From a virus (taxonomy: Duplodnaviria; Caudoviricetes), in the IMG/VR virus record IMGVR_UViG_3300013121_000005, positions 299,485 to 363,484 of that record: 64,000 nucleotides of DNA. One strand, 5' to 3'. Shown here piece after piece: positions 1 through 64,000 of this stretch. The notes beneath the pieces were generated by a model. That model did no database searches, had not been told where the DNA came from, and saw only the letters and a program-made list of their open reading frames with translations. The translations under genes and the position numbers were made by a program. Within the stretch, counting starts at the first letter, position 1, and every line of letters starts with the position of its first letter.

Positions 1-1103
1 GTCCAAACCTTAATGACCCTCTCGAAATCCTTGAGATTTAGCCCCTCAAGTCGTCTTGTGTCTAAAGTAACTTGAGCTTTCGCGTTGGCCTTCTCTTTTA
101 GGCACTCCGAAAGCTTCTGACGGTCAGCTTGAATGACTTGATTCATATGCTCGGCAATCTGCTCAAGATTTTCACGGCTGTAGGGCAAACACTCCCCCTT
201 GATAAAAGCTCGAACCTGTTGGTGGGTCACAAGATCCGCATACCTGCGAATGGGGGAGGTAAAGTGCAGATAGGCAGGCAGGTTAAGCCCGTAATGCCCA
301 AACAGAGTAGCCCCATAGGATGCCTTATCCAACAACATGTGGGTCTGCTGTCGAATGAGGTCCAAGTTGGAAAGAGGGGTGCTGAAAGCGCTCTGGATTT
401 GAGCCATCAGCTCACTTCGATCTGGAGCCGCCGCTCGGGCAACATGGTTCCGAAATGGAACAGGAATATCATGCCCGACTACAAACTCAGCCACTAAGAA
501 GTTGGCCAGAATCATCAGCTCCTGGACTATGATATTGCCCATAGTCTCCTCTTTGCTTTCGACCTTTCGGAGGTAGCCCTCTTCTGTTGTAATCCATCCG
601 TTGTTTAGGTCGTACAGAGCAAGAGCCCCCGCCCTTCGACGATGATCCAGCAAGCCCAGTGCTACATGACTAGCATCTGCCAGCATGCTGTGAAATCTAT
701 GGGCACTATCTGCCAAAATACCTGGAATTTCAGTATAGGCAATTCGGGCTTCGCTTGTAAGTTGGGTAGCAGAGATACCAAGAAGTTGAGCCTTGTCGAA
801 GGTAGGGGAGACCAATGCTTCGACAGTCAAGGTTTTGCGGGGGGCCCCCGGAAACAAGGACAAGCTTCCTTCCGAGAGTTCTCGTGGTAGCATGGGGCTA
901 TTGCCCCTCGCATAGTACTTGGTGGTGACCCGCTCTTTAGCCAGCTCATCCAACTGGCTCCGGGGTTGCACAACTTCCGACACATCCGAGATCGAAACCA
1001 AGACCCGGTAGTAAGCGCCGTCACTAACTACCCAAATTGCATCATCAATGTCTTTGGTGTAAGATGCATCAATGGTAACCCCACGAACTTCAGGAAGAGA
1101 CAT
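1..1103 (-). CDS. RNB-domain exoribonuclease (RNase II/RNase R family), runs off window start
   Basis: Manual translation from ATG 1103: MSLPEVRGVTIDASYTKDIDDAIW (catalytic TIDxxxxxDIDDA) and GHYGLNLPAYLHFTSPIRRYADL. Missing from the ORF track because there is no stop in the window. Confidence 0.93.
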   Translation of the reverse strand, partial: MSLPEVRGVTIDASYTKDIDDAIWVVSDGAYYRVLVSISDVSEVVQPRSQLDELAKERVTTKYYARGNSPMLPRELSEGSLSLFPGAPRKTLTVEALVSPTFDKAQLLGISATQLTSEARIAYTEIPGILADSAHRFHSMLADASHVALGLLDHRRRAGALALYDLNNGWITTEEGYLRKVESKEETMGNIIVQELMILANFLVAEFVVGHDIPVPFRNHVARAAAPDRSELMAQIQSAFSTPLSNLDLIRQQTHMLLDKASYGATLFGHYGLNLPAYLHFTSPIRRYADLVTHQQVRAFIKGECLPYSRENLEQIAEHMNQVIQADRQKLSECLKEKANAKAQVTLDTRRLEGLNLKDFERVIKVW

Positions 1104-1126
1104 GGCACCTACCCCTACACCTCAGG

Positions 1127-1408
1127 TTGACATTTCTAACCGACGAACGTTTTAAGGGGAGCATGCAGTACAAGGTCGTCGTAAAGTTCACGAGGGTGCA
1201 CAAGAAGGGGCCTCTTCGCGGAACAACTACCAGCCACATGATCCCTCTTTTTTCAAAAAAAGGGCTCGTCGAACAGTGGCGAAAGACTATCATAGTACTT
1301 GCCAAGCGCAATGGAGGTTGGCGGCTTGGGTCATTTGACGTCTTGGAGGGCGTTGAGGCACAACAAGCATACCAAGACGCGAAATCCAAAAATTGGCAGA
1401 CGAGCTAA
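1127..1408 (+). CDS. hypothetical protein
   Basis: ORF ending at a bidirectional terminator; true start may be ATG 1163. Confidence 0.5.
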   Translation: MTFLTDERFKGSMQYKVVVKFTRVHKKGPLRGTTTSHMIPLFSKKGLVEQWRKTIIVLAKRNGGWRLGSFDVLEGVEAQQAYQDAKSKNWQTS

Positions 1409-1412
1409 ATGG

Positions 1413-1450
1413 GAAAACAGGAATTGACCCTAGAGTCAATTCCTGTTTTC
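1413..1450. terminator. bidirectional hairpin terminator
   Basis: Perfect 16-bp stem GAAAACAGGAATTGAC/GTCAATTCCTGTTTTC between convergent genes. Confidence 0.8.
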
Positions 1451-1471
1451 TTTCGCCTAGTTAGGCTCAGC

Positions 1472-3790
1472 TTAGAGCTTGATCTGGACTTCTTTCATTT
1501 CAACTTTGCAATCGATGGGCTTGCCATCCAGGGTGACCGTTAGTTGAGTCTCATCCACAGACGAGAACTCCGTGAACCACACCTGGCCGACAACAATCGC
1601 GAACTTGATTTGGGCTAGCTCGAAGATGAGCCCACGGGCCTTGGCGATGGACTCCTTGGCCTTCGCATCGACCCACTTGATGAAATCCGCATCACTCGGC
1701 TTGGTAGCCAAGTAGGCTTCGACCTCCTCGACGTAGGGCTTCATGAGCTGTCCCGGACCGTTGAACTTTCCGGACGACGCCTGTTTCTTGTACTCGGTCA
1801 TCGAGGGAAGCTTCGAGTAGCCCTTGAGGGATACTTCGAGCGCCTTGCCGACGTAGAAGTCCGTGGACTCCGCCGAGACCATCTTGGGCGAGAAGCCCGA
1901 GTAGTCGGTGAAGCCCTGCTCCTTGAGCCACTCGGCGCCGTCGTCCCCATAGGTCGCCTTGAAGGAGGCCGACTCCTTCTTTGGAACCCTTTCATCCTTG
2001 TACGCTTTGTACACCTTCTGGGCTGCACGAGCCTTTTCCAGCTCATACTGCTTCTCGAAAAGCGCCGTAGCCGAAGCCGTCTTGCACATCTTCCGGTTGA
2101 CAACCGGAAGAGACTTCAAGTTGATGGCTCCCTCTACGTAATCCCCACTTACAACCATCTTTGCTGGCTTGGCTTCCTCAGGAAGGAACTTGGCAAGTTC
2201 CTTAGCCATCGCATGGGATACTCGAACGGGGAGGGTCTCCATGTTGACTAGACCGTCGGCGACGACGTTCCGGTCCCGGAACTGGAACGAGGGGAACGGC
2301 GTCGGGATCTTGCCTTTGAACTGGTCCGGGATGCGGTCCGCGATGTCGACCGTCCCCTCTAGCCGAAGCTTGAGCGAGATGTTCGGCCGGTCCTCGTTGA
2401 AGGTCAGCGAGGAGATGGCGTAGCCCTCGGGCTGCTTCTTGATCTCGAACTTGAGGGGGTTCTTGTTCGCGGTCAGAGCGGCCAGCTCCTCCTGAAGCTC
2501 CTTGAGCTTCTTGGCGTTCTTCTCGCTGGCCATCTTGGAGCTGATCTCAGCCACCTTCTTCTGCTCGTCCGCCGACATGACCTCGGAGGCGTCGACCCGC
2601 TTGCGGGAGATGCGGGAGAACTTGAATTCCGGGTGGTCCAGAAGGACCCGGCTGCTGTCATCTGAAGCGAGAAGCTTGAGAAGGTCGAGGATCGTGTAGG
2701 CATCATCTGCCGGAATCTTCGTGGGGTCGTAGCCCTTCTCGTAACGACCGGTGCCGAAAGCTGCCGCCTTCGCCACGTCCATGAACTCACTGTACTTCTG
2801 CTTGCCGAAGCACGTGGAAAACATGTTGATGAACTTCACGTCGCCCGTCGCCTTGAGAAGCGGGAAGATCACCTCCGGCTTCATGCGGACCGAGAAGAGG
2901 CTCAAGGCGGCATAAGCTGCATCGAGGGCTGGGTGGGTGTTGTTCTCGACCTTGAAGGTACCGCCGTCCGAGCCGACTGCCGAAGGGGAAAGGTAGAAGA
3001 TCGCTGTTGTATCCTCGGGGATGCTGACCTTGTTGCCCTCCAACCCATAGGTCGTAAGGTCTCCTGCCCCTTGGCTCCAAACAAAACCCCCGATAGGGTC
3101 CCCTGAAATACCTAATGTGATACGAGGAGCGCCTGAAGGGCGCTTAGCCATCGCAGCCTCGAAGATTGGCTGGAACTTGTCGAAAGCGTCGGCGTGGATG
3201 AGGGTACCTCCGGCCTTTTCCGCCATAGCCGTAAGAAGAGAGCGATCGGCGTAGTAACCGTACTCCACGAAAGTCGCCGCAGCGAGCCCTCCCGAAGCCT
3301 TCTCGCAGACCTTCAGGATGTCTTGCCGAGACCATTGGTTGTCGCAACCATCGGACATGAAGAAGAGCGAGAAGGCCGAGCCAGGGCGCTTCTTGGCCAC
3401 CCTCTCGATGAGCTTGCCTGCCTCCTCCAGAGGCTCCTTGAAGCCCGTGAGACCACATGGCTTGAGCCAGCGGTCGATCGCCTTCTCCACGTCCTTGAGG
3501 TCCGTCAGCGTCGAAACCGGCTCGGCCTCCAGAAGGGCGCCGAACTCTCCGCGCCCGCTGAACCAGATGACGGAGAGGGTATCCTTCTCCCCGATGAGCT
3601 TGGGAAGCTTCTTCTTGAGCTGCGTCCGGATCTGAGGAAGATCGTAGGACATCGACCCAGAGCAATCGATCACGACCACATGGTTAGTGGGGACCTCTAC
3701 TGGTTTCGTTGCCTTCAGTGAAGAGTTGACGGATTGACGTGTGAGGTACAGACCATCGGCAATCTTATAGGACACAACACTAGGGGTCAT
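1472..3790 (-). CDS. vWA (MIDAS) domain protein, 772 aa
   Basis: VVVIDCSGSM (DxSxS) and FFMSDG motifs in the N-terminal domain; strong codon bias. Confidence 0.85.
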   Translation of the reverse strand: MTPSVVSYKIADGLYLTRQSVNSSLKATKPVEVPTNHVVVIDCSGSMSYDLPQIRTQLKKKLPKLIGEKDTLSVIWFSGRGEFGALLEAEPVSTLTDLKDVEKAIDRWLKPCGLTGFKEPLEEAGKLIERVAKKRPGSAFSLFFMSDGCDNQWSRQDILKVCEKASGGLAAATFVEYGYYADRSLLTAMAEKAGGTLIHADAFDKFQPIFEAAMAKRPSGAPRITLGISGDPIGGFVWSQGAGDLTTYGLEGNKVSIPEDTTAIFYLSPSAVGSDGGTFKVENNTHPALDAAYAALSLFSVRMKPEVIFPLLKATGDVKFINMFSTCFGKQKYSEFMDVAKAAAFGTGRYEKGYDPTKIPADDAYTILDLLKLLASDDSSRVLLDHPEFKFSRISRKRVDASEVMSADEQKKVAEISSKMASEKNAKKLKELQEELAALTANKNPLKFEIKKQPEGYAISSLTFNEDRPNISLKLRLEGTVDIADRIPDQFKGKIPTPFPSFQFRDRNVVADGLVNMETLPVRVSHAMAKELAKFLPEEAKPAKMVVSGDYVEGAINLKSLPVVNRKMCKTASATALFEKQYELEKARAAQKVYKAYKDERVPKKESASFKATYGDDGAEWLKEQGFTDYSGFSPKMVSAESTDFYVGKALEVSLKGYSKLPSMTEYKKQASSGKFNGPGQLMKPYVEEVEAYLATKPSDADFIKWVDAKAKESIAKARGLIFELAQIKFAIVVGQVWFTEFSSVDETQLTVTLDGKPIDCKVEMKEVQIKL

Positions 3791-3843
3791 GGGGAATCCT
3801 TCTTCTGAGCTGAAAGTTCAGGCCAGGAAGGGTATACACCAGC

Positions 3844-4101
3844 TCAGCGCCTATTCCGCAACAAACGTTCCGCTCGGTCACTCCCCAAAGTAAGGTGTAG
3901 GATGGGCTCTACTTTTGCAAGGAACGCATCGCGGTTCCGAAGCTTATGCTTGGCGTGAAAGGTAAGTGTCAGTATGCCCAGCATACTGACACTTGAAAGT
4001 TGATCGACATTGATATGGGTTAGGATCTCATCCACCTCTTGAAACTTACCGGCTCGAAAGAGCGTGTCGAAGTTAGACAGGAGGTCTATCGTATCGGTCA
4101 C
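3844..4101 (-). CDS. hypothetical protein
   Basis: ORF; GTG start directly after the upstream stop. Confidence 0.6.
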   Translation of the reverse strand: MTDTIDLLSNFDTLFRAGKFQEVDEILTHINVDQLSSVSMLGILTLTFHAKHKLRNRDAFLAKVEPILHLTLGSDRAERLLRNRR

Positions 4102-4102
4102 T

Positions 4103-5524
4103 TCACCCAACCCATTTCTTTGCGGTAGCAATCGCCTTGGCTAGATCGTGAGTGTGGACCGAAGTCGGAAGGAAATTGCCTGAGTCAACATCTTTCAGAG
4201 TGACATTGAACCCACCTCTGGACGCTTCCCAAACGTAGGACTCCATGTCCCCATCTTTGCTTGTGAAGGTATGGAGAGGCTTTTCTTTGCTTGCTGCTTT
4301 GAGAGCTGCCACCTTTACAGCCCCAGGCAAAACTGTGTTGAGCCACCAACGAACCTTCTCGTGGACTGCTCGGGGGCCATAAGCCACGAGTAACCCGATC
4401 GTCTCACAAAAGGCTTCCTCTGGGTTCTTGTTCGCGTACCCTGTGATGGGGTGCTTGGGGACTCGGATAGTCCTATGCCCCTCCTGGAGAAGCTTCTCGA
4501 AGTCCTCTTTCGTTTGGTACCGATCATACGATCGGTCATGAGTGAGAGCCTCGACTTGAAGAGCCAAAACAGGGTCTTCTGTCATTTTCTCTGAGAACTG
4601 AAAAGCCCAGGTATCCCCTGGCCACTTCTCGATAAGCTCTTTGATATCAAGGTCCCCAAAATCACCTCGAATCGTCTGAGTCCAGAAATCCTGTGCTTCC
4701 TGACTCAGATATGTCTGGAAAAGATGATGGCCCATCTCATGAGCCATTGCATGGGCGACCCACCCTGGCCCCTTACTGCGGACAGACGAAGCATAGAACG
4801 TAATGTACCCAGCTCTATGGTACTCCCCGCCCTTATCAAGAGTGGCCTTGAACTCGACCTCTACAGGGAGCTGCTTCTTCAAGAGAATAGGAGCAACAGC
4901 CGCCGCTCGACGACGGTACAGGCGGAGCCCTTCCTGCAAGATGGCCAGCTCTTCCTCATTAGAGCCCCCTTCTTTGTACCCCAGCATCGTAAGCTGGAAC
5001 CCTTCAAGGACAGTCTTGTCCGCCGAGGGAAGATCAACTTCCACAGGCTTTTTGTGGATCCCCTCGTACCAGGAAATGAAGGTCTTTACCGCCTTCCAGA
5101 AGTCCTGAGCCTTCTTCTGGACCCGAGCTTTCCACGTAGGGAACTCTCGCTCGAATCGAGCGAATAGAGCCGCCTCATTCCAGTAGTCGTCCTTGAAGCC
5201 AATGGGCATAGAACTCAACTCACTTGAGAATGTCCAGGCTACAGAGCGTAGGGTACTATCCACCCACTTTGCATCCGACTCGGATAAACCTAAGTTGTAC
5301 TTGAGGTCCCGATTCATGAAATTCTCGAAGAACAAGTCGTCGAAGTTCTTCCGGTAGACTCGCAGAGCATTCCGCAGCTCATGGGCGGTCTGATAGTCTT
5401 TCACTCGGGGCAAATTCTTGAGCAGGGTGAGGAAGTCCTTTCGGAGCTTCTCGATCCAAGCCAAGTCTATATGCTTCTTGGCAGCAAGAGTAACCCAGCG
5501 GCGATCGTAATCGGGACCCATCAT
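4103..5524 (-). CDS. zincin-like metallopeptidase domain protein
   Basis: AHEMGHH (HExxH) plus downstream GYANKNPEEAFCE; N-terminal DYDRR motif. Confidence 0.7.
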   Translation of the reverse strand: MMGPDYDRRWVTLAAKKHIDLAWIEKLRKDFLTLLKNLPRVKDYQTAHELRNALRVYRKNFDDLFFENFMNRDLKYNLGLSESDAKWVDSTLRSVAWTFSSELSSMPIGFKDDYWNEAALFARFEREFPTWKARVQKKAQDFWKAVKTFISWYEGIHKKPVEVDLPSADKTVLEGFQLTMLGYKEGGSNEEELAILQEGLRLYRRRAAAVAPILLKKQLPVEVEFKATLDKGGEYHRAGYITFYASSVRSKGPGWVAHAMAHEMGHHLFQTYLSQEAQDFWTQTIRGDFGDLDIKELIEKWPGDTWAFQFSEKMTEDPVLALQVEALTHDRSYDRYQTKEDFEKLLQEGHRTIRVPKHPITGYANKNPEEAFCETIGLLVAYGPRAVHEKVRWWLNTVLPGAVKVAALKAASKEKPLHTFTSKDGDMESYVWEASRGGFNVTLKDVDSGNFLPTSVHTHDLAKAIATAKKWVG

Positions 5525-5547
5525 ACCGGGACGCTTACATAGGAAGA

Positions 5548-5847
5548 CTAGGGCTCAACTCTCACAAGCTTGCCATAGATGCCCCCAAGAGAGATCCAAC
5601 CGTTGGTACTCCGGACGCCTCCAATTAGAAAGCGCTCTTGTTGGACCGCCTTAATCAGATGAAGATACTGCTTGCCGTTCACCTTACAGAGAACGATGTC
5701 CCCTTCTTGAGGTACTTGATTGCCAAGGGGCTCTACAATACAGAGCTGACCCGACTTGATCTTGGGCATCATTGAAGCCCCGCGAGGACGGAATTGGACC
5801 GTCTCCCCCGCTTGAAGCTTAGCGATGTAGGGTGTGGCCCAGCTCAC
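5548..5847 (-). CDS. S24/S26 peptidase-like protein
   Basis: RGASMMPKI...GDIVLCKV...YLHLI pattern; GTG start overlapping the upstream stop. Confidence 0.65.
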   Translation of the reverse strand: MSWATPYIAKLQAGETVQFRPRGASMMPKIKSGQLCIVEPLGNQVPQEGDIVLCKVNGKQYLHLIKAVQQERFLIGGVRSTNGWISLGGIYGKLVRVEP

Positions 5848-6074
5848 TACGGATCCTCCCCGTCCAACAACTCCGCCACGAGGAGGAACGGCCAGCCGAG
5901 CACCAGAAGCACGAGCACCCCGGCGAGCATCGCCCGTGCCTTCCACTCCGACCTGATTTGCTCGTCAAGGTTCTGGCCGGAGTAGACGCTCATCACCACC
6001 TGCGCAAAAGCCACCACACCCGCAACGTACAGCCCGCCCAAAAACAGCGTCAGAAAAAGCCCTGAGTCCGACAT
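5847..6074 (-). CDS. small two-TM membrane protein
   Basis: Two hydrophobic segments; overlaps both neighbours at start and stop. Confidence 0.6.
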   Translation of the reverse strand: MSDSGLFLTLFLGGLYVAGVVAFAQVVMSVYSGQNLDEQIRSEWKARAMLAGVLVLLVLGWPFLLVAELLDGEDP

Positions 6075-6646
6075 CACTTGACAACCGGCCGGGCGGCGAT
6101 GGCTTCGTTGAGCCACTTTCGGAGCTGTTCTCGCTCATCTTGATTCTCAACCAATTCGAGCAAGGGGACGATGTACCTGTGGGTCTCGTCGATGACCCGA
6201 GCCCACCGCTTGTCCTTGAAGACTGTCCTGCCTTCACGGAGGTTGCAGATTCGGTCGGCGAGCTTCACCTTCGCTTCCGCAAACCTCAAGGTCTGACGCA
6301 GGCGAGCGAGGTAGGCGATCTTGGAGTCCGCCGCCTCGTCATGTGTGAGGCTCACGACACCGAAGACGATGTTGTAGTGTACCCCCTCGGCCATAAGATC
6401 CGCCTCGGTCACCCGAGACCCATCTTCTTTTCGGCCGTCTTCGATAAGATCGTGCATCCACGCCACGTCGATGCAGTGCTCATACGTGGCCTTCTCTCGC
6501 TCGCTGAGGGGCGATGGGTGGGTCAAATCACAAAGCTCAACCAAGAGGTTTACGAGGTCTTGTGGGTGTTCCCACGCCAGTCTGTTGCCCGGCCCCTGCC
6601 GGGTACCCGACATCCAACGTCGGGCTAGTTCTTCACTTTTCCTCAC
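6074..6646 (-). CDS. HD-domain hydrolase, RelA/SpoT-hydrolase (Mesh1/SAH)-like
   Basis: VAWMHDLIED, VVSLTHD, VKLADRICNL motifs. Confidence 0.8.
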   Translation of the reverse strand: MRKSEELARRWMSGTRQGPGNRLAWEHPQDLVNLLVELCDLTHPSPLSEREKATYEHCIDVAWMHDLIEDGRKEDGSRVTEADLMAEGVHYNIVFGVVSLTHDEAADSKIAYLARLRQTLRFAEAKVKLADRICNLREGRTVFKDKRWARVIDETHRYIVPLLELVENQDEREQLRKWLNEAIAARPVVK

Positions 6647-6998
6647 TTTTTTTCATCCTCTTCTTCCTTCTCTCCCTCCTTGAACGAACGAGAAAGACGG
6701 GCTTCAACCTTGGCAAAAACAAAACTGCCAAGATAGAAGGTGGGACTTCTACTTTAAACATGTGACCATGGGGGCTCTTGAGTACCAGGAATGCTTGGTG
6801 CGACTCGTCAACAGGCTTGATCTCAAGGATCTCCCCAGAAAAAGCACGGACTTCCTCGATTTGGCGTGACTCGTAAGCATGAAGGACCTCAAGAAAAAGC
6901 TTGGTCCCGTTAGACTGGCTACTATCGCTCTCGAAGGTGAAAAACTGCATGATGTGCTCTGGGGGTTGCTTGTTCATATTCATATCTTTCTGGTTCAA
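6633..6998 (-). CDS. hypothetical protein
   Basis: ORF in minus-strand run. Confidence 0.5.
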   Translation of the reverse strand: MNQKDMNMNKQPPEHIMQFFTFESDSSQSNGTKLFLEVLHAYESRQIEEVRAFSGEILEIKPVDESHQAFLVLKSPHGHMFKVEVPPSILAVLFLPRLKPVFLVRSRRERRKKRMKKSEEK

Positions 6999-7025
6999 AG
7001 TGACTTAGACAGTTCAAACGCCCCA

Positions 7026-7232
7026 TCAGGACCGGTCACCTTTCTCTGAGGAACCCTTCAGAAGTTTGAATCTCTCCTCGATGGCCTTGTTGGTCTGCCA
7101 GAAGCTCAGGAAGCAACGGTCCTTTTGCTCCTTGGAGTGTTCGGCTTGGCTCTCACCACACGTCGGACACCAGTCATCAGGGGCCTTGGGCTCTTCGGGT
7201 TCAAGGTCGCGGTCGTCATCCCAACGTGGCAT
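7026..7232 (-). CDS. small CxxC protein
   Basis: CPTCG...H...C; coupled to the upstream gene. Confidence 0.6.
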   Translation of the reverse strand: MPRWDDDRDLEPEEPKAPDDWCPTCGESQAEHSKEQKDRCFLSFWQTNKAIEERFKLLKGSSEKGDRS

Positions 7233-7459
7233 CAGCTACTCCTCTGAGAATCCTTCAGAAGTTTGAGCGCATAGGCCAAAATCACGAGGAGAAAAATAGG
7301 CCAAAACACAACAACAAGGACGAACCCTGCACATGCCCCAACCTGCATCGCCTTGCTAGGAAACCTGTCCCTAAACTTCTCGGATGAACGCAAAAGAGCA
7401 ACACAAATACCAGTACTCCATGCGACCCCGACCAAATAAAAGACTACCCAAAGATGCAT
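7232..7459 (-). CDS. small membrane protein
   Basis: Two TM segments; downstream of a class-A promoter motif and GGAG. Confidence 0.6.
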   Translation of the reverse strand: MHLWVVFYLVGVAWSTGICVALLRSSEKFRDRFPSKAMQVGACAGFVLVVVFWPIFLLVILAYALKLLKDSQRSS

Positions 7460-7522
7460 AGACACTCCATTCAACGAACCGACTGAGGTTCTTCAACGCT
7501 TACACCAAGCCCAAGATTCACA

Positions 7523-9466
7523 TTAGGGAAGTCCCAGTTTTTTTCGACGTGCACGGATAGCCTGCTTTGAGTGTGCGATGCCCACATCGAAACACATGCC
7601 CATCCATGGGTTCTTCAAAACCCAATCTTCTGGATCCAGCCGCTCAAGGATGCTGTTCCCCACGTAGGGTTTTTGGCTGTACCAGTGCTGTAAAGCCCAA
7701 GGCAAGTCCTTGGGCTTCATCCCTACGAGCACTGCAATAGCCTCAGGGCACGTAGGACGTATAGAGGTGAAAACTGTCGCTTTTACTGCCTCACGTTCAG
7801 CACAATAGGCTTTGCCCTTGTCAAAGACACCAAGCCTAAACTTGGGGAAATAAAACCCCCAAGTGTCTTGCTGATTGAGGGCAACGTTTTCATCTAGCAC
7901 ATAGCTCTCCGTACCCTCATGCAACCGAGTGGGGTGCCACTTGGGTAGTATCAACTCCCCCCTTGCACTTGCATCGAGGAGGAACTCCTGATTGAGCTTT
8001 AGGTGCGTCAGGTACCACTCAGAGATGTTGGCCCCCTCTCGCTCGAACTCCTCTTCCGCAAGCTGTTGGATCACCCGCATTTGGTTAACACGAGCGGCCC
8101 ATGTCCGATCTCTTTGAATCTTCTCCTTCGTTCCGAACATGGTGGGGTCCAAGGCTTCAAAGCCAGCCTTTAGCCCCAAGGTCCCCTTCAAGAGGAGTTT
8201 TGATTGCTCCCCAACTAGGTTAAAGACTTCCTCAGACACCCCAGCCCCGTACCGATCCACCATCCATCGGTTGAATCCAGTAGGTTTACACTCCCACTGA
8301 TTCTCGGTACCTTCAGCCGTAAGGTCTTCTCTCTTGAGCGGAGCCAGCTCCAAGGACTGGTACAACTTCTCTTTCACAAGCGAACCTGTAGACCCTACAA
8401 GAGCTTGAGGTTCAACAACCATTTCCCCTGTGTAGGACAGCTCTGGTAGACGTACATTCTGATCCCAGAACTTCTCCCGGATCAAGTCGAACATGAGAAT
8501 CGTCCATACAAACTCCTCCGCTTCAAGATCCCGAATATCCTTGAGCGGTACCGCCTCGACATTAACCGGCACCAAAGACGTCCGGGTATTAGCGAAAACA
8601 CGGCCATTCCCCAACTCACCCTCCTGTTCTCTAAGGTCCAGCAACTGGTAAGGAAACCAGTTGCGGGCAGCACGTTGAGAAAGCTGACGGTCAGGCCGAC
8701 GAGTCATGCGCTTGTGCGCCGGATGGGGTCCATCCGTATGGTCTGTGAGAATGGTCAGAGTACTGCCGTTACGAATAGCGAAGACGAAGTAGGAACGAAG
8801 AGCTTCTTCCGGGTCTCGGATCAAACAAAGAGAGATCCCTGATACCTTCTGAGCCCGCATCGCAAGGAGCAACGAATTGATGTTCCAGAACTCGAAAACC
8901 TGAGGAGTAAACTTGGCAGGGGTACCCCCTCCAGGCCCCTGAGTGAATTGATGCGCCTCTAGAGCATGATGGATGCTGAAGAGAGCATCCCTTCGGAGGT
9001 GCGCCAGGGCAACTTTATCCGCCAGGACCTTCTCCAAAGCTTCCGTAGGAAGTCCAGGTCGAACCCCGTATTGAACGGCAGCTTCCCTGAGCCGCTTCTG
9101 AAAGTCCTCGATGAGTCGAATCACCCATGGGGTCCCCAGAATAGCCTGCAACTCCTTCATTGGGTGAAGCTGAGCGTCAATCAATTTCGAGTCGAAAATG
9201 AGAGAGTACGCTGAAATCTGCACCTCTCGGAGGTAACTTTCGACAAGCCCACGAAGCATCATGAAAGTCGTAAGCCCGGTGGGGTCCAGAGTGCGACTTT
9301 CGTTGAGCTTTTTGATCTGCTCTTGAAGGTAATATCCGGTGCTTGCGGGTGCGCTGGAATATGCCCGCTTGTCGTGGACGCTCCACCGTTCTACTTCGAG
9401 CCAAGCTAGGGCAAGATCGGTCAGCTCATTAATCGATTCCATGGGGGGTTTCTTGGTCGAGATCAT
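7523..9466 (-). CDS. hypothetical protein, 647 aa
   Basis: Long ORF; GGTGTA motif 9 nt upstream. Confidence 0.8.
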   Translation of the reverse strand: MISTKKPPMESINELTDLALAWLEVERWSVHDKRAYSSAPASTGYYLQEQIKKLNESRTLDPTGLTTFMMLRGLVESYLREVQISAYSLIFDSKLIDAQLHPMKELQAILGTPWVIRLIEDFQKRLREAAVQYGVRPGLPTEALEKVLADKVALAHLRRDALFSIHHALEAHQFTQGPGGGTPAKFTPQVFEFWNINSLLLAMRAQKVSGISLCLIRDPEEALRSYFVFAIRNGSTLTILTDHTDGPHPAHKRMTRRPDRQLSQRAARNWFPYQLLDLREQEGELGNGRVFANTRTSLVPVNVEAVPLKDIRDLEAEEFVWTILMFDLIREKFWDQNVRLPELSYTGEMVVEPQALVGSTGSLVKEKLYQSLELAPLKREDLTAEGTENQWECKPTGFNRWMVDRYGAGVSEEVFNLVGEQSKLLLKGTLGLKAGFEALDPTMFGTKEKIQRDRTWAARVNQMRVIQQLAEEEFEREGANISEWYLTHLKLNQEFLLDASARGELILPKWHPTRLHEGTESYVLDENVALNQQDTWGFYFPKFRLGVFDKGKAYCAEREAVKATVFTSIRPTCPEAIAVLVGMKPKDLPWALQHWYSQKPYVGNSILERLDPEDWVLKNPWMGMCFDVGIAHSKQAIRARRKKLGLP

Positions 9467-9498
9467 CCCTAAGTTTACACCAAAACGCTCTTTCCCCC

Positions 9499-9684
9499 TT
9501 GACGAGTTTTTGGTTGGGCGTAGATTACCTGAGACTCAGCAACCCCTTGTTGCACACATGTGTGCAAATGCCGCAGGGTCTACATACAATCAGCAAGTAG
9601 GCTACCCCATGCCACGACCACGATCTCCTCCGATGTGAAGAAGGAGACGAGCCCGGAACCCTAAAGTTCCGGGCTTCGTCATTT
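9499..9684 (+). ncRNA. promoter-sRNA/leader-terminator unit A (26-aa sORF ending RPRSPPM)
   Basis: TTGACG-N16-TAGATT, sORF 9558-9638, hairpin GCCCGGAAC/GTTCCGGGC at 9646-9684. Confidence 0.5.
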
Positions 9685-9699
9685 AAAGGGCGAGACCTC

Positions 9700-9834
9700 T
9701 TGACTAGTTTTGGGTTAGGAATAGGATTGCGTGTGCAGCATAGGATTGCTGAGTCTCAGCTTTCCCTTGCTGCACCACATGCTTTGCCCTAGGGGGAGTA
9801 AGCCCGGAACTTTGGGTTCCGGGCTTCGTCATTT
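9700..9834 (+). ncRNA. promoter-sRNA-terminator unit B (paralog of unit A)
   Basis: TTGACT-N16-TAGGAT, hairpin 9733-9775, same terminator sequence at 9800-9834. Confidence 0.5.
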
Positions 9835-9851
9835 AGGGTGTATGTAGCCCT

Positions 9852-10037
9852 ATGTGCCGCTCAGTTAGGGCTGACCAAGTAGTGGTGGGGGCCCGTATCT
9901 ACAGTAAGGATGCATACCACCCTCAAGCCAAATGGTTGAGAGTCACCAACGTTACCACATGCAGGGGATATGTGGTACTCTCAACCCCTGTGTATGATAC
10001 CTGGAAGCATCCCGCTGAAGGGGTGTGCATTGAATGA
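9852..10037 (+). CDS. hypothetical protein
   Basis: ORF after GGTGTA motif. Confidence 0.55.
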   Translation: MCRSVRADQVVVGARIYSKDAYHPQAKWLRVTNVTTCRGYVVLSTPVYDTWKHPAEGVCIE

Positions 10038-10398
10038 GATAGAAGAACTGGTAGGTTTAGCTCAGGACCTCCGTAGGTGGGCTGCCCAGGGTGACGATGA
10101 AGCCATTCAACGGGCTAAAGATGAACTTGCCCAAAAAGTTAGGGAGTCCACTGACCCGGAGCTAAAGAGGGCTCTTCAGGTTGCGTTAGCTTTCACGGAG
10201 GGCTTCCGCTCCCCCTTTGACCCCCCTGAATACCCAGAAGAGCCTTTGGCTCTCCGAGCATGGAGAACCGTAGAACGACTCAGACAAGAGGCTGGGCTCG
10301 AAGTACCTGAAAAGTACACGAGGTACCATCGCCTAAACGAAGAATCTGACCCGATGGTCGCGTTCCTCGAAGCCCTAAAGCACCTCACCCGTAAGTAG
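10030..10398 (+). CDS. hypothetical protein
   Basis: Helical ORF; TTG start overlapping the previous gene. Confidence 0.6.
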   Translation: MNEIEELVGLAQDLRRWAAQGDDEAIQRAKDELAQKVRESTDPELKRALQVALAFTEGFRSPFDPPEYPEEPLALRAWRTVERLRQEAGLEVPEKYTRYHRLNEESDPMVAFLEALKHLTRK

Positions 10399-10399
10399 C

Positions 10400-10801
10400 C
10401 TACTCCGTGACTCGTAGGGCTGCTTCATGGGCTTTGCGAGCTACCCCAGGTCGACGAGTATGGGGTCTTGCTAGGGCTACAGGCTCCTCCAAATCCACAC
10501 TCCACCCCCCTAGGTTGCTCTCCTCGAACTCAATGTAGCCAGGATGAAGCCCATCGTGGACCTCACGATGGCATCGGGCACATAACAAAATGACCTTATC
10601 CAACTCCCGTTGGATAGCCTCCCAAGAGGTCATACGGTCTGAAATCGTGAACTCCTTAGCCCACACTTGAATATGATGGAAGTCGAAAGCTGTTGGGCAA
10701 CGATCGTAGCTACAAATCCGACAACGGCCCCCAAGGTACTGAATTGCTTGCTCACGAAGCTGCTTGCGTCGTAAAGCAGCCTTGTGCTTTCGCTCCATCA
10801 T
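10400..10801 (-). CDS. HNH endonuclease-like protein
   Basis: CRICSY...FDFHH...LLCARCHREVH. Confidence 0.8.
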   Translation of the reverse strand: MMERKHKAALRRKQLREQAIQYLGGRCRICSYDRCPTAFDFHHIQVWAKEFTISDRMTSWEAIQRELDKVILLCARCHREVHDGLHPGYIEFEESNLGGWSVDLEEPVALARPHTRRPGVARKAHEAALRVTE

Positions 10802-10812
10802 CGTAACCCCTT

Positions 10813-11958
10813 TCAGAGCCTAGCAAAGATGTTTGTGAATTCTTGAGGCATGGCCATACCCAAGACGTAGTGGGCAAATGCCTCGGCGATATTCTCTTTC
10901 GGATTCGTAGCCCCATAGGGAGTTACCGCAAGAGGCTCATGGAGAAGGGTGTTCGTGCTCACTTCAACATCCTTGGAGCCTTTAACCGCACTGAGTAGTT
11001 TGGGTTCGTCTATCTCCCCCTTCAAGAAAGCAGTCATTGGCTTTCGTATGTCTTGAATCTTAGCCCAACGCTCCAACTCTGGAGTCATCCCAAGGAAGGG
11101 TCGCCCCTCCTTACGAGCCTTGGCAATCCCTACCGCTTCTTCCGCAACAGTCTCTCGAAGCTTGGCATCGTAGAGCACCTTCTCATAGACCTTCTGGGTA
11201 GATAGGTCCCACAGCTCTTTGCGAACGCCCTTGTCCAAAAACTTATGGTCAAATCGATGCCCAAATTCATGGATGAGGGTGTAGATATCGTCGAACCGCT
11301 TCCGAGCCCGCACGCTCAAGTGGATGGTGTCATCCGTGTAGACATAATGAGCAGCCGTCTTCGCAGAGAGGTGAGTCGAGAAAAAGACCTTGCCATATAG
11401 CACTTGAGGGAACTTACCTCGAATCTTGGAGGCTGCTTCGTCAAGCGCTTCAAGAGCCCCCTCTATTTCGGACTTCTTGACTCCCGGCATGGGGATGACG
11501 ACGAACCCACCCCTCTTGATTTCTCGGTCCTCGTCTGTCGCTTGGGTAGCAAGCTCCAGGGTCCGTAGCTTTTTCTCCACCCCCCTAAGCTCGGCCACCC
11601 AATACTCACGCATACGGTTGGCTTGAGCTTGAGGGTCTGGGAACTTGCTGAATGGGGATGAAGGGTTTGTTGGGTCTGCTAGGTCCTGTTTGATTTTAGG
11701 CAGTTTACCTACCCAATCTTTGGCTTCATTGTACACAGATTTCAAAGCCGTACGCTTAGCCGTCCCAAGCGCCCAGAACCAATCCGGAGGAGTATTGCCC
11801 CCTTCTGGCAAAATGACCTCCATGACCTGGCCCAGAACTTCCAGCAGGGGCAGCTCATCCCCTCGCTCAAAGTCTAGGATAGCCTTTTTGAAGGTTGGAA
11901 GAAGGCTCAGTGATTTTGCAACCACGTAGCGGAAAACAACCTTGCGAACTACCCTCAT
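10813..11958 (-). CDS. zincin-like metallopeptidase domain protein
   Basis: LIHEFGH plus TPYGATNPKENIAEAF; same motif layout as 4103..5524. Confidence 0.7.
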   Translation of the reverse strand: MRVVRKVVFRYVVAKSLSLLPTFKKAILDFERGDELPLLEVLGQVMEVILPEGGNTPPDWFWALGTAKRTALKSVYNEAKDWVGKLPKIKQDLADPTNPSSPFSKFPDPQAQANRMREYWVAELRGVEKKLRTLELATQATDEDREIKRGGFVVIPMPGVKKSEIEGALEALDEAASKIRGKFPQVLYGKVFFSTHLSAKTAAHYVYTDDTIHLSVRARKRFDDIYTLIHEFGHRFDHKFLDKGVRKELWDLSTQKVYEKVLYDAKLRETVAEEAVGIAKARKEGRPFLGMTPELERWAKIQDIRKPMTAFLKGEIDEPKLLSAVKGSKDVEVSTNTLLHEPLAVTPYGATNPKENIAEAFAHYVLGMAMPQEFTNIFARL

Positions 11959-12087
11959 CTTCCACCCGTAGCTATCGAAAGAATCTTAGCTACCCCTCAG
12001 AGGAGTTTCGTGTTACTCGGTGTTATAGGTATACTGTACAGCAAAGTACAGAAGGCGTCCACCTTCCTAGTATGAAAGGATGACAAG

Positions 12088-12393
12088 ATGACACCACAAG
12101 GGGACCCCCCTGACCTAGACAAGCTGGAGCACCACCTCCAAATAGCCAGTCGCACCTCCTACCTGGCTGATGCTAGAGGGTTCGAGGACGCTGTAGATGC
12201 AGTGCTTGATGCCGCCCCTGCCCTTATCGCGGCAACACGAGAACGAAATCAGCTACTGATTGAACGAGACCAGCTACTGATTGAACGAAATCAGCTACTG
12301 ATTGAACGAGACCAGCTACTTGGCTGCTTCAGAACAAAAGAGACCAGCTACTTGGCTGATTTACTACAACAACAAAAGGCGTCAGATGAATGA
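12088..12393 (+). CDS. hypothetical protein with 21-bp tandem repeat (ER[ND]QLLI)
   Basis: GAACGA(A/G)A(T/C)CAGCTACTGATT repeated at about 12241-12320. Confidence 0.6.
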   Translation: MTPQGDPPDLDKLEHHLQIASRTSYLADARGFEDAVDAVLDAAPALIAATRERNQLLIERDQLLIERNQLLIERDQLLGCFRTKETSYLADLLQQQKASDE

Positions 12394-12577
12394 ATTCGAC
12401 CTAGAAGAGCTTCTAAAGCTCGCTCTAGCTGCGTATGCCAAGGACAACGATCTTCCCCTGAAACTCCAAACCGTCAAGGAAAAGGGGTTTGGAGGCGAAG
12501 CTGGCCTTCTCGTCTCTCTTGGCGAAGATGAGTTTCACCTCGCTATCACACAGACAGCCTTTGGTGAGGAAGAGTGA
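12386..12577 (+). CDS. hypothetical protein
   Basis: ATG 12386; stop overlaps the dam start. Confidence 0.6.
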   Translation: MNEFDLEELLKLALAAYAKDNDLPLKLQTVKEKGFGGEAGLLVSLGEDEFHLAITQTAFGEEE

Positions 12578-13416
12578 CTCAACCCTTCGTAAAATGGGCA
12601 GGAGGTAAGCGCCAGCTTCTTCCTACTATCCTCTCTCGCCTTCCGTTCGAGACGCGAACCTTCTACGAGCCCTTCTTGGGCGGAGGAGCCGTCTTCTTCG
12701 CGATGGCCCGAGAGGGCGTCTTCAAGCGAGCCTGTGTCAACGACCTCAACGAAGAGCTGATCCAAGCGTACCGAACCCTTGCCTCCGAGACGTTGGCCAA
12801 AGAAGTCATCGACCTCTTGAAGACGTACCCTCACGACCGGACGTTCTTCGAGAGCCTTCGTCCAAAACTCCCCACGACAGCTTCTGAGGTAGAAAGGACT
12901 GCACGGTTCATCTACTTGAACCGTGTCGGCTTCAACGGGCTCTACCGAGTCAACAAGAAGGGGGAGTTCAATGTCCCCTTCGGTCAATACGAGAACCCGA
13001 CGATCTGCGACGAAAACAACTTGCTGGCCGTATCCGAGTGCCTTCGGAACAACGTTGAGTTCCAGTGCCAGGACTTCGCCGCGAGCGTCTCGTCCGCTCA
13101 GGCGGGGGACACCGTGTACTTCGATCCCCCCTACCTCCCCGTGTCGGAGACCGCCAACTTCACGGAGTACACGGAAGGGGGCTTCCCCTTCTCAGAGCAT
13201 TGCCGGTTGGCTCAAACCTTCCGTGAGCTGGCCAATCGAGGCGTTGCTGTCCTGCTGTCCAACTCGGATGTGCCTAGGGTGCGTGAGCTATTCGAGGGCT
13301 TCCAGATCGACACAGTATATGCACGTCGTGCAATCAACAGTAACGGGGCCAAACGAGGCCCCGTTACTGAATTGCTGGTCAGCGCTAACCTAGGTACTCC
13401 TCAAGAAGGGCCTTGA
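12574..13416 (+). CDS. dam: DNA adenine methyltransferase (Dam/D12 class)
   Basis: KWAGGK, EPFLGGG, FNGLYRVN, YFDPPY motifs. Confidence 0.93.
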   Translation: MTQPFVKWAGGKRQLLPTILSRLPFETRTFYEPFLGGGAVFFAMAREGVFKRACVNDLNEELIQAYRTLASETLAKEVIDLLKTYPHDRTFFESLRPKLPTTASEVERTARFIYLNRVGFNGLYRVNKKGEFNVPFGQYENPTICDENNLLAVSECLRNNVEFQCQDFAASVSSAQAGDTVYFDPPYLPVSETANFTEYTEGGFPFSEHCRLAQTFRELANRGVAVLLSNSDVPRVRELFEGFQIDTVYARRAINSNGAKRGPVTELLVSANLGTPQEGP

Positions 13417-14332
13417 TTTTCGCATAGGGGTTTGGGTCCTCCTGGAGCATCAGGAAACTACATCCGGCTGCCTTGGTATGCCCGCCCCCCGAAAGCCCTC
13501 CTGGACGGGTCTTCACCCAATTGCAGAAGGCAGCCGTATCGAAGTTCGATGCCCTACAGGACAGAATCATTTTCACGGCAGCCTGGTCCGCCTGGTAGTG
13601 AAACCCAACAAGCAGATCGACTTCACGACTCATTGTGTCATGGAGGTCACTTGTTACAGAAGTCCCCTGGATGATCGCAACCCTCTTGTCCCTCAGCGTG
13701 AATTGTACGCACTGAGAGACCAGCTCAGCCGTGTAGCTAAGCTTCTTTTGGGTTAGCAGGGGGCCCAACGCCATCCTATGGCTAAAGGTTGGGTCAAAAA
13801 ACCGTACCCCATCCCAAGCAGAAGATGGGAAAAACTTGAGAACCTCTGCTTGCGCACATGCCTCCTCCCAATGAGGGCTTGTCCGCTGCCAGGTGTCCCG
13901 AATACCTGCCAGAAGCGCAAACCTCTCCACGACAGGTAGAGAAGACATGCGATGGATGGGGTTGTGGTAGAACATCTTCCAAACTTGGAAAGCTAGGGTT
14001 GCACCTGAGACCCCAGGATTAAGGGTCTCGTCCCCATAGACCCCATTCTCCCCAAACTGCTCAACCACTGCCTTGGCAGTCTTGTGGTGGTCCAGGACAA
14101 TTGCACCCTTGTCCACAAACTCCTGAACTCGACCCTCTGGAGGCGAAAAGTCACAGAAAAGCATCCCCTCCCGAGCTTCCAACTCTCGATGCTCAAGGGC
14201 ACCGTATTGGAGGTACGTAACCGGAATCTCCGGGAAAACATCCCGGAGAATTAGGGCGGAAGCAACTCCATCGGGGCAGTGTGCATGAGTAATGATTTCA
14301 CGCACACTGCTGAGCTTCTCAAGTCGGATCAT
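13385..14332 (-). CDS. DHH/DHHA1 phosphoesterase
   Basis: THAHCPDG, CDFS, LDHH, GGGH motifs. Confidence 0.85.
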   Translation of the reverse strand: MIRLEKLSSVREIITHAHCPDGVASALILRDVFPEIPVTYLQYGALEHRELEAREGMLFCDFSPPEGRVQEFVDKGAIVLDHHKTAKAVVEQFGENGVYGDETLNPGVSGATLAFQVWKMFYHNPIHRMSSLPVVERFALLAGIRDTWQRTSPHWEEACAQAEVLKFFPSSAWDGVRFFDPTFSHRMALGPLLTQKKLSYTAELVSQCVQFTLRDKRVAIIQGTSVTSDLHDTMSREVDLLVGFHYQADQAAVKMILSCRASNFDTAAFCNWVKTRPGGLSGGGHTKAAGCSFLMLQEDPNPYAKIKALLEEYLG

Positions 14333-14547
14333 GTAGCCCCCTTTACGATTTCGTTCGGAGTGTAAACAAACGCGAGATCATAGTGACCTCCGGTTCGGAA
14401 GCAGTACCCCCCTGCCCCAGGTAGGATCACCACGGTGCAACCCTCGGGTACCTGATGCCGAATGGTACGAGCCCCATCCTGGTACCCAAGAACCAATGGC
14501 CCTTGATGGGTCCCTCGAAGGTTTGTATCACACTTGATCTCGTACAT
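14329..14547 (-). CDS. hypothetical protein
   Basis: ORF with 4-nt overlap to the DHH gene. Confidence 0.55.
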   Translation of the reverse strand: MYEIKCDTNLRGTHQGPLVLGYQDGARTIRHQVPEGCTVVILPGAGGYCFRTGGHYDLAFVYTPNEIVKGAT

Positions 14548-14568
14548 GCAATCCTACCTTTCAGTATT

Positions 14569-14904
14569 TCACGGAAGTTTCAGGGCTACCTTCTGCGCTG
14601 CCTTGGCCAAGCCTCGCCAGGTGGTCTTCTTCCTGGCCTTCAAGTTGGCCTTCCTCTTGGTCTCCTGCTTGGCCTTCTTCAGGTTGGTCTCCTCCTCCTG
14701 CTTGGCCTTCTTCAGGTTGGTCTCCTCCTTGGCCTTCTCCTTGGCCTTCTTCAGGTTGGCCTTCTCCTTGGCCTTCTCCTTGGCCTTGCGCCATGCCTCG
14801 ATGTCTGCGATCGAAGCTGAAGCCAGGATGGCGTACAACGCCTCCATGTAGATACGAGTAGCCTGCCGAACTTTACTAGAGAGAGTCATTGTTTTCCCTT
14901 TCAA
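14569..14904 (-). CDS. Lys/Ala-rich repetitive basic protein
   Basis: KAKEKA/NLKKAK repeats encoded by tandem DNA repeats at 14630-14790. Confidence 0.6.
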   Translation of the reverse strand: MKGKTMTLSSKVRQATRIYMEALYAILASASIADIEAWRKAKEKAKEKANLKKAKEKAKEETNLKKAKQEEETNLKKAKQETKRKANLKARKKTTWRGLAKAAQKVALKLP

Positions 14905-14913
14905 CTGAGATCC

Positions 14914-15216
14914 TCATATCTTATCGAACCGAGTAGGATCTCGAACAAACTCGGTCTTGAATTCACCATGCACTATGTGCTGCCATTCCCCCCTTTGATT
15001 AGGGCCTGAGGCAATTGACACATGGGGCCCACGTAATACAACCACTGAAGTACCTTGGGTTTTAACCCCTCTAATTACAAGGGTTGTGTTTGGAGGAAAT
15101 TCGCTGATTGCTAGCCAGCGAGGAGAGGCCACTCGAAACCACGTGTCTTCCCCCCGGGTTACAGCGACCCCCAAAACCGAGAGGCTCTCAGGTACTACTA
15201 GGTCCCCTTCTTTCAC
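14914..15216 (-). CDS. hypothetical protein (C-terminal TRFDKI)
   Basis: ORF contiguous with neighbours. Confidence 0.6.
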   Translation of the reverse strand: MKEGDLVVPESLSVLGVAVTRGEDTWFRVASPRWLAISEFPPNTTLVIRGVKTQGTSVVVLRGPHVSIASGPNQRGEWQHIVHGEFKTEFVRDPTRFDKI

Positions 15217-15897
15217 TTACTTGTCCCACAACTGGGCATGGGCCGCTTCTAGGGCTTTGTAGAAGGTCTGCTTTTGGGCTCTTGTTTGGGCAGCCGACTT
15301 CAAAGCGACGAAAGCTTGTCTGTAGTTTCCTTCCGCCATTTGCCGATAGTAGGCGTACATGAAGGTCTTACCCGTCTTACGTTTAGGCGGGGTCAAGAGC
15401 AGGCAAGCAGCCTGAAGGGCATCCGCTTGTGCCTGTACTTGCTCAAGAGACTCCACGGGGGGAGCTAGCTTTTGCTCTTTACGGGCATTGGACAGGCGAA
15501 CAAGGTCTGCTGAAGACACCTCACCCACACCTACACCTGCCTTAAGGGCCCTAGAGCGAAGAACTGCCTCATTTCCATTGGCCGCAGACTCAAAAAACAG
15601 GAAGTCCCCTTCCCGCTTAACAAAGACCCCATACCAACGGTTTTGGACTATGTTGCCGCTCCAAGCAATCCGGTCCCCTCCAAACTCCACAGCATCGAAC
15701 AGCATGAGCTGTTCGGTTATGTAGAGGCACCCCCCTCGCCCTTGAGGCAGGAAGTACCGGTCGAACCCCCCAGGCTTTACCGGGTTGATGTCCACGACCG
15801 CAAGCCAATTACGAGCCCGTTCCTTGCAAAGCTCCAACACAGGAGCTTCCAAGAGGGCATCGTTGACATGTCGTAGCTTGTAAACTTCCATGCGCAA
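15217..15897 (-). CDS. hypothetical protein
   Basis: ORF after class-A and GGTGTA motifs. Confidence 0.7.
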   Translation of the reverse strand: MRMEVYKLRHVNDALLEAPVLELCKERARNWLAVVDINPVKPGGFDRYFLPQGRGGCLYITEQLMLFDAVEFGGDRIAWSGNIVQNRWYGVFVKREGDFLFFESAANGNEAVLRSRALKAGVGVGEVSSADLVRLSNARKEQKLAPPVESLEQVQAQADALQAACLLLTPPKRKTGKTFMYAYYRQMAEGNYRQAFVALKSAAQTRAQKQTFYKALEAAHAQLWDK

Positions 15898-15905
15898 CAG
15901 CTTTC

Positions 15906-16001
15906 TACACCAAAACTCCCTTGTTCAACGAACGACCCCGAAAATTCTCAACCTGACCCTTGAAGAAATTTACCCCCCTTCGTTGAAGAGGCTGAGGTGT
16001 A
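15906..16001. promoter_or_regulatory. divergent promoter pair (class-A motif plus GGTGTA on each strand)
   Basis: Minus: TTGAGA..CGTTGA then GGTGTA; plus: TTGAAG..CGTTGA then GGTGTA. Confidence 0.65.
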
Positions 16002-16011
16002 AAAAAGAAGC

Positions 16012-16428
16012 ATGAGCATCGTTCAATACACGGATCTTCGTTCTATTACGAGGGACTCTAACAGATGTCAGACCCTCGTGGGGCTCGATTTCAACGGGGA
16101 TAGGAAAGTGTGGCTGGTATTTGGCCAGTGCCAGATCCAACAGCGTGATGAGCCTGGGCAGCATTACCTGGAAGGCCGCATGCTGGAAGGGGCCACGGAC
16201 TTTGATCATGACAGCCCCTACGCCATCCGGCTCCCCCTCGTCGGCCTGACCTACAAAAATACCAACGGTGAGGTTATCCGGTTCGAGGTGGACCCCGCAG
16301 TCGCGGCTGCACGCAATCAACACGGAGTTCCTCAGAGTGAGATTGAAGCTCAGCTTCGTCAAATTGAGGGTGCTCTTGAAACGTGGCCGCCTTTCTGGCC
16401 CACCCCTAGGGCAATTGGTCCGTTTTGA
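16012..16428 (+). CDS. hypothetical protein
   Basis: ORF after promoter motifs. Confidence 0.7.
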   Translation: MSIVQYTDLRSITRDSNRCQTLVGLDFNGDRKVWLVFGQCQIQQRDEPGQHYLEGRMLEGATDFDHDSPYAIRLPLVGLTYKNTNGEVIRFEVDPAVAAARNQHGVPQSEIEAQLRQIEGALETWPPFWPTPRAIGPF

Positions 16429-16444
16429 GGTGTAGGTAACGAGA

Positions 16445-17026
16445 ATGAACCTACCTCTCATCCAAGCTGCCCTCGAACTGATTCGACTTGAAACCGAAAT
16501 GGGCGAGCACTTGGCTTACCTCCAACAGCAAGGGGGTGAGATTGGACCGCTCCTCAAGGAAGCTCACCTCAAGAAGCGAGAGAAGCTTGCCAACGCCCAC
16601 CAAAAGATGCGGGAGCTTCTCCCTGACCCGAACATACTCCCAGAAGAGCTGCCCATCCAAGCTGCCCTCAAGGACCAAAAACCCATGTCCCCACTGGCAG
16701 TCTTCACCCGCCTGACTCAATTGGGGTTCCTCCCACATATGCATGAAGTCTCACACATGCTGTGGGAAATGGCACAAGCAGGGGAGATCGAATACCTCAA
16801 CCCTGGGCTGTACAAAGCCCACAAACCCAAAAGTCGCTTCCACGACCTCTTCGCCTCCGTCCACCAACCCGGCGACATGCCGAAAACCTTGATCGAACGC
16901 CTGACCGTCGAAGCCCTCGGCTGGCCAAAGGAGTTTGAGCAAGAAATCAAAGACTTCCGCAAGCTCAACACGGAGAGTAGGATCCAAGCGGCTGGGGCCT
17001 TCCTTTTCAATTGGCCAGAGGATTGA
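16445..17026 (+). CDS. hypothetical protein, possible winged-helix
   Basis: Coiled N-terminus; EVSHMLWEMAQAGEIEYLNPGLYK resembles a wHTH wing. Confidence 0.6.
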   Translation: MNLPLIQAALELIRLETEMGEHLAYLQQQGGEIGPLLKEAHLKKREKLANAHQKMRELLPDPNILPEELPIQAALKDQKPMSPLAVFTRLTQLGFLPHMHEVSHMLWEMAQAGEIEYLNPGLYKAHKPKSRFHDLFASVHQPGDMPKTLIERLTVEALGWPKEFEQEIKDFRKLNTESRIQAAGAFLFNWPED

Positions 17027-17053
17027 AAATCCTCTAGTCTCTTCGTTCTAGCC

Positions 17054-17245
17054 ATGAGGAGACGAAACTACCGGGAAGAGTTTGACCGAAAGAAAGACCT
17101 GGAATTCCTTGCGACCCTCCGCACGGCTACCCGGGAACAGCTTCTCACCCTCGAACACAACTTCCAACACGACAGTGCACCCGCATGGAAGAAAATCGCC
17201 ATCGCGAGGGCCCTTCAGAGACTACCCAAAGAAGAAGAGACCTAA
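17054..17245 (+). CDS. hypothetical protein
   Basis: ORF after class-A promoter motif. Confidence 0.6.
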   Translation: MRRRNYREEFDRKKDLEFLATLRTATREQLLTLEHNFQHDSAPAWKKIAIARALQRLPKEEET

Positions 17246-17629
17246 ATGAAATCAGGATGCTGCAACGCCGAAATCACCTTCACGCCAAGTGCCTTCTTGG
17301 ACTTTGGTTGGGACAGGTGCAGCCAGTGTGAGCTTGAAGTCCGCTACGCTCTCGTAGGCCACCCATGGGAGAAGGAACATGCATGTGGGGTGTTCCGAGC
17401 CTACGACAACAAGTTGTACTTCTTCTGGATGGCCGTGTCCTCCAAACAATCCTTGGACGATTACCTCAAACGAGGTTGGAAATTCGTCGGCGTCATTAAA
17501 GAGGTAGTCGCCACGATCGGACAGAAATACCACACCCAAGACACAGACATGTTGTCCCCGGAACAACATAGAGCCTTCTCGCACTACTGGATGCCCCATG
17601 TGGAAAACCCAGAGCTGGCCCTGAAATGA
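17246..17629 (+). CDS. Zn-finger-like hypothetical protein (paralog of 39830..40279)
   Basis: SxCCxAxI...DxCSxC shared with 39830..40279. Confidence 0.65.
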   Translation: MKSGCCNAEITFTPSAFLDFGWDRCSQCELEVRYALVGHPWEKEHACGVFRAYDNKLYFFWMAVSSKQSLDDYLKRGWKFVGVIKEVVATIGQKYHTQDTDMLSPEQHRAFSHYWMPHVENPELALK

Positions 17630-18468
17630 CCCAAGAAGACCTTGACGACTTCCTTGAGTTTATTGACAACAAGCCTAAGCTTAAAGTCATCCAACCACGG
17701 GATGAAGGGGATCTCGACGACTTCATCCTTGCTACCCAAGAGGAAATTCCAGCCCTGCCCGTGTGTGAGGACCCCGAAGCCCAAGTAACTCGGATCCTCA
17801 CACACGTGCCAACCGCACTCCCCTCCTACGTCCAACAGCTCGTCCAGCGATCCCCCTCTGCGTTCATCCAGACCCTCCTCAGCCCCATGAACGCTCGCAC
17901 AACTGTGCCCCGTAACCGAATCCTCGAATTCGGCTACGTCACTGCCAAAAAAATCCACCCGCTAGACCCACGGGGCATCCGCTGCCTCTCTGACCTCGGC
18001 CTCCCACTCAAAAAAGAATGGGTCATCGAAGATGGCCGCCGCTGCGTCGCCTACACGTTCGAGCCCGAACGGTTCATCAAACAACGCCGTCATCGAGTCG
18101 CTACCGTAAAAATCCGTAACGCTCTCGCCAAACTACGCAACTACACTTGCGAGATTTGCAAGAACGTCTACCCCCTCTCTTTCCTAGAGTGTGACCATAG
18201 GATTACCTACGCCATCAGCGGAGACGAGAACATCGAAGCCCTGGGCCTGGAAGCCTTCCAACTCCTCTGCCTCTCCTGCAATCGACGTAAGCTCATCGAG
18301 TGCCGCCGCTGCCCCAACACACTCCCAGAAAAATGCGGTAGGTGCTTCTGGGCCTCCCCCGATGACTACGACCACATCGCAACCGTACCCGTCAAGTACT
18401 TCGTACGAGTCACCACGCCCGACAAGTACAACCAACTCGTAGACTACGCCAAAGTTCTTGGCATCTAG
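17626..18468 (+). CDS. HNH endonuclease, R.KpnI-like
   Basis: CEIC...ECDHRI...LLCLSCNRRK..CRRCPN..CGRCFWASPDDYDHIA resembles KpnI-family HNH enzymes. Confidence 0.65.
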   Translation: MTQEDLDDFLEFIDNKPKLKVIQPRDEGDLDDFILATQEEIPALPVCEDPEAQVTRILTHVPTALPSYVQQLVQRSPSAFIQTLLSPMNARTTVPRNRILEFGYVTAKKIHPLDPRGIRCLSDLGLPLKKEWVIEDGRRCVAYTFEPERFIKQRRHRVATVKIRNALAKLRNYTCEICKNVYPLSFLECDHRITYAISGDENIEALGLEAFQLLCLSCNRRKLIECRRCPNTLPEKCGRCFWASPDDYDHIATVPVKYFVRVTTPDKYNQLVDYAKVLGI

Positions 18469-18502
18469 TTGAAGAACCCAAATCTGGTTCGTTGTGTAAA
18501 GC

Positions 18503-18733
18503 ATGAACCAGCGCTTCATCTTCCGAACCAAGGACGGGACCCAGTACCACTTGGTTCAAGCGGGGCTCAATGGCCCCTGGACGGTCATCTACAACCCAGG
18601 GCCCGGAGGACAGAAGAAGTTCCCCTCCCTGAACCAAGCCCTCCATACCCTCGGGGGCATCGTCCAGTGGGATGCCTGGTCCAGAACCTCCAAGGCTACC
18701 CTCCTCGCCCTCAACCACGATAAGGCTATCTAA
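18503..18733 (+). CDS. hypothetical protein
   Basis: ATG 7 nt after a class-A -10 box. Confidence 0.65.
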   Translation: MNQRFIFRTKDGTQYHLVQAGLNGPWTVIYNPGPGGQKKFPSLNQALHTLGGIVQWDAWSRTSKATLLALNHDKAI

Positions 18734-18736
18734 AGG

Positions 18737-19105
18737 ATGACACCCTTCTACAAAACGCTCAACCAAGAGCACCAAGCTGTCCTGCTCACCCAGATGCGAG
18801 CATGGGGGAACGAGGCCATCCGACTCTTCGAGCAAGCACGCCTCCCACAAGGTACCATCCCAGTAGGGGCAGGGGACTTCGACGAGTACACCCTCCCAGG
18901 AGCCCTCCGACAAGAGTTGTGCTCCGCCCTCCGTACCCAACCCTCCCTAGAAGACGTCGAAGCCCAAGTCGCTCGACGCCTCACCCTGTGGGTCTTCAAC
19001 CACAACAGGATGAGACCCAAGGACGTAAACTGGCAACGGAACCCAGATACCTGGAAGCGTGACCTGGCTAAGCTCATGCAAACCCTACGACAGATTCTGA
19101 CTTGA
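18737..19105 (+). CDS. hypothetical protein
   Basis: ORF with AAGGA upstream. Confidence 0.65.
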   Translation: MTPFYKTLNQEHQAVLLTQMRAWGNEAIRLFEQARLPQGTIPVGAGDFDEYTLPGALRQELCSALRTQPSLEDVEAQVARRLTLWVFNHNRMRPKDVNWQRNPDTWKRDLAKLMQTLRQILT

Positions 19106-19471
19106 GAAACCTAGAGGGCCTTCGTTTAGGTAGGAGAGAGAGCCGGGAGAAGAAGACGGGAGACTGAGAAGAAGCCGTGAGAAGAAAGAAGCCGTGAGAA
19201 ACAAGGAAAACCCCGCCCCTTGGGGCCCGGTCCCTCCTTGTTTCCAGTGAGATTGTAATCCTTCTTAGTCCCTCGTAAACCAAACCTACGACCGTCTCAG
19301 AACAGCGTCTTTCAGGAGAGAAAATGAACCCTCTTGGCACGCTATTTGACGCGAACTTTCTAAGGCGAGGGCTGAGGTTGGATTTCCGGTAACGGGCAGG
19401 AGAAACAGTTGATGAAAACCCACTACCCTTTTGGGGTGGGTTGGTGTATAGAGTTTGGAAAGGAGACTGTA

Positions 19472-19927
19472 ATGAGTGACCAGGAAATGAGTGCAGAGAA
19501 GATGTTGGCGTCCTACAAGGACGCCACGGCGACCATGGAGAAGCTGGAGAAGGCACTGGAGGTGCTGAAGGGCCAGCGGAGCAATCTCGTGAAGGGGCTG
19601 TACGACCTTTCGGGGAAGGGGCCCTACACGGTGGAGGGGCGCGAGTGCAACATCGTGGTCAAGGGGGATACGTACTACTTCTTGCCCGTGAAGACGGCTG
19701 GGAGCGGTGGCGGGCCCAGGAAGGCGGCTCCCTCTGCTGAGACCTTGGCGCGGTTGGCCGAGGCAGTGAGGGCCAAGGGTGGACCCGTTCCCGTGTCCGT
19801 GATTGCCAGGGACTTGGGGGAGGAGGTTGGTCCCAAGTTCTCCGAGCTGGTGAAGGCGGCTCTTGAGCAGGGCCTGATCACAAAGACCGGGGAGCGTGCG
19901 GCGACCCGTTACAGCGTTCCGGCCTGA
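19472..19927 (+). CDS. putative DNA-binding protein (C-terminal winged helix)
   Basis: AAGGAG RBS; VSVIARDLG...GLITKTGERAATRY. Confidence 0.65.
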   Translation: MSDQEMSAEKMLASYKDATATMEKLEKALEVLKGQRSNLVKGLYDLSGKGPYTVEGRECNIVVKGDTYYFLPVKTAGSGGGPRKAAPSAETLARLAEAVRAKGGPVPVSVIARDLGEEVGPKFSELVKAALEQGLITKTGERAATRYSVPA

Positions 19928-20100
19928 TGTCGGATCGTCGGAAGGACAGCCTAGCGCTGGCCTTTTTCGGAGATGCCCTTAGAGAGGCTCTGGGACTGGA
20001 GCCTCTCTACCAAAGCGGTAGGGCCCCCCAGAAAGAGGCAGAGAGGTTCTATCAAGCCCCCTTCACCTTCCCCTCGCCGAGCATGCGCAGTAGGGACTAG
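19927..20100 (+). CDS. small hypothetical protein (57 aa)
   Basis: ATG overlaps the previous TGA; ends before the terminator. Confidence 0.45.
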   Translation: MSDRRKDSLALAFFGDALREALGLEPLYQSGRAPQKEAERFYQAPFTFPSPSMRSRD

Positions 20101-20113
20101 AGGGACCTCGAAT

Positions 20114-20158
20114 TGAAAAAAGGTGTACTTCCTGGGAAAGGAGGTACACCTTTTTTCA
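20114..20158. terminator. bidirectional terminator
   Basis: TGAAAAAAGGTGTAC...GTACACCTTTTTTCA. Confidence 0.75.
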
Positions 20159-20170
20159 TGTGGGTGTCTT

Positions 20171-20242
20171 CAGTTTCGTATGTCCGGTTAGAGTTTCATA
20201 TCCCCTAGGGGTCATGAAACTCTAACCGGGTGTATGAAACTG
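20171..20242 (+). repeat. 29-bp inverted repeat / long hairpin
   Basis: Arms 20171-20199 and 20214-20242; 4 mismatches, all G-U on the plus strand. Confidence 0.8.
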
Positions 20243-20426
20243 GATCTTGGATCCAAGTCACCTACATTGGGTTTTCGGGGTCGAACTAATTGAAGGGGGT
20301 CCGGGAGGGGCGGTTGAATTAATCGAAGGGGTGTTGTCTTTTTTGGTTGAGAGAACTCGCACCCCTTCGTTGAAGTGGTGTAATCAGGAAGAAACCACGA
20401 AGAAGGTAGGCGATTGACGTAAGCAT

Positions 20427-20912
20427 TGGGACGCTAGCAGAATTCTGAGGGAGGGCCGAAGTGCCGTACGTGACCCTTAGAGCGGCGATAACCTTGAACG
20501 TACAACGGGCAAATTCTTAGAGGGGTGCCCTAAGCGTACGGTGATGTCGGGGACATGCCGCTCGCTCGTTAGGGGCCCCCTCACCACCCTAAAGAAAAGA
20601 GGTACGATGAGATAAGTTAGGACGCTAGAACTCGGGGTTCGCCATTGTAATTCAGAACCTACCGAGTGGAAAATTCTAGGGCAAAGGAGACTACCGACCC
20701 TAGAGCGGCGATAACAGCAGGTAGATGGGCGTAAATAGCCTGGGAGAAGGGGTCTTCTCCCAGGTGTATGTAGTCTGGGTGGAGGCTCGGTTGTTATAAG
20801 TTGGGACGCTAGGGAATGAGGGTGCTCGACGGGATGCATACCGGGTGGGACCTCAGACCGAAGAATTCTAGAGGGAGGGCCACTGACCTCTAGAGCGGCG
20901 ATAACAGCAGGG
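20427..20912. repeat. three degenerate ~200-bp units with conserved boxes GGACGCTAG, AATTCT, TAGAGCGGCGATAAC
   Basis: 15-mer at 20478, 20701, 20891; 9-mer at 20429, 20620, 20804. Confidence 0.8.
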
Positions 20913-21099
20913 GCAAAAGGTTTGCCTCGGGGAGGAGGGCTCCTCCCCGAGGAATTAGGGTTAGAGGATGGGTACATGGGTTGAAGCCCACTACCTGAAG
21001 CGCCCATCCTCTAACCCTAGTTTGTTTGGTGAGGACAGGGGACCAGCGTGACAAGAGACGGCACTTGACTGGTGTAGGTAGACGTAATACTATGTAGGT

Positions 21100-21324
21100 A
21101 TGAAAAACCTACCTACGCAGTTGAGCAACACCTTCCACAACCTTTGGACGCGGGACGTGGGGACGCCGGGCTACGAGAAGTGGAAGTGGCGTCTTATGGA
21201 TCGTTGGATTTCCGAGCTGGTTCGAGCGTGTCCGGAAGGCGCGGTTCCGGCTTTCTTTTCGGGTTACGAACGAACATCAGGAAGCCTGGATATGCCGCGA
21301 GGGGCTGACGAAGCTCCGGAGTGA
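21100..21324 (+). CDS. hypothetical protein
   Basis: ORF after GGTGTA motif. Confidence 0.6.
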   Translation: MKNLPTQLSNTFHNLWTRDVGTPGYEKWKWRLMDRWISELVRACPEGAVPAFFSGYERTSGSLDMPRGADEAPE

Positions 21325-21440
21325 CCGAGTGTCACCCCCTGCCCTCACCCTACAAGCAGGTAGCTTTGGGGTTGAGGGGTCCCATTTCTAGAGTGGGACC
21401 TCTTTGCTTTTAAGCTCCAGGCGAAAGGTTTAGTTGGCAA

Positions 21441-21671
21441 ATGCGAGGGAAAGAAGCTTACTGTCGGTTCTGGTCGGGCATCTTCTATGTTGCTACCTAC
21501 CCTGACCAACAACGCATCTGTTCGAGCAAGAGCTTTCGGCGGGCCACTCGGAAGGCCCGTAACCTTGGGTTCGACGTCCGGGTCTACAAGAGCGAGTATG
21601 GCAAGGCTCCGAGGGACGCGGTTCAAGTCATGGGGGGTTCCTACGTGCTTCCACGGAAGAAAGTTAGTTGA
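21441..21671 (+). CDS. small basic hypothetical protein
   Basis: Stop TGA embedded in the next promoter's -35 box. Confidence 0.5.
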   Translation: MRGKEAYCRFWSGIFYVATYPDQQRICSSKSFRRATRKARNLGFDVRVYKSEYGKAPRDAVQVMGGSYVLPRKKVS

Positions 21672-21700
21672 CAGAGTTTTCCCTTGTTCGTTGAGTGAAT

Positions 21701-21909
21701 ATGATGTGAAACTTCTGGGTGGGTTCGATTCCCACGAGGGGCCGCCTAAGCCCCTGCTCTAAGTGGTGAGACAGAAGGCCAGTAGCATCTGTGGTCCCTT
21801 TGCCTGGCAAACCATTGGGATTACCTCTGGAAAGGGCTGTTAGGCCAGACCGGCTTCTAGAGAAGAGAGAGCCCCCTTGGAACCTAAGGCCAAGGGGGCT
21901 CTTGATTTT
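21701..21909 (+). ncRNA. ncRNA with circularly permuted tRNA-like domain (YrlA/Y-RNA-like topology)
   Basis: Closing stem 21712-17/21772-77; T arm GTGGG-TTCGATT-CCCAC; looped acceptor-like stem AGGGGC/GCCCCT; D arm CTC-TAAGTGGT-GAG; promoter 21668-21694; terminator 21868-21909. Confidence 0.75.
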
Positions 21910-21956
21910 AACCTACAGGTTCATTGAAGGACCCTTGGGCCCTTCGTTGAAAGAGT

Positions 21957-22187
21957 ATGATGAAGAAGGGTGATTTGGTCAAGAGTGCCAAGAATCTGGT
22001 GAACCCCCGTACTTTGCGGGTCGTGGGGGAGCCTCGGTACATTCCCGGGGGGTACGTGGTGGGGGTCACGTGGGAGACCACGGCTGATATCGAGCCGGAG
22101 GGGTGCCTTCCGGATGGGACCTTTCATCCGGCTCATGTGCCAGGGTTCACCTGGTTCGTGCCCGTAGAGAGCTTGGTGTCGGCATGA
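21957..22187 (+). CDS. hypothetical protein (likely leaderless)
   Basis: ATG 6 nt after CGTTGA. Confidence 0.7.
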   Translation: MMKKGDLVKSAKNLVNPRTLRVVGEPRYIPGGYVVGVTWETTADIEPEGCLPDGTFHPAHVPGFTWFVPVESLVSA

Positions 22188-22627
22188 TCTCAACAACTTT
22201 CCAAGGGGACAACGGGGCCAAGGCGACTCTTACTTGGGGTGGTAGGCTCTACGTTCTGGACGTGGATGATGACCACGGGCTTAGTTACAACCTGGTTCTC
22301 AAGGAGAATGCTTTGGGGGCTCTTCGAGAGGCCCTGGAGCCTGGGAAGAAGGCCACGAAGGTTATCTCTGGAGAGTGGTTCATTGAGGTGAACCACTTCG
22401 AGGATCGGACAACTCTCCTGGTGTGGAGGAAGGAAAGCGATCCCGTAGTCATTCCTCTCCTGGCTGAGGATAGCAGGAAGCTCCGAGAGGCTTTTGACGT
22501 CCACTATGCTTCCTTTGGGGCGGATGGGCCGTTCCGGCGATGTGGAGCCTCTGAAGGGATCGCGGTACCCTACGTCCCTGAGGTGACCTGCCCGGAGTGT
22601 AAGAAGACTTGGAGCGAAAACACCTAA
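22184..22627 (+). CDS. hypothetical protein
   Basis: ATGA overlap; internal repeat resembling 24219..24551. Confidence 0.65.
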   Translation: MISTTFQGDNGAKATLTWGGRLYVLDVDDDHGLSYNLVLKENALGALREALEPGKKATKVISGEWFIEVNHFEDRTTLLVWRKESDPVVIPLLAEDSRKLREAFDVHYASFGADGPFRRCGASEGIAVPYVPEVTCPECKKTWSENT

Positions 22628-22852
22628 AGCCCGTTCCCCAAGGGGGTTCAGGCTATGTTGGTTAGATTGTCTTGTCTTTTCAGGAGTTGCTAGTCATCGT
22701 GACCGAGTGGAATCTCAAGGCCGTATTTACCAACATGTGGAAGGGCGGCTCTCCCAGAATCCGGGTACAGGAATCGGAGCGTGTCCTGAAGAGACAGCTT
22801 CAGGGTACTCTTTCGCGGAGCAATGTCAAGGCTCCCGGGGTAAGAGACTAAC

Positions 22853-23365
22853 GTGACCTCAATTCTCGCAAAAATCCAAAAACTCATAGCCCTCAGTGCT
22901 TCCCCTCATTTGGAAGAGGGTCGGACGGCTGCTTACATGGCCGTACAGATGATCCGAAACAACGGGGTTGTTCTAAGCCATGGGGGGTCTTCTTCTTACG
23001 ACTCTTCTTCCGGGTCTTCTTCCTACCACTCTTCTTACGACTCTGAGGAAGACGTCGAGGAGGAAGAGGAAGAGACCCCGAGGGGAAGAAGACCTCGTTT
23101 TGAGATCCAGAGGGTTGCCCAGGAGAAGGCAGAAAGGCTCCTTGAATTCCTGAAGACCAAGGCCGAACGCAAGGAATATCCCGTCTTTAGCCTCACTAAG
23201 CTGACGGAAGGTAGCGTGAAAAGTAAACTCATTTCAACAGAAGAGAAGGCTATTTTCCACTACTACCTTGGGCTTGAGCTAAAGAAGCTGGTAGAGGCGG
23301 GGAAGTTGGTTAGTTCGCGGGGTCGTGGTGGTGGGTTCCGTTGGGTCGTGGAGGAAGAGGAATGA
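22853..23365 (+). CDS. DUF2786-like N-terminus plus winged-helix-like C-terminus
   Basis: ILAKIQKLIALSAS..EE..TAA; C-terminal LVEAGKLVSSRGRGGGF. Confidence 0.65.
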   Translation: MTSILAKIQKLIALSASPHLEEGRTAAYMAVQMIRNNGVVLSHGGSSSYDSSSGSSSYHSSYDSEEDVEEEEEETPRGRRPRFEIQRVAQEKAERLLEFLKTKAERKEYPVFSLTKLTEGSVKSKLISTEEKAIFHYYLGLELKKLVEAGKLVSSRGRGGGFRWVVEEEE

Positions 23366-23667
23366 CGCCTGAGGAGACGTTTGACCGGGTGTGGGACATT
23401 TTGGTGGCGCAGGCTGGGGCTGACCTAGAGTCTCGTGAGGATTTCATTCGGGCGCATGCCAAGAAGGCTCCTCAAGGTAACCTGACGGAGTGGAGGTTCT
23501 GCGGGCACCTTGGTCTGGGGGGCAAGTTTCGATGTGATCGGAGTGCCCGTCGTTATCTCGTCACCTGTTACCCAGAGGATGAGACCGCTGATCGGAAACG
23601 AGTGATGGAGGAGACCAACCTGAAGCTCGCCGAAGTGCCTTGGTGTGAAGTTGGAGGAGTACAATGA
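23362..23667 (+). CDS. hypothetical protein
   Basis: ATGA overlap; EWRFCGHLGLGGKF motif. Confidence 0.65.
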   Translation: MTPEETFDRVWDILVAQAGADLESREDFIRAHAKKAPQGNLTEWRFCGHLGLGGKFRCDRSARRYLVTCYPEDETADRKRVMEETNLKLAEVPWCEVGGVQ

Positions 23668-23894
23668 GCTTAGAGGCTATGGAGCGCCAACAGAAGGAGC
23701 TGTTCGGGCTTGTCATCACCAAGGCGCTTGAGCTTTGCCGTAAGCTTGAAGGGGAAGAGGCGGTTTCGGCTTTCCGGGAGCTGGAAACCGCTGTTCAAGC
23801 AGCAAGTATTCAGACGGACATGGTTCGAGGGGCCAAGTTGGCTCTCGAAGAGGTTGGTTCCCGAAGAGGAGGGGCCAAGAAGAAAATTCGTTGA
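23664..23894 (+). CDS. hypothetical protein
   Basis: GGAG RBS, ATGA overlap. Confidence 0.6.
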   Translation: MSLEAMERQQKELFGLVITKALELCRKLEGEEAVSAFRELETAVQAASIQTDMVRGAKLALEEVGSRRGGAKKKIR

Positions 23895-23929
23895 GCACGG
23901 TTGAGAGACCCAAGGCTGATTCGTTGAAG

Positions 23930-24182
23930 TGGTGTAACTAAGACAACCCCCCAAAAGTGGGGACCTAACATTGCGCGAAACCCCTCTATTGAATATTAGA
24001 GGCAGCCAAAAACCTCCAGCCTAATGGAAAGAGGGTAGTATGGATTAGATGACGCGGGTGGCCCCCGCTTGTGCAGGGAGGTTACGCTTCCCCTCCCCTC
24101 CGCGTAAATAGTAGTGAGATTAATGTTTTGGGCCCTTGTTTCCCCTTGCTTTTAAGAAAGGGGAAACAAGGGCTTCTTTTTT
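23930..24182 (+). ncRNA. candidate structured ncRNA between promoter and terminator
   Basis: Class-A promoter 23901-23927; hairpins CCTCTA/TAGAGG and ACGCGG/CCGCGT; 16-bp terminator 24132-24182; no ORF. Confidence 0.5.
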
Positions 24183-24218
24183 AGCTTGAAGAACCTCGGG
24201 TCTGTTCGTTGAAAGAAC

Positions 24219-24551
24219 ATGATGACGATCACAGAGGTCTTGGGGGACAATGGTTCCAAGGTTGCCCTCCTCTCTATGGCGGCGGGCGTTACCCTTGTGG
24301 TGGCTGATGACGACATCAGCTTCGTGCTTCCCCTCTCTAGGGAGGAAACGAATCAGCTCCGAAGCGCTGTGGGGAACCAGAGTGTTTCGGAGGTTAACCT
24401 GACGGGGCACGATGACCACCCCGTGTTCATCGTGGTTCACCCCTTCGAGGATGGGCGGCTGGTTTTCCTGGTGCGCGATGATGACAGCGATGCAGTCATC
24501 GTGCCCATGTCCGTTGAGGACAGTGCGACGTTCCGTAAGGCGTTGGCCTGA
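24219..24551 (+). CDS. acidic hypothetical protein (likely leaderless)
   Basis: ATG 6 nt after CGTTGA; two internal repeats. Confidence 0.7.
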   Translation: MMTITEVLGDNGSKVALLSMAAGVTLVVADDDISFVLPLSREETNQLRSAVGNQSVSEVNLTGHDDHPVFIVVHPFEDGRLVFLVRDDDSDAVIVPMSVEDSATFRKALA

Positions 24552-24567
24552 AAGGTAGGGGGAAATA

Positions 24568-25556
24568 ATGAGAATGACAATTCGTAAGGGTATCGTGCAG
24601 TACTGGTCCGTGTACAACCAGGTCTGGGAAACGTGCCCTGCGCACAGTGTTCCGGACCGTGAACTGGCTGCGATGCCCGACCGGGACCGAGCCCGAGTGT
24701 TGCGAGCGAGCTTGAAGTACGGATGCGGGTGTGAGGACCCTGCCGCCTAAGAATTAATCATTCTTGGGGTTGAATCTTCCGCTTTTGGACGTTTAGCTAC
24801 TATGAATACCCCCAGCCACATGGACCTTGTTCAAAGCTACATGCTTCAGAATTTCAAGGGGCAGCCCTGTGTGGTCTTTTTCGATCCCCTCGGGGATGGG
24901 AGCCGAGTTGAGGAGATCGGGAAGCTTCTGAAGCTTCCCAAGTCGAAGTGGAACACCCTAGTGAACGCGGACATCTACATCCATCCGTGGAAGAACATGA
25001 TAGTGAACGCGGACGATAAGGGTAGTCCTCTCTCCAACTTCGTGAACCGTTTGGGTCAGGAGACCTATGGGTTCGTGATGGCTTGGAGTGGGTGGTCCTT
25101 CGTCACTGAGAACTCGTAGGAAGGTCATGAACGTCAAGCGCATCGAAGTTCTTACGAATAGGGCCGGAACCGACCTGCTGTACCTTGAGCTGGAGGCAGA
25201 CACTCCCTTTCCAGGTACGACGTACACCCCTTACGCAAGGGTTGAGACCAATGCGGGGTACGGTCATACTTGGGCCCAGAAGAGCTTTCCCGGGGTCGAG
25301 GTTGTGGTCATCGACACGAAGACCGGGGCTCGTACGGTCATCAAAGGAGTCCAAAATGAGTCGTAGTACAGACCCCCGTGAGGCGGCGGAGTCGGCCCTT
25401 GCTCAATGGAGGGAGTCAAAGAAGAACAAGGATACGGCCCGGGCCCGTATGTTCCGACGGACCCTTCAAGCGTGGATCCAAAATGGGGGGGCTCGTCCCG
25501 AAGGATTGACCCCTCGTGAGCTGTCCGCCCTGGGCTTCGTCAAGGACTCCCAGTAA
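24568..25556 (+). CDS. run of four small hypothetical genes (24568-24750, 24802-25119, 25127-25366, 25356-25556)
   Basis: Contiguous ORFs with RBS or class-A promoter. Confidence 0.6.
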
Positions 25557-25562
25557 AACTCA

Positions 25563-25667
25563 ATCCGAGGGCCCCAGGGGTTTTAGGTGTCCCCCTGGGG
25601 CCCTCATTCTAATCTCATCCGAGGGCCCCAAGGGGTTTTGACATTGCTCCCTTGGGGCCCTCATTCT
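25563..25667. repeat. tandem pair of hairpin repeats
   Basis: ATCCGAGGGCCCCA(A)GGGG...CCC(T)TGGGGCCCTCATTCT at 25563-25610 and 25617-25667. Confidence 0.8.
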
Positions 25668-25692
25668 CTTCCTCAACCAAAAGAATCAAACC

Positions 25693-26911
25693 ATGGAAGT
25701 CGTAAACCCTGGAGACAAGAGCTGGGCCCGACATCGCTACCTCCTGACCTTTGGGGTGATAGGCCCAAAGGTCCTTCTGGTCTGGGCAAACTCGTTGGAG
25801 GATGCTCTTGACGAAGCCGTGGATTGGCTCGCAGAGCATGCTCCTGGGCTGCTTTGCGATGAAGAGGTCCGGGAGGCTTACCAGAATGCCCTTGCGCGGG
25901 GCCTCTCTGAGGAGGATGCCCAAACCGAGGCAACGATGGACACTACCCAAGCAGGAAACGAGGGTCACTACCTGCACTCCTGGGAGTGGACCCTGGTGGA
26001 AGACCCTTCCCGAAGTCAAATCAAGAACTGCGCCTGATTGAAGGGGTCCTACTCTAGTCGTTTAGTGAACATGGACTACGCGGCCAATCTTGCTCTGTTT
26101 TTGGTAGACCGGGTTGGAACTGTGTACGGGACCTGGGAAGGCAGGCTTTCCTCTCAAACTCAACGGGGCTTGTTTGGTCGCGTTCTTGGGCGAGGGCAAA
26201 TTCGAGTTTCAGGAGACACCGAAGTGGTGTCTCACACCCGAAAGGTGTGTTTTGGGACGGACTGGGTTGAGGATCTTTACCGGTTTTCGGATTTCAGAGG
26301 GTGACCATGCCAACAGTGACTATTTTTCCGATTTACATCTGTCGGATCAACACGGATGAGTACAACATGGCAGACCATAGCTTTTGGTCTACCGAAGAGG
26401 CAGCCAAAGCAGCTAGCAAGGGAGTTTCTTGGTACGGAGCAGACGGAACGGTGGTGAAGGGCCTCGCAGTTTGCGTGGACGGCAGTCACTACCTGATCTC
26501 CAAGAAGATCGACCTTGATGAGCGAGAAGCCATGCGTCTCCTACAACTCCAGGCCAGCGCCAGGGCCAAGTTGACCCCCGAGGAACGTGCGGCCGTTGGG
26601 CTGGACTAACACAGGAAGAAGTCATGTCCAAGCGTGTAGTAGTTCTGGCACTGAAGTGCTATTTCGATAAGGATAGCTGGCGGACGTACGGTCCTCGCCT
26701 AGTGGAGCGCCAATTTGAGTCCTTGAGCGAGGCAACTGCATTCGCTGAGGAGCAACGGGCACCTCAAATGGCCGTCATCCTGCGCCCCAGCTACAACGAG
26801 GTAGACGACAAGGGAGACTACTTCCGGGAATGGCGTAGTTTCGATGGGTCTCCCCTTAAGGAGACCCGTTGGCCAGTTGCGTCGTCAGAGATGCTTCCGA
26901 GAGACGGATGA
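25693..26911 (+). CDS. run of four small hypothetical genes (25693-26037, 26071-26304, 26301-26609, 26624-26911)
   Basis: Contiguous ORFs; 26071 start defined by the promoter motif. Confidence 0.6.
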
Positions 26912-27213
26912 TGGGCTTTGTGGAAGACATCCTATTCGCGGCCACCTACTACAGCACAAAGGTCAGGCTGCATGACCTGAGCCAACAAGGGGTTGTTTTT
27001 CGGCATGCTTTGGTTGGGTTGCCTGGCCTGAAGGAGTACATCCTGCCCTTCGACCAAGAACGAGTAGATGTCATGGAGCGGGTCATGCACCTGGATACCA
27101 TTCTTGGGTATGACCTCGATGGTGTTTGCGGGCAGGCAATTCAAAAAGCATACCAAGAGAGTTCCCTGAAACCTGGGCATGCTTTTCAGTCCTGGATAAG
27201 ATTTTTCAGTTGA
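26908..27213 (+). CDS. hypothetical protein, EDILYA paralog family
   Basis: EDILFAATYYS...GQAIQKAY is similar to the 27865 and 28138 genes. Confidence 0.6.
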   Translation: MMGFVEDILFAATYYSTKVRLHDLSQQGVVFRHALVGLPGLKEYILPFDQERVDVMERVMHLDTILGYDLDGVCGQAIQKAYQESSLKPGHAFQSWIRFFS

Positions 27214-27246
27214 GGGAAGTGGGGGTCATTTCGTTGAAAGAATACA

Positions 27247-27498
27247 ATGAGCGACCTTCAGTTGCACTACGAGTCGATGACCTATGGCTACTGGGCGGAG
27301 GAGGATCCGGAGACTTGCCCTTGTCACGGTCACGGTTGGGCGCTTTCCGAGGTGGATACGTGGCACAAGTGCCCGGTCCATTTTGCGGGCCAGGCTCATC
27401 CGGAGGTTCTGGATGATGAGGAGGAGTCGGCTCAGGAGTTTTCGGTTCAGGCGGTTCAGGAGCCGGTACCCGTCGATAGCGACGACATCCCCTTTTGA
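27247..27498 (+). CDS. acidic Cys/His protein ending DDIPF
   Basis: CPCHG..WHKCPVH; C-terminus SDDIPF. Confidence 0.7.
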   Translation: MSDLQLHYESMTYGYWAEEDPETCPCHGHGWALSEVDTWHKCPVHFAGQAHPEVLDDEEESAQEFSVQAVQEPVPVDSDDIPF

Positions 27499-27864
27499 AA
27501 GAGACCATGGTCAAGAAGCTTCATTTGGTAGTAAGGCAAGTCCTCACCCTGGAGCGGGGAGTCCTCGTCTCTTTCGAGGAATTCAGCTTCTCCTGCGGGG
27601 CAAAGAATGGGGAGGGCACGGAGACCCTGAAAGAGGTCACCTGCCCCAAGTGCAAAGCCGGTCATGCCTAGTCCCAGCTACGAAAACGCAATTCGGGAGC
27701 TTGCTCTGCAAGTGTACCGAACCCGAAACCAAGATGCGAAGTCCCTTTCCGCCTTGATGTTCCCAACGTTTAAGGACGCCTGGGATTACCTGGAGCGTAA
27801 CGGATTCAGCAAGACTCTAGAGTACTTGCGGCATATCCATAACCGAGACTGAAAGGGAAACGTC

Positions 27865-28104
27865 ATGCTAGAGGATATCCTGTACGCCGTGGTGCGCTAC
27901 AGCGTAGAGCAAGTTCAATGCGATGCCATTTTGTACCAGAACAGCGAGACTCCCAAGGAGTACTTGGCTTTCCGGCGAATTTGCATGTTTGACCTGCTGA
28001 TGATCAAGGACCCCTACACTCCCATTGGGATGGCCATTCGGGATGCGTATCTCAGGGGGCCGTTTGCATGCCAGGTCCCGGAAAATAACCTCCACGTCAA
28101 CTAG
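27865..28104 (+). CDS. hypothetical protein, EDILYA paralog family
   Basis: Near-duplicate of 28138..28344. Confidence 0.7.
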   Translation: MLEDILYAVVRYSVEQVQCDAILYQNSETPKEYLAFRRICMFDLLMIKDPYTPIGMAIRDAYLRGPFACQVPENNLHVN

Positions 28105-28137
28105 TTGAGAAAACCCCTTGGTGTTCGTGAGGTAGGT

Positions 28138-28344
28138 ATGGACGGCATCTTGTACGCGGCAGTGAAGTACAGCGTAGAGCAGGCTCAGCGGGAGAGCACC
28201 CCTTACCATGGGGGTGGGCCTACCCCGGAAAACTCCAAGGAGTACGCAGCTTTCAGACGTCTTTGCACGTTTGACAAGCTGCTGATGCAGGATCCCTACA
28301 ACCCCATCGGAACGGCCATTCGGGATGCGTACCATGCGGGATGA
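28138..28344 (+). CDS. hypothetical protein, EDILYA paralog family
   Basis: ILYA.V.YSVEQ...AFRR.C.FD.L...DPY.PIG.AIRDAY shared. Confidence 0.7.
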   Translation: MDGILYAAVKYSVEQAQRESTPYHGGGPTPENSKEYAAFRRLCTFDKLLMQDPYNPIGTAIRDAYHAG

Positions 28345-28348
28345 GGAA

Positions 28349-28888
28349 ATGACTCTCCTAGAGGGAGTACTGGATGCGGCGGCGGCAGCGGAGCTGCGCG
28401 TTCGGTCCTATTCGGGCCGAGGCATGTATGGGGAGACGTGCCTCGGGATCGTGACGGATAATGTCGCGAAGACCCTGCTTACCCTGGCAAGCTGCCTTCC
28501 CGATGGGATGCTAGCCGACTTGGCCGAAGAGACCGTCTGCACGGATTCCATGGGGCGGAACGCCATTGTGTATTGGCCCAACCTACCCTACAAGGGTGAC
28601 GACGAGGGTTGAATGAATCAGGTAGACCCATTTTCACTGGATGCCCTTGAAGCAAGGGAGCTTCTCAGCAAGAACGGGATCCCGTTTTTGTCCGTAACTC
28701 CCTACGAGTGTTCGGACAACTGCGGCCCTGGGCCCAGGTTCATCGTACGTGGGCTTGCTTCGAGTACTGTCCGCAAAAATAGGCAAGGAAGAATCTACCC
28801 CCTCTGCTTCAACCTCTCAGAGTTGAAGGATTTCGTGAGGAAGCACTACAAGAAGTACTACCTCACGAAAAAGCACCCCTCTGGTTGA
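28349..28888 (+). CDS. two small hypothetical genes (28349-28612, 28613-28888)
   Basis: First has RSYSGRGMYGETC...DSMG motif. Confidence 0.6.
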
Positions 28889-28917
28889 AAGCTAACCCCT
28901 TTCTTCGTTGAGAGAGT

Positions 28918-29154
28918 ATGAAGACCTCTTGGGACGGGTTGGCGGTTCGGGTGATGCTGGGTTCGGGCTCGCTGAAGGCCAAGCAGGCTCAGCTTGCCCA
29001 GCTTGCCAAGCGGGCGAAGGACCAGCTTGAGAATCGAGTCGAGTGCCCCGAGTGTGGACACAAGGGTCCGCACGACGACAACGGGCAGACAGGGGTCCAC
29101 CTGTCCTACTGCTGCTGCAACTGCGGGGCGCACTTCGACAGCGAGGAAATGTAA
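28918..29154 (+). CDS. small Zn-ribbon protein (likely leaderless)
   Basis: CPECG...CCNCG; ATG 6 nt after CGTTGA. Confidence 0.7.
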   Translation: MKTSWDGLAVRVMLGSGSLKAKQAQLAQLAKRAKDQLENRVECPECGHKGPHDDNGQTGVHLSYCCCNCGAHFDSEEM

Positions 29155-29207
29155 CCCCAATGGGGGTTTTTTGGTTGAAAGCTAAGCGCTCTCTTCGTTG
29201 AGAGAGC

Positions 29208-29330
29208 ATGAAGACCTCGAAAACCTACTGGGACGGGTTGGCGGTTTACGTGGTGTCTGGGTCGGCGTACGATTCGGTCTCATCGGCGAAGAAGCTTCCG
29301 AAGCTTCTGAAGCCTGCGAAGAAGGGGTAA
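29208..29330 (+). CDS. 40-aa peptide paralogous to the N-terminus of the 28918 gene
   Basis: MKTSKTYWDGLAV vs MKTSWDGLAV; duplicated promoter; not in the ORF track. Confidence 0.6.
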   Translation: MKTSKTYWDGLAVYVVSGSAYDSVSSAKKLPKLLKPAKKG

Positions 29331-29332
29331 CC

Positions 29333-30168
29333 ATGGCTCGCCTTACCACTAAGCAGTACAACTTCAACGGGCTTGCTGGGTGTGTGACCCAGAAGAAGGC
29401 CCGTCGGACGGGCACCCTCGTGGGGGTCTACAACAGCGAGCAATCCGAGGTCGGGGATGTCGGAGACCCCCTAACGGCTTGGATGACCGTCTGCGAGGAG
29501 CATGGAATGCTTGTGGGCCATTCGAGCCTCAAGCTCGCTCTCTCTCACTCGTCGGACCCTGAGGGGTGGTGTGAGGATTGTCGAGCCAGGAACAACTGGT
29601 ACGTCCTTGACAATGGGACGGAAGCGTTCTCCTTCAACGACTTCTTCAAGAACGAGAACCTTCCCGTTCTTGTCCGGACCGTAAGGTCAGAGGAAGTCAC
29701 TGAGGATGACATGGAAGGTGTCCGTGACTTGGAGGTGGGAGAGTCCCTAAAGGTCGGGATTGGAGGGACTGAGTTCACGATCACGAGGGTTCCTACAAGC
29801 CGTCCTCTGATTTTCGGTTGAAAAGCCTAAACTCTCTTCGTTGAGAAAGTACAGACATGCCCGCCCGAAAGAACAAGCCTGGGAAGTTCGGATCGACTCC
29901 CAAGTCACTGTCGTACAGCGCTCCGTTTCGAGAGTTCATAGCAAATAAGGTGCTCCAAGAGCGGATGGCAGACATCAAGGCTACTCTGGCCCTTGCGCTC
30001 CTAGCGCAGGAGAGTCAACGTCCTGGCGAGGCCCACTACGTGGGGTGGCCGCAGATGGCTGACGCTCTCTTCTTGGAGAAGCTCGGCTACCTCCAGGAGT
30101 CTAGGGCTGCAAAAGGATGCTTCCATGTGACCGAGAAGTTCAAGGAGTGGGTGACCCCCTCTACGTGA
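29333..30168 (+). CDS. two hypothetical genes (29333-29821, 29857-30168)
   Basis: ORFs with codon bias; promoter between them. Confidence 0.6.
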
Positions 30169-30186
30169 GATACCCCTGGTAAGACC

Positions 30187-30663
30187 ATGCACCCTTATTT
30201 GGAGCAAATAGCCGAGCGTCACGGAATCCCGCTTTCCGATCGATCGTGTTACAACGATTACATGTGGAACGGGCGAGACCTCGCTCGAATGTTCCAGAGC
30301 GAAATTTACGACAAGGAGTATGTCGAGTTTTCGGTGTCGACCCCAAAGCCCATACACGACTTTCAAATGGCACACGAGTTGGCCCATTGGGTTGTGGCGG
30401 ACCCCGTAGAACGTGAGTTCCCGGAATACGGGTGTGAACTTGGAATAGTTGGTTTTGGGGCCTACCCCTGGGGTTCCATCAGCAACCCAAGTGAAAGGGA
30501 TCGCCTGCTAAACGTGGCACCTGGGGTACTCTTGCCAGACGAACAGCTATTTCGTGAAATCTGCGCAGACTTCCTAGGGCAATTTTGGTGTGATTGTGCT
30601 GGTCTCATCACCCCAAAGGAGTGGCGCATTAGTTCCACAAGGCTGGCACCAAGAAGCGCCTGA
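30187..30663 (+). CDS. HExxH protein
   Basis: AHELAHW...PEYG...E motif. Confidence 0.6.
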   Translation: MHPYLEQIAERHGIPLSDRSCYNDYMWNGRDLARMFQSEIYDKEYVEFSVSTPKPIHDFQMAHELAHWVVADPVEREFPEYGCELGIVGFGAYPWGSISNPSERDRLLNVAPGVLLPDEQLFREICADFLGQFWCDCAGLITPKEWRISSTRLAPRSA

Positions 30664-30772
30664 TCTACAAGGCCGACTACAAGGTGGAGCCGGACCCCGA
30701 AGGGTACGCAAAGACCAACCGTTTCACGTTGGTTATGGATGTCGACGCTTCCAAAGCTATGTGGGGTTGAAG

Positions 30773-31652
30773 ATGAAAGGCGACATTCTTCCATTCAAGA
30801 TGACGGCGGAACAACGGAAGATTGCCGTTGAGAAGAGCAAGGCCACCCAAACGCCCGAGTACGAGGGCGTTCGGCTCTTTCGAGCTAAGCTCGAACCCAA
30901 AGCCCCCAAACCGCCCGCCGAACGCCCCAAGACCCTGACCCGAACGTGCGCTTGCTGTGGAAGCTCGGTGAAGGTCAAGCCTGTCAAGGCGAAGCGTCTC
31001 CCGGTCCAACCCCCGAAGCGGTGGTTCCTCTACTACGGCCCTGGTCGCATGACAGGCGGCTTCCGAACGAAGAAGGAAGCCATGAATTGGTACCTCAAGG
31101 GGGGAAGATGAAAACGATTTACAAGTATGAAGTCAAGCCTGGTGAGTTCACGGTTGAAATGCCTGCGAACTCCCAGGTGTTGACTGTCCAAGCGCAGTAC
31201 AACAGTGCCTTCATCTGGGCACTGGTAGACACGGATAACCTCCCCATCATCACCCGTCGGTTCTTTTCGGTCCCCACAGGAGGAAACTGGACGGGTCATC
31301 CCCACTATATCTACGTGGGAACCTTCCAGCTTGAGGGCGGAACCTTGGTGTTTCACCTGTTCGAGGCCCCTACATGAAATTCTATCAAAATGACGGTAAG
31401 CTCAGCCTAGCGGGCCAGGCGTTGTTCAACGCGGTAAAGCTGGCGATCCGCCGCGTCCTCCCCAGAAGGAAGATGAAACGTACACCAATCCTCCATCGAG
31501 AGGTCCCCCTTGGCACTCGGGTACTCATCCCCAAGAACACTTACGTCCGGGACGTTGGCCAAAGAGGGCCCTCCCGAAGGGTCCTGCTCAAAGCACAAAA
31601 TAAAAGAGAGGGGCCTTTTTGGGAGGCCCCTCTCTTCGTCGTTTTTACCTAG
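30773..31652 (+). CDS. three small hypothetical genes (30773-31111, 31108-31377, 31374-31652)
   Basis: ATGA-coupled ORFs; middle one MKTIYKY...YVGTFQL...VFHLFE resembles a common phage small protein. Confidence 0.6.
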
Positions 31653-31656
31653 AAGG

Positions 31657-31914
31657 TCAAGCCCAGGTGATCTTGACCTTCTCCGTCCCCACCGGAACCC
31701 CACGGTCCCGGCTGGCCGAAGCCATCGGGCTATCGAAGCCCGCCTTGTCGACCCAGCGGAGGAGCGCCTTCACGACGATCCGAACCTCCACCTTGGAGGC
31801 CGCACGGCCCTGGGCGACCACGTTCCCATCCCGAAGGACGCGAACCCCGAACACCCCCTTGTTCTTGCCGAGCGCCGTAACCTTGACGACGAACCCGTTG
31901 ACATCCGTCCGCAT
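31657..31914 (-). CDS. hypothetical protein
   Basis: AGGAGG RBS and class-A promoter upstream. Confidence 0.65.
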   Translation of the reverse strand: MRTDVNGFVVKVTALGKNKGVFGVRVLRDGNVVAQGRAASKVEVRIVVKALLRWVDKAGFDSPMASASRDRGVPVGTEKVKITWA

Positions 31915-32654
31915 GACCCGCCTCCTTCCTACCTCTTTTCAACGAAAGAACCAGGAAGCCTTCAAGCAAAAGCCTTTCGATTTATTGCCCCACAAGGTCA
32001 AGGGGCGCGAATTACGCCTCATCACAAGGGAAGCTTTCGAGGAATTTCTCAGCTTGCATACGTTGATACTCACGTAATGCTGCGTCTCTCCTAGCTGGCC
32101 CTGTCTTACCGTGCCCGACCACCTCCTTCCCTTGTTCAGGCGGGTCTTGCTTGCGATGTACCAGGAAAGTGCTGCATTGGCCGTGAGCTGGGTCGGACCC
32201 GTGGACGTAGCCAACCCATGTGGCCACAATGTGCGTTACGCTACGACAGTCACACCCCGGCACACGGCAAGGTCGTGGCTGTCTGCTGTCCTCGCTGCGC
32301 GGCCTACCAATGTCAGCAGTATACCTGTGCGTCGAGAGGTGGTGCCCGCAGTTGACGCACACTTTTCTTCCCATCATCCCACCTCCTTGTCGAGCTGGCG
32401 GGTACGTGCATCACTCAAGGGGTTCAACATCAGACTGCTTCAGCCCCCTCACCAGACCCACTACGGCCCCAACAACCAACATCGCGACGTGGGGGATGTT
32501 CTCAGGCGAACGTAGCAAGAACACAGCACAACCAAAAGTCATCCGCAACCCCCCGAAGACGTAGAGACCCAAAAAGAAATTCAACACAACTTCCCCCAAG
32601 AAACTACATGTGGTTCGTTTGCAGTTTCATGTACCCAGCTAGAGTTTCCCAAGG

Positions 32655-32918
32655 TCACTTTCTTCGAGGCTGAGGAAGGAACGTGTAGGCAGCTACCAGG
32701 TAGCCCACCCCCATGCCTACCCCCTCCTCAGCCTTAGCTCGGACCCATACCTCTACAGCAGGTTGCCTCGACCCATCGTACCCTAGGATCGGAGTCGAAC
32801 CAAGAACCGTATAAACCTCGATCTCCTTGTTCTCCAAGAACATCTCCATTTGGAGACGCTTGAGAAGCCTCTCCGCCTCCCCCTCTGTCAGGGTTAACGC
32901 ACGCTTTTGACAGGTCAT
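32655..32918 (-). CDS. hypothetical protein (paralog of 41579..41839)
   Basis: RALTLT..A.RLL..IEVYTV..DGS..PAVEV.VRA..GMG.G shared. Confidence 0.7.
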   Translation of the reverse strand: MTCQKRALTLTEGEAERLLKRLQMEMFLENKEIEVYTVLGSTPILGYDGSRQPAVEVWVRAKAEEGVGMGVGYLVAAYTFLPQPRRK

Positions 32919-33349
32919 TTGAGTACCCCATAGCAGCAGATAGGACAGTCTGGATCCCCCTCACAATGACACAACCCCTTGAACTCTAGAGGGGGTCCGA
33001 TTCGGACCTTGGCTAGAACTCTTCCTATGTCTTCTTGTTCAACCTTGTAGACCAAGGCTACTGCCAACCGATGTTTGCAGTGATTCCCCCTGTCCTCACT
33101 GTCTGGGCAAGAGCATGTACTTTGTTTCGAGATAGGGTCGACCGTAACAAGGTAGTCCCCTTCCACCCCCTCTACGAGCCAGTCCTTCCCCCCTAAGGGG
33201 GTACACTCCCCTACCAGTGCCAGGGTCCGTTGAAGGCGCCTTCGTAGTTGAGGGTTGGCCTCCCCCCATTGAGCTGCTAGCTCGACCATCCGTTGTGCAG
33301 GAGAGACCCCCATCCTACCCTCCACACCCGCAGGGGTACAGTGCAGCAC
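32915..33349 (-). CDS. SWIM zinc-finger protein
   Basis: CSCPD...CKHRLAV. Confidence 0.75.
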   Translation of the reverse strand: MLHCTPAGVEGRMGVSPAQRMVELAAQWGEANPQLRRRLQRTLALVGECTPLGGKDWLVEGVEGDYLVTVDPISKQSTCSCPDSEDRGNHCKHRLAVALVYKVEQEDIGRVLAKVRIGPPLEFKGLCHCEGDPDCPICCYGVLK

Positions 33350-33499
33350 TCCGCCAACTGTACCCCTTCAGCCTTTCGACCCCTCCGCAGACAGAGCACT
33401 TCCGTTCCATGAACACTCGGAACTCAGGCCCACTCTCACCCTGCAACTCCTTAGCCTCTCCGGTCTTGCCCGCCTCTCCAACGTAGAGTGTCGACATCT

Positions 33500-33565
33500 T
33501 CGTATCCAGTCCTTCCTCGTATCCTATCTATGAAGACTGGATACGATTAGTTCGTATCCAGTCTT
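33500..33565. promoter_or_regulatory. operator-like cluster of TCGTATCC(AGTC) sites
   Basis: Direct copies at 33500, 33517, 33552; inverted copy 33533-33546 forming a 14-bp inverted repeat. Confidence 0.55.
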
Positions 33566-33809
33566 TGAAACTCAAGGGTAGCGGCACAACATTTTCCTGA
33601 GAAAAAACCGCTCGATTATTTGTCGGGGCCCTTGCCTTCGGTCGTATACGGCACATTCAGTTAACGTACGGTTATGGTCCGATGGTAAGGTCCGGGACAG
33701 AAAACACACAGAAAGAGTACACCCTTCAATGAACGAGGGGTCAACCTTTCGACAGGGGACCCATGAGGGTTACAAAATGTGGCCCGGTGGATTTTTCGTC
33801 CTAAACGGG

Positions 33810-34109
33810 TTATTCCTTGTCCTGGAGACCCTTGAGTTTTGCTCGAAGGTCTGCAACCTCAATCTCCAACTTGAACTTGGCGACGAAATTCTCCTGCAAC
33901 ACGTCCCTTAGGCAAGCGAGTTCTAAGACGGCATCGAGGCTACGTGGGAGGTCGAAGTAGTTGTGTCCTGGGTCGTGGTGGGCACAGAGCCATACGATGG
34001 GTCCTGGCTTCAGTCGATTCGTTGTGTTGTCGACGACGAGCCCGCAAACGCCTCCATCCCATCAGGTAGCGTTACGGGTACACCCTTGGACGATACACTT
34101 GGGTCGCAT
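33810..34109 (-). pseudogene. 99-codon ORF interrupted by in-frame TGA at codon 16
   Basis: MRPKCIVQGCTRNAT*WDGG...LCAHHD...coiled-coil; CGTTAA box and GGAG upstream. Confidence 0.6.
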
Positions 34110-34256
34110 GGTACTCCTTTAACGAAGGAGCTGAGGGTTTTGAAATGTGGCTCGGTGGATTTTCAGGGTTGGGCGGTGAAACCCCTGAGGGTCGAAATTT
34201 CCTACGGTGGAAATTTCAGGAGCCCAGGGTCGAAACCCCGGTGTAAAGAGAAAGAG

Positions 34257-35131
34257 ATGTCACCTGACAAGATCAAAGCTTTGAAGGATGCAGCGCCCAC
34301 GGTTTGGGTAGGTGATCGTTTTGACTGTGGGGATGGGTGGTTTGGGATCCTTCTGGGGCTGAGTTCGACCCTTGCTCAGCTTGAGGTTAGCGTCTCTGGG
34401 GTGAAGGAGAAGTATGCGGGGTTGGACTGGTACGTGAGTAACCCGAACCCCCCGTATGGACCTCCTGAGGTTGGGGCGCTCTTACTGGAGGCGAGGAATC
34501 AGAGTCTGGTCACGTGTGAGATTTGCGGTGGGCCTGGGAAGGTGTGTGCAAACCAGAACGAATGGGAGCAGACTCTTTGCCCTAAGCACTGTAACGAAAA
34601 AGGGTACAACTATCCTTGGGCAGAGGGTGAAGAGAAGGTGAGGAGACTTGTTGACGCTGCATGCGACTTGCTGCGTAAGTCCACGAACCGTACAGGCTCG
34701 GCTGAGCGCAATGCCTTGAGGGACTATGACCCGAATTGGGAGACCCGATGATCACGAAGCAGATTGTGGCGTACGGAAAGCAAGTTGTATTGGCCTGCGA
34801 TGGTCAGTGTAACAAAGCGTGGGGGTTTAACGGACGTCCTCAACTTTTCTTCATGGAGGGTGGGCCTCCACGTGCTCTTCGGAAGGGGGAGGAGCCCCGG
34901 GACTACGATGACTACGTTTGGGTTGGGGACGATGAGCTGGGGGAAGCTCCAGCGGACCCGGGCACGTATGAAGGGGGGCACGGCAAGCCCTCTGGGACCC
35001 CCATCACGGATGGGGACCGGATGAACAAGTGGTGCTTCCGTGAATGCGAGCGAAGTTCGAGTTTCAATCCGAATGAGCCGATCCTTCTCCGAGACTTGAA
35101 GAAGCCTCGTCCGAATATCCCACGGCCATGA
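34257..35131 (+). CDS. two hypothetical genes (34257-34751, 34748-35131)
   Basis: CGDGW..VKEKYAGL..TCEICG family; CDGQCNKAWG..NKWCFRECERS family. Confidence 0.7.
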
Positions 35132-36047
35132 CGACGAATAGAGTCCACGTCAAGTTCTTGTTTGACCTCGGCCTTTCTTCCCCAGAGATGGGGGATCTAG
35201 TCGAGTTAATCCGCTTGGCTAGCGTGGTTGAAGAGTATAGGTACGACTCAAGTAGTTACAACCAAACAGTCATTTTGGTTGTAGAGTGTCACCTAGAGGA
35301 CCTTGAGCGAATCCAGAAGGCGTGCAGTCGCTATGATGAAGCCCAGGGCACCCTCTTGTTCGGATTTAGGTATGTCCCGAAGCAAGTCTTACGAAGGGAC
35401 CAGGTGAAAGAGGTTGGAGAGTATCTTGACCGCTTGCGTACCCAACCGAAGATAATTCACCCTACGTGTTCTCCAGAGTTTGACATCAATTTCATGATCT
35501 CGTGTGACGATTTCAAGGATCTTGACCTTGCGGTCTTGTTCGCGGCACAACGTGAGAAGACGAGGTTCGATCGTCTTCTTCTTGAGGACACCTGATGGCA
35601 CCTTGTGTAGAATGTGGGGCTCTGAGCCAAGTCCCCATACGCGGTCTAGCTCATGTTATTTGCGACTCGTGCCATGAAAAGCGGCGACAAGAAGGTCGGA
35701 ACCGAGTTGAAAGGTTATGCAGTGGCTGCCAAAGGCTGCTATACTACGAGGCACGCGAGACGCCCTCTGAGTTTTGTGCCATTTGCCGAGAATTCGGTGA
35801 CTCGCCTAAGGAGGGCGTTATCGACCGAGCGTTCAAGGACAAAAGCGGAGACCCAGTGCTCTATGTGGCAACGAGGGACATTTTCCTGGACAGGGACACA
35901 AGGATTCTATCTGGTACCCGCGTAGTCTTCGACGGTGTGGTCCTAGATACCCATGGGCATAGGGTTAGGGCGCCGGAACTCAATGAAGTTATTCGGTCGG
36001 GAGGGCTTAAACCCCGTAAGTTACGGGACCGTTTTGAGCGGCTCTAG
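35128..36047 (+). CDS. two hypothetical genes with C-terminal RF(D/E)RL (35128-35595, 35595-36047)
   Basis: Coupled ORFs; second is a multi-CxxC Zn-finger protein. Confidence 0.7.
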
Positions 36048-36070
36048 AGGGTTTGGTGTAAGGAAGAGAA

Positions 36071-36337
36071 ATGGACCCAGCAGAGCAGTTGAAGAGGGCG
36101 AAGGCGAAGGCAGCGCAGAAGGCTCTGGATGTTTACTACACGGAGCTGACCCGGGCCTGTATGGAGCTTGGGGTTGAGATCGGCACCTTGGTAGGGGAGC
36201 ACCAGCATACGATGTTGGTGTTGACCTCGAAGGGCTCCAATGTAGTAGTGGAGGCGCAATGGATGGTTTCAGACCATCCAGCTCTCATCAAGAAGGCGAG
36301 AGATCGGATGAATGCAGAAAGGAAGAAGGGATGTTAG
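36071..36337 (+). CDS. hypothetical protein
   Basis: GGTGTA 10 nt upstream. Confidence 0.65.
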   Translation: MDPAEQLKRAKAKAAQKALDVYYTELTRACMELGVEIGTLVGEHQHTMLVLTSKGSNVVVEAQWMVSDHPALIKKARDRMNAERKKGC

Positions 36338-36534
36338 TGTACATCAACGGAACCGAAGTGGAGATGGGTTCGACGTTCGTCTCGTATGACGACGTGGTAG
36401 CGAAGGCGAAGATGAAGGGGTGGCCTTCGGTAACGTTCTACACCTCGGATGATGAGACGAGGGGTAACCTGTCTCCTGGCTGTAGCGTAACTCTACTGCC
36501 AGGGATGTTCTTCAACGTGTACCATACGGGATGA
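36331..36534 (+). CDS. multiubiquitin-like (beta-grasp) small protein
   Basis: VYINGTEV...VSYDDVV...SVTF...LSPGCSV...GMFFNVYHT pattern. Confidence 0.6.
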   Translation: MLVYINGTEVEMGSTFVSYDDVVAKAKMKGWPSVTFYTSDDETRGNLSPGCSVTLLPGMFFNVYHTG

Positions 36535-36999
36535 AACTAACCTTTTTACTTGAGGTGACTTCGCCGGGGCACTACGACCTTCTTGAGTCTATTTCGAGGG
36601 GGGGTGAAGTCCCTCAAGCTCCACTACCAGTTTATTAGCGGTGTCAAAGCGGCTGTCCTAGAAGTCGTCCTCGTATGTGACACCCTAAGTGAAGTTGAGC
36701 ACGTACGCACTTGTTGGCTTAGAGCAGAAACGCTCCTCGGGCCTATTAAGAGTGTAGTTTCATTCACCTTTTTGACCTCAAGGGTTCCTCTTGAGGTCAA
36801 GGGTCATACGGAATGGCTTGAGAACCTATCTGGGGTACTCCGGGTTAGCTGTGTGGAGTTTCCCCCTGCTGAAGCCGAGTACACGGTACGGTTCATGAGC
36901 GAGAAGTTTTTGGTTGTGTCCCTCCCTGCAATCATCGGGCAGGTCCAATCCAAGTTTGAACGTCTCCTTCTAGACAACGGGGTACCTTGTTCGCCTTAG
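36531..36999 (+). pseudogene. paralog of the 35128 gene, frameshifted at G7 tract 36598-36604
   Basis: ATGA-coupled start 36531 is out of frame with ORF 36583..36999; G6 restores the frame. Confidence 0.55.
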
Positions 37000-37018
37000 C
37001 TCTAGAAGAACTAGACTT

Positions 37019-37315
37019 ATGCTGAACCCCTACCATAGGTATTTGAAGGAGTTAGAGCTTAACCCCTTGGTGGGGAAGCTACCCGTAGATGAGCCTCCGA
37101 ATCCCCGCAGTGTTGAGACGACTTTGGGCTGGCTCGCCCATGAGATTGGGCGGCTGACCCAGCGTGCGTCCCTTCTCGGCGCCGCCACCCCCCAGGGAGA
37201 AGAGGTGACCCTTGGGGCATACCGTAGCTTGTACGAGGAGCTATTTTGGAGGGCGCAGCGCTTGAGCTGTCGAACGAGGTTCGAGCTTTTTCTTCAAGCT
37301 GAGGATCGGTCGTAG
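37019..37315 (+). CDS. hypothetical protein
   Basis: ORF ending RTRFELF... Confidence 0.6.
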   Translation: MLNPYHRYLKELELNPLVGKLPVDEPPNPRSVETTLGWLAHEIGRLTQRASLLGAATPQGEEVTLGAYRSLYEELFWRAQRLSCRTRFELFLQAEDRS

Positions 37316-38073
37316 TCGTACCTAGCGGTGAGTGCCCTTGGGGCCAGCTCCCGCATATCGGCGAAGAAGTTCCAGACAATCCACTTGTTCGAGAGGTCCT
37401 CAAAAACCTCTAGGAACTTTTTGGACTCCTTTTCCGTGTACATGACACGGCGCATTTCTTTCTCGATCTCTTCCGAAGCCTGCTTGGCTTCTGCCTCTTG
37501 TTCGAGGAGGGCGATAGGGTCCTTGTCCGTGAGGAACTTGTCCAAGATGAAGACGATTCGCTTGAGGGGTGCTTCGATGGGATCCCTCCACAGAACCTCT
37601 TCCCTATCCATCTTGAGGACAGTTTCGTAACTATCGAGAATCCTCTTTGCCCTACCCAGTTGGACCTTCACATCGGAAAACTGATAGTCCCTCTCGGTAG
37701 GGATTGCGTACGCAAAGCTCTCTGCGAACTGGTGCTTGTCGGCTCGGTCAACCCCTAGCTCGGGGTTCTTCATGACGGCTTCGTACTCAGTTTTGCCCAT
37801 TCCGATGATATGAGCTAGCAAGTCGTTGTAGCCGTCATCCCCAAGCCCCGATACTTCCTTGGAAAGCTTCTTGTCGAGCTTATCCTTGATCTTGCGGAAG
37901 GTCGTCGCAAACCCAGCGGCTTCTTGGGGGGTCAGTGCCTTCATCAGGTACTGCCTAACCGCATTGTAGTCTCGCGTCTTAGTCCCCCATTTGATTGGGT
38001 CTACAATACGCCAGAAGGTGCTTTCCGGCACTGCGACTGCAACCTTGGATGTAAAGTCGTAAGAATAGCTCAT
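37294..38073 (-). CDS. hypothetical protein, DUF4240-like N-terminus, YDYDR motifs
   Basis: ESTFWRIVD...GDDGYNDLLAHIIGMG; MSYSYDF start and YDYDRSSA end. Confidence 0.7.
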   Translation of the reverse strand: MSYSYDFTSKVAVAVPESTFWRIVDPIKWGTKTRDYNAVRQYLMKALTPQEAAGFATTFRKIKDKLDKKLSKEVSGLGDDGYNDLLAHIIGMGKTEYEAVMKNPELGVDRADKHQFAESFAYAIPTERDYQFSDVKVQLGRAKRILDSYETVLKMDREEVLWRDPIEAPLKRIVFILDKFLTDKDPIALLEQEAEAKQASEEIEKEMRRVMYTEKESKKFLEVFEDLSNKWIVWNFFADMRELAPRALTARYDYDRSSA

Positions 38074-38106
38074 ACTTGTCGAGGGGTACTAAAAGAGTAC
38101 TGTTCG

Positions 38107-38619
38107 TTACTCTCGGGTAGTGCCAAGGGACTCAGGGCTCAAGATAGACAGGGGACGGCCAGCCGCATCAATGATGCCAGCTTTCTGGCCTTCCTTCACG
38201 AGTGTTTTAAGGTAGCTCCTACGCTTTGAGGCGGGGAGGTCACCAAAACGATAGTAAGAATGTTCTATTTCGAGGCCATAGTCCTCGTTGCCCTTGTACC
38301 AAGACCTGGCGGAAGCCCCAATGTGACGCATGAGGGCGTACTCCCACCCAAGGAAGCTTACCTCATCTGCGAGGTATGGCTTATCGTTCGTGGCGAAGAT
38401 GTGCCCCATCTCATGGATCACATCATACCATCGAACCTCCCCACAATAGAGGATTCTCCGAGTAGGCCAAGCGATCCCGATAAGGAGGTTTGTGAACGGC
38501 GCCCTAAAAAAGGAATCGAAGATGGAGCCCTTTTGGTTCCATGCCGTCTCGTTGACCTTTACGATGTCCCCACCCCATGCGCGAGCAATGGACTGAAGCT
38601 TTCTCAACTCTGGGCCCAT
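38107..38619 (-). CDS. HExxH protein (likely leaderless)
   Basis: VIHEMGH; ATG 6 nt after CGTTTA. Confidence 0.65.
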   Translation of the reverse strand: MGPELRKLQSIARAWGGDIVKVNETAWNQKGSIFDSFFRAPFTNLLIGIAWPTRRILYCGEVRWYDVIHEMGHIFATNDKPYLADEVSFLGWEYALMRHIGASARSWYKGNEDYGLEIEHSYYRFGDLPASKRRSYLKTLVKEGQKAGIIDAAGRPLSILSPESLGTTRE

Positions 38620-38662
38620 AGGCTTTAAACGAAGAAGGGGGTTTCTTTCAACCCCCTTTCTT

Positions 38663-40279
38663 TCACTCGTTCTCGTTGGCCCAGTCGACATCTTCAGGCG
38701 CGACGGGAATGTTCGCTTCGATGGCGAACTGGATGAGGGTCTTGAGGGGATCCTCTCCCGGGGACGTGTATTTGGAGATCCAGGCGATGAGCCGGAGCCC
38801 ATCTACTGTTGCTTCCCGGAAGAGGTTCCGGTCAGCCCCTGCCTGAAAAAAGTCCGTGGGATCCTGCCATCGGTTGTGCTTCTTGACGTTCTCCTCGTAT
38901 TGGCGGAGAGCCTCCTGGTACTCCCTCTTTGTGGCGAAGTCCTTCTGCACGGGGCTTACGGGGGGAGGGGGTTTCTCAGCGCGCTCTTCCTGCTTGTATC
39001 CGTAAAGCGTCCGAAGGCATCGAAATTCATCGTTGGTTAGTGTGACAGCCCCCGAGGTATGCCCACCCAAAAGACGGGTCAGTGCAGACGCCAGAGGCGT
39101 CGTAACGACGCTACCTTGGTGGGACTTAGGTCGATTCATGCTTGCTTAACGAAGAAGGAGGAGTTCTTTCAACCAGAACCTTAGTGGCGACTAAGAATAG
39201 ACCCGTCCCACTTGTATACCTCCGTCAGGAACTTCTGGTTCAAGTCCGTATAGCGTTCGTCTAACGTTTCCAAAGAAGGGACTGGGTGAATGTAGACCGA
39301 AGTGTGGGTTTGGTAGACCGGATCTACTGTCAGGTTGAACTCCCTAACCGCGAAGTCTCTCACTTCAGGGTTGAGCGTGGGGTTGAGAATGACCACGCAG
39401 GGTGAGCCTTTGTAGTAAGCTTTCAGGTAAACCAGGGCGAGGTCTGGCAGGTCCACCAAGGACCTTGGAGCTTCGGTTTTCGGGAGATCGTTCTGAATCT
39501 CCCGGTAGAGCACATCCTTCTGTACCGTAAAACGGTTGGTAACCGTTCTGTAGTTACCGTCAGGTTGACGCAGGTAGTACTCGATCCTTTTCCCGTAGAC
39601 TTTGGGGTCCTTCCAAGAGCCGGAATGGGGATCGTCCTCTTTGAGAAAACTATGGATGTAGGCCCTGCGATGGAGTTCCTCGCAGAATGTGTCGTAGGCT
39701 TGGTCTACAGCTTGGCAACCCAATCCTTCCGTCGTGAAGTACTGGGTTCGGGTCTGGCCGTCTGTAGTGATGTCCACACGCCAGGACTCAATTTGAACGG
39801 TATGTGTGTCGTTAGGCATGAGAGTCTCTTCAGGGGTTCCCATTCGGCAAAGTAAACCAGGTCCGTAGGGGAGAGAAAGCGGAGTGTCCTACCTTGGACT
39901 CCCATTCAGCAAAGCAGGTTTTGACTTGATCGGGTAGGATGCGGTCTACATCATCCTTTTTGAATCGGGCGTTGAGCGTGTCTGAGGCCGTCATTTGGCC
40001 TACATAGACATACCCCATTTGAAAAAAGGTATCCCAGTGCTCCTGTAGCCGACATGTGTTCTCGGTGAAGTAGTGCCAGCTTCCATCATGAAGCTGGCAA
40101 ATCCCCAAGATGGAATTCTCTAGCCGAAACGCATAGATGATTGGTTTTCTACAACGGGAGCAGATGTCTCCGGGCCCGTACACGTAGCATTCATGCCAGG
40201 GGGTGATTGCTGCCTGGCAGCAATCCGAGAGAGGCATGACCACATCCACCCAAGGTAAATCGCTAGATTGACTTGTCAT
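38663..40279 (-). CDS. three hypothetical genes (38663-39139, 39181-39843, 39830-40279)
   Basis: Contiguous minus-strand ORFs. Confidence 0.65.
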
Positions 40280-50400: not shown

Positions 50401-51864
50401 TCAACCAGAAAAACCGTGATACCTCAAAAAACTAGGATCGGTGTAGGCGACGCTGACGAGCTTCACAGCGAGACGGGCCACCTCGTCAGTGAACTCCCGA
50501 GTGAGGTGATCCTTCACACGATCATGCGCTAGCTCGTGGAGGATCAGCTCCAGGTGCTTCGGCCCGAGGGAGGTCTCAAACCATGCCTTCCCGAGCCGAC
50601 CCACGTTGAAGGCGAGGGTCCCGTTCCCGTACCAGGCAGCATGCGGGAGGGCGATGGGCTCGTTGACGAGCTTTACGTGGATGGACTTGCCCAAGAGCTT
50701 CTCGGCCAGGTCCTCCGAGAACTCCACGAGGGCTCGCATCCCGTTCGTGTACTGGTCCTCGGGGATGATGCGCTCGGGGTCACCATCGGGGCTGTACTGG
50801 ACGCCGCTCGGGCGGATTTGGCCAGCAGGAGAGGCAAGTCCTGTAGCCCGGACATTAGCCCACTGTCCCTTCGATAGAGCCCCGCCAGGGATGACCGTGT
50901 ACCCCTCGTTCATTACCTGTTTGTTGGCCTCCTTGTCACTTGGATCGAAAATGGCCCGTTTCTTCCCGAAGCGTTCATCAAGGACCCTTCGGACAGCTTT
51001 CGGGTTTACTCGTTCATCTTCGGTCGCAGCATTCACCCAGACTTGAGAGGTGTCCTCTTTGGTCAACTCTTCTGTCATGTAGTTAGCCAGAAGGACTCGA
51101 ATGGTTTGAAGGTAGGCTGGGGTTACGTTGTCCCGGTCTACGTTCAGGGGTACCCGCTGATGCACACACACATGCCATCGTTCCCCTCCATTGAACGGGA
51201 CCACGGGAAGGCCCAACTCATACAGAGAAGGCTCTTCTCCTGGCAAGGGCTCGAATATGGTCACTTGAGTTCGACGCTTGGTTCGTCGGAGAAACTTCTC
51301 TTCATCCGCGTACTCAGTTTGGAGTTCGCACATGAACGTCTTGATGGGTTTTCGAGCTGGGATCAGCTCCCCGTTGAAGGTCAGAGTCACTCCGTTTAGA
51401 GGAATGATCTTCTTGGCAGCTAGACTTACTTCCTGGAGTTCGGATCGGGTCATGGGCAGCCGGACTTCGATTCGGCTGCCCTTTTCCCGCTTTGCCTTTG
51501 TGACTTTACGCCCCGAAGAGTCAAAGAACACGGTTCCAGTGGTAGTGGCAATTTTAGCCTCTAGAGCTAGCGCCAATACCATCTTCTCGCCCATGGTGAA
51601 GCGTCCCGCTTTCGTTGGGTCGGTACGCTTTGTGGTATCTGCAAAGAGAGTCCACGCAAGGGCGAGGTTTTCAAACCCCTTGGGGTCATCGTCTTCGCAA
51701 GTGAGCCATGCTTGAGGCGTGTGCGGGATCGAGCGAAGTTCGACGCTGACCTTACTCACATCCTGATCCAGGCCGTTCTGGACAACCTCGTATAGGGCCC
51801 AGGCAAGACCCCGACGCTTCATGAGGCGAGCTAGCCCCTCTTTGTCAGCTTCAAACCAATCCAT
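50401..51864 (-). CDS. GHKL-type ATPase with C-terminal HExxH domain
   Basis: EVVQNGLD, EDDDPKGF, GRFTMGEK; LHELAH. Confidence 0.8.
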   Translation of the reverse strand: MDWFEADKEGLARLMKRRGLAWALYEVVQNGLDQDVSKVSVELRSIPHTPQAWLTCEDDDPKGFENLALAWTLFADTTKRTDPTKAGRFTMGEKMVLALALEAKIATTTGTVFFDSSGRKVTKAKREKGSRIEVRLPMTRSELQEVSLAAKKIIPLNGVTLTFNGELIPARKPIKTFMCELQTEYADEEKFLRRTKRRTQVTIFEPLPGEEPSLYELGLPVVPFNGGERWHVCVHQRVPLNVDRDNVTPAYLQTIRVLLANYMTEELTKEDTSQVWVNAATEDERVNPKAVRRVLDERFGKKRAIFDPSDKEANKQVMNEGYTVIPGGALSKGQWANVRATGLASPAGQIRPSGVQYSPDGDPERIIPEDQYTNGMRALVEFSEDLAEKLLGKSIHVKLVNEPIALPHAAWYGNGTLAFNVGRLGKAWFETSLGPKHLELILHELAHDRVKDHLTREFTDEVARLAVKLVSVAYTDPSFLRYHGFSG

Positions 51865-52401
51865 GGCGGAGATCCTTTAGAAGCCACGTAGCCTCATTGA
51901 GGTTTAGCCCTACAAGTCCTTGGGGGCTAAACCCCATGATTACGAACGTCCCTTTGATGGGGACCCCCACCACGGTTCGAGTGCATTTCTCTTCGCTGTA
52001 CATGGCGCAGAAAATGTCGAACTTCCCCGCTCGGATTTGCTGAAGGCTCCCCCCCAAGATGTCTCGGAGGTGGGGGTAGCCCTCGATGTGGACCATCTCA
52101 GGTTTACACCGGGGCCTACAAATGACAGCGTTCATTTGATCAACTCAACCAAATCGGAAAAGTAGATGTCTACCTCTGCGTGTCCGTCAGCATGGCCGTA
52201 GTCCCATGCAAGCTGGAATGCCTTCCTTGCCTTGGGGTTATCCGTGACTCCATAGTGCTCGAACAAGTCCTCCTGAAACTCCTGGTGAAGGAGTCCTTGC
52301 TCGTCTCGGTAAGCATCCCGCTCGCGGGTTCCGGCCTTTCCGTAGGGGGCCTTGCCCCTGTAGTAATAAGACTCTAGCCGCTCTTTCAACCTTGAAGCCA
52401 T
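51851..52401 (-). CDS. two small hypothetical genes (51851-52135, 52132-52401)
   Basis: Coupled ORFs after a class-A promoter. Confidence 0.6.
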
Positions 52402-52506
52402 TTTCTCCTCTTTTACAAGCCCTAAACGAACATAGACCTGACCTCTCAACCAGAAAAAATCACACGAGGGGGGTTAAAGGATTGGACCCCCCTTCGTTGA
52501 AAGACC

Positions 52507-52884
52507 ATGCGAATCAAGCTAAACCCTTTCATCGTTGAGCGAGATGGTGTGGAGATTCCTCTGGTTATCCAGGGGAATTACTTCTCTGGGGATCCGGGGA
52601 AGCTGTACGGCCCCCCAGAGGATTGCTACCCCGCTGAGCCTGAGGAAGCTGAGGTGGAGCAGATTTTCCTCAATGGGAAGCCCTGGGAGGGGCAGCTTAC
52701 CTCAGAAGAGGAGAAGGAGGCCCAGGTAGCGATTATCGCGGCAGCTCAGGATGAGTCGGAGTACCTTGAGCGCGACCCGTCTTACGAGGAGGACTACGAC
52801 TACGAGGAGGACTACGACTACGAGGAGGACTACGACTACGAGGAGGATTACGACTACGACAACTACGACGACGGCGCTAACTGA
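52507..52884 (+). CDS. very acidic protein with (YEEDYD)n tail
   Basis: 18-bp repeat TACGAGGAGGACTACGAC x4 at about 52783-52854; ATG 6 nt after CGTTGA. Confidence 0.7.
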   Translation: MRIKLNPFIVERDGVEIPLVIQGNYFSGDPGKLYGPPEDCYPAEPEEAEVEQIFLNGKPWEGQLTSEEEKEAQVAIIAAAQDESEYLERDPSYEEDYDYEEDYDYEEDYDYEEDYDYDNYDDGAN

Positions 52885-52895
52885 AGAGACCCAAA

Positions 52896-54206
52896 ATGAA
52901 AATCCCGCTCACAATCAAGGTTTCCTATCTTCCGTCCTGGGGTGCGTATGAAGGCATCCGGGAGTTGGTCCAGAACGCCAAGGATGCGGAGGTCGAGCAC
53001 TCGGCCCCCATGAAGGTGGACTGGTACAACGACACACTTCGCATTGAGAACGAGGGTACGACCCTCCCGACGAAGGCGCTCCTTCTCGGTCACACGTCAA
53101 AGCTTGGGAACTCCCAGATGATCGGGAAATTTGGGGAGGGGCTCAAGCTCGGTGTTCTTGCGCTCGTTCGAGCTGGGCATGAGGTGAAGATCCGTAATGG
53201 ATCCGAGGTCTGGATCCCAACCATCGAGCGTAGCGATGTCTTCGGGGAAGATGTGCTTGTGTTCGATATTACGGGTGGTCGTGAGGTGAAAAACCGCATC
53301 CGGGTGGAAATCGCAGGCGTCACCAAGGAAGCTTGGGAGAAGATGCGGGAGTGCTTCTTGTTCCTCAGCAGGCCGCGAGAGACAGAGCAGGTGGTAACCA
53401 GCGAGGGGGCGCTCCTGATGGGGGCGCGTTTCAAGGGGCGGATCTTCGTCAAGGGGATCTTTGTGCAGACCGTACCTAACACGGAGTTTGGGTACGATCT
53501 TCCTGACGTGGCACTGGATCGAGACCGCAAAATGGTGGAGGCGTGGAACCTCCAGTACCATACGCGCAAGGTTTTCATGGCCTCCCTAACTCAGCGCCAG
53601 AGCCTATTCTCCAACTTTGTCCAAATGTTGGAGAATCCGACCCTGGAGACAGAAGGGTTGGATTCGTTGGCCGCTAGCTACAGCATTACCCCGGATTTGG
53701 CTGAGAAGGTCGTAGAGGTCTTTCAGCATACGCATGGGGCCCACGCTGTACCCGTGGCTAACCTCGCGGAGTCCAGAGACGTGGAACACCTGGGAAAGAT
53801 TGGGGTAGTGGTTTCCAAGCCTCTTGGAGCAGTTCTTGCTCGTTCCCTTGGGGATGCCCTTACGGTCCGTGAGAGCCTGAAACGAGAGGTTGTTCGGTCC
53901 TACGGCTGGGGTGAGCTTACCCTCGAAGAGCGGAGGATCCTGACTGACGCTATTGATCTGGTGGCGAAGGTCGAACCCGTGAAGCTGGACGACATTGATG
54001 TGGTAGACTTCCGCTCCCCTCTCCATGGGCAGTTCAAGGATAATCGCATCCTCCTTGCCAAGAACCTCTTGACCGACTTCGAGGAGACCGTCTGCACCCT
54101 GGTCCATGAAGTGGCCCATCGGATGGGAAACGATGGGGATATGGGGCACGTTCAACAGATTGAGCGTATCTGGATGGGAATTCTCCGAAACTTCCGAAGA
54201 AATTAG
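52896..54206 (+). CDS. GHKL-type ATPase with C-terminal HExxH domain
   Basis: IRELVQNAKDA, IENEG, IGKFGEGLK; LVHEVAH. Confidence 0.8.
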   Translation: MKIPLTIKVSYLPSWGAYEGIRELVQNAKDAEVEHSAPMKVDWYNDTLRIENEGTTLPTKALLLGHTSKLGNSQMIGKFGEGLKLGVLALVRAGHEVKIRNGSEVWIPTIERSDVFGEDVLVFDITGGREVKNRIRVEIAGVTKEAWEKMRECFLFLSRPRETEQVVTSEGALLMGARFKGRIFVKGIFVQTVPNTEFGYDLPDVALDRDRKMVEAWNLQYHTRKVFMASLTQRQSLFSNFVQMLENPTLETEGLDSLAASYSITPDLAEKVVEVFQHTHGAHAVPVANLAESRDVEHLGKIGVVVSKPLGAVLARSLGDALTVRESLKREVVRSYGWGELTLEERRILTDAIDLVAKVEPVKLDDIDVVDFRSPLHGQFKDNRILLAKNLLTDFEETVCTLVHEVAHRMGNDGDMGHVQQIERIWMGILRNFRRN

Positions 54207-54251
54207 ATGTAAGGGGGTTGAGCCTGTCAGGCTCTTTTCGTTAAGGCTGAT

Positions 54252-55469
54252 ATGAGAGGTGTGGCGCTAAATAAGGAGTCTATTCGCTTGAAGGCTGCCG
54301 CACGACGGGTAGCCAAGCAAGAGAAGTTGACTCAGCTTGCGAAGGTCGAGGCCAAAGAGGCTAAGATCCGTGAAGCTTTTACCGAGCGCCACCACTCGGT
54401 TTTTGGTAAGCTACCTCCTTCTGTGCCCTATACGGTGGCCGAAGTAATCCAGAAGAAGGCTCCGAAGTTGCTGGAAAGCGGGGACTACCTTCACGCCTTG
54501 TCCAAGCTTTCCCAAATCAATTGGGTTCGCCCAATCGCAGACTGGGAGCCAAAGGGGAAGGGGAAGGGGACGAACTTCCGTTCGCTCTGTGAGCACCTGC
54601 TGGCAAAGTACCCGATGCCCGCCTTCCTTTGGTCAGCCTTCTTTGAGGACCAAGCTAACGCATTTACCGCCTTTGTTGTCTGGGTCGCTCTGGGGCACAG
54701 CCCCTATGAGGCTGTGAAAAAGAATATTCTCCCTGTTCCTTTGACCCGTAAAATGTGCCATGCCTTGATGGCATCTAAGGCGGATATGCCATTTTTCAAG
54801 GCCCTTCGCCAAGCGCAAATTCAAATCCTTGGGGGAAGCCCCCGCTTCTTCGCAAATTGGATGAAGACCCAAGCTGGGCAAAGGCTTCACTCGGAAGAAA
54901 TGGAGGCATTTTGGGCTACGACTATCGAGTGGTTCACTAAGCAGCCCATGGTAGACCCTGCTCAAATGGGACCCCTTGTGGACTACATCATTTTTCGGCG
55001 AAACCAGAATGACAAGTTCACGATGACGGGGCGCTCGTTTCTGGCGTTTTTCCGTGAAATGCAAGCGTGGCACGCAACTCTTGGCAATGACGACACCTAT
55101 CGTGGCGCGTCCATGTTCGAGACGAGTGGGTTTAAGGCTTTCTCTTTGGACCACCATGGGATGGTGTGGGAGATCCGGGAGATTCTGACGGCTAAGGCTT
55201 TGATCGACGAAAGCCGAAAGATGGCCCACTGCGCAGCTTCGTACGCTCCTTCCATCACAAGTGGGCGTATCTCTCTTTGGTCCCTGACTGCCACCGATCC
55301 GAATTCGGGCGTTGTGTCCAAGGCTCTTACGGTCGAGGTCCAAAACGTTCCACGTGTGATCGTACAGGCTCGGGGCAAGTACAATCGGCTTGCAACCACT
55401 CAAGAAATTTACGTACTCACCCAGTGGGCAGCGGTTAATAACCTTCGGCTTAGCCAACGAGTGGTGTAG
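54252..55469 (+). CDS. PcfJ-like domain protein
   Basis: WH..L...ESRKMAHCAASY...IVQARGKYN. Confidence 0.75.
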   Translation: MRGVALNKESIRLKAAARRVAKQEKLTQLAKVEAKEAKIREAFTERHHSVFGKLPPSVPYTVAEVIQKKAPKLLESGDYLHALSKLSQINWVRPIADWEPKGKGKGTNFRSLCEHLLAKYPMPAFLWSAFFEDQANAFTAFVVWVALGHSPYEAVKKNILPVPLTRKMCHALMASKADMPFFKALRQAQIQILGGSPRFFANWMKTQAGQRLHSEEMEAFWATTIEWFTKQPMVDPAQMGPLVDYIIFRRNQNDKFTMTGRSFLAFFREMQAWHATLGNDDTYRGASMFETSGFKAFSLDHHGMVWEIREILTAKALIDESRKMAHCAASYAPSITSGRISLWSLTATDPNSGVVSKALTVEVQNVPRVIVQARGKYNRLATTQEIYVLTQWAAVNNLRLSQRVV

Positions 55470-55726
55470 GATCAGGTTGCGCTAGGGAGGGGCCCCCACC
55501 CCCTAAATTACGGCTTCAGCAGAAGAGGTAACCTTCTGTGCGTCCTAAGCTCACAGACCGTGCTGTACGGGCAGTGGGGGCACTCTATGTCTACTGGAGA
55601 GTGGCACTCAACAACTATCCAAGAGGATGTATGCTGGGGCCAGAGTACGTGTTAGGGTGATGCCCCTAAGGGGAACTACAAAAGTGCTTTAGTCACCCAT
55701 TTACCAGATACGATAAGGTTTAAATC
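55470..55726 (+). ncRNA. candidate structured ncRNA
   Basis: GGTGTA at 55463; stems 55492-99/55574-81 and 55655-60/55693-98 with nested hairpins; no ORF. Confidence 0.45.
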
Positions 55727-56093
55727 TTGCTTCACGGGCTTACCTACCTAATGGGCCCCCTCCAGACACTAGAGGGAGCCTTACCTCGCAACTCCCCTGA
55801 GGGCTCTTCTGCTACGCTGGATAAGCCCAACGCTTGGAGAGGGGAGTTGATTTCGTATGGACCCTTGCACCAAGAGATCCATCGGGTCTTACGTAAGCAA
55901 AACCTAGACCTAGTGTCTATCCGAAAACGAGTAGGTTCGCCTGAATTCAGCATCACCTTTTTCTGTAGTCAGCGTAAAGGGTGGTCTCTGCTGGTGGCTG
56001 TGCCTTTAACCGTCCCTGCATTACTGACTGACTATGCAGTGGTTTCAGGGTTACTAGACCAACTTGCGAATTGGCATAAGCTTCGGAGTTGAT

Positions 56094-56597
56094 ATGCCCA
56101 TTGTTTACTTGAAAGGTGATGCGACCGCACCTCAAGGGAAAGGGCCTAAAATCATTGCACATATAGCTAATGACCAGGGCGGTTGGGGGGCTGGCTTCGT
56201 TTTGGCTATTTCCAAGCGTTGGGCTTACCCCGAGCAAATGTACCGCCAGTGGTACCGCCAGCGGGACCCCATCAACAACCCGGAACCCATCGTGATGACC
56301 TCGGGAAGGTTTCAGCTAGGGGAGACCCAGCTCGTCATGGTCGCCAGCGGGCTCGCTGTAGCTAACATGGTCTCCCAGGCAGGGATGCGAACCAGCTCGA
56401 AGGGGCCGCCCATCCGGTACGACTCCCTCCAGGTTTGCCTTGAGAAAGTAAGGGATTACGCGGACTCCTTCAAGGCGAGCGTCCACATGCCAAGAATCGG
56501 GACTGGGCTTGCTCAGGGAGACTGGCGTGTCATCGAGCCAATCATCCAGAAGGCGTTGTCCGACATCGACACCTACGTCTACGACTTTTCTGGTTGA
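56094..56597 (+). CDS. macrodomain protein (Poa1p/TARG-like)
   Basis: KGDAT..IIAHIAND.GGWGAGF...HMPRIGTGLAQGDW. Confidence 0.85.
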   Translation: MPIVYLKGDATAPQGKGPKIIAHIANDQGGWGAGFVLAISKRWAYPEQMYRQWYRQRDPINNPEPIVMTSGRFQLGETQLVMVASGLAVANMVSQAGMRTSSKGPPIRYDSLQVCLEKVRDYADSFKASVHMPRIGTGLAQGDWRVIEPIIQKALSDIDTYVYDFSG

Positions 56598-56626
56598 AGA
56601 ACGGGGGTCGGCCCCGTTGAAGGAGC

Positions 56627-57294
56627 ATGATGAACACGAATTGGCGTGAGGAAGAGAAGAAGGGGCTTCAAGCGAAGCTCAAGACCGATACGTACACGGT
56701 GAACGGCGTCCTCTGTTGGACGTCCTGCCGTCACCAGGAGGACCGTCCGGTCCCGATGCACGTCTTCGCGGACGCCGACGTGGAGCCCCCGCCCGGCCAG
56801 AAGGCTGCGTGCGAGGCCCACACGAGTGCTTTCCTTGCGGCCTACCGCAAGGCGATGGAGAACCACGTTCCCTCCGAGGAGGAGATGTTCGAGATGCGAG
56901 GGGCCTTCGGTCCTGGCGCCACGGTCGTCAACGTCGTTACCGGCAAGGAGATCAAGCTGTGACCAACTACAACGTGAAGCCCGAGGGGCTCAGCAAGACC
57001 GGGACGAAGGCGTACGAGGTCATCATGTCCGTGCTCAAGAAGCACGACGCGACCTACACGGGGGGGTGCAAGTCCTTCTACAGCCCCGCCGAGTGGAAGG
57101 GACGTGGCGAGGAGTTCGGGCTCGACGCCGAGCTGATCGTCGTTTATGACGGGGGGAGCTTGCCTCCCTATTTCAGCCTCGATCACAGCTACCCTCACTA
57201 CACTCAGTACGAGATCATGCGTCAAGCGCTTGAAGCCGAGGGCCTGTACTTCGAGGAGTGTACTGGTTGGTACGCTGCAATCTATAAGCTCTAA
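56627..57294 (+). CDS. two hypothetical genes (56627-56962, 56959-57294)
   Basis: Promoter-defined start; GTGA overlap. Confidence 0.65.
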
Positions 57295-57303
57295 AGGAAT
57301 CCT

Positions 57304-58050
57304 ATGCGAGTCAGGATCGTCTCAGACCTTCACTTTGAGTTCCATAGGGATGGGGGTCGTACCCTCATTGATATGATCCTGGCAGACTCGAACTTCGATG
57401 TTCTTGTAGTTGCTGGGGACATTTCCAATATGGAGAGTACTCGGTCCTTGTCTCTGGTAGAGTTGGCAAGTACAGCCAATCCGAAACCAGTTGTCTACGT
57501 TCTTGGTAACCATGAAGCTTATGGGGGGACCCTAGAGGAAGCGGAAGCCAAAGCACGAAAAGCGACGGCTACCTGCGGAAACCTCCATGTCCTTGAGCGG
57601 GAGGTGGCCGAGATTGCTGGACAGCGTTTTGTAGGCTGCACTCTATGGTATGAGTACTCCGGTTGGGTGCCCCTTGATGACCGAATGGGGGACTTTACAT
57701 GGATCGATGGGATTCGCTCTTGGCTTCCAGAGCGAGCCAAGGAATCCGCAAAATTCCTTAGGGAAACCGTACAACCTGGGGATGTGGTGGTTACCCATAC
57801 CCTCCCCCATGTGAAAAGCATTCACTCAAAGTACCGCCACTCACCCACCAACAACTACTTCCTACATAATGTGGGGGATGTAGTTGAAAAGGGTGGGGCT
57901 AAGCTCTGGGTCCATGGGCATACCCATGCGAGTGTGGATTATCGTGTGGGGGAGACCAGGGTTGTCTGCAACCCGTTTGGGTACGTCCACACTCGATTGG
58001 ACGATGAGCCTAATCTACGGTTTAACCCCAAGTTTACCGTGGAACTCTAG
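57304..58050 (+). CDS. calcineurin-like metallophosphoesterase
   Basis: SDLH, AGD, GNHE, VTH, HGHTH. Confidence 0.9.
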   Translation: MRVRIVSDLHFEFHRDGGRTLIDMILADSNFDVLVVAGDISNMESTRSLSLVELASTANPKPVVYVLGNHEAYGGTLEEAEAKARKATATCGNLHVLEREVAEIAGQRFVGCTLWYEYSGWVPLDDRMGDFTWIDGIRSWLPERAKESAKFLRETVQPGDVVVTHTLPHVKSIHSKYRHSPTNNYFLHNVGDVVEKGGAKLWVHGHTHASVDYRVGETRVVCNPFGYVHTRLDDEPNLRFNPKFTVEL

Positions 58051-58529
58051 CCAGATACCTTGACGGTGTAGACCTTACGGCAAGCCGTACGTGCGAGACG
58101 TACGGCTTGCCCCGTACCTGAGTTTGGATTTCCGTTCCAAAAGGCTAGAACCAGACTAGCTATCTCTACGAGATATTGGTTCCGAATCCGAAAGCTGGCA
58201 TACTTGTTGGACGCCATGATGGGGTTTCGGAGTTCAATGACTTCATCCGCTTTACGGGTCCACTCCCGAGTATCCCAAGGCTGAGCCCCTATTGTGTCAG
58301 GAACGACAACAGTAAGGTGAGGGCGGATACCGCTTCGCCAGATAAGGGCCGACTTGAGGGCTTCCGTGTCTACTCCACGAGCCCCTCCAAAGTAGATGGC
58401 ATCGACACTAGAGTTCCGAACCACAGTTTGGATCGCGGTCTGAACGAGCTGAAGGTCCCCAGCCGAAGAAAGGGAGCGATGCCCCGTGACGCTGACGATT
58501 TTCCACAACTCTCGCTCTGGGGGCCTCAT
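58047..58529 (-). CDS. SLOG (DprA/YspA-like) protein
   Basis: VTGHR, GGARGVD, RNQYLV, SGTGQAV. Confidence 0.75.
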   Translation of the reverse strand: MRPPERELWKIVSVTGHRSLSSAGDLQLVQTAIQTVVRNSSVDAIYFGGARGVDTEALKSALIWRSGIRPHLTVVVPDTIGAQPWDTREWTRKADEVIELRNPIMASNKYASFRIRNQYLVEIASLVLAFWNGNPNSGTGQAVRLARTACRKVYTVKVSG

Positions 58530-58774
58530 AGCTTCTTAATGGCACCTAACCAGCGAGGTCCTGCCTTCCAGCTCCAGTCTGCCATACTTGTATAGGCCCA
58601 GACTTGAACAACGGGGCCCCCTTCTCTCTCAACCCAACCATTTTCAGTGGCAATGAGGATTGTCTCTTCGTTGTTGGGTCCTCGTTCCCCCGTGAATGGG
58701 TGGAAACTATCACAGGCTTGGTACCCGTTGAGAGATGCAACTTGATCCTTGGTCCAAGGAGGGGTGGTTACCAT
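58526..58774 (-). CDS. hypothetical protein
   Basis: PPWT..QV.SLN.YQ...FHPFT motif. Confidence 0.6.
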   Translation of the reverse strand: MVTTPPWTKDQVASLNGYQACDSFHPFTGERGPNNEETILIATENGWVEREGGPVVQVWAYTSMADWSWKAGPRWLGAIKKL

Positions 58775-59115
58775 GGTTCTACTTCCTTGAGCGAGAAAGC
58801 ATTTCGCCAACAATTGCTCGCTCTAGTACAAAGAGCGCATTTGCGTGAGCGTGCAAGAAGAAGGCTTCTGGGTACCTGAGAATCTCTCGGTGAAAAGGGC
58901 TCATTACAGCTTGCCGTTCATCGTCCGAAACGTCTGACCGTAAAGACAAGGTGTTCACCCAAAGAGACTTTAGTTCGGGTGAGGTTTTCGTGATGGCAGC
59001 ATGAGCTTTTTTCCTAGCTTCCTTCATCCGAGAGGTCACATAGGACTTCAATGCTGAAAGCTCCTGGAGGGTAAGGTGAGAGAGGTCGGGAAGAGGGATG
59101 GGGGTGTTAAGGTGA

Positions 59116-59568
59116 TTAGCGGGCACGCCTAAAGATAACACCGGGGAAGAAGGTTCCTGTCCCCGGGTGCAAAGTAGCTGTGCGGTATGCTCTTTGGGCA
59201 GGGGAAGGAGAGGTCCCCGAGTCAGAGACAAACCCCCCTCTAGAGTAGTATTGAACCACTACAACCTGCTGGAAAGGGCGGACCGGAAAAGGTACGGGAG
59301 GAGGTTGAGGTGAAAGTGTAAGCTTGGCGATGTCTTCTTTCAGCTTACATAGGAGCCTAAATCGTTCTGTTGCTGTTGGGTCCCCTCCCGTATGATCCGG
59401 GTGAAGCTTAAGGGCCATTTTGCTGAAGGCTTTCTTGAACTTGTCTTGTAAAGCTTTGAGTCGTTCAATACCTTCAGCAAGAGAAGGAGCTTCTCGGATG
59501 TACCGAAAGTCTTCTAGGGTGATCCCCATTTCTCTAAGCAGGGCTTCAACTTCGGGGGTTTGTTGCAT
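59116..59568 (-). CDS. J-domain (DnaJ-like) protein
   Basis: KKAFSKMALKLHPDHTGG...F. Confidence 0.75.
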   Translation of the reverse strand: MQQTPEVEALLREMGITLEDFRYIREAPSLAEGIERLKALQDKFKKAFSKMALKLHPDHTGGDPTATERFRLLCKLKEDIAKLTLSPQPPPVPFPVRPFQQVVVVQYYSRGGFVSDSGTSPSPAQRAYRTATLHPGTGTFFPGVIFRRAR

Positions 59569-59662
59569 GGGGTACCACCTTTCTCAAGTTGGCTAATAGG
59601 AAGAAAGTGGTGTATCTACCTGGAGCGGGTCCTCTATCTTGCCGGTGCCCAGAGATGAAACC

Positions 59663-60192
59663 ATGAAGAAGAATACGACGGTGGGCGAGTTGCGGGTTCT
59701 CTGCCGCGAGGCTCATGCGGCGTTGCGGGACATCGCAGAGGTGGCCAGCGGCAGGGGGTGTTCATGCGAGTGCGGGCACGATCAGGAAGGGCACGACGAC
59801 GAGTGCGAGCGGTGCGATATGTGCCTCATCGGCGAGTGCGTCTCGACGCGCTTGATGGATCGCCTCCGCACGGCGGGAGGTGGGTAATGGGCCCTGAGTA
59901 CACGGATGAAGAGGTTCTCCTGGCAGTTCGGGATCGACCTGACTTAGGTCAGATCCTAACTCGGCTAGCTTACTTCTCGGATAGACTGGCTGAGAAAGGG
60001 CGAGCTGTTAACGCCCTACAAGAAGAACTCATGCGTATCGGAGAAGATACCCCCAAGGTTGTAGCTCTTGCTCGACGAGCGAGTGGGCTTAGCGAAGATA
60101 TATCTCGACTTACCTCTGAACGTGACCAATATGTACTTGATCTTATGGGCATACCCCCTAAGATAGAATCAAACGTTTCCTGTCCAATCTAA
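59663..60192 (+). CDS. two small hypothetical genes (59663-59887, 59887-60192)
   Basis: Cys-rich ORF, then a coiled-coil ORF with TAATG overlap. Confidence 0.55.
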
Positions 60193-60215
60193 CCGTAAGG
60201 AATTTACCGAGAATC

Positions 60216-60539
60216 ATGAGTACCTACACTGACCAGACTCTAACCTGCAAGGACTGCCAAGCCCCTTTCACTTTCACTGCCCGAGACCAGGAATTCTTTG
60301 CCCTACAAGGGTATACGCCTCCCAAGCGTTGTAAGCCCTGTAGGCAAGCGTTCAAAGCCAGGATTGGTTCGCCGTCGCAGGCCCCTTCTTCGGGCTTCAA
60401 CTCAAGCAACGGTTATTCCACAGGGGGCACCAACAGTTACCCTTCAGGAGATCGAAATGGAGGGGGTGGGGGTCGTCGTCAGGGTGGTGGGGGGAAGCGT
60501 CGTCGAGACCGAGACAGTTTCGGTAACTACGATGATTGA
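60216..60539 (+). CDS. zinc-ribbon protein with Gly/Arg-rich tail
   Basis: D.TLTCKDC..F.FT..DQEFF...G...PKRCKPCR. Confidence 0.8.
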   Translation: MSTYTDQTLTCKDCQAPFTFTARDQEFFALQGYTPPKRCKPCRQAFKARIGSPSQAPSSGFNSSNGYSTGGTNSYPSGDRNGGGGGRRQGGGGKRRRDRDSFGNYDD

Positions 60540-60640
60540 GATGTGACGTCCCAGCGGGGTTCGTCCTAGAAAGGGGGCTAAGGTTACACTTAGCTCCCTT
60601 TTTTAGTTGAAAGGTTAGCCCTCCTTTCGTTGAAAGTAAC

Positions 60641-60877
60641 ATGGAACAGAACATGAAGACCGATCTCCAGCTCGTTGAGGAAGCGTTCGAGGCAGTTAAG
60701 ACGGTCGTCGAGCGCTGGGAGAAGGCGGGGGTCCAAACCATCGCCTTGCCGCAGTCCCTCGTCCAGCTCTTTCCCGTCGCAGACTTCCTCCTGTCTGCCA
60801 GGGAGCGGCTGAAGGACCCTCACACTCAGGGGACCCTTCAAGCTTATTATGAGAGAGCCTCGAAGGGTACCAAGTGA
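60641..60877 (+). CDS. hypothetical protein
   Basis: ATG 7 nt after CGTTGA. Confidence 0.65.
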   Translation: MEQNMKTDLQLVEEAFEAVKTVVERWEKAGVQTIALPQSLVQLFPVADFLLSARERLKDPHTQGTLQAYYERASKGTK

Positions 60878-60894
60878 ACGGGGTATAGGTTCCC

Positions 60895-63045
60895 ATGGAA
60901 CGTTTCAACTTCGACTGGAAGCAGTACAAGGGCAACCTCACATGGCTTCCCGAGCGAACCATCTACCTCACGCGCCACGGGAGCCACGCTTACGGGACGA
61001 ACCTTCCGTCGAGTGACCTCGACCTCCGTGGGGTCGCCATCGCACCAGCAGCTTACTACCACGGGTTCCTCCAGACCTTCGACCAGGCTGTCCAGAAGGA
61101 GCCGGATCTCACCATCTTCGAGATCCGGAAGTTCCTCGGGCTGGCGGCGGACTGCAACCCGAACGTCCTGGAGATCCTCTACACGGACCCGAGCGACCAT
61201 TTGCTCGTCACCCCGTTGGCCGAGAAGCTCTTCGAGCACCGAGACGAGTTCCTGTCGCAGAAGGCCAAGCACACCTTCAGCGGGTATGCGACGAGCCAGC
61301 TCAAGCGGATCAACCTCCACTACCGTTGGCTCAAGAATCCCCCGACCGGCGCCCCCTCTAGGGCAGACTTCGGTCTGCCCGAACGGACGGTTATCCCAGG
61401 GGATCAGCTTGCAGCAGCAGAAGCTGCCATTCGTAAGCAGCTTGACGAGTGGTCCTGGCACGAGCTGGAAGGGGTCGACCCCTCGGTCCGTCAGGCCGTC
61501 AAAGACGAGTTCTTCCGTCGTCTCACGGAGATCACCCAGTGGTCTTGGGACCAGATGGACGAGAAGGTCTGGCTTTCCGCAGCCCGGACCCTCGGCTACG
61601 ACACTAACTTCATTGAGTTGCTCGATATGGAGCGCCGGTACACGGCCCGTCTCCGGGAGTGGCAGCAGTACAACGACTGGAAGAAGAACCGGAACCCGGA
61701 CCGTGCCAAGCTCGAAGAGCAGTTTGGGTACGACTGCTACCTCGACGACACGGAGTTCCTCACAGCTCAAGGGTGGAAGCGGTACGATGAGATCCCCGAA
61801 GGGCTCGCTCTCGCGACCTTGAATCAGAAGACTGGGACCATCGAATACCAGGAAGCGACGGAACGGGTCAGCAAGCAGTACAACGGCCCCATCTGCTTCT
61901 TCGAGACGCAGGATACGGCTTGCGCCGTGACGCCGAACCACCGGATGTGGGTGTCCGATGTTCGTGGTGGGCGGGCCAACACAAACGGGACGACGTACAA
62001 CGAGGCTAAAGCAGACTGGAAAATCCTCTCGGCTGAGAAGATGTTGGCTGGACGGCGGTACAGTTACCACTGCCGGACGGCCAGTGAAGGATCGGTGCTC
62101 ACGAAGGACGAGCACACACTCATCATGGTGGGGGCCTACGTTTCAGAAGGATGTGTCGGTCATCGCCTCAAAGACGGAACCCCCTCGGTTTTGCGGTTTT
62201 CGCAGAAGGTGGGAGGGCGACAAGAACCCTACCTCGAACGCATCCTCTCGGAACGAAGGGATACCCGGAAGTTCACTGACCCTCGGAAAAAGAAGGGTCG
62301 GAAGACGCCGATCACCGAGAACGTTTACACGGTCGCGAACCGTGAACTCGCTAAGTCCATCGTTCGGGACTGTGGAGAGGGCTCCAAATCGAAACGGCTC
62401 CCCCCTTGGGTACGGACTTTGAAGCAGGAATCCGCTCGTTTCCTGCTCGACGTACTCGTGTCTGGTGATGGGACGAACCGTAAGTTCAGCCGAATCTACT
62501 ACACGTCCTCGAAGACCCTCGCGGACGACGTGCAGGCCCTCGCGGTCCTCGCCGGGTTCACCTCGATGGTCTGGGGGCCGTACGAGGACGACCGAAACCC
62601 CAACCTTTCGATGTACCACGTCTACATTGGCAAGAGCGCCTTCAGCCGGGTCATCACGAAGGGCAAGGACTCGCACGTCAAGGTCGAGAATGTCACGGGC
62701 CGACGCATCGTGTGCTTCACGGTCCCAAACGAAATGCTCATCACCCGCCGCAACGGGAAGGTCGCCATCCAGGGCAACACGAAGCACGGGATGCACCTCG
62801 TGAGGCTCCTCCGCATGTGCCGAGAAATTCTCACCCATGGGCTGGTTTTCGTACGCAGACCCGACTTTCAGGAACTCCTAGCCATTCGGCATGGGGCCTG
62901 GAACTACTACGATCTGGTCACGTGGGCAGAGAAGCAGGACGCAGAGCTGACGGAGCTGGCTAAGGCTTCTAAGCTACCCAAGCAACCAAACCGCCACAAG
63001 CTTGACCGGCTTTGTATCGAACTAGTCGAGGAATCTTTCAAATGA
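60895..63045 (+). CDS. Pol-beta-superfamily nucleotidyltransferase (RlaP/YcgL-type) interrupted by an intein
   Basis: HGSHAYG...SDLDLRG, NPNVLE; exteins join as GYD|TKHGMHLVRL. Confidence 0.85.
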   Translation: MERFNFDWKQYKGNLTWLPERTIYLTRHGSHAYGTNLPSSDLDLRGVAIAPAAYYHGFLQTFDQAVQKEPDLTIFEIRKFLGLAADCNPNVLEILYTDPSDHLLVTPLAEKLFEHRDEFLSQKAKHTFSGYATSQLKRINLHYRWLKNPPTGAPSRADFGLPERTVIPGDQLAAAEAAIRKQLDEWSWHELEGVDPSVRQAVKDEFFRRLTEITQWSWDQMDEKVWLSAARTLGYDTNFIELLDMERRYTARLREWQQYNDWKKNRNPDRAKLEEQFGYDCYLDDTEFLTAQGWKRYDEIPEGLALATLNQKTGTIEYQEATERVSKQYNGPICFFETQDTACAVTPNHRMWVSDVRGGRANTNGTTYNEAKADWKILSAEKMLAGRRYSYHCRTASEGSVLTKDEHTLIMVGAYVSEGCVGHRLKDGTPSVLRFSQKVGGRQEPYLERILSERRDTRKFTDPRKKKGRKTPITENVYTVANRELAKSIVRDCGEGSKSKRLPPWVRTLKQESARFLLDVLVSGDGTNRKFSRIYYTSSKTLADDVQALAVLAGFTSMVWGPYEDDRNPNLSMYHVYIGKSAFSRVITKGKDSHVKVENVTGRRIVCFTVPNEMLITRRNGKVAIQGNTKHGMHLVRLLRMCREILTHGLVFVRRPDFQELLAIRHGAWNYYDLVTWAEKQDAELTELAKASKLPKQPNRHKLDRLCIELVEESFK
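61735..62778 (+). mobile_element. intein with LAGLIDADG-type homing endonuclease (348 aa)
   Basis: Starts CYLDDTEFLT; block B VTPNHRMW; MVGAYVSEG and LDVLVSGDG; ends IQGN followed by Thr. Confidence 0.88.
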
Positions 63046-63332
63046 AGGACTTGACCATGTTCGACCCTGCGGGGGAGCCTTACCCAGTTACACTCCAAGA
63101 TATCCCCTTCGGGGTGTTGTTCACTATGTTGAACTACAAGGGTAACTTCATGAGGGTGAAGTGCTTGACCAAAAACTTGGGGGTCGTCCGCCCTTATCGT
63201 GCGGGGGGTCCAGATCCTGTCCCTTTCAATGATGATGGGTTCCATGTTCCCATTGTTGAGCTGGCTACTGGGAACGTCCTCTGGATGTCCAAAAGGAAGC
63301 CCTGTAGAGCGCAAGAAACGTTTTGTTCTTGA
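63042..63332 (+). CDS. hypothetical protein
   Basis: ATGA overlap with the nucleotidyltransferase. Confidence 0.55.
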   Translation: MKDLTMFDPAGEPYPVTLQDIPFGVLFTMLNYKGNFMRVKCLTKNLGVVRPYRAGGPDPVPFNDDGFHVPIVELATGNVLWMSKRKPCRAQETFCS

Positions 63333-63408
63333 AAGCCCGATGCCCTTGCCTCTGTCAAGATTTGACTTGAGAAACTTCTTGGTTGTTCGTTTAGGTAAGG
63401 AAGAAAGG

Positions 63409-63560
63409 GAGCTGGATTGAAAGAGACTGTGTAGTAGGACTTCTAACTAAAGCGCTAAGTTAGGAACCTTAACCCTATCAAATAGGGGGATACTCTACGA
63501 CAACCCTAAAGTGGGAAATCGGAAATGAGGTCGATTACACAGTCTCTTTCAGTCTAGCTC
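63409..63560 (+). ncRNA. structured ncRNA, copy 2 of a two-copy family
   Basis: 27-bp closing stem (3 G-U on plus strand) after class-A promoter 63367-63393; homologous to 42713..42872. Confidence 0.8.
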
Positions 63561-63573
63561 ACTAAGGGAAAGA

Positions 63574-63930
63574 ATGAGCTACGATATCGAACTTACAGAT
63601 CCCGTAACCAAGAAGGCTTTGGTGGTGGACCATGTTCACCACATCAAGGGGGGCACTTATGCCTTGGGTGGGACGAATGAACTTCACCTCAACATCACCT
63701 ACAACTACGCCCCCCATTTCTATCGCATCTTTGGCGAGAATGGGATTCGCAGCCTGTACGGAAAGAGCGGAGCTGCGAGTATCCCGATTCTCCAGGAGGG
63801 GATTGCGGCTCTAAAGGACGATGTGTCCGATAATTACTGGGATGCGACAGAAGGAAACGCCAAACAGGCTCTTTATGGGCTTTTGGCGTTCGCTCAGATG
63901 CGTCCCGATGGGATCTGGGCTGGGAACTAA
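63574..63930 (+). CDS. conserved phage hypothetical protein
   Basis: MSYDI...NITYNY...YW.ATEGNA...RPDGIW. Confidence 0.75.
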   Translation: MSYDIELTDPVTKKALVVDHVHHIKGGTYALGGTNELHLNITYNYAPHFYRIFGENGIRSLYGKSGAASIPILQEGIAALKDDVSDNYWDATEGNAKQALYGLLAFAQMRPDGIWAGN

Positions 63931-63931
63931 G

Positions 63932-63978
63932 GTGAAGCTGGCGTAGGCCGCCGTCGAGGCAGCCTACGCCAGCTTCAC
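63932..63978. terminator. strong hairpin after gene
   Basis: 17-bp perfect stem GTGAAGCTGGCGTAGGC/GCCTACGCCAGCTTCAC. Confidence 0.65.
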
Positions 63979-64000
63979 AACTATTTCATGATGGAGGTTG

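Follow-up and report, generated by a model that had tools for sequence, protein, structure and literature searches.

A bipartite CGT-box promoter class in a clade of huge phages, with mRNAs predicted to be leaderless

We analyzed a 64,000-nt window (positions 299,485–363,484) of a 363,484-bp contig from an uncultured phage, coded G000, in which a two-box motif had been proposed in an earlier note to drive leaderless mRNAs. Here we call class A the bipartite promoter TTGARN-N15-CGTTDA together with its cognates in related phages. Within the window, 19 class A sites lead to leaderless-type open reading frames (ORFs) of at least 35 aa and ~11 to leaders with a Shine–Dalgarno (SD) sequence, while the remaining sites lie upstream of non-coding RNAs or have very short leaders. 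As the earlier note had claimed, the sites are co-oriented with the downstream genes: their strand follows the gene-strand blocks (+ at 16–31 kb, − at 32–43 kb and + at 44–64 kb), the exceptions being a few divergent pairs.

The 18 ATGs listed previously all lie 6 or 7 nt past a CGTTNA box. On the plus strand, a distance of 6 nt was found at 21957 (site 21924–21950, 76 aa), 24219 (24186–24212, 110 aa), 24802 (24770–24795, TTGAAT and CGTTTA with a 14-nt spacer, 105 aa), 26071 (26038–26064, 77 aa), 28918 (28885–28911, 78 aa), 29208 (29175–29201, right behind a hairpin and T-run, 40 aa), 44109 (44076–44102, 63 aa), 52507 (52474–52500, −35 box TTAAAG, 125 aa) and 56627 (56594–56620, 111 aa). The same distance was found on the minus strand at 38619 (38626–38651, 14-nt spacer, 170 aa, nested in a longer mechanical ORF starting at 38802), 39139 (39146–39172, 158 aa), 41129 (41136–41162, 106 aa), 41839 (41846–41872, 86 aa) and 42111 (42118–42144, 80 aa). 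ATGs 7 nt past the box are those at 18503 (18469–18495, box CGTTGT, 76 aa), 54252 (54218–54244, a 405-aa PcfJ-like protein) and 60641 (60607–60633, behind a strong hairpin and T-run, 78 aa) on the plus strand and at 43364 (43372–43398, 134 aa) on the minus strand; the ORF at 60641 lies upstream of an RlaP-like gene (60895–63045). The strict pattern misses the sites of 24802 and 38619 because their spacer is 14 nt. One further leaderless-type site, with a weak score, precedes the plus-strand ATG at 45204 by 6 nt (45171–45197, 52 aa). Leaderless-type starts are shared by the orthologues of 26071 and 43364 in relative G005 (61% identity for the latter), of 28918 and 44109 in G001 (47% and 63% identity) and of 41839 in G002.

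Other sites are followed by leaders. On the minus strand, 6681–6707 precedes a purine-rich, SD-led leader and a GTG at 6646 (190 aa), 31939–31965 an SD-led leader and an ATG at 31914 (85 aa), and 52423–52449, the divergent partner of 52474–52500, an SD-led leader and an ATG at 52401 (89 aa); 7471–7496, with a 14-nt spacer, is separated by 11 nt from an ATG at 7459. On the plus strand, a short SD-led leader joins 45942–45968 to an ATG at 45987, purine-rich leaders follow 19102–19128 and 63367–63393, and the leaders are very short, at about 3 nt and 6 nt, where an ATG comes 9 nt after 27210–27237 (16-nt spacer, ATG 27247) or 12 nt after 29818–29844 (ATG 29857, 103 aa).

Several sites are combined with a second box, GGTGTA. 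The back-to-back pair 15925–15951 (−) and 15960–15986 (+) has GGTGTA in the leader of the former and at 15996–16001 behind the latter, with an ATG at 16012, 10 nt past that box. At 20347–20373 (+, tandem A+B) and 23901–23927 (+), GGTGTA lies 3 nt downstream; the stretch after the first has no long plus-strand ORF, and that after the second is non-coding up to a terminator-like hairpin near 24130–24180. A weaker class A-like site with the box CGTCCA (43767–43793, +) is likewise followed by GGTGTA, and then by an ATG at 43830. The start predicted from the plus-strand site 21668–21694 (−35 box TTGACA), at 21701, gives an ORF of just 2 codons, and this promoter therefore most likely makes a non-coding RNA. 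On the minus strand, site 42879–42905, with GGTGTA within its spacer, belongs to a structured non-coding RNA at 42715–42872 (26-bp terminal stem, MFE −70.5 kcal/mol, z −5.9) that had no match in Rfam. Its closing stem opens at 42872, the seventh base past the box and exactly the predicted +1, in agreement with the previous description of this RNA as starting 6 nt past the box. The class A motif also precedes tRNA genes and structured RNAs.

The earlier estimate of about 30 copies was fair: the window holds 26 exact matches, against a mean of 0.08 expected from 100 dinucleotide shuffles (maximum 1), and more when the spacer is relaxed. Across the contig, the exact motif occurs 40 times and its backwards-read control not once, and a position weight matrix (PWM; ttttGGTTGAAGg-N11-cTTCGTTGAg) yields 54 sites scoring 14 bits or more versus 1 in the reversed genome. 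Admitting spacers of 14–16 nt gives 69 contig sites, 42 of them inside the window, versus 11 in the control, and the contig total comes to about 55–60 occurrences. The spacing is sharp, with TTGA-N17-CGTT found 61 times in the contig and N13–16 and N18–20 only 12–24 times. Sigma70-type promoters showed no enrichment (8 versus 7.8; in a second count, 2 versus 2). Class A is supported as a bipartite promoter that differs from the housekeeping TTGACA/TATAAT type.

We compared G000 with five related phages (G001–G005); the clade consists of huge phages of roughly 230–510 kb. An unbiased scan for any hexamer at a fixed gap upstream of an ORF-opening ATG recovered the G000 box and, in each relative, a cognate of it. 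The box sequences are specific to each phage (G001, ggTTGAAAg..aCGTTGTAg; G002, GGTTGAaTCC..GTGTTC; G003, ggTGAGATCc..CGTAaTA; G004, GGTTGAGATC..CGTAGgATAG; G005, ggTATAGAa..CGTTc/a), whereas the architecture is common to all six. In sixteen pairs of orthologues from different phages, both members have a leaderless-type start although their boxes differ; in 14 of these pairs the alignment begins no later than residue 10 of either protein, and in 13 the two starts are offset by no more than 4 residues.

Start codons are enriched behind the motif: the 54 PWM sites of G000 have 25 ATG, 2 GTG and 1 TTG at +6/+7, where chance would give ~1.7 ATG. Most G000 ATGs at that distance (24/27) begin ORFs of 40 aa or longer, the median being 86 aa. 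An SD core at −18 to −4 was present at 1/25 leaderless-type starts, versus 253/384 other genes and 14.7% of internal ATGs. The six phages together provide 126 leaderless-type sites, with the ATG 12–13 nt past the first base of the CGT box; 118 begin ORFs of 40 aa or longer, and 121 have a pyrimidine at −1, versus 52% of SD-led starts (p about 5 × 10⁻²⁸). SD cores are almost absent from these sites, the exception being AGGA within the G004 box itself. Judged by this geometry and by the comparison among phages, transcription very probably starts at the A of the ATG, and class A mRNAs of this type are predicted to be translated leaderlessly. Not every class A promoter is of this type: roughly one quarter to one third drive SD-led leaders, the sigma gene described below included. 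The suggestion that leaderless translation escapes a shut-off of SD-led translation was not supported, since the same promoters drive SD-led leaders in that proportion and an SD core is carried by some two thirds of the remaining phage genes. As far as tested (IF3, IF1), no changed initiation factors are encoded here; a phage IF3 was not found, and IF1 was found in one relative only.

The search for a sigma factor, also suggested previously, led to a credible reader, a 379-aa phage protein with weak matches to Sigma70_r2 and sigma70-ECF. In its AF2 model, residues about 2–60 and 274–302 align with sigma2 domains at Z 6–8, a range that the tool calls possibly generic; such domains, including those of SigH, SigC, SigK, AlgU and SigW, account for the majority of the 50 top-ranked rows, and the T4 gp55 complex 7d7d is also among the fold matches. 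Residues 109–204 align to the HNH domain of ZRANB3 (Z 8.0; HMM E 6.5e-6). The modeled structure shows a sigma-like fold, in which region 2 appears to be split by an inactivated-looking HNH domain. The C-terminus carries a helix-turn-helix (HTH) of sigma4/LuxR type, with sigma4 weakly detected. Among eight sequences the 2.3/2.4-like stretch is invariant and the C-terminal HTH variable, which parallels the conserved CGT core and variable −35 box of class A. The scan made returned no bacterial homologue, and no phage RNA polymerase was found. In all eight phages, a host-type promoter, TTGAC(A/G)-N18-TA, lies 94–138 nt upstream of the sigma gene start (background 0.013 per 200 nt), and this is the one gene found with a host-type promoter conserved in front of it across the clade. 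A class A promoter is placed between that promoter and the sigma gene in G000, G001 and G002, and a GTGTA/GGTATA-like box that is not class A precedes the gene in G003 and G004. Autoregulation is the rule for most ECF sigmas (PMC5758882).

GGTGTA constitutes a second conserved promoter class, invariant across all six phages and without a −35 element; a two-domain sigma-like protein therefore fits two-box class A better. For an invariant region 2.4, however, the invariant GGTGTA box would be no worse a partner than the variable flanks of the class A −10 box. Two other phage proteins have sigma-like parts: a 204-aa protein that has a pair of sigma region-4 HTHs (tandem-sigma4), conserved in 4/4 phages tested and encoded deep in a replication-module operon that is possibly GGTGTA-led, not in an early position; and an 89-aa protein whose N-terminus is Zn-ribbon-like and whose C-terminus resembles sigma70 region 4.2. 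Many class A genes code for small proteins without a known function; class A units are concentrated towards the contig ends or, in the complete relative G001, around the terminal repeats.

The explanation that we favor, with moderate confidence, combines a phage bipartite promoter, leaderless mRNAs and a phage sigma as reader. The CGTTNA box would occupy −12 to −7, so that transcription would start 7 nt after it. In about half of class A units the predicted +1 is the A of the ATG; such mRNAs would have neither a 5′ UTR nor an SD, and host ribosomes would load at the 5′-terminal AUG. The other class A promoters would serve structured non-coding RNAs, arrays of tRNAs and Y-RNAs, and mRNAs whose leaders carry an SD. 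The reader would be host core RNA polymerase with an ECF-like (sigma2 + sigma4) factor and not the housekeeping sigma. The 379-aa protein is the best candidate for that factor, an assignment for which we see the case as evenly balanced. Its gene would be switched on first by the host-type TTGACA-N18-TA promoter, kept in eight relatives, and in G000, G001 and G002 would then reinforce itself through its class A promoter. The earlier proposal of an alternative-sigma regulon is partly supported, as regards the bipartite CGT-type promoter, the conserved layout and the sigma-like protein, but the ECF hallmark AAC is absent from the −35 box.

Class A might instead be read by an alternative sigma of the host, of ECF type, that is already there at infection or induced then. 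The phage HNH-sigma, expressed from both class A and host-type promoters, would next read GGTGTA, as in a classical sigma cascade. We regard this as rather unlikely, even though the CGT −10 box and ECF-like spacing (PMC5758882) would suit it. Class A genes resemble classical early genes, in their position at contig ends or around the G001 terminal repeats, which would favor a factor already present at infection; GGTGTA does not vary among the six phages, and neither does the 2.3/2.4-like stretch of the sigma; and a cascade would be expected to place the sigma gene behind class A, as in three phages, and could accommodate the tandem-sigma4 gene in an operon that may be GGTGTA-led. Against this, both boxes differ at orthologous genes, so that each phage would have to track a different host sigma, and the −35 box lacks AAC. 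Moreover, GGTGTA promoters have no −35 element, yet the phage protein has an HTH domain; with class A read by the host, the sigma gene would not need its conserved additional host-type promoter; and a stress-gated host sigma would be a risky basis for bulk early expression.

It is less probable still that another phage factor helps to read class A, either an undetected or virion-delivered sigma or the tandem-sigma4 or small region-4.2-like protein acting as activator or appropriator on the host holoenzyme, as T4 MotA/AsiA do. The conservation of the former protein, the existence of the latter and the many small class A proteins of unknown function leave candidates for such a role, but class A has no TAnnnT −10 box for a remodeled housekeeping sigma, the tandem-sigma4 gene sits inside a replication operon, and inspection by eye found no head-loading tag motifs in the sigma-like proteins looked at. 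Very improbable is a motif that is no promoter but binds a protein as an operator, mediates recombination or the shuffling of cassettes, or acts at the RNA level within longer transcripts, with the ATG spacing reflecting translational control. Some sites do overlap GC-rich palindromes (e.g., 38635–38658), the purine-rich hexanucleotide upstream of the ATG might serve as a weak SD in read-through transcripts, and the AGGA of the G004 box has SD-like spacing. Such roles fit poorly with two boxes held at a rigid 15-nt spacing while the spacer sequence varies, an orientation that strictly follows the genes, a −1 pyrimidine and +1 purine, and sites before tRNA genes and structured RNAs, with a 5′ stem at the predicted +1. 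In addition, no systematic upstream hairpin was found, and no other enriched promoter type would explain the expression of class A units.

The favored reading, a phage sigma acting on class A, resembles the sigma cascades of SPO1 (gp28 and gp33/34) and T4 (gp55), in which a sigma that the phage makes from a promoter of host type steers the host's core polymerase to phage-specific promoters and several temporal classes exist. It differs from them in the HNH-like domain that splits the sigma2 fold, in target mRNAs that are predicted to be leaderless and in the one host-type promoter found to be conserved across the clade, that of the sigma gene. The B. subtilis ECF (group 4) factors sigmaW/M/X/V recognize TGAAAC-N16-CGTA/CGTC (PMC5758882). 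Class A shares with ECF promoters two short boxes, the CGT core of the −10, ~16 nt between the −35 and −10 triplets, a T-rich tract beside the −35 and a copy ahead of the sigma gene (3/6 phages). Unlike them, it has a −35 of GGTTGA(A/G) (or GGTGAGATC, GGTATAGAA) without AAC, dozens of sites per genome and a start fixed on the A of the ATG, and the candidate sigma carries an insertion of roughly 200 residues, including the HNH, inside region 2. In Thermus phage phiYS40, middle and late transcripts are described as leaderless (Sevostyanova et al. 2007, as relayed in PMC3594737), and in Deinococcus-Thermus and mycobacteria leaderless genes have a −10 box adjoining the ORF (PMC12340547, PMC4633059). 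Those systems share with class A a −10 box 6–7 nt before the start codon, a 5′ AUG without SD and a layout common to many genes of one programme, but they use a housekeeping TAnnnT and the primary sigma, whereas class A has a CGT box with its own −35 and a layout, predicted from sequence, that is conserved in a huge-phage clade. The PeSL cassettes of T4-type phages, which join a stem-loop to a sigma70 early promoter (PMC2839356, PMC4122927), are similar in supplying many small, fast-evolving unknown genes in hyperplastic regions each with its own promoter copy; class A differs in lacking a systematic stem-loop and in not being a sigma70-type promoter. phiKZ and AR9 are likewise huge phages with promoter codes of their own, but they bring their own RNA polymerases, and mapped AR9 5′ UTRs span 26–491 nt and no leaderless transcript was detected for phiKZ (PMC8244752, PMC5312081).

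The G000 contig, the source phage sequence of which the window forms the last 64 kb, is 363,484 bp long and 76% complete according to CheckV. The window has a GC content of ~54% and is densely filled with small open reading frames (ORFs) of unknown function, as drawn by a crude codon-usage gene caller; larger genes with Pfam matches are few (VWA, RNB, PcfJ-like, and RlaP-like). A megablast search of GenBank phages with 20 kb of sequence returned no match, and neither tRNA genes nor Rfam families at gathering score were found in the window. The earlier note had pointed to a recurring two-box motif, TTGARN-N15-CGTTDA (hereafter class A), and we counted 26 matches in the window against 0.08 expected; the same strict pattern occurred 40 times across the contig and not once in a backwards-read control. 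The spacing of the boxes is rigid, as TTGA-N17-CGTT was present 61 times compared with 12–24 times at neighbouring spacings. A sequence logo widened the G000 motif to ttttGGTTGAAGg-N11-cTTCGTTGAg, and a genome-wide position weight matrix (PWM) search identified 54 sites versus one in the reversed genome. When spacers of 14–16 nt were allowed, 69 sites were obtained versus 11 in the control, with 42 of the 69 inside the window. Sites cluster in three parts of the contig (the window, the first 35 kb, and 232–292 kb) and number about 20–60 per genome among the phages compared.

Some class A sites show additional local arrangements. Two divergent pairs stand back to back (window 15925–15986 and 52423–52500), with 8 and 24 nt separating their −35 boxes. 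GC-rich palindromes overlap some promoters (window 38635–38658 on the minus strand; contig 232633–232676), and one of them puts the −10 box into a hairpin loop closed by 9 bp; such palindromes might terminate convergent units or act as hairpins in regulation. Two other readings of the motif were rejected: a GAAG/CTTC inverted repeat acting as an RNA hairpin, its bases being conserved without co-variation as judged by eye, and direct repeats for a tandem helix-turn-helix (HTH), the repeat spacing varying from 23 to 28 bp between phages when counted by hand. Searching for near relatives with GGTTGAAG-N13-TTCGTTGA returned 12 single-match stretches in viral_contigs, with no convincing second site, and at least 120 stretches in metagenome_contigs, where none of the matches listed had a convincing second site; this route yielded no close relative.

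The class A boxes stand in a fixed relation to start codons. All 18 start codons that had been placed 6 or 7 nt after a box (+6/+7) were confirmed, those at 24802 and 38619 following sites with a 14-nt spacer. At +6/+7 of the 54 PWM sites there were 25 ATG, two GTG, and one TTG, where chance would give ~1.7 ATG, and 24 of the 27 ATGs so placed in G000 open at least 40 codons. The proposed lack of a Shine–Dalgarno (SD) sequence was likewise borne out: a GGAG, GAGG, or AGGA core lies within −18 to −4 in one of 25 leaderless-type starts of G000, compared with 253 of 384 other genes, a count resting on a permissive choice of starts, and 14.7% of internal ATGs. In the other phages, 0–5 leaderless-type sites per phage carry such a core, except in G004, where AGGA falls within the box itself. 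A pyrimidine occupies −1 in 25 of the 27 G000 sites versus 52% of SD-led starts; bacterial polymerase usually prefers Y(−1)R(+1). With −12 to −7 taken up by the class A box, +1 is expected to fall on the A of the ATG.

The same register is seen where no ORF follows. A class A promoter at 42879–42905 on the minus strand precedes a 158-nt structured RNA (42715–42872, minus strand) that folds into a terminal stem of 26 bp and, inside it, three hairpins (minimum free energy (MFE) −70.5 kcal/mol, z −5.9). The closing stem begins at 42872, the seventh base after the box, in agreement with the RNA start proposed in the earlier note; an Rfam search of 42600–42960 gave no hit at E ≤1. Geometry, the pyrimidine at −1, and the RNA stem at the predicted +1 thus support the class A ATG as the likely transcription start. 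One consequence is that class A promoters would pin the true starts of dozens of small genes, which SD-based gene callers would misplace. For example, the mechanically called 231-aa ORF at window 38107–38802 (minus strand) contains a class A promoter and is probably over-extended, the promoter indicating instead a protein of 170 aa with its start at 38619.

We then assigned class A to a promoter type, for which an extracytoplasmic function (ECF)-like character had been suggested. Its conserved triplets are arranged as GAA/GAG-N16-CGT, within the ~16–17 nt of the ECF type, and the CGT core of ECF −10 elements (PMC5758882) is present as CGTT in G000, G001, and G005 and as CGTA in G003 and G004, with GTGTT in G002. 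The AAC of the ECF −35 element is missing, the consensus being GGTTGA(A/G), GGTGAGATC or GGTATAGAA. The G000 hexamer at −12 to −7 is CGTTNA and not the housekeeping TAnnnT, and sigma70-type sites occur at chance, both in window 20–40 kb (8 vs 7.8) and as TTGACA-N17/18-TAnnnT in G000 (2 vs 2). Class A sites also differ from the PeSL cassettes of T4-type phages, in which a stem-loop terminator is fused to an early promoter. The 45 nt upstream of class A sites have an MFE of −8.0 kcal/mol versus −9.1 kcal/mol at random positions, and a hairpin with a T-run lies upstream of only two of 54 sites; a PeSL-like cassette is not supported by these figures.

For comparison, we used eight IMG/VR loci encoding homologues of a 379-aa sigma-like protein (described below), together with most of five of those genomes (G001–G005, related huge phages). 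An unbiased search for hexamers enriched at a constant distance ahead of ATGs that open ORFs yielded two box classes in each of the six phages. Class A appears in the relatives as a CGT/GT box at gap 6–7 with a −35 partner, its sequence differing per phage: ggTTGAAAg..aCGTTGTAg-N4-ATG in G001, GGTTGAaTCC..CCTC.sGTGTTCt..cATG in G002, ggTGAGATCc..CTCAaaCGTAaTAcTGAgCATG in G003, tGGTTGAGATC..CCTCaTACGTAGgATAGAtCATG in G004, and ggTATAGAa..gcgCGTTc..AGGaCATG in G005. The six phages are related, so that site counts are not independent events; with this in mind, of the 126 leaderless-type sites 121 show a pyrimidine at −1 and 118 begin reading frames of at least 40 codons. In sixteen pairs of orthologues from different phages, both genes are leaderless-type and encode proteins of nearly equal length; in 14 of the 16, the alignment begins no later than residue 10 of either protein, and five pairs include window genes (26071, 28918, 41839, 43364, and 44109). 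The layout was thus kept in orthologues while the boxes changed with the phage, a concerted change that points to one altered trans-acting reader, and this is the strongest comparative argument. A quick pattern look at three further stretches (L013–L015) found no class A-like sites in 13–19 kb of sequence, too short a stretch to support a conclusion.

The second, promoter-like class, B (cGGTGTAg), occurs throughout the G000 contig and in G001–G005, with plus-strand examples at window 15996–16001, 20377–20382, and 23931–23936. Its GGTGTA box lies 9–10 nt before ATGs, is identical in the six phages, and has no −35 element. By eye, class B sites of G000 show no clear pyrimidine preference at −1, so their transcripts may carry leaders of a few nucleotides. 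Twice on the plus strand, at window 20347–20382 and 23901–23936, GGTGTA lies 3 nt downstream of a class A box. These tandem sites precede stretches without a long plus-strand ORF, the second ending in a strong hairpin and T-run near 24130–24180; both stretches are probably non-coding RNA genes expressed from both classes. Class A also precedes an ORF of only two codons (site 21668) and stands directly before tRNA genes at contig 23292, 24718, 27844, 35310, and 37768 (plus strand), part of an array of 47 tRNAs detected by ARAGORN, which found no tmRNA and offered no usable clue to the host. Transcription of the tRNA and Y RNA arrays therefore falls to this one promoter class, and the ATG is not required by the promoter; it appears after the box where the product is a protein.

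The search for a sigma factor that the earlier note had called for yielded a 379-aa candidate with sub-threshold matches, encoded outside the window on the plus strand (L009:1456–2595, contig 15,713–16,852). Its N-terminus matches Sigma70_r2 (E 5.7e-4) and TIGR02937 (sigma70-ECF; E 0.003), both below curated cut-offs, and residues 282–377 give weak SigM-type and LuxR/FixJ-type HTH matches; hhalign sets this C-terminal HTH against region 4.2 in a genuine ECF sigma, without significance. The eight homologues are 31–47% identical, with an invariant 26-residue stretch resembling regions 2.3/2.4 and a variable C-terminal HTH. In an AF2 model (mean pLDDT 67.6), residues ~2–60 and 274–302 match the sigma2 domains of numerous sigmas, ECF and others, at Z 6–8, a range in which values <8 can be generic; sigma2 domains make up most of the best 50 structure matches (rmsd 2.1–3.9 Å over 70–88 residues). 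Residues 109–204 match the HNH domain of ZRANB3 (Z 8.0; profile E 6.5e-6), and the catalytic DH position of this HNH-like zinc domain reads AE. The model thus suggests a sigma region-2 fold split by an HNH-like domain. Foldseek with the whole model returned nothing at E ≤0.001, a domain-wise aligner being needed. A pattern scan of genome_contigs found no bacterial homologues, PHROG gave no match to the family, and an alignment query in IMG/VR recovered no loci beyond the same eight.

Upstream of this gene, TTGAC(A/G)-N18-TA is present at 94–138 nt in 8 of 8 phages, against a background of 0.013 per 200 nt (L009:1339–1368 in G000, and matching places in L012, L013, L014, L016, L017, L018, and L019). 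As such host-type promoters otherwise occur at chance, the sigma-like gene looks immediate-early and transcribed by the host holoenzyme; the conserved promoter is the decisive new observation on the reader of class A. Between it and the gene, G000, G001, and G002 carry a class A promoter whose leader is SD-led, the arrangement expected of an autoregulated ECF sigma (PMC5758882). G005 has a degenerate class A copy, and in G003 and G004 a GTGTA/GGTATA-like box takes its place.

Of the candidate readers of class A, the 379-aa phage sigma is the likeliest, at about even odds in our judgement. A two-domain sigma fits a two-box class, class B having no −35 element, and a constant CGT core beside a changing −35 mirrors an invariant region 2 beside a changing HTH. 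Against this, the box before the gene in G003 and G004 is not class A, the invariant region 2 suits the invariant GGTGTA equally, and promoter and sigma patterns both track phage phylogeny and so are not independent evidence. No multisubunit RNA polymerase (PF00623) was detected; a search for a T7-type polymerase (PF00940) had no match, but neither did its control, which makes that result uninformative. Alternatively, a host alternative sigma may read class A, with a cascade, a reading that we consider rather unlikely. It is improbable that another phage factor is the reader. Two further proteins with sigma-like parts are encoded on the G000 plus and minus strands, respectively. One, of 204 aa, contains a pair of sigma region-4 HTHs but lacks region 2 (L010:1363–1977, contig 73,108–73,722, P0001); it is conserved in G000, G001, G003, and G005, and its gene directly follows a NusG-flap nuclease gene in a long replication-module operon. 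The other, of 89 aa, lies inside the tRNA array (L098:1492–1761, contig ~30.5 kb) and has a Cys-rich N-terminus, while its C-terminus closely resembles region 4.2 of primary sigmas; it could be a decoy or helper for −35 recognition. G003 (512 kb), alone among the phages examined, encodes two bona fide ECF sigmas and an IF1 homologue (G003:C1:77013–77819, 255604–256104, and 57025–57219); these sigmas were rejected as the common reader, having no counterpart in G000, G001, or G005. We hold it to be very improbable that class A is not a promoter at all.

Were the phage sigma to read class A, the host holoenzyme would transcribe its gene from the host-type promoter as an immediate-early switch, the ECF-like sigma with its HNH insertion in region 2 would read a private two-box code, and this code would set +1 on the AUG to give leaderless mRNA. 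Early expression would then need neither housekeeping promoters nor SD pairing. The full picture, in which a huge-phage clade runs most early and accessory genes through one HNH-split ECF-like sigma, made from a conserved host-type promoter and reading a private code that drifted in concert at dozens of sites including orthologues, is one we put forward tentatively, as possible rather than probable.

The suggestion that leaderless translation escapes a shut-off of SD-led translation found no support, as SD-led leaders follow roughly one quarter to one third of the class A promoters, the sigma gene's included. Together with the SD cores in most other phage genes and the absence of IF3_C from the four phages searched, this means that nothing suggests a shut-off. 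It is simpler to suppose that leaderless mRNAs are translated efficiently by the host and that genes next to a promoter lack leaders for this reason; hosts of these phages would have to be good at such translation.

These results provide a sequence-level regulatory map composed of a conserved host-type promoter at the sigma-like gene, a two-box class, and a −10-only GGTGTA class. The different boxes at orthologous genes represent a natural case of concerted promoter–reader evolution, and should the phage sigma prove to read class A, its family would supply orthogonal sigma/promoter pairs testable in E. coli. Phages of this type are uncultured, with a phage G-like capsid and no RNA polymerase found; a jumbo-phage review lists the phage G group as having neither polymerase nor sigma factors (PMC7824862). 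In the set of papers searched, only two transcriptome papers joined leaderless transcripts with jumbo-phage promoters, and the jumbo phages mapped there have leaders (PMC5312081, PMC8244752); among the papers listed for huge, giant, or mega-phages, none contains the word "leaderless". Leaderless phage transcripts are known from phiYS40 (PMC3594737), and a −10 box adjoining the ORF is common in Deinococcus-Thermus and mycobacteria (PMC12340547, PMC4633059). In all of these the box is the housekeeping TAnnnT, whereas class A in G000 has CGTTNA. The system proposed here would bring together three elements of known kinds: a promoter of ECF-like type, mRNAs that lack leaders, and a sigma switch encoded by the phage.
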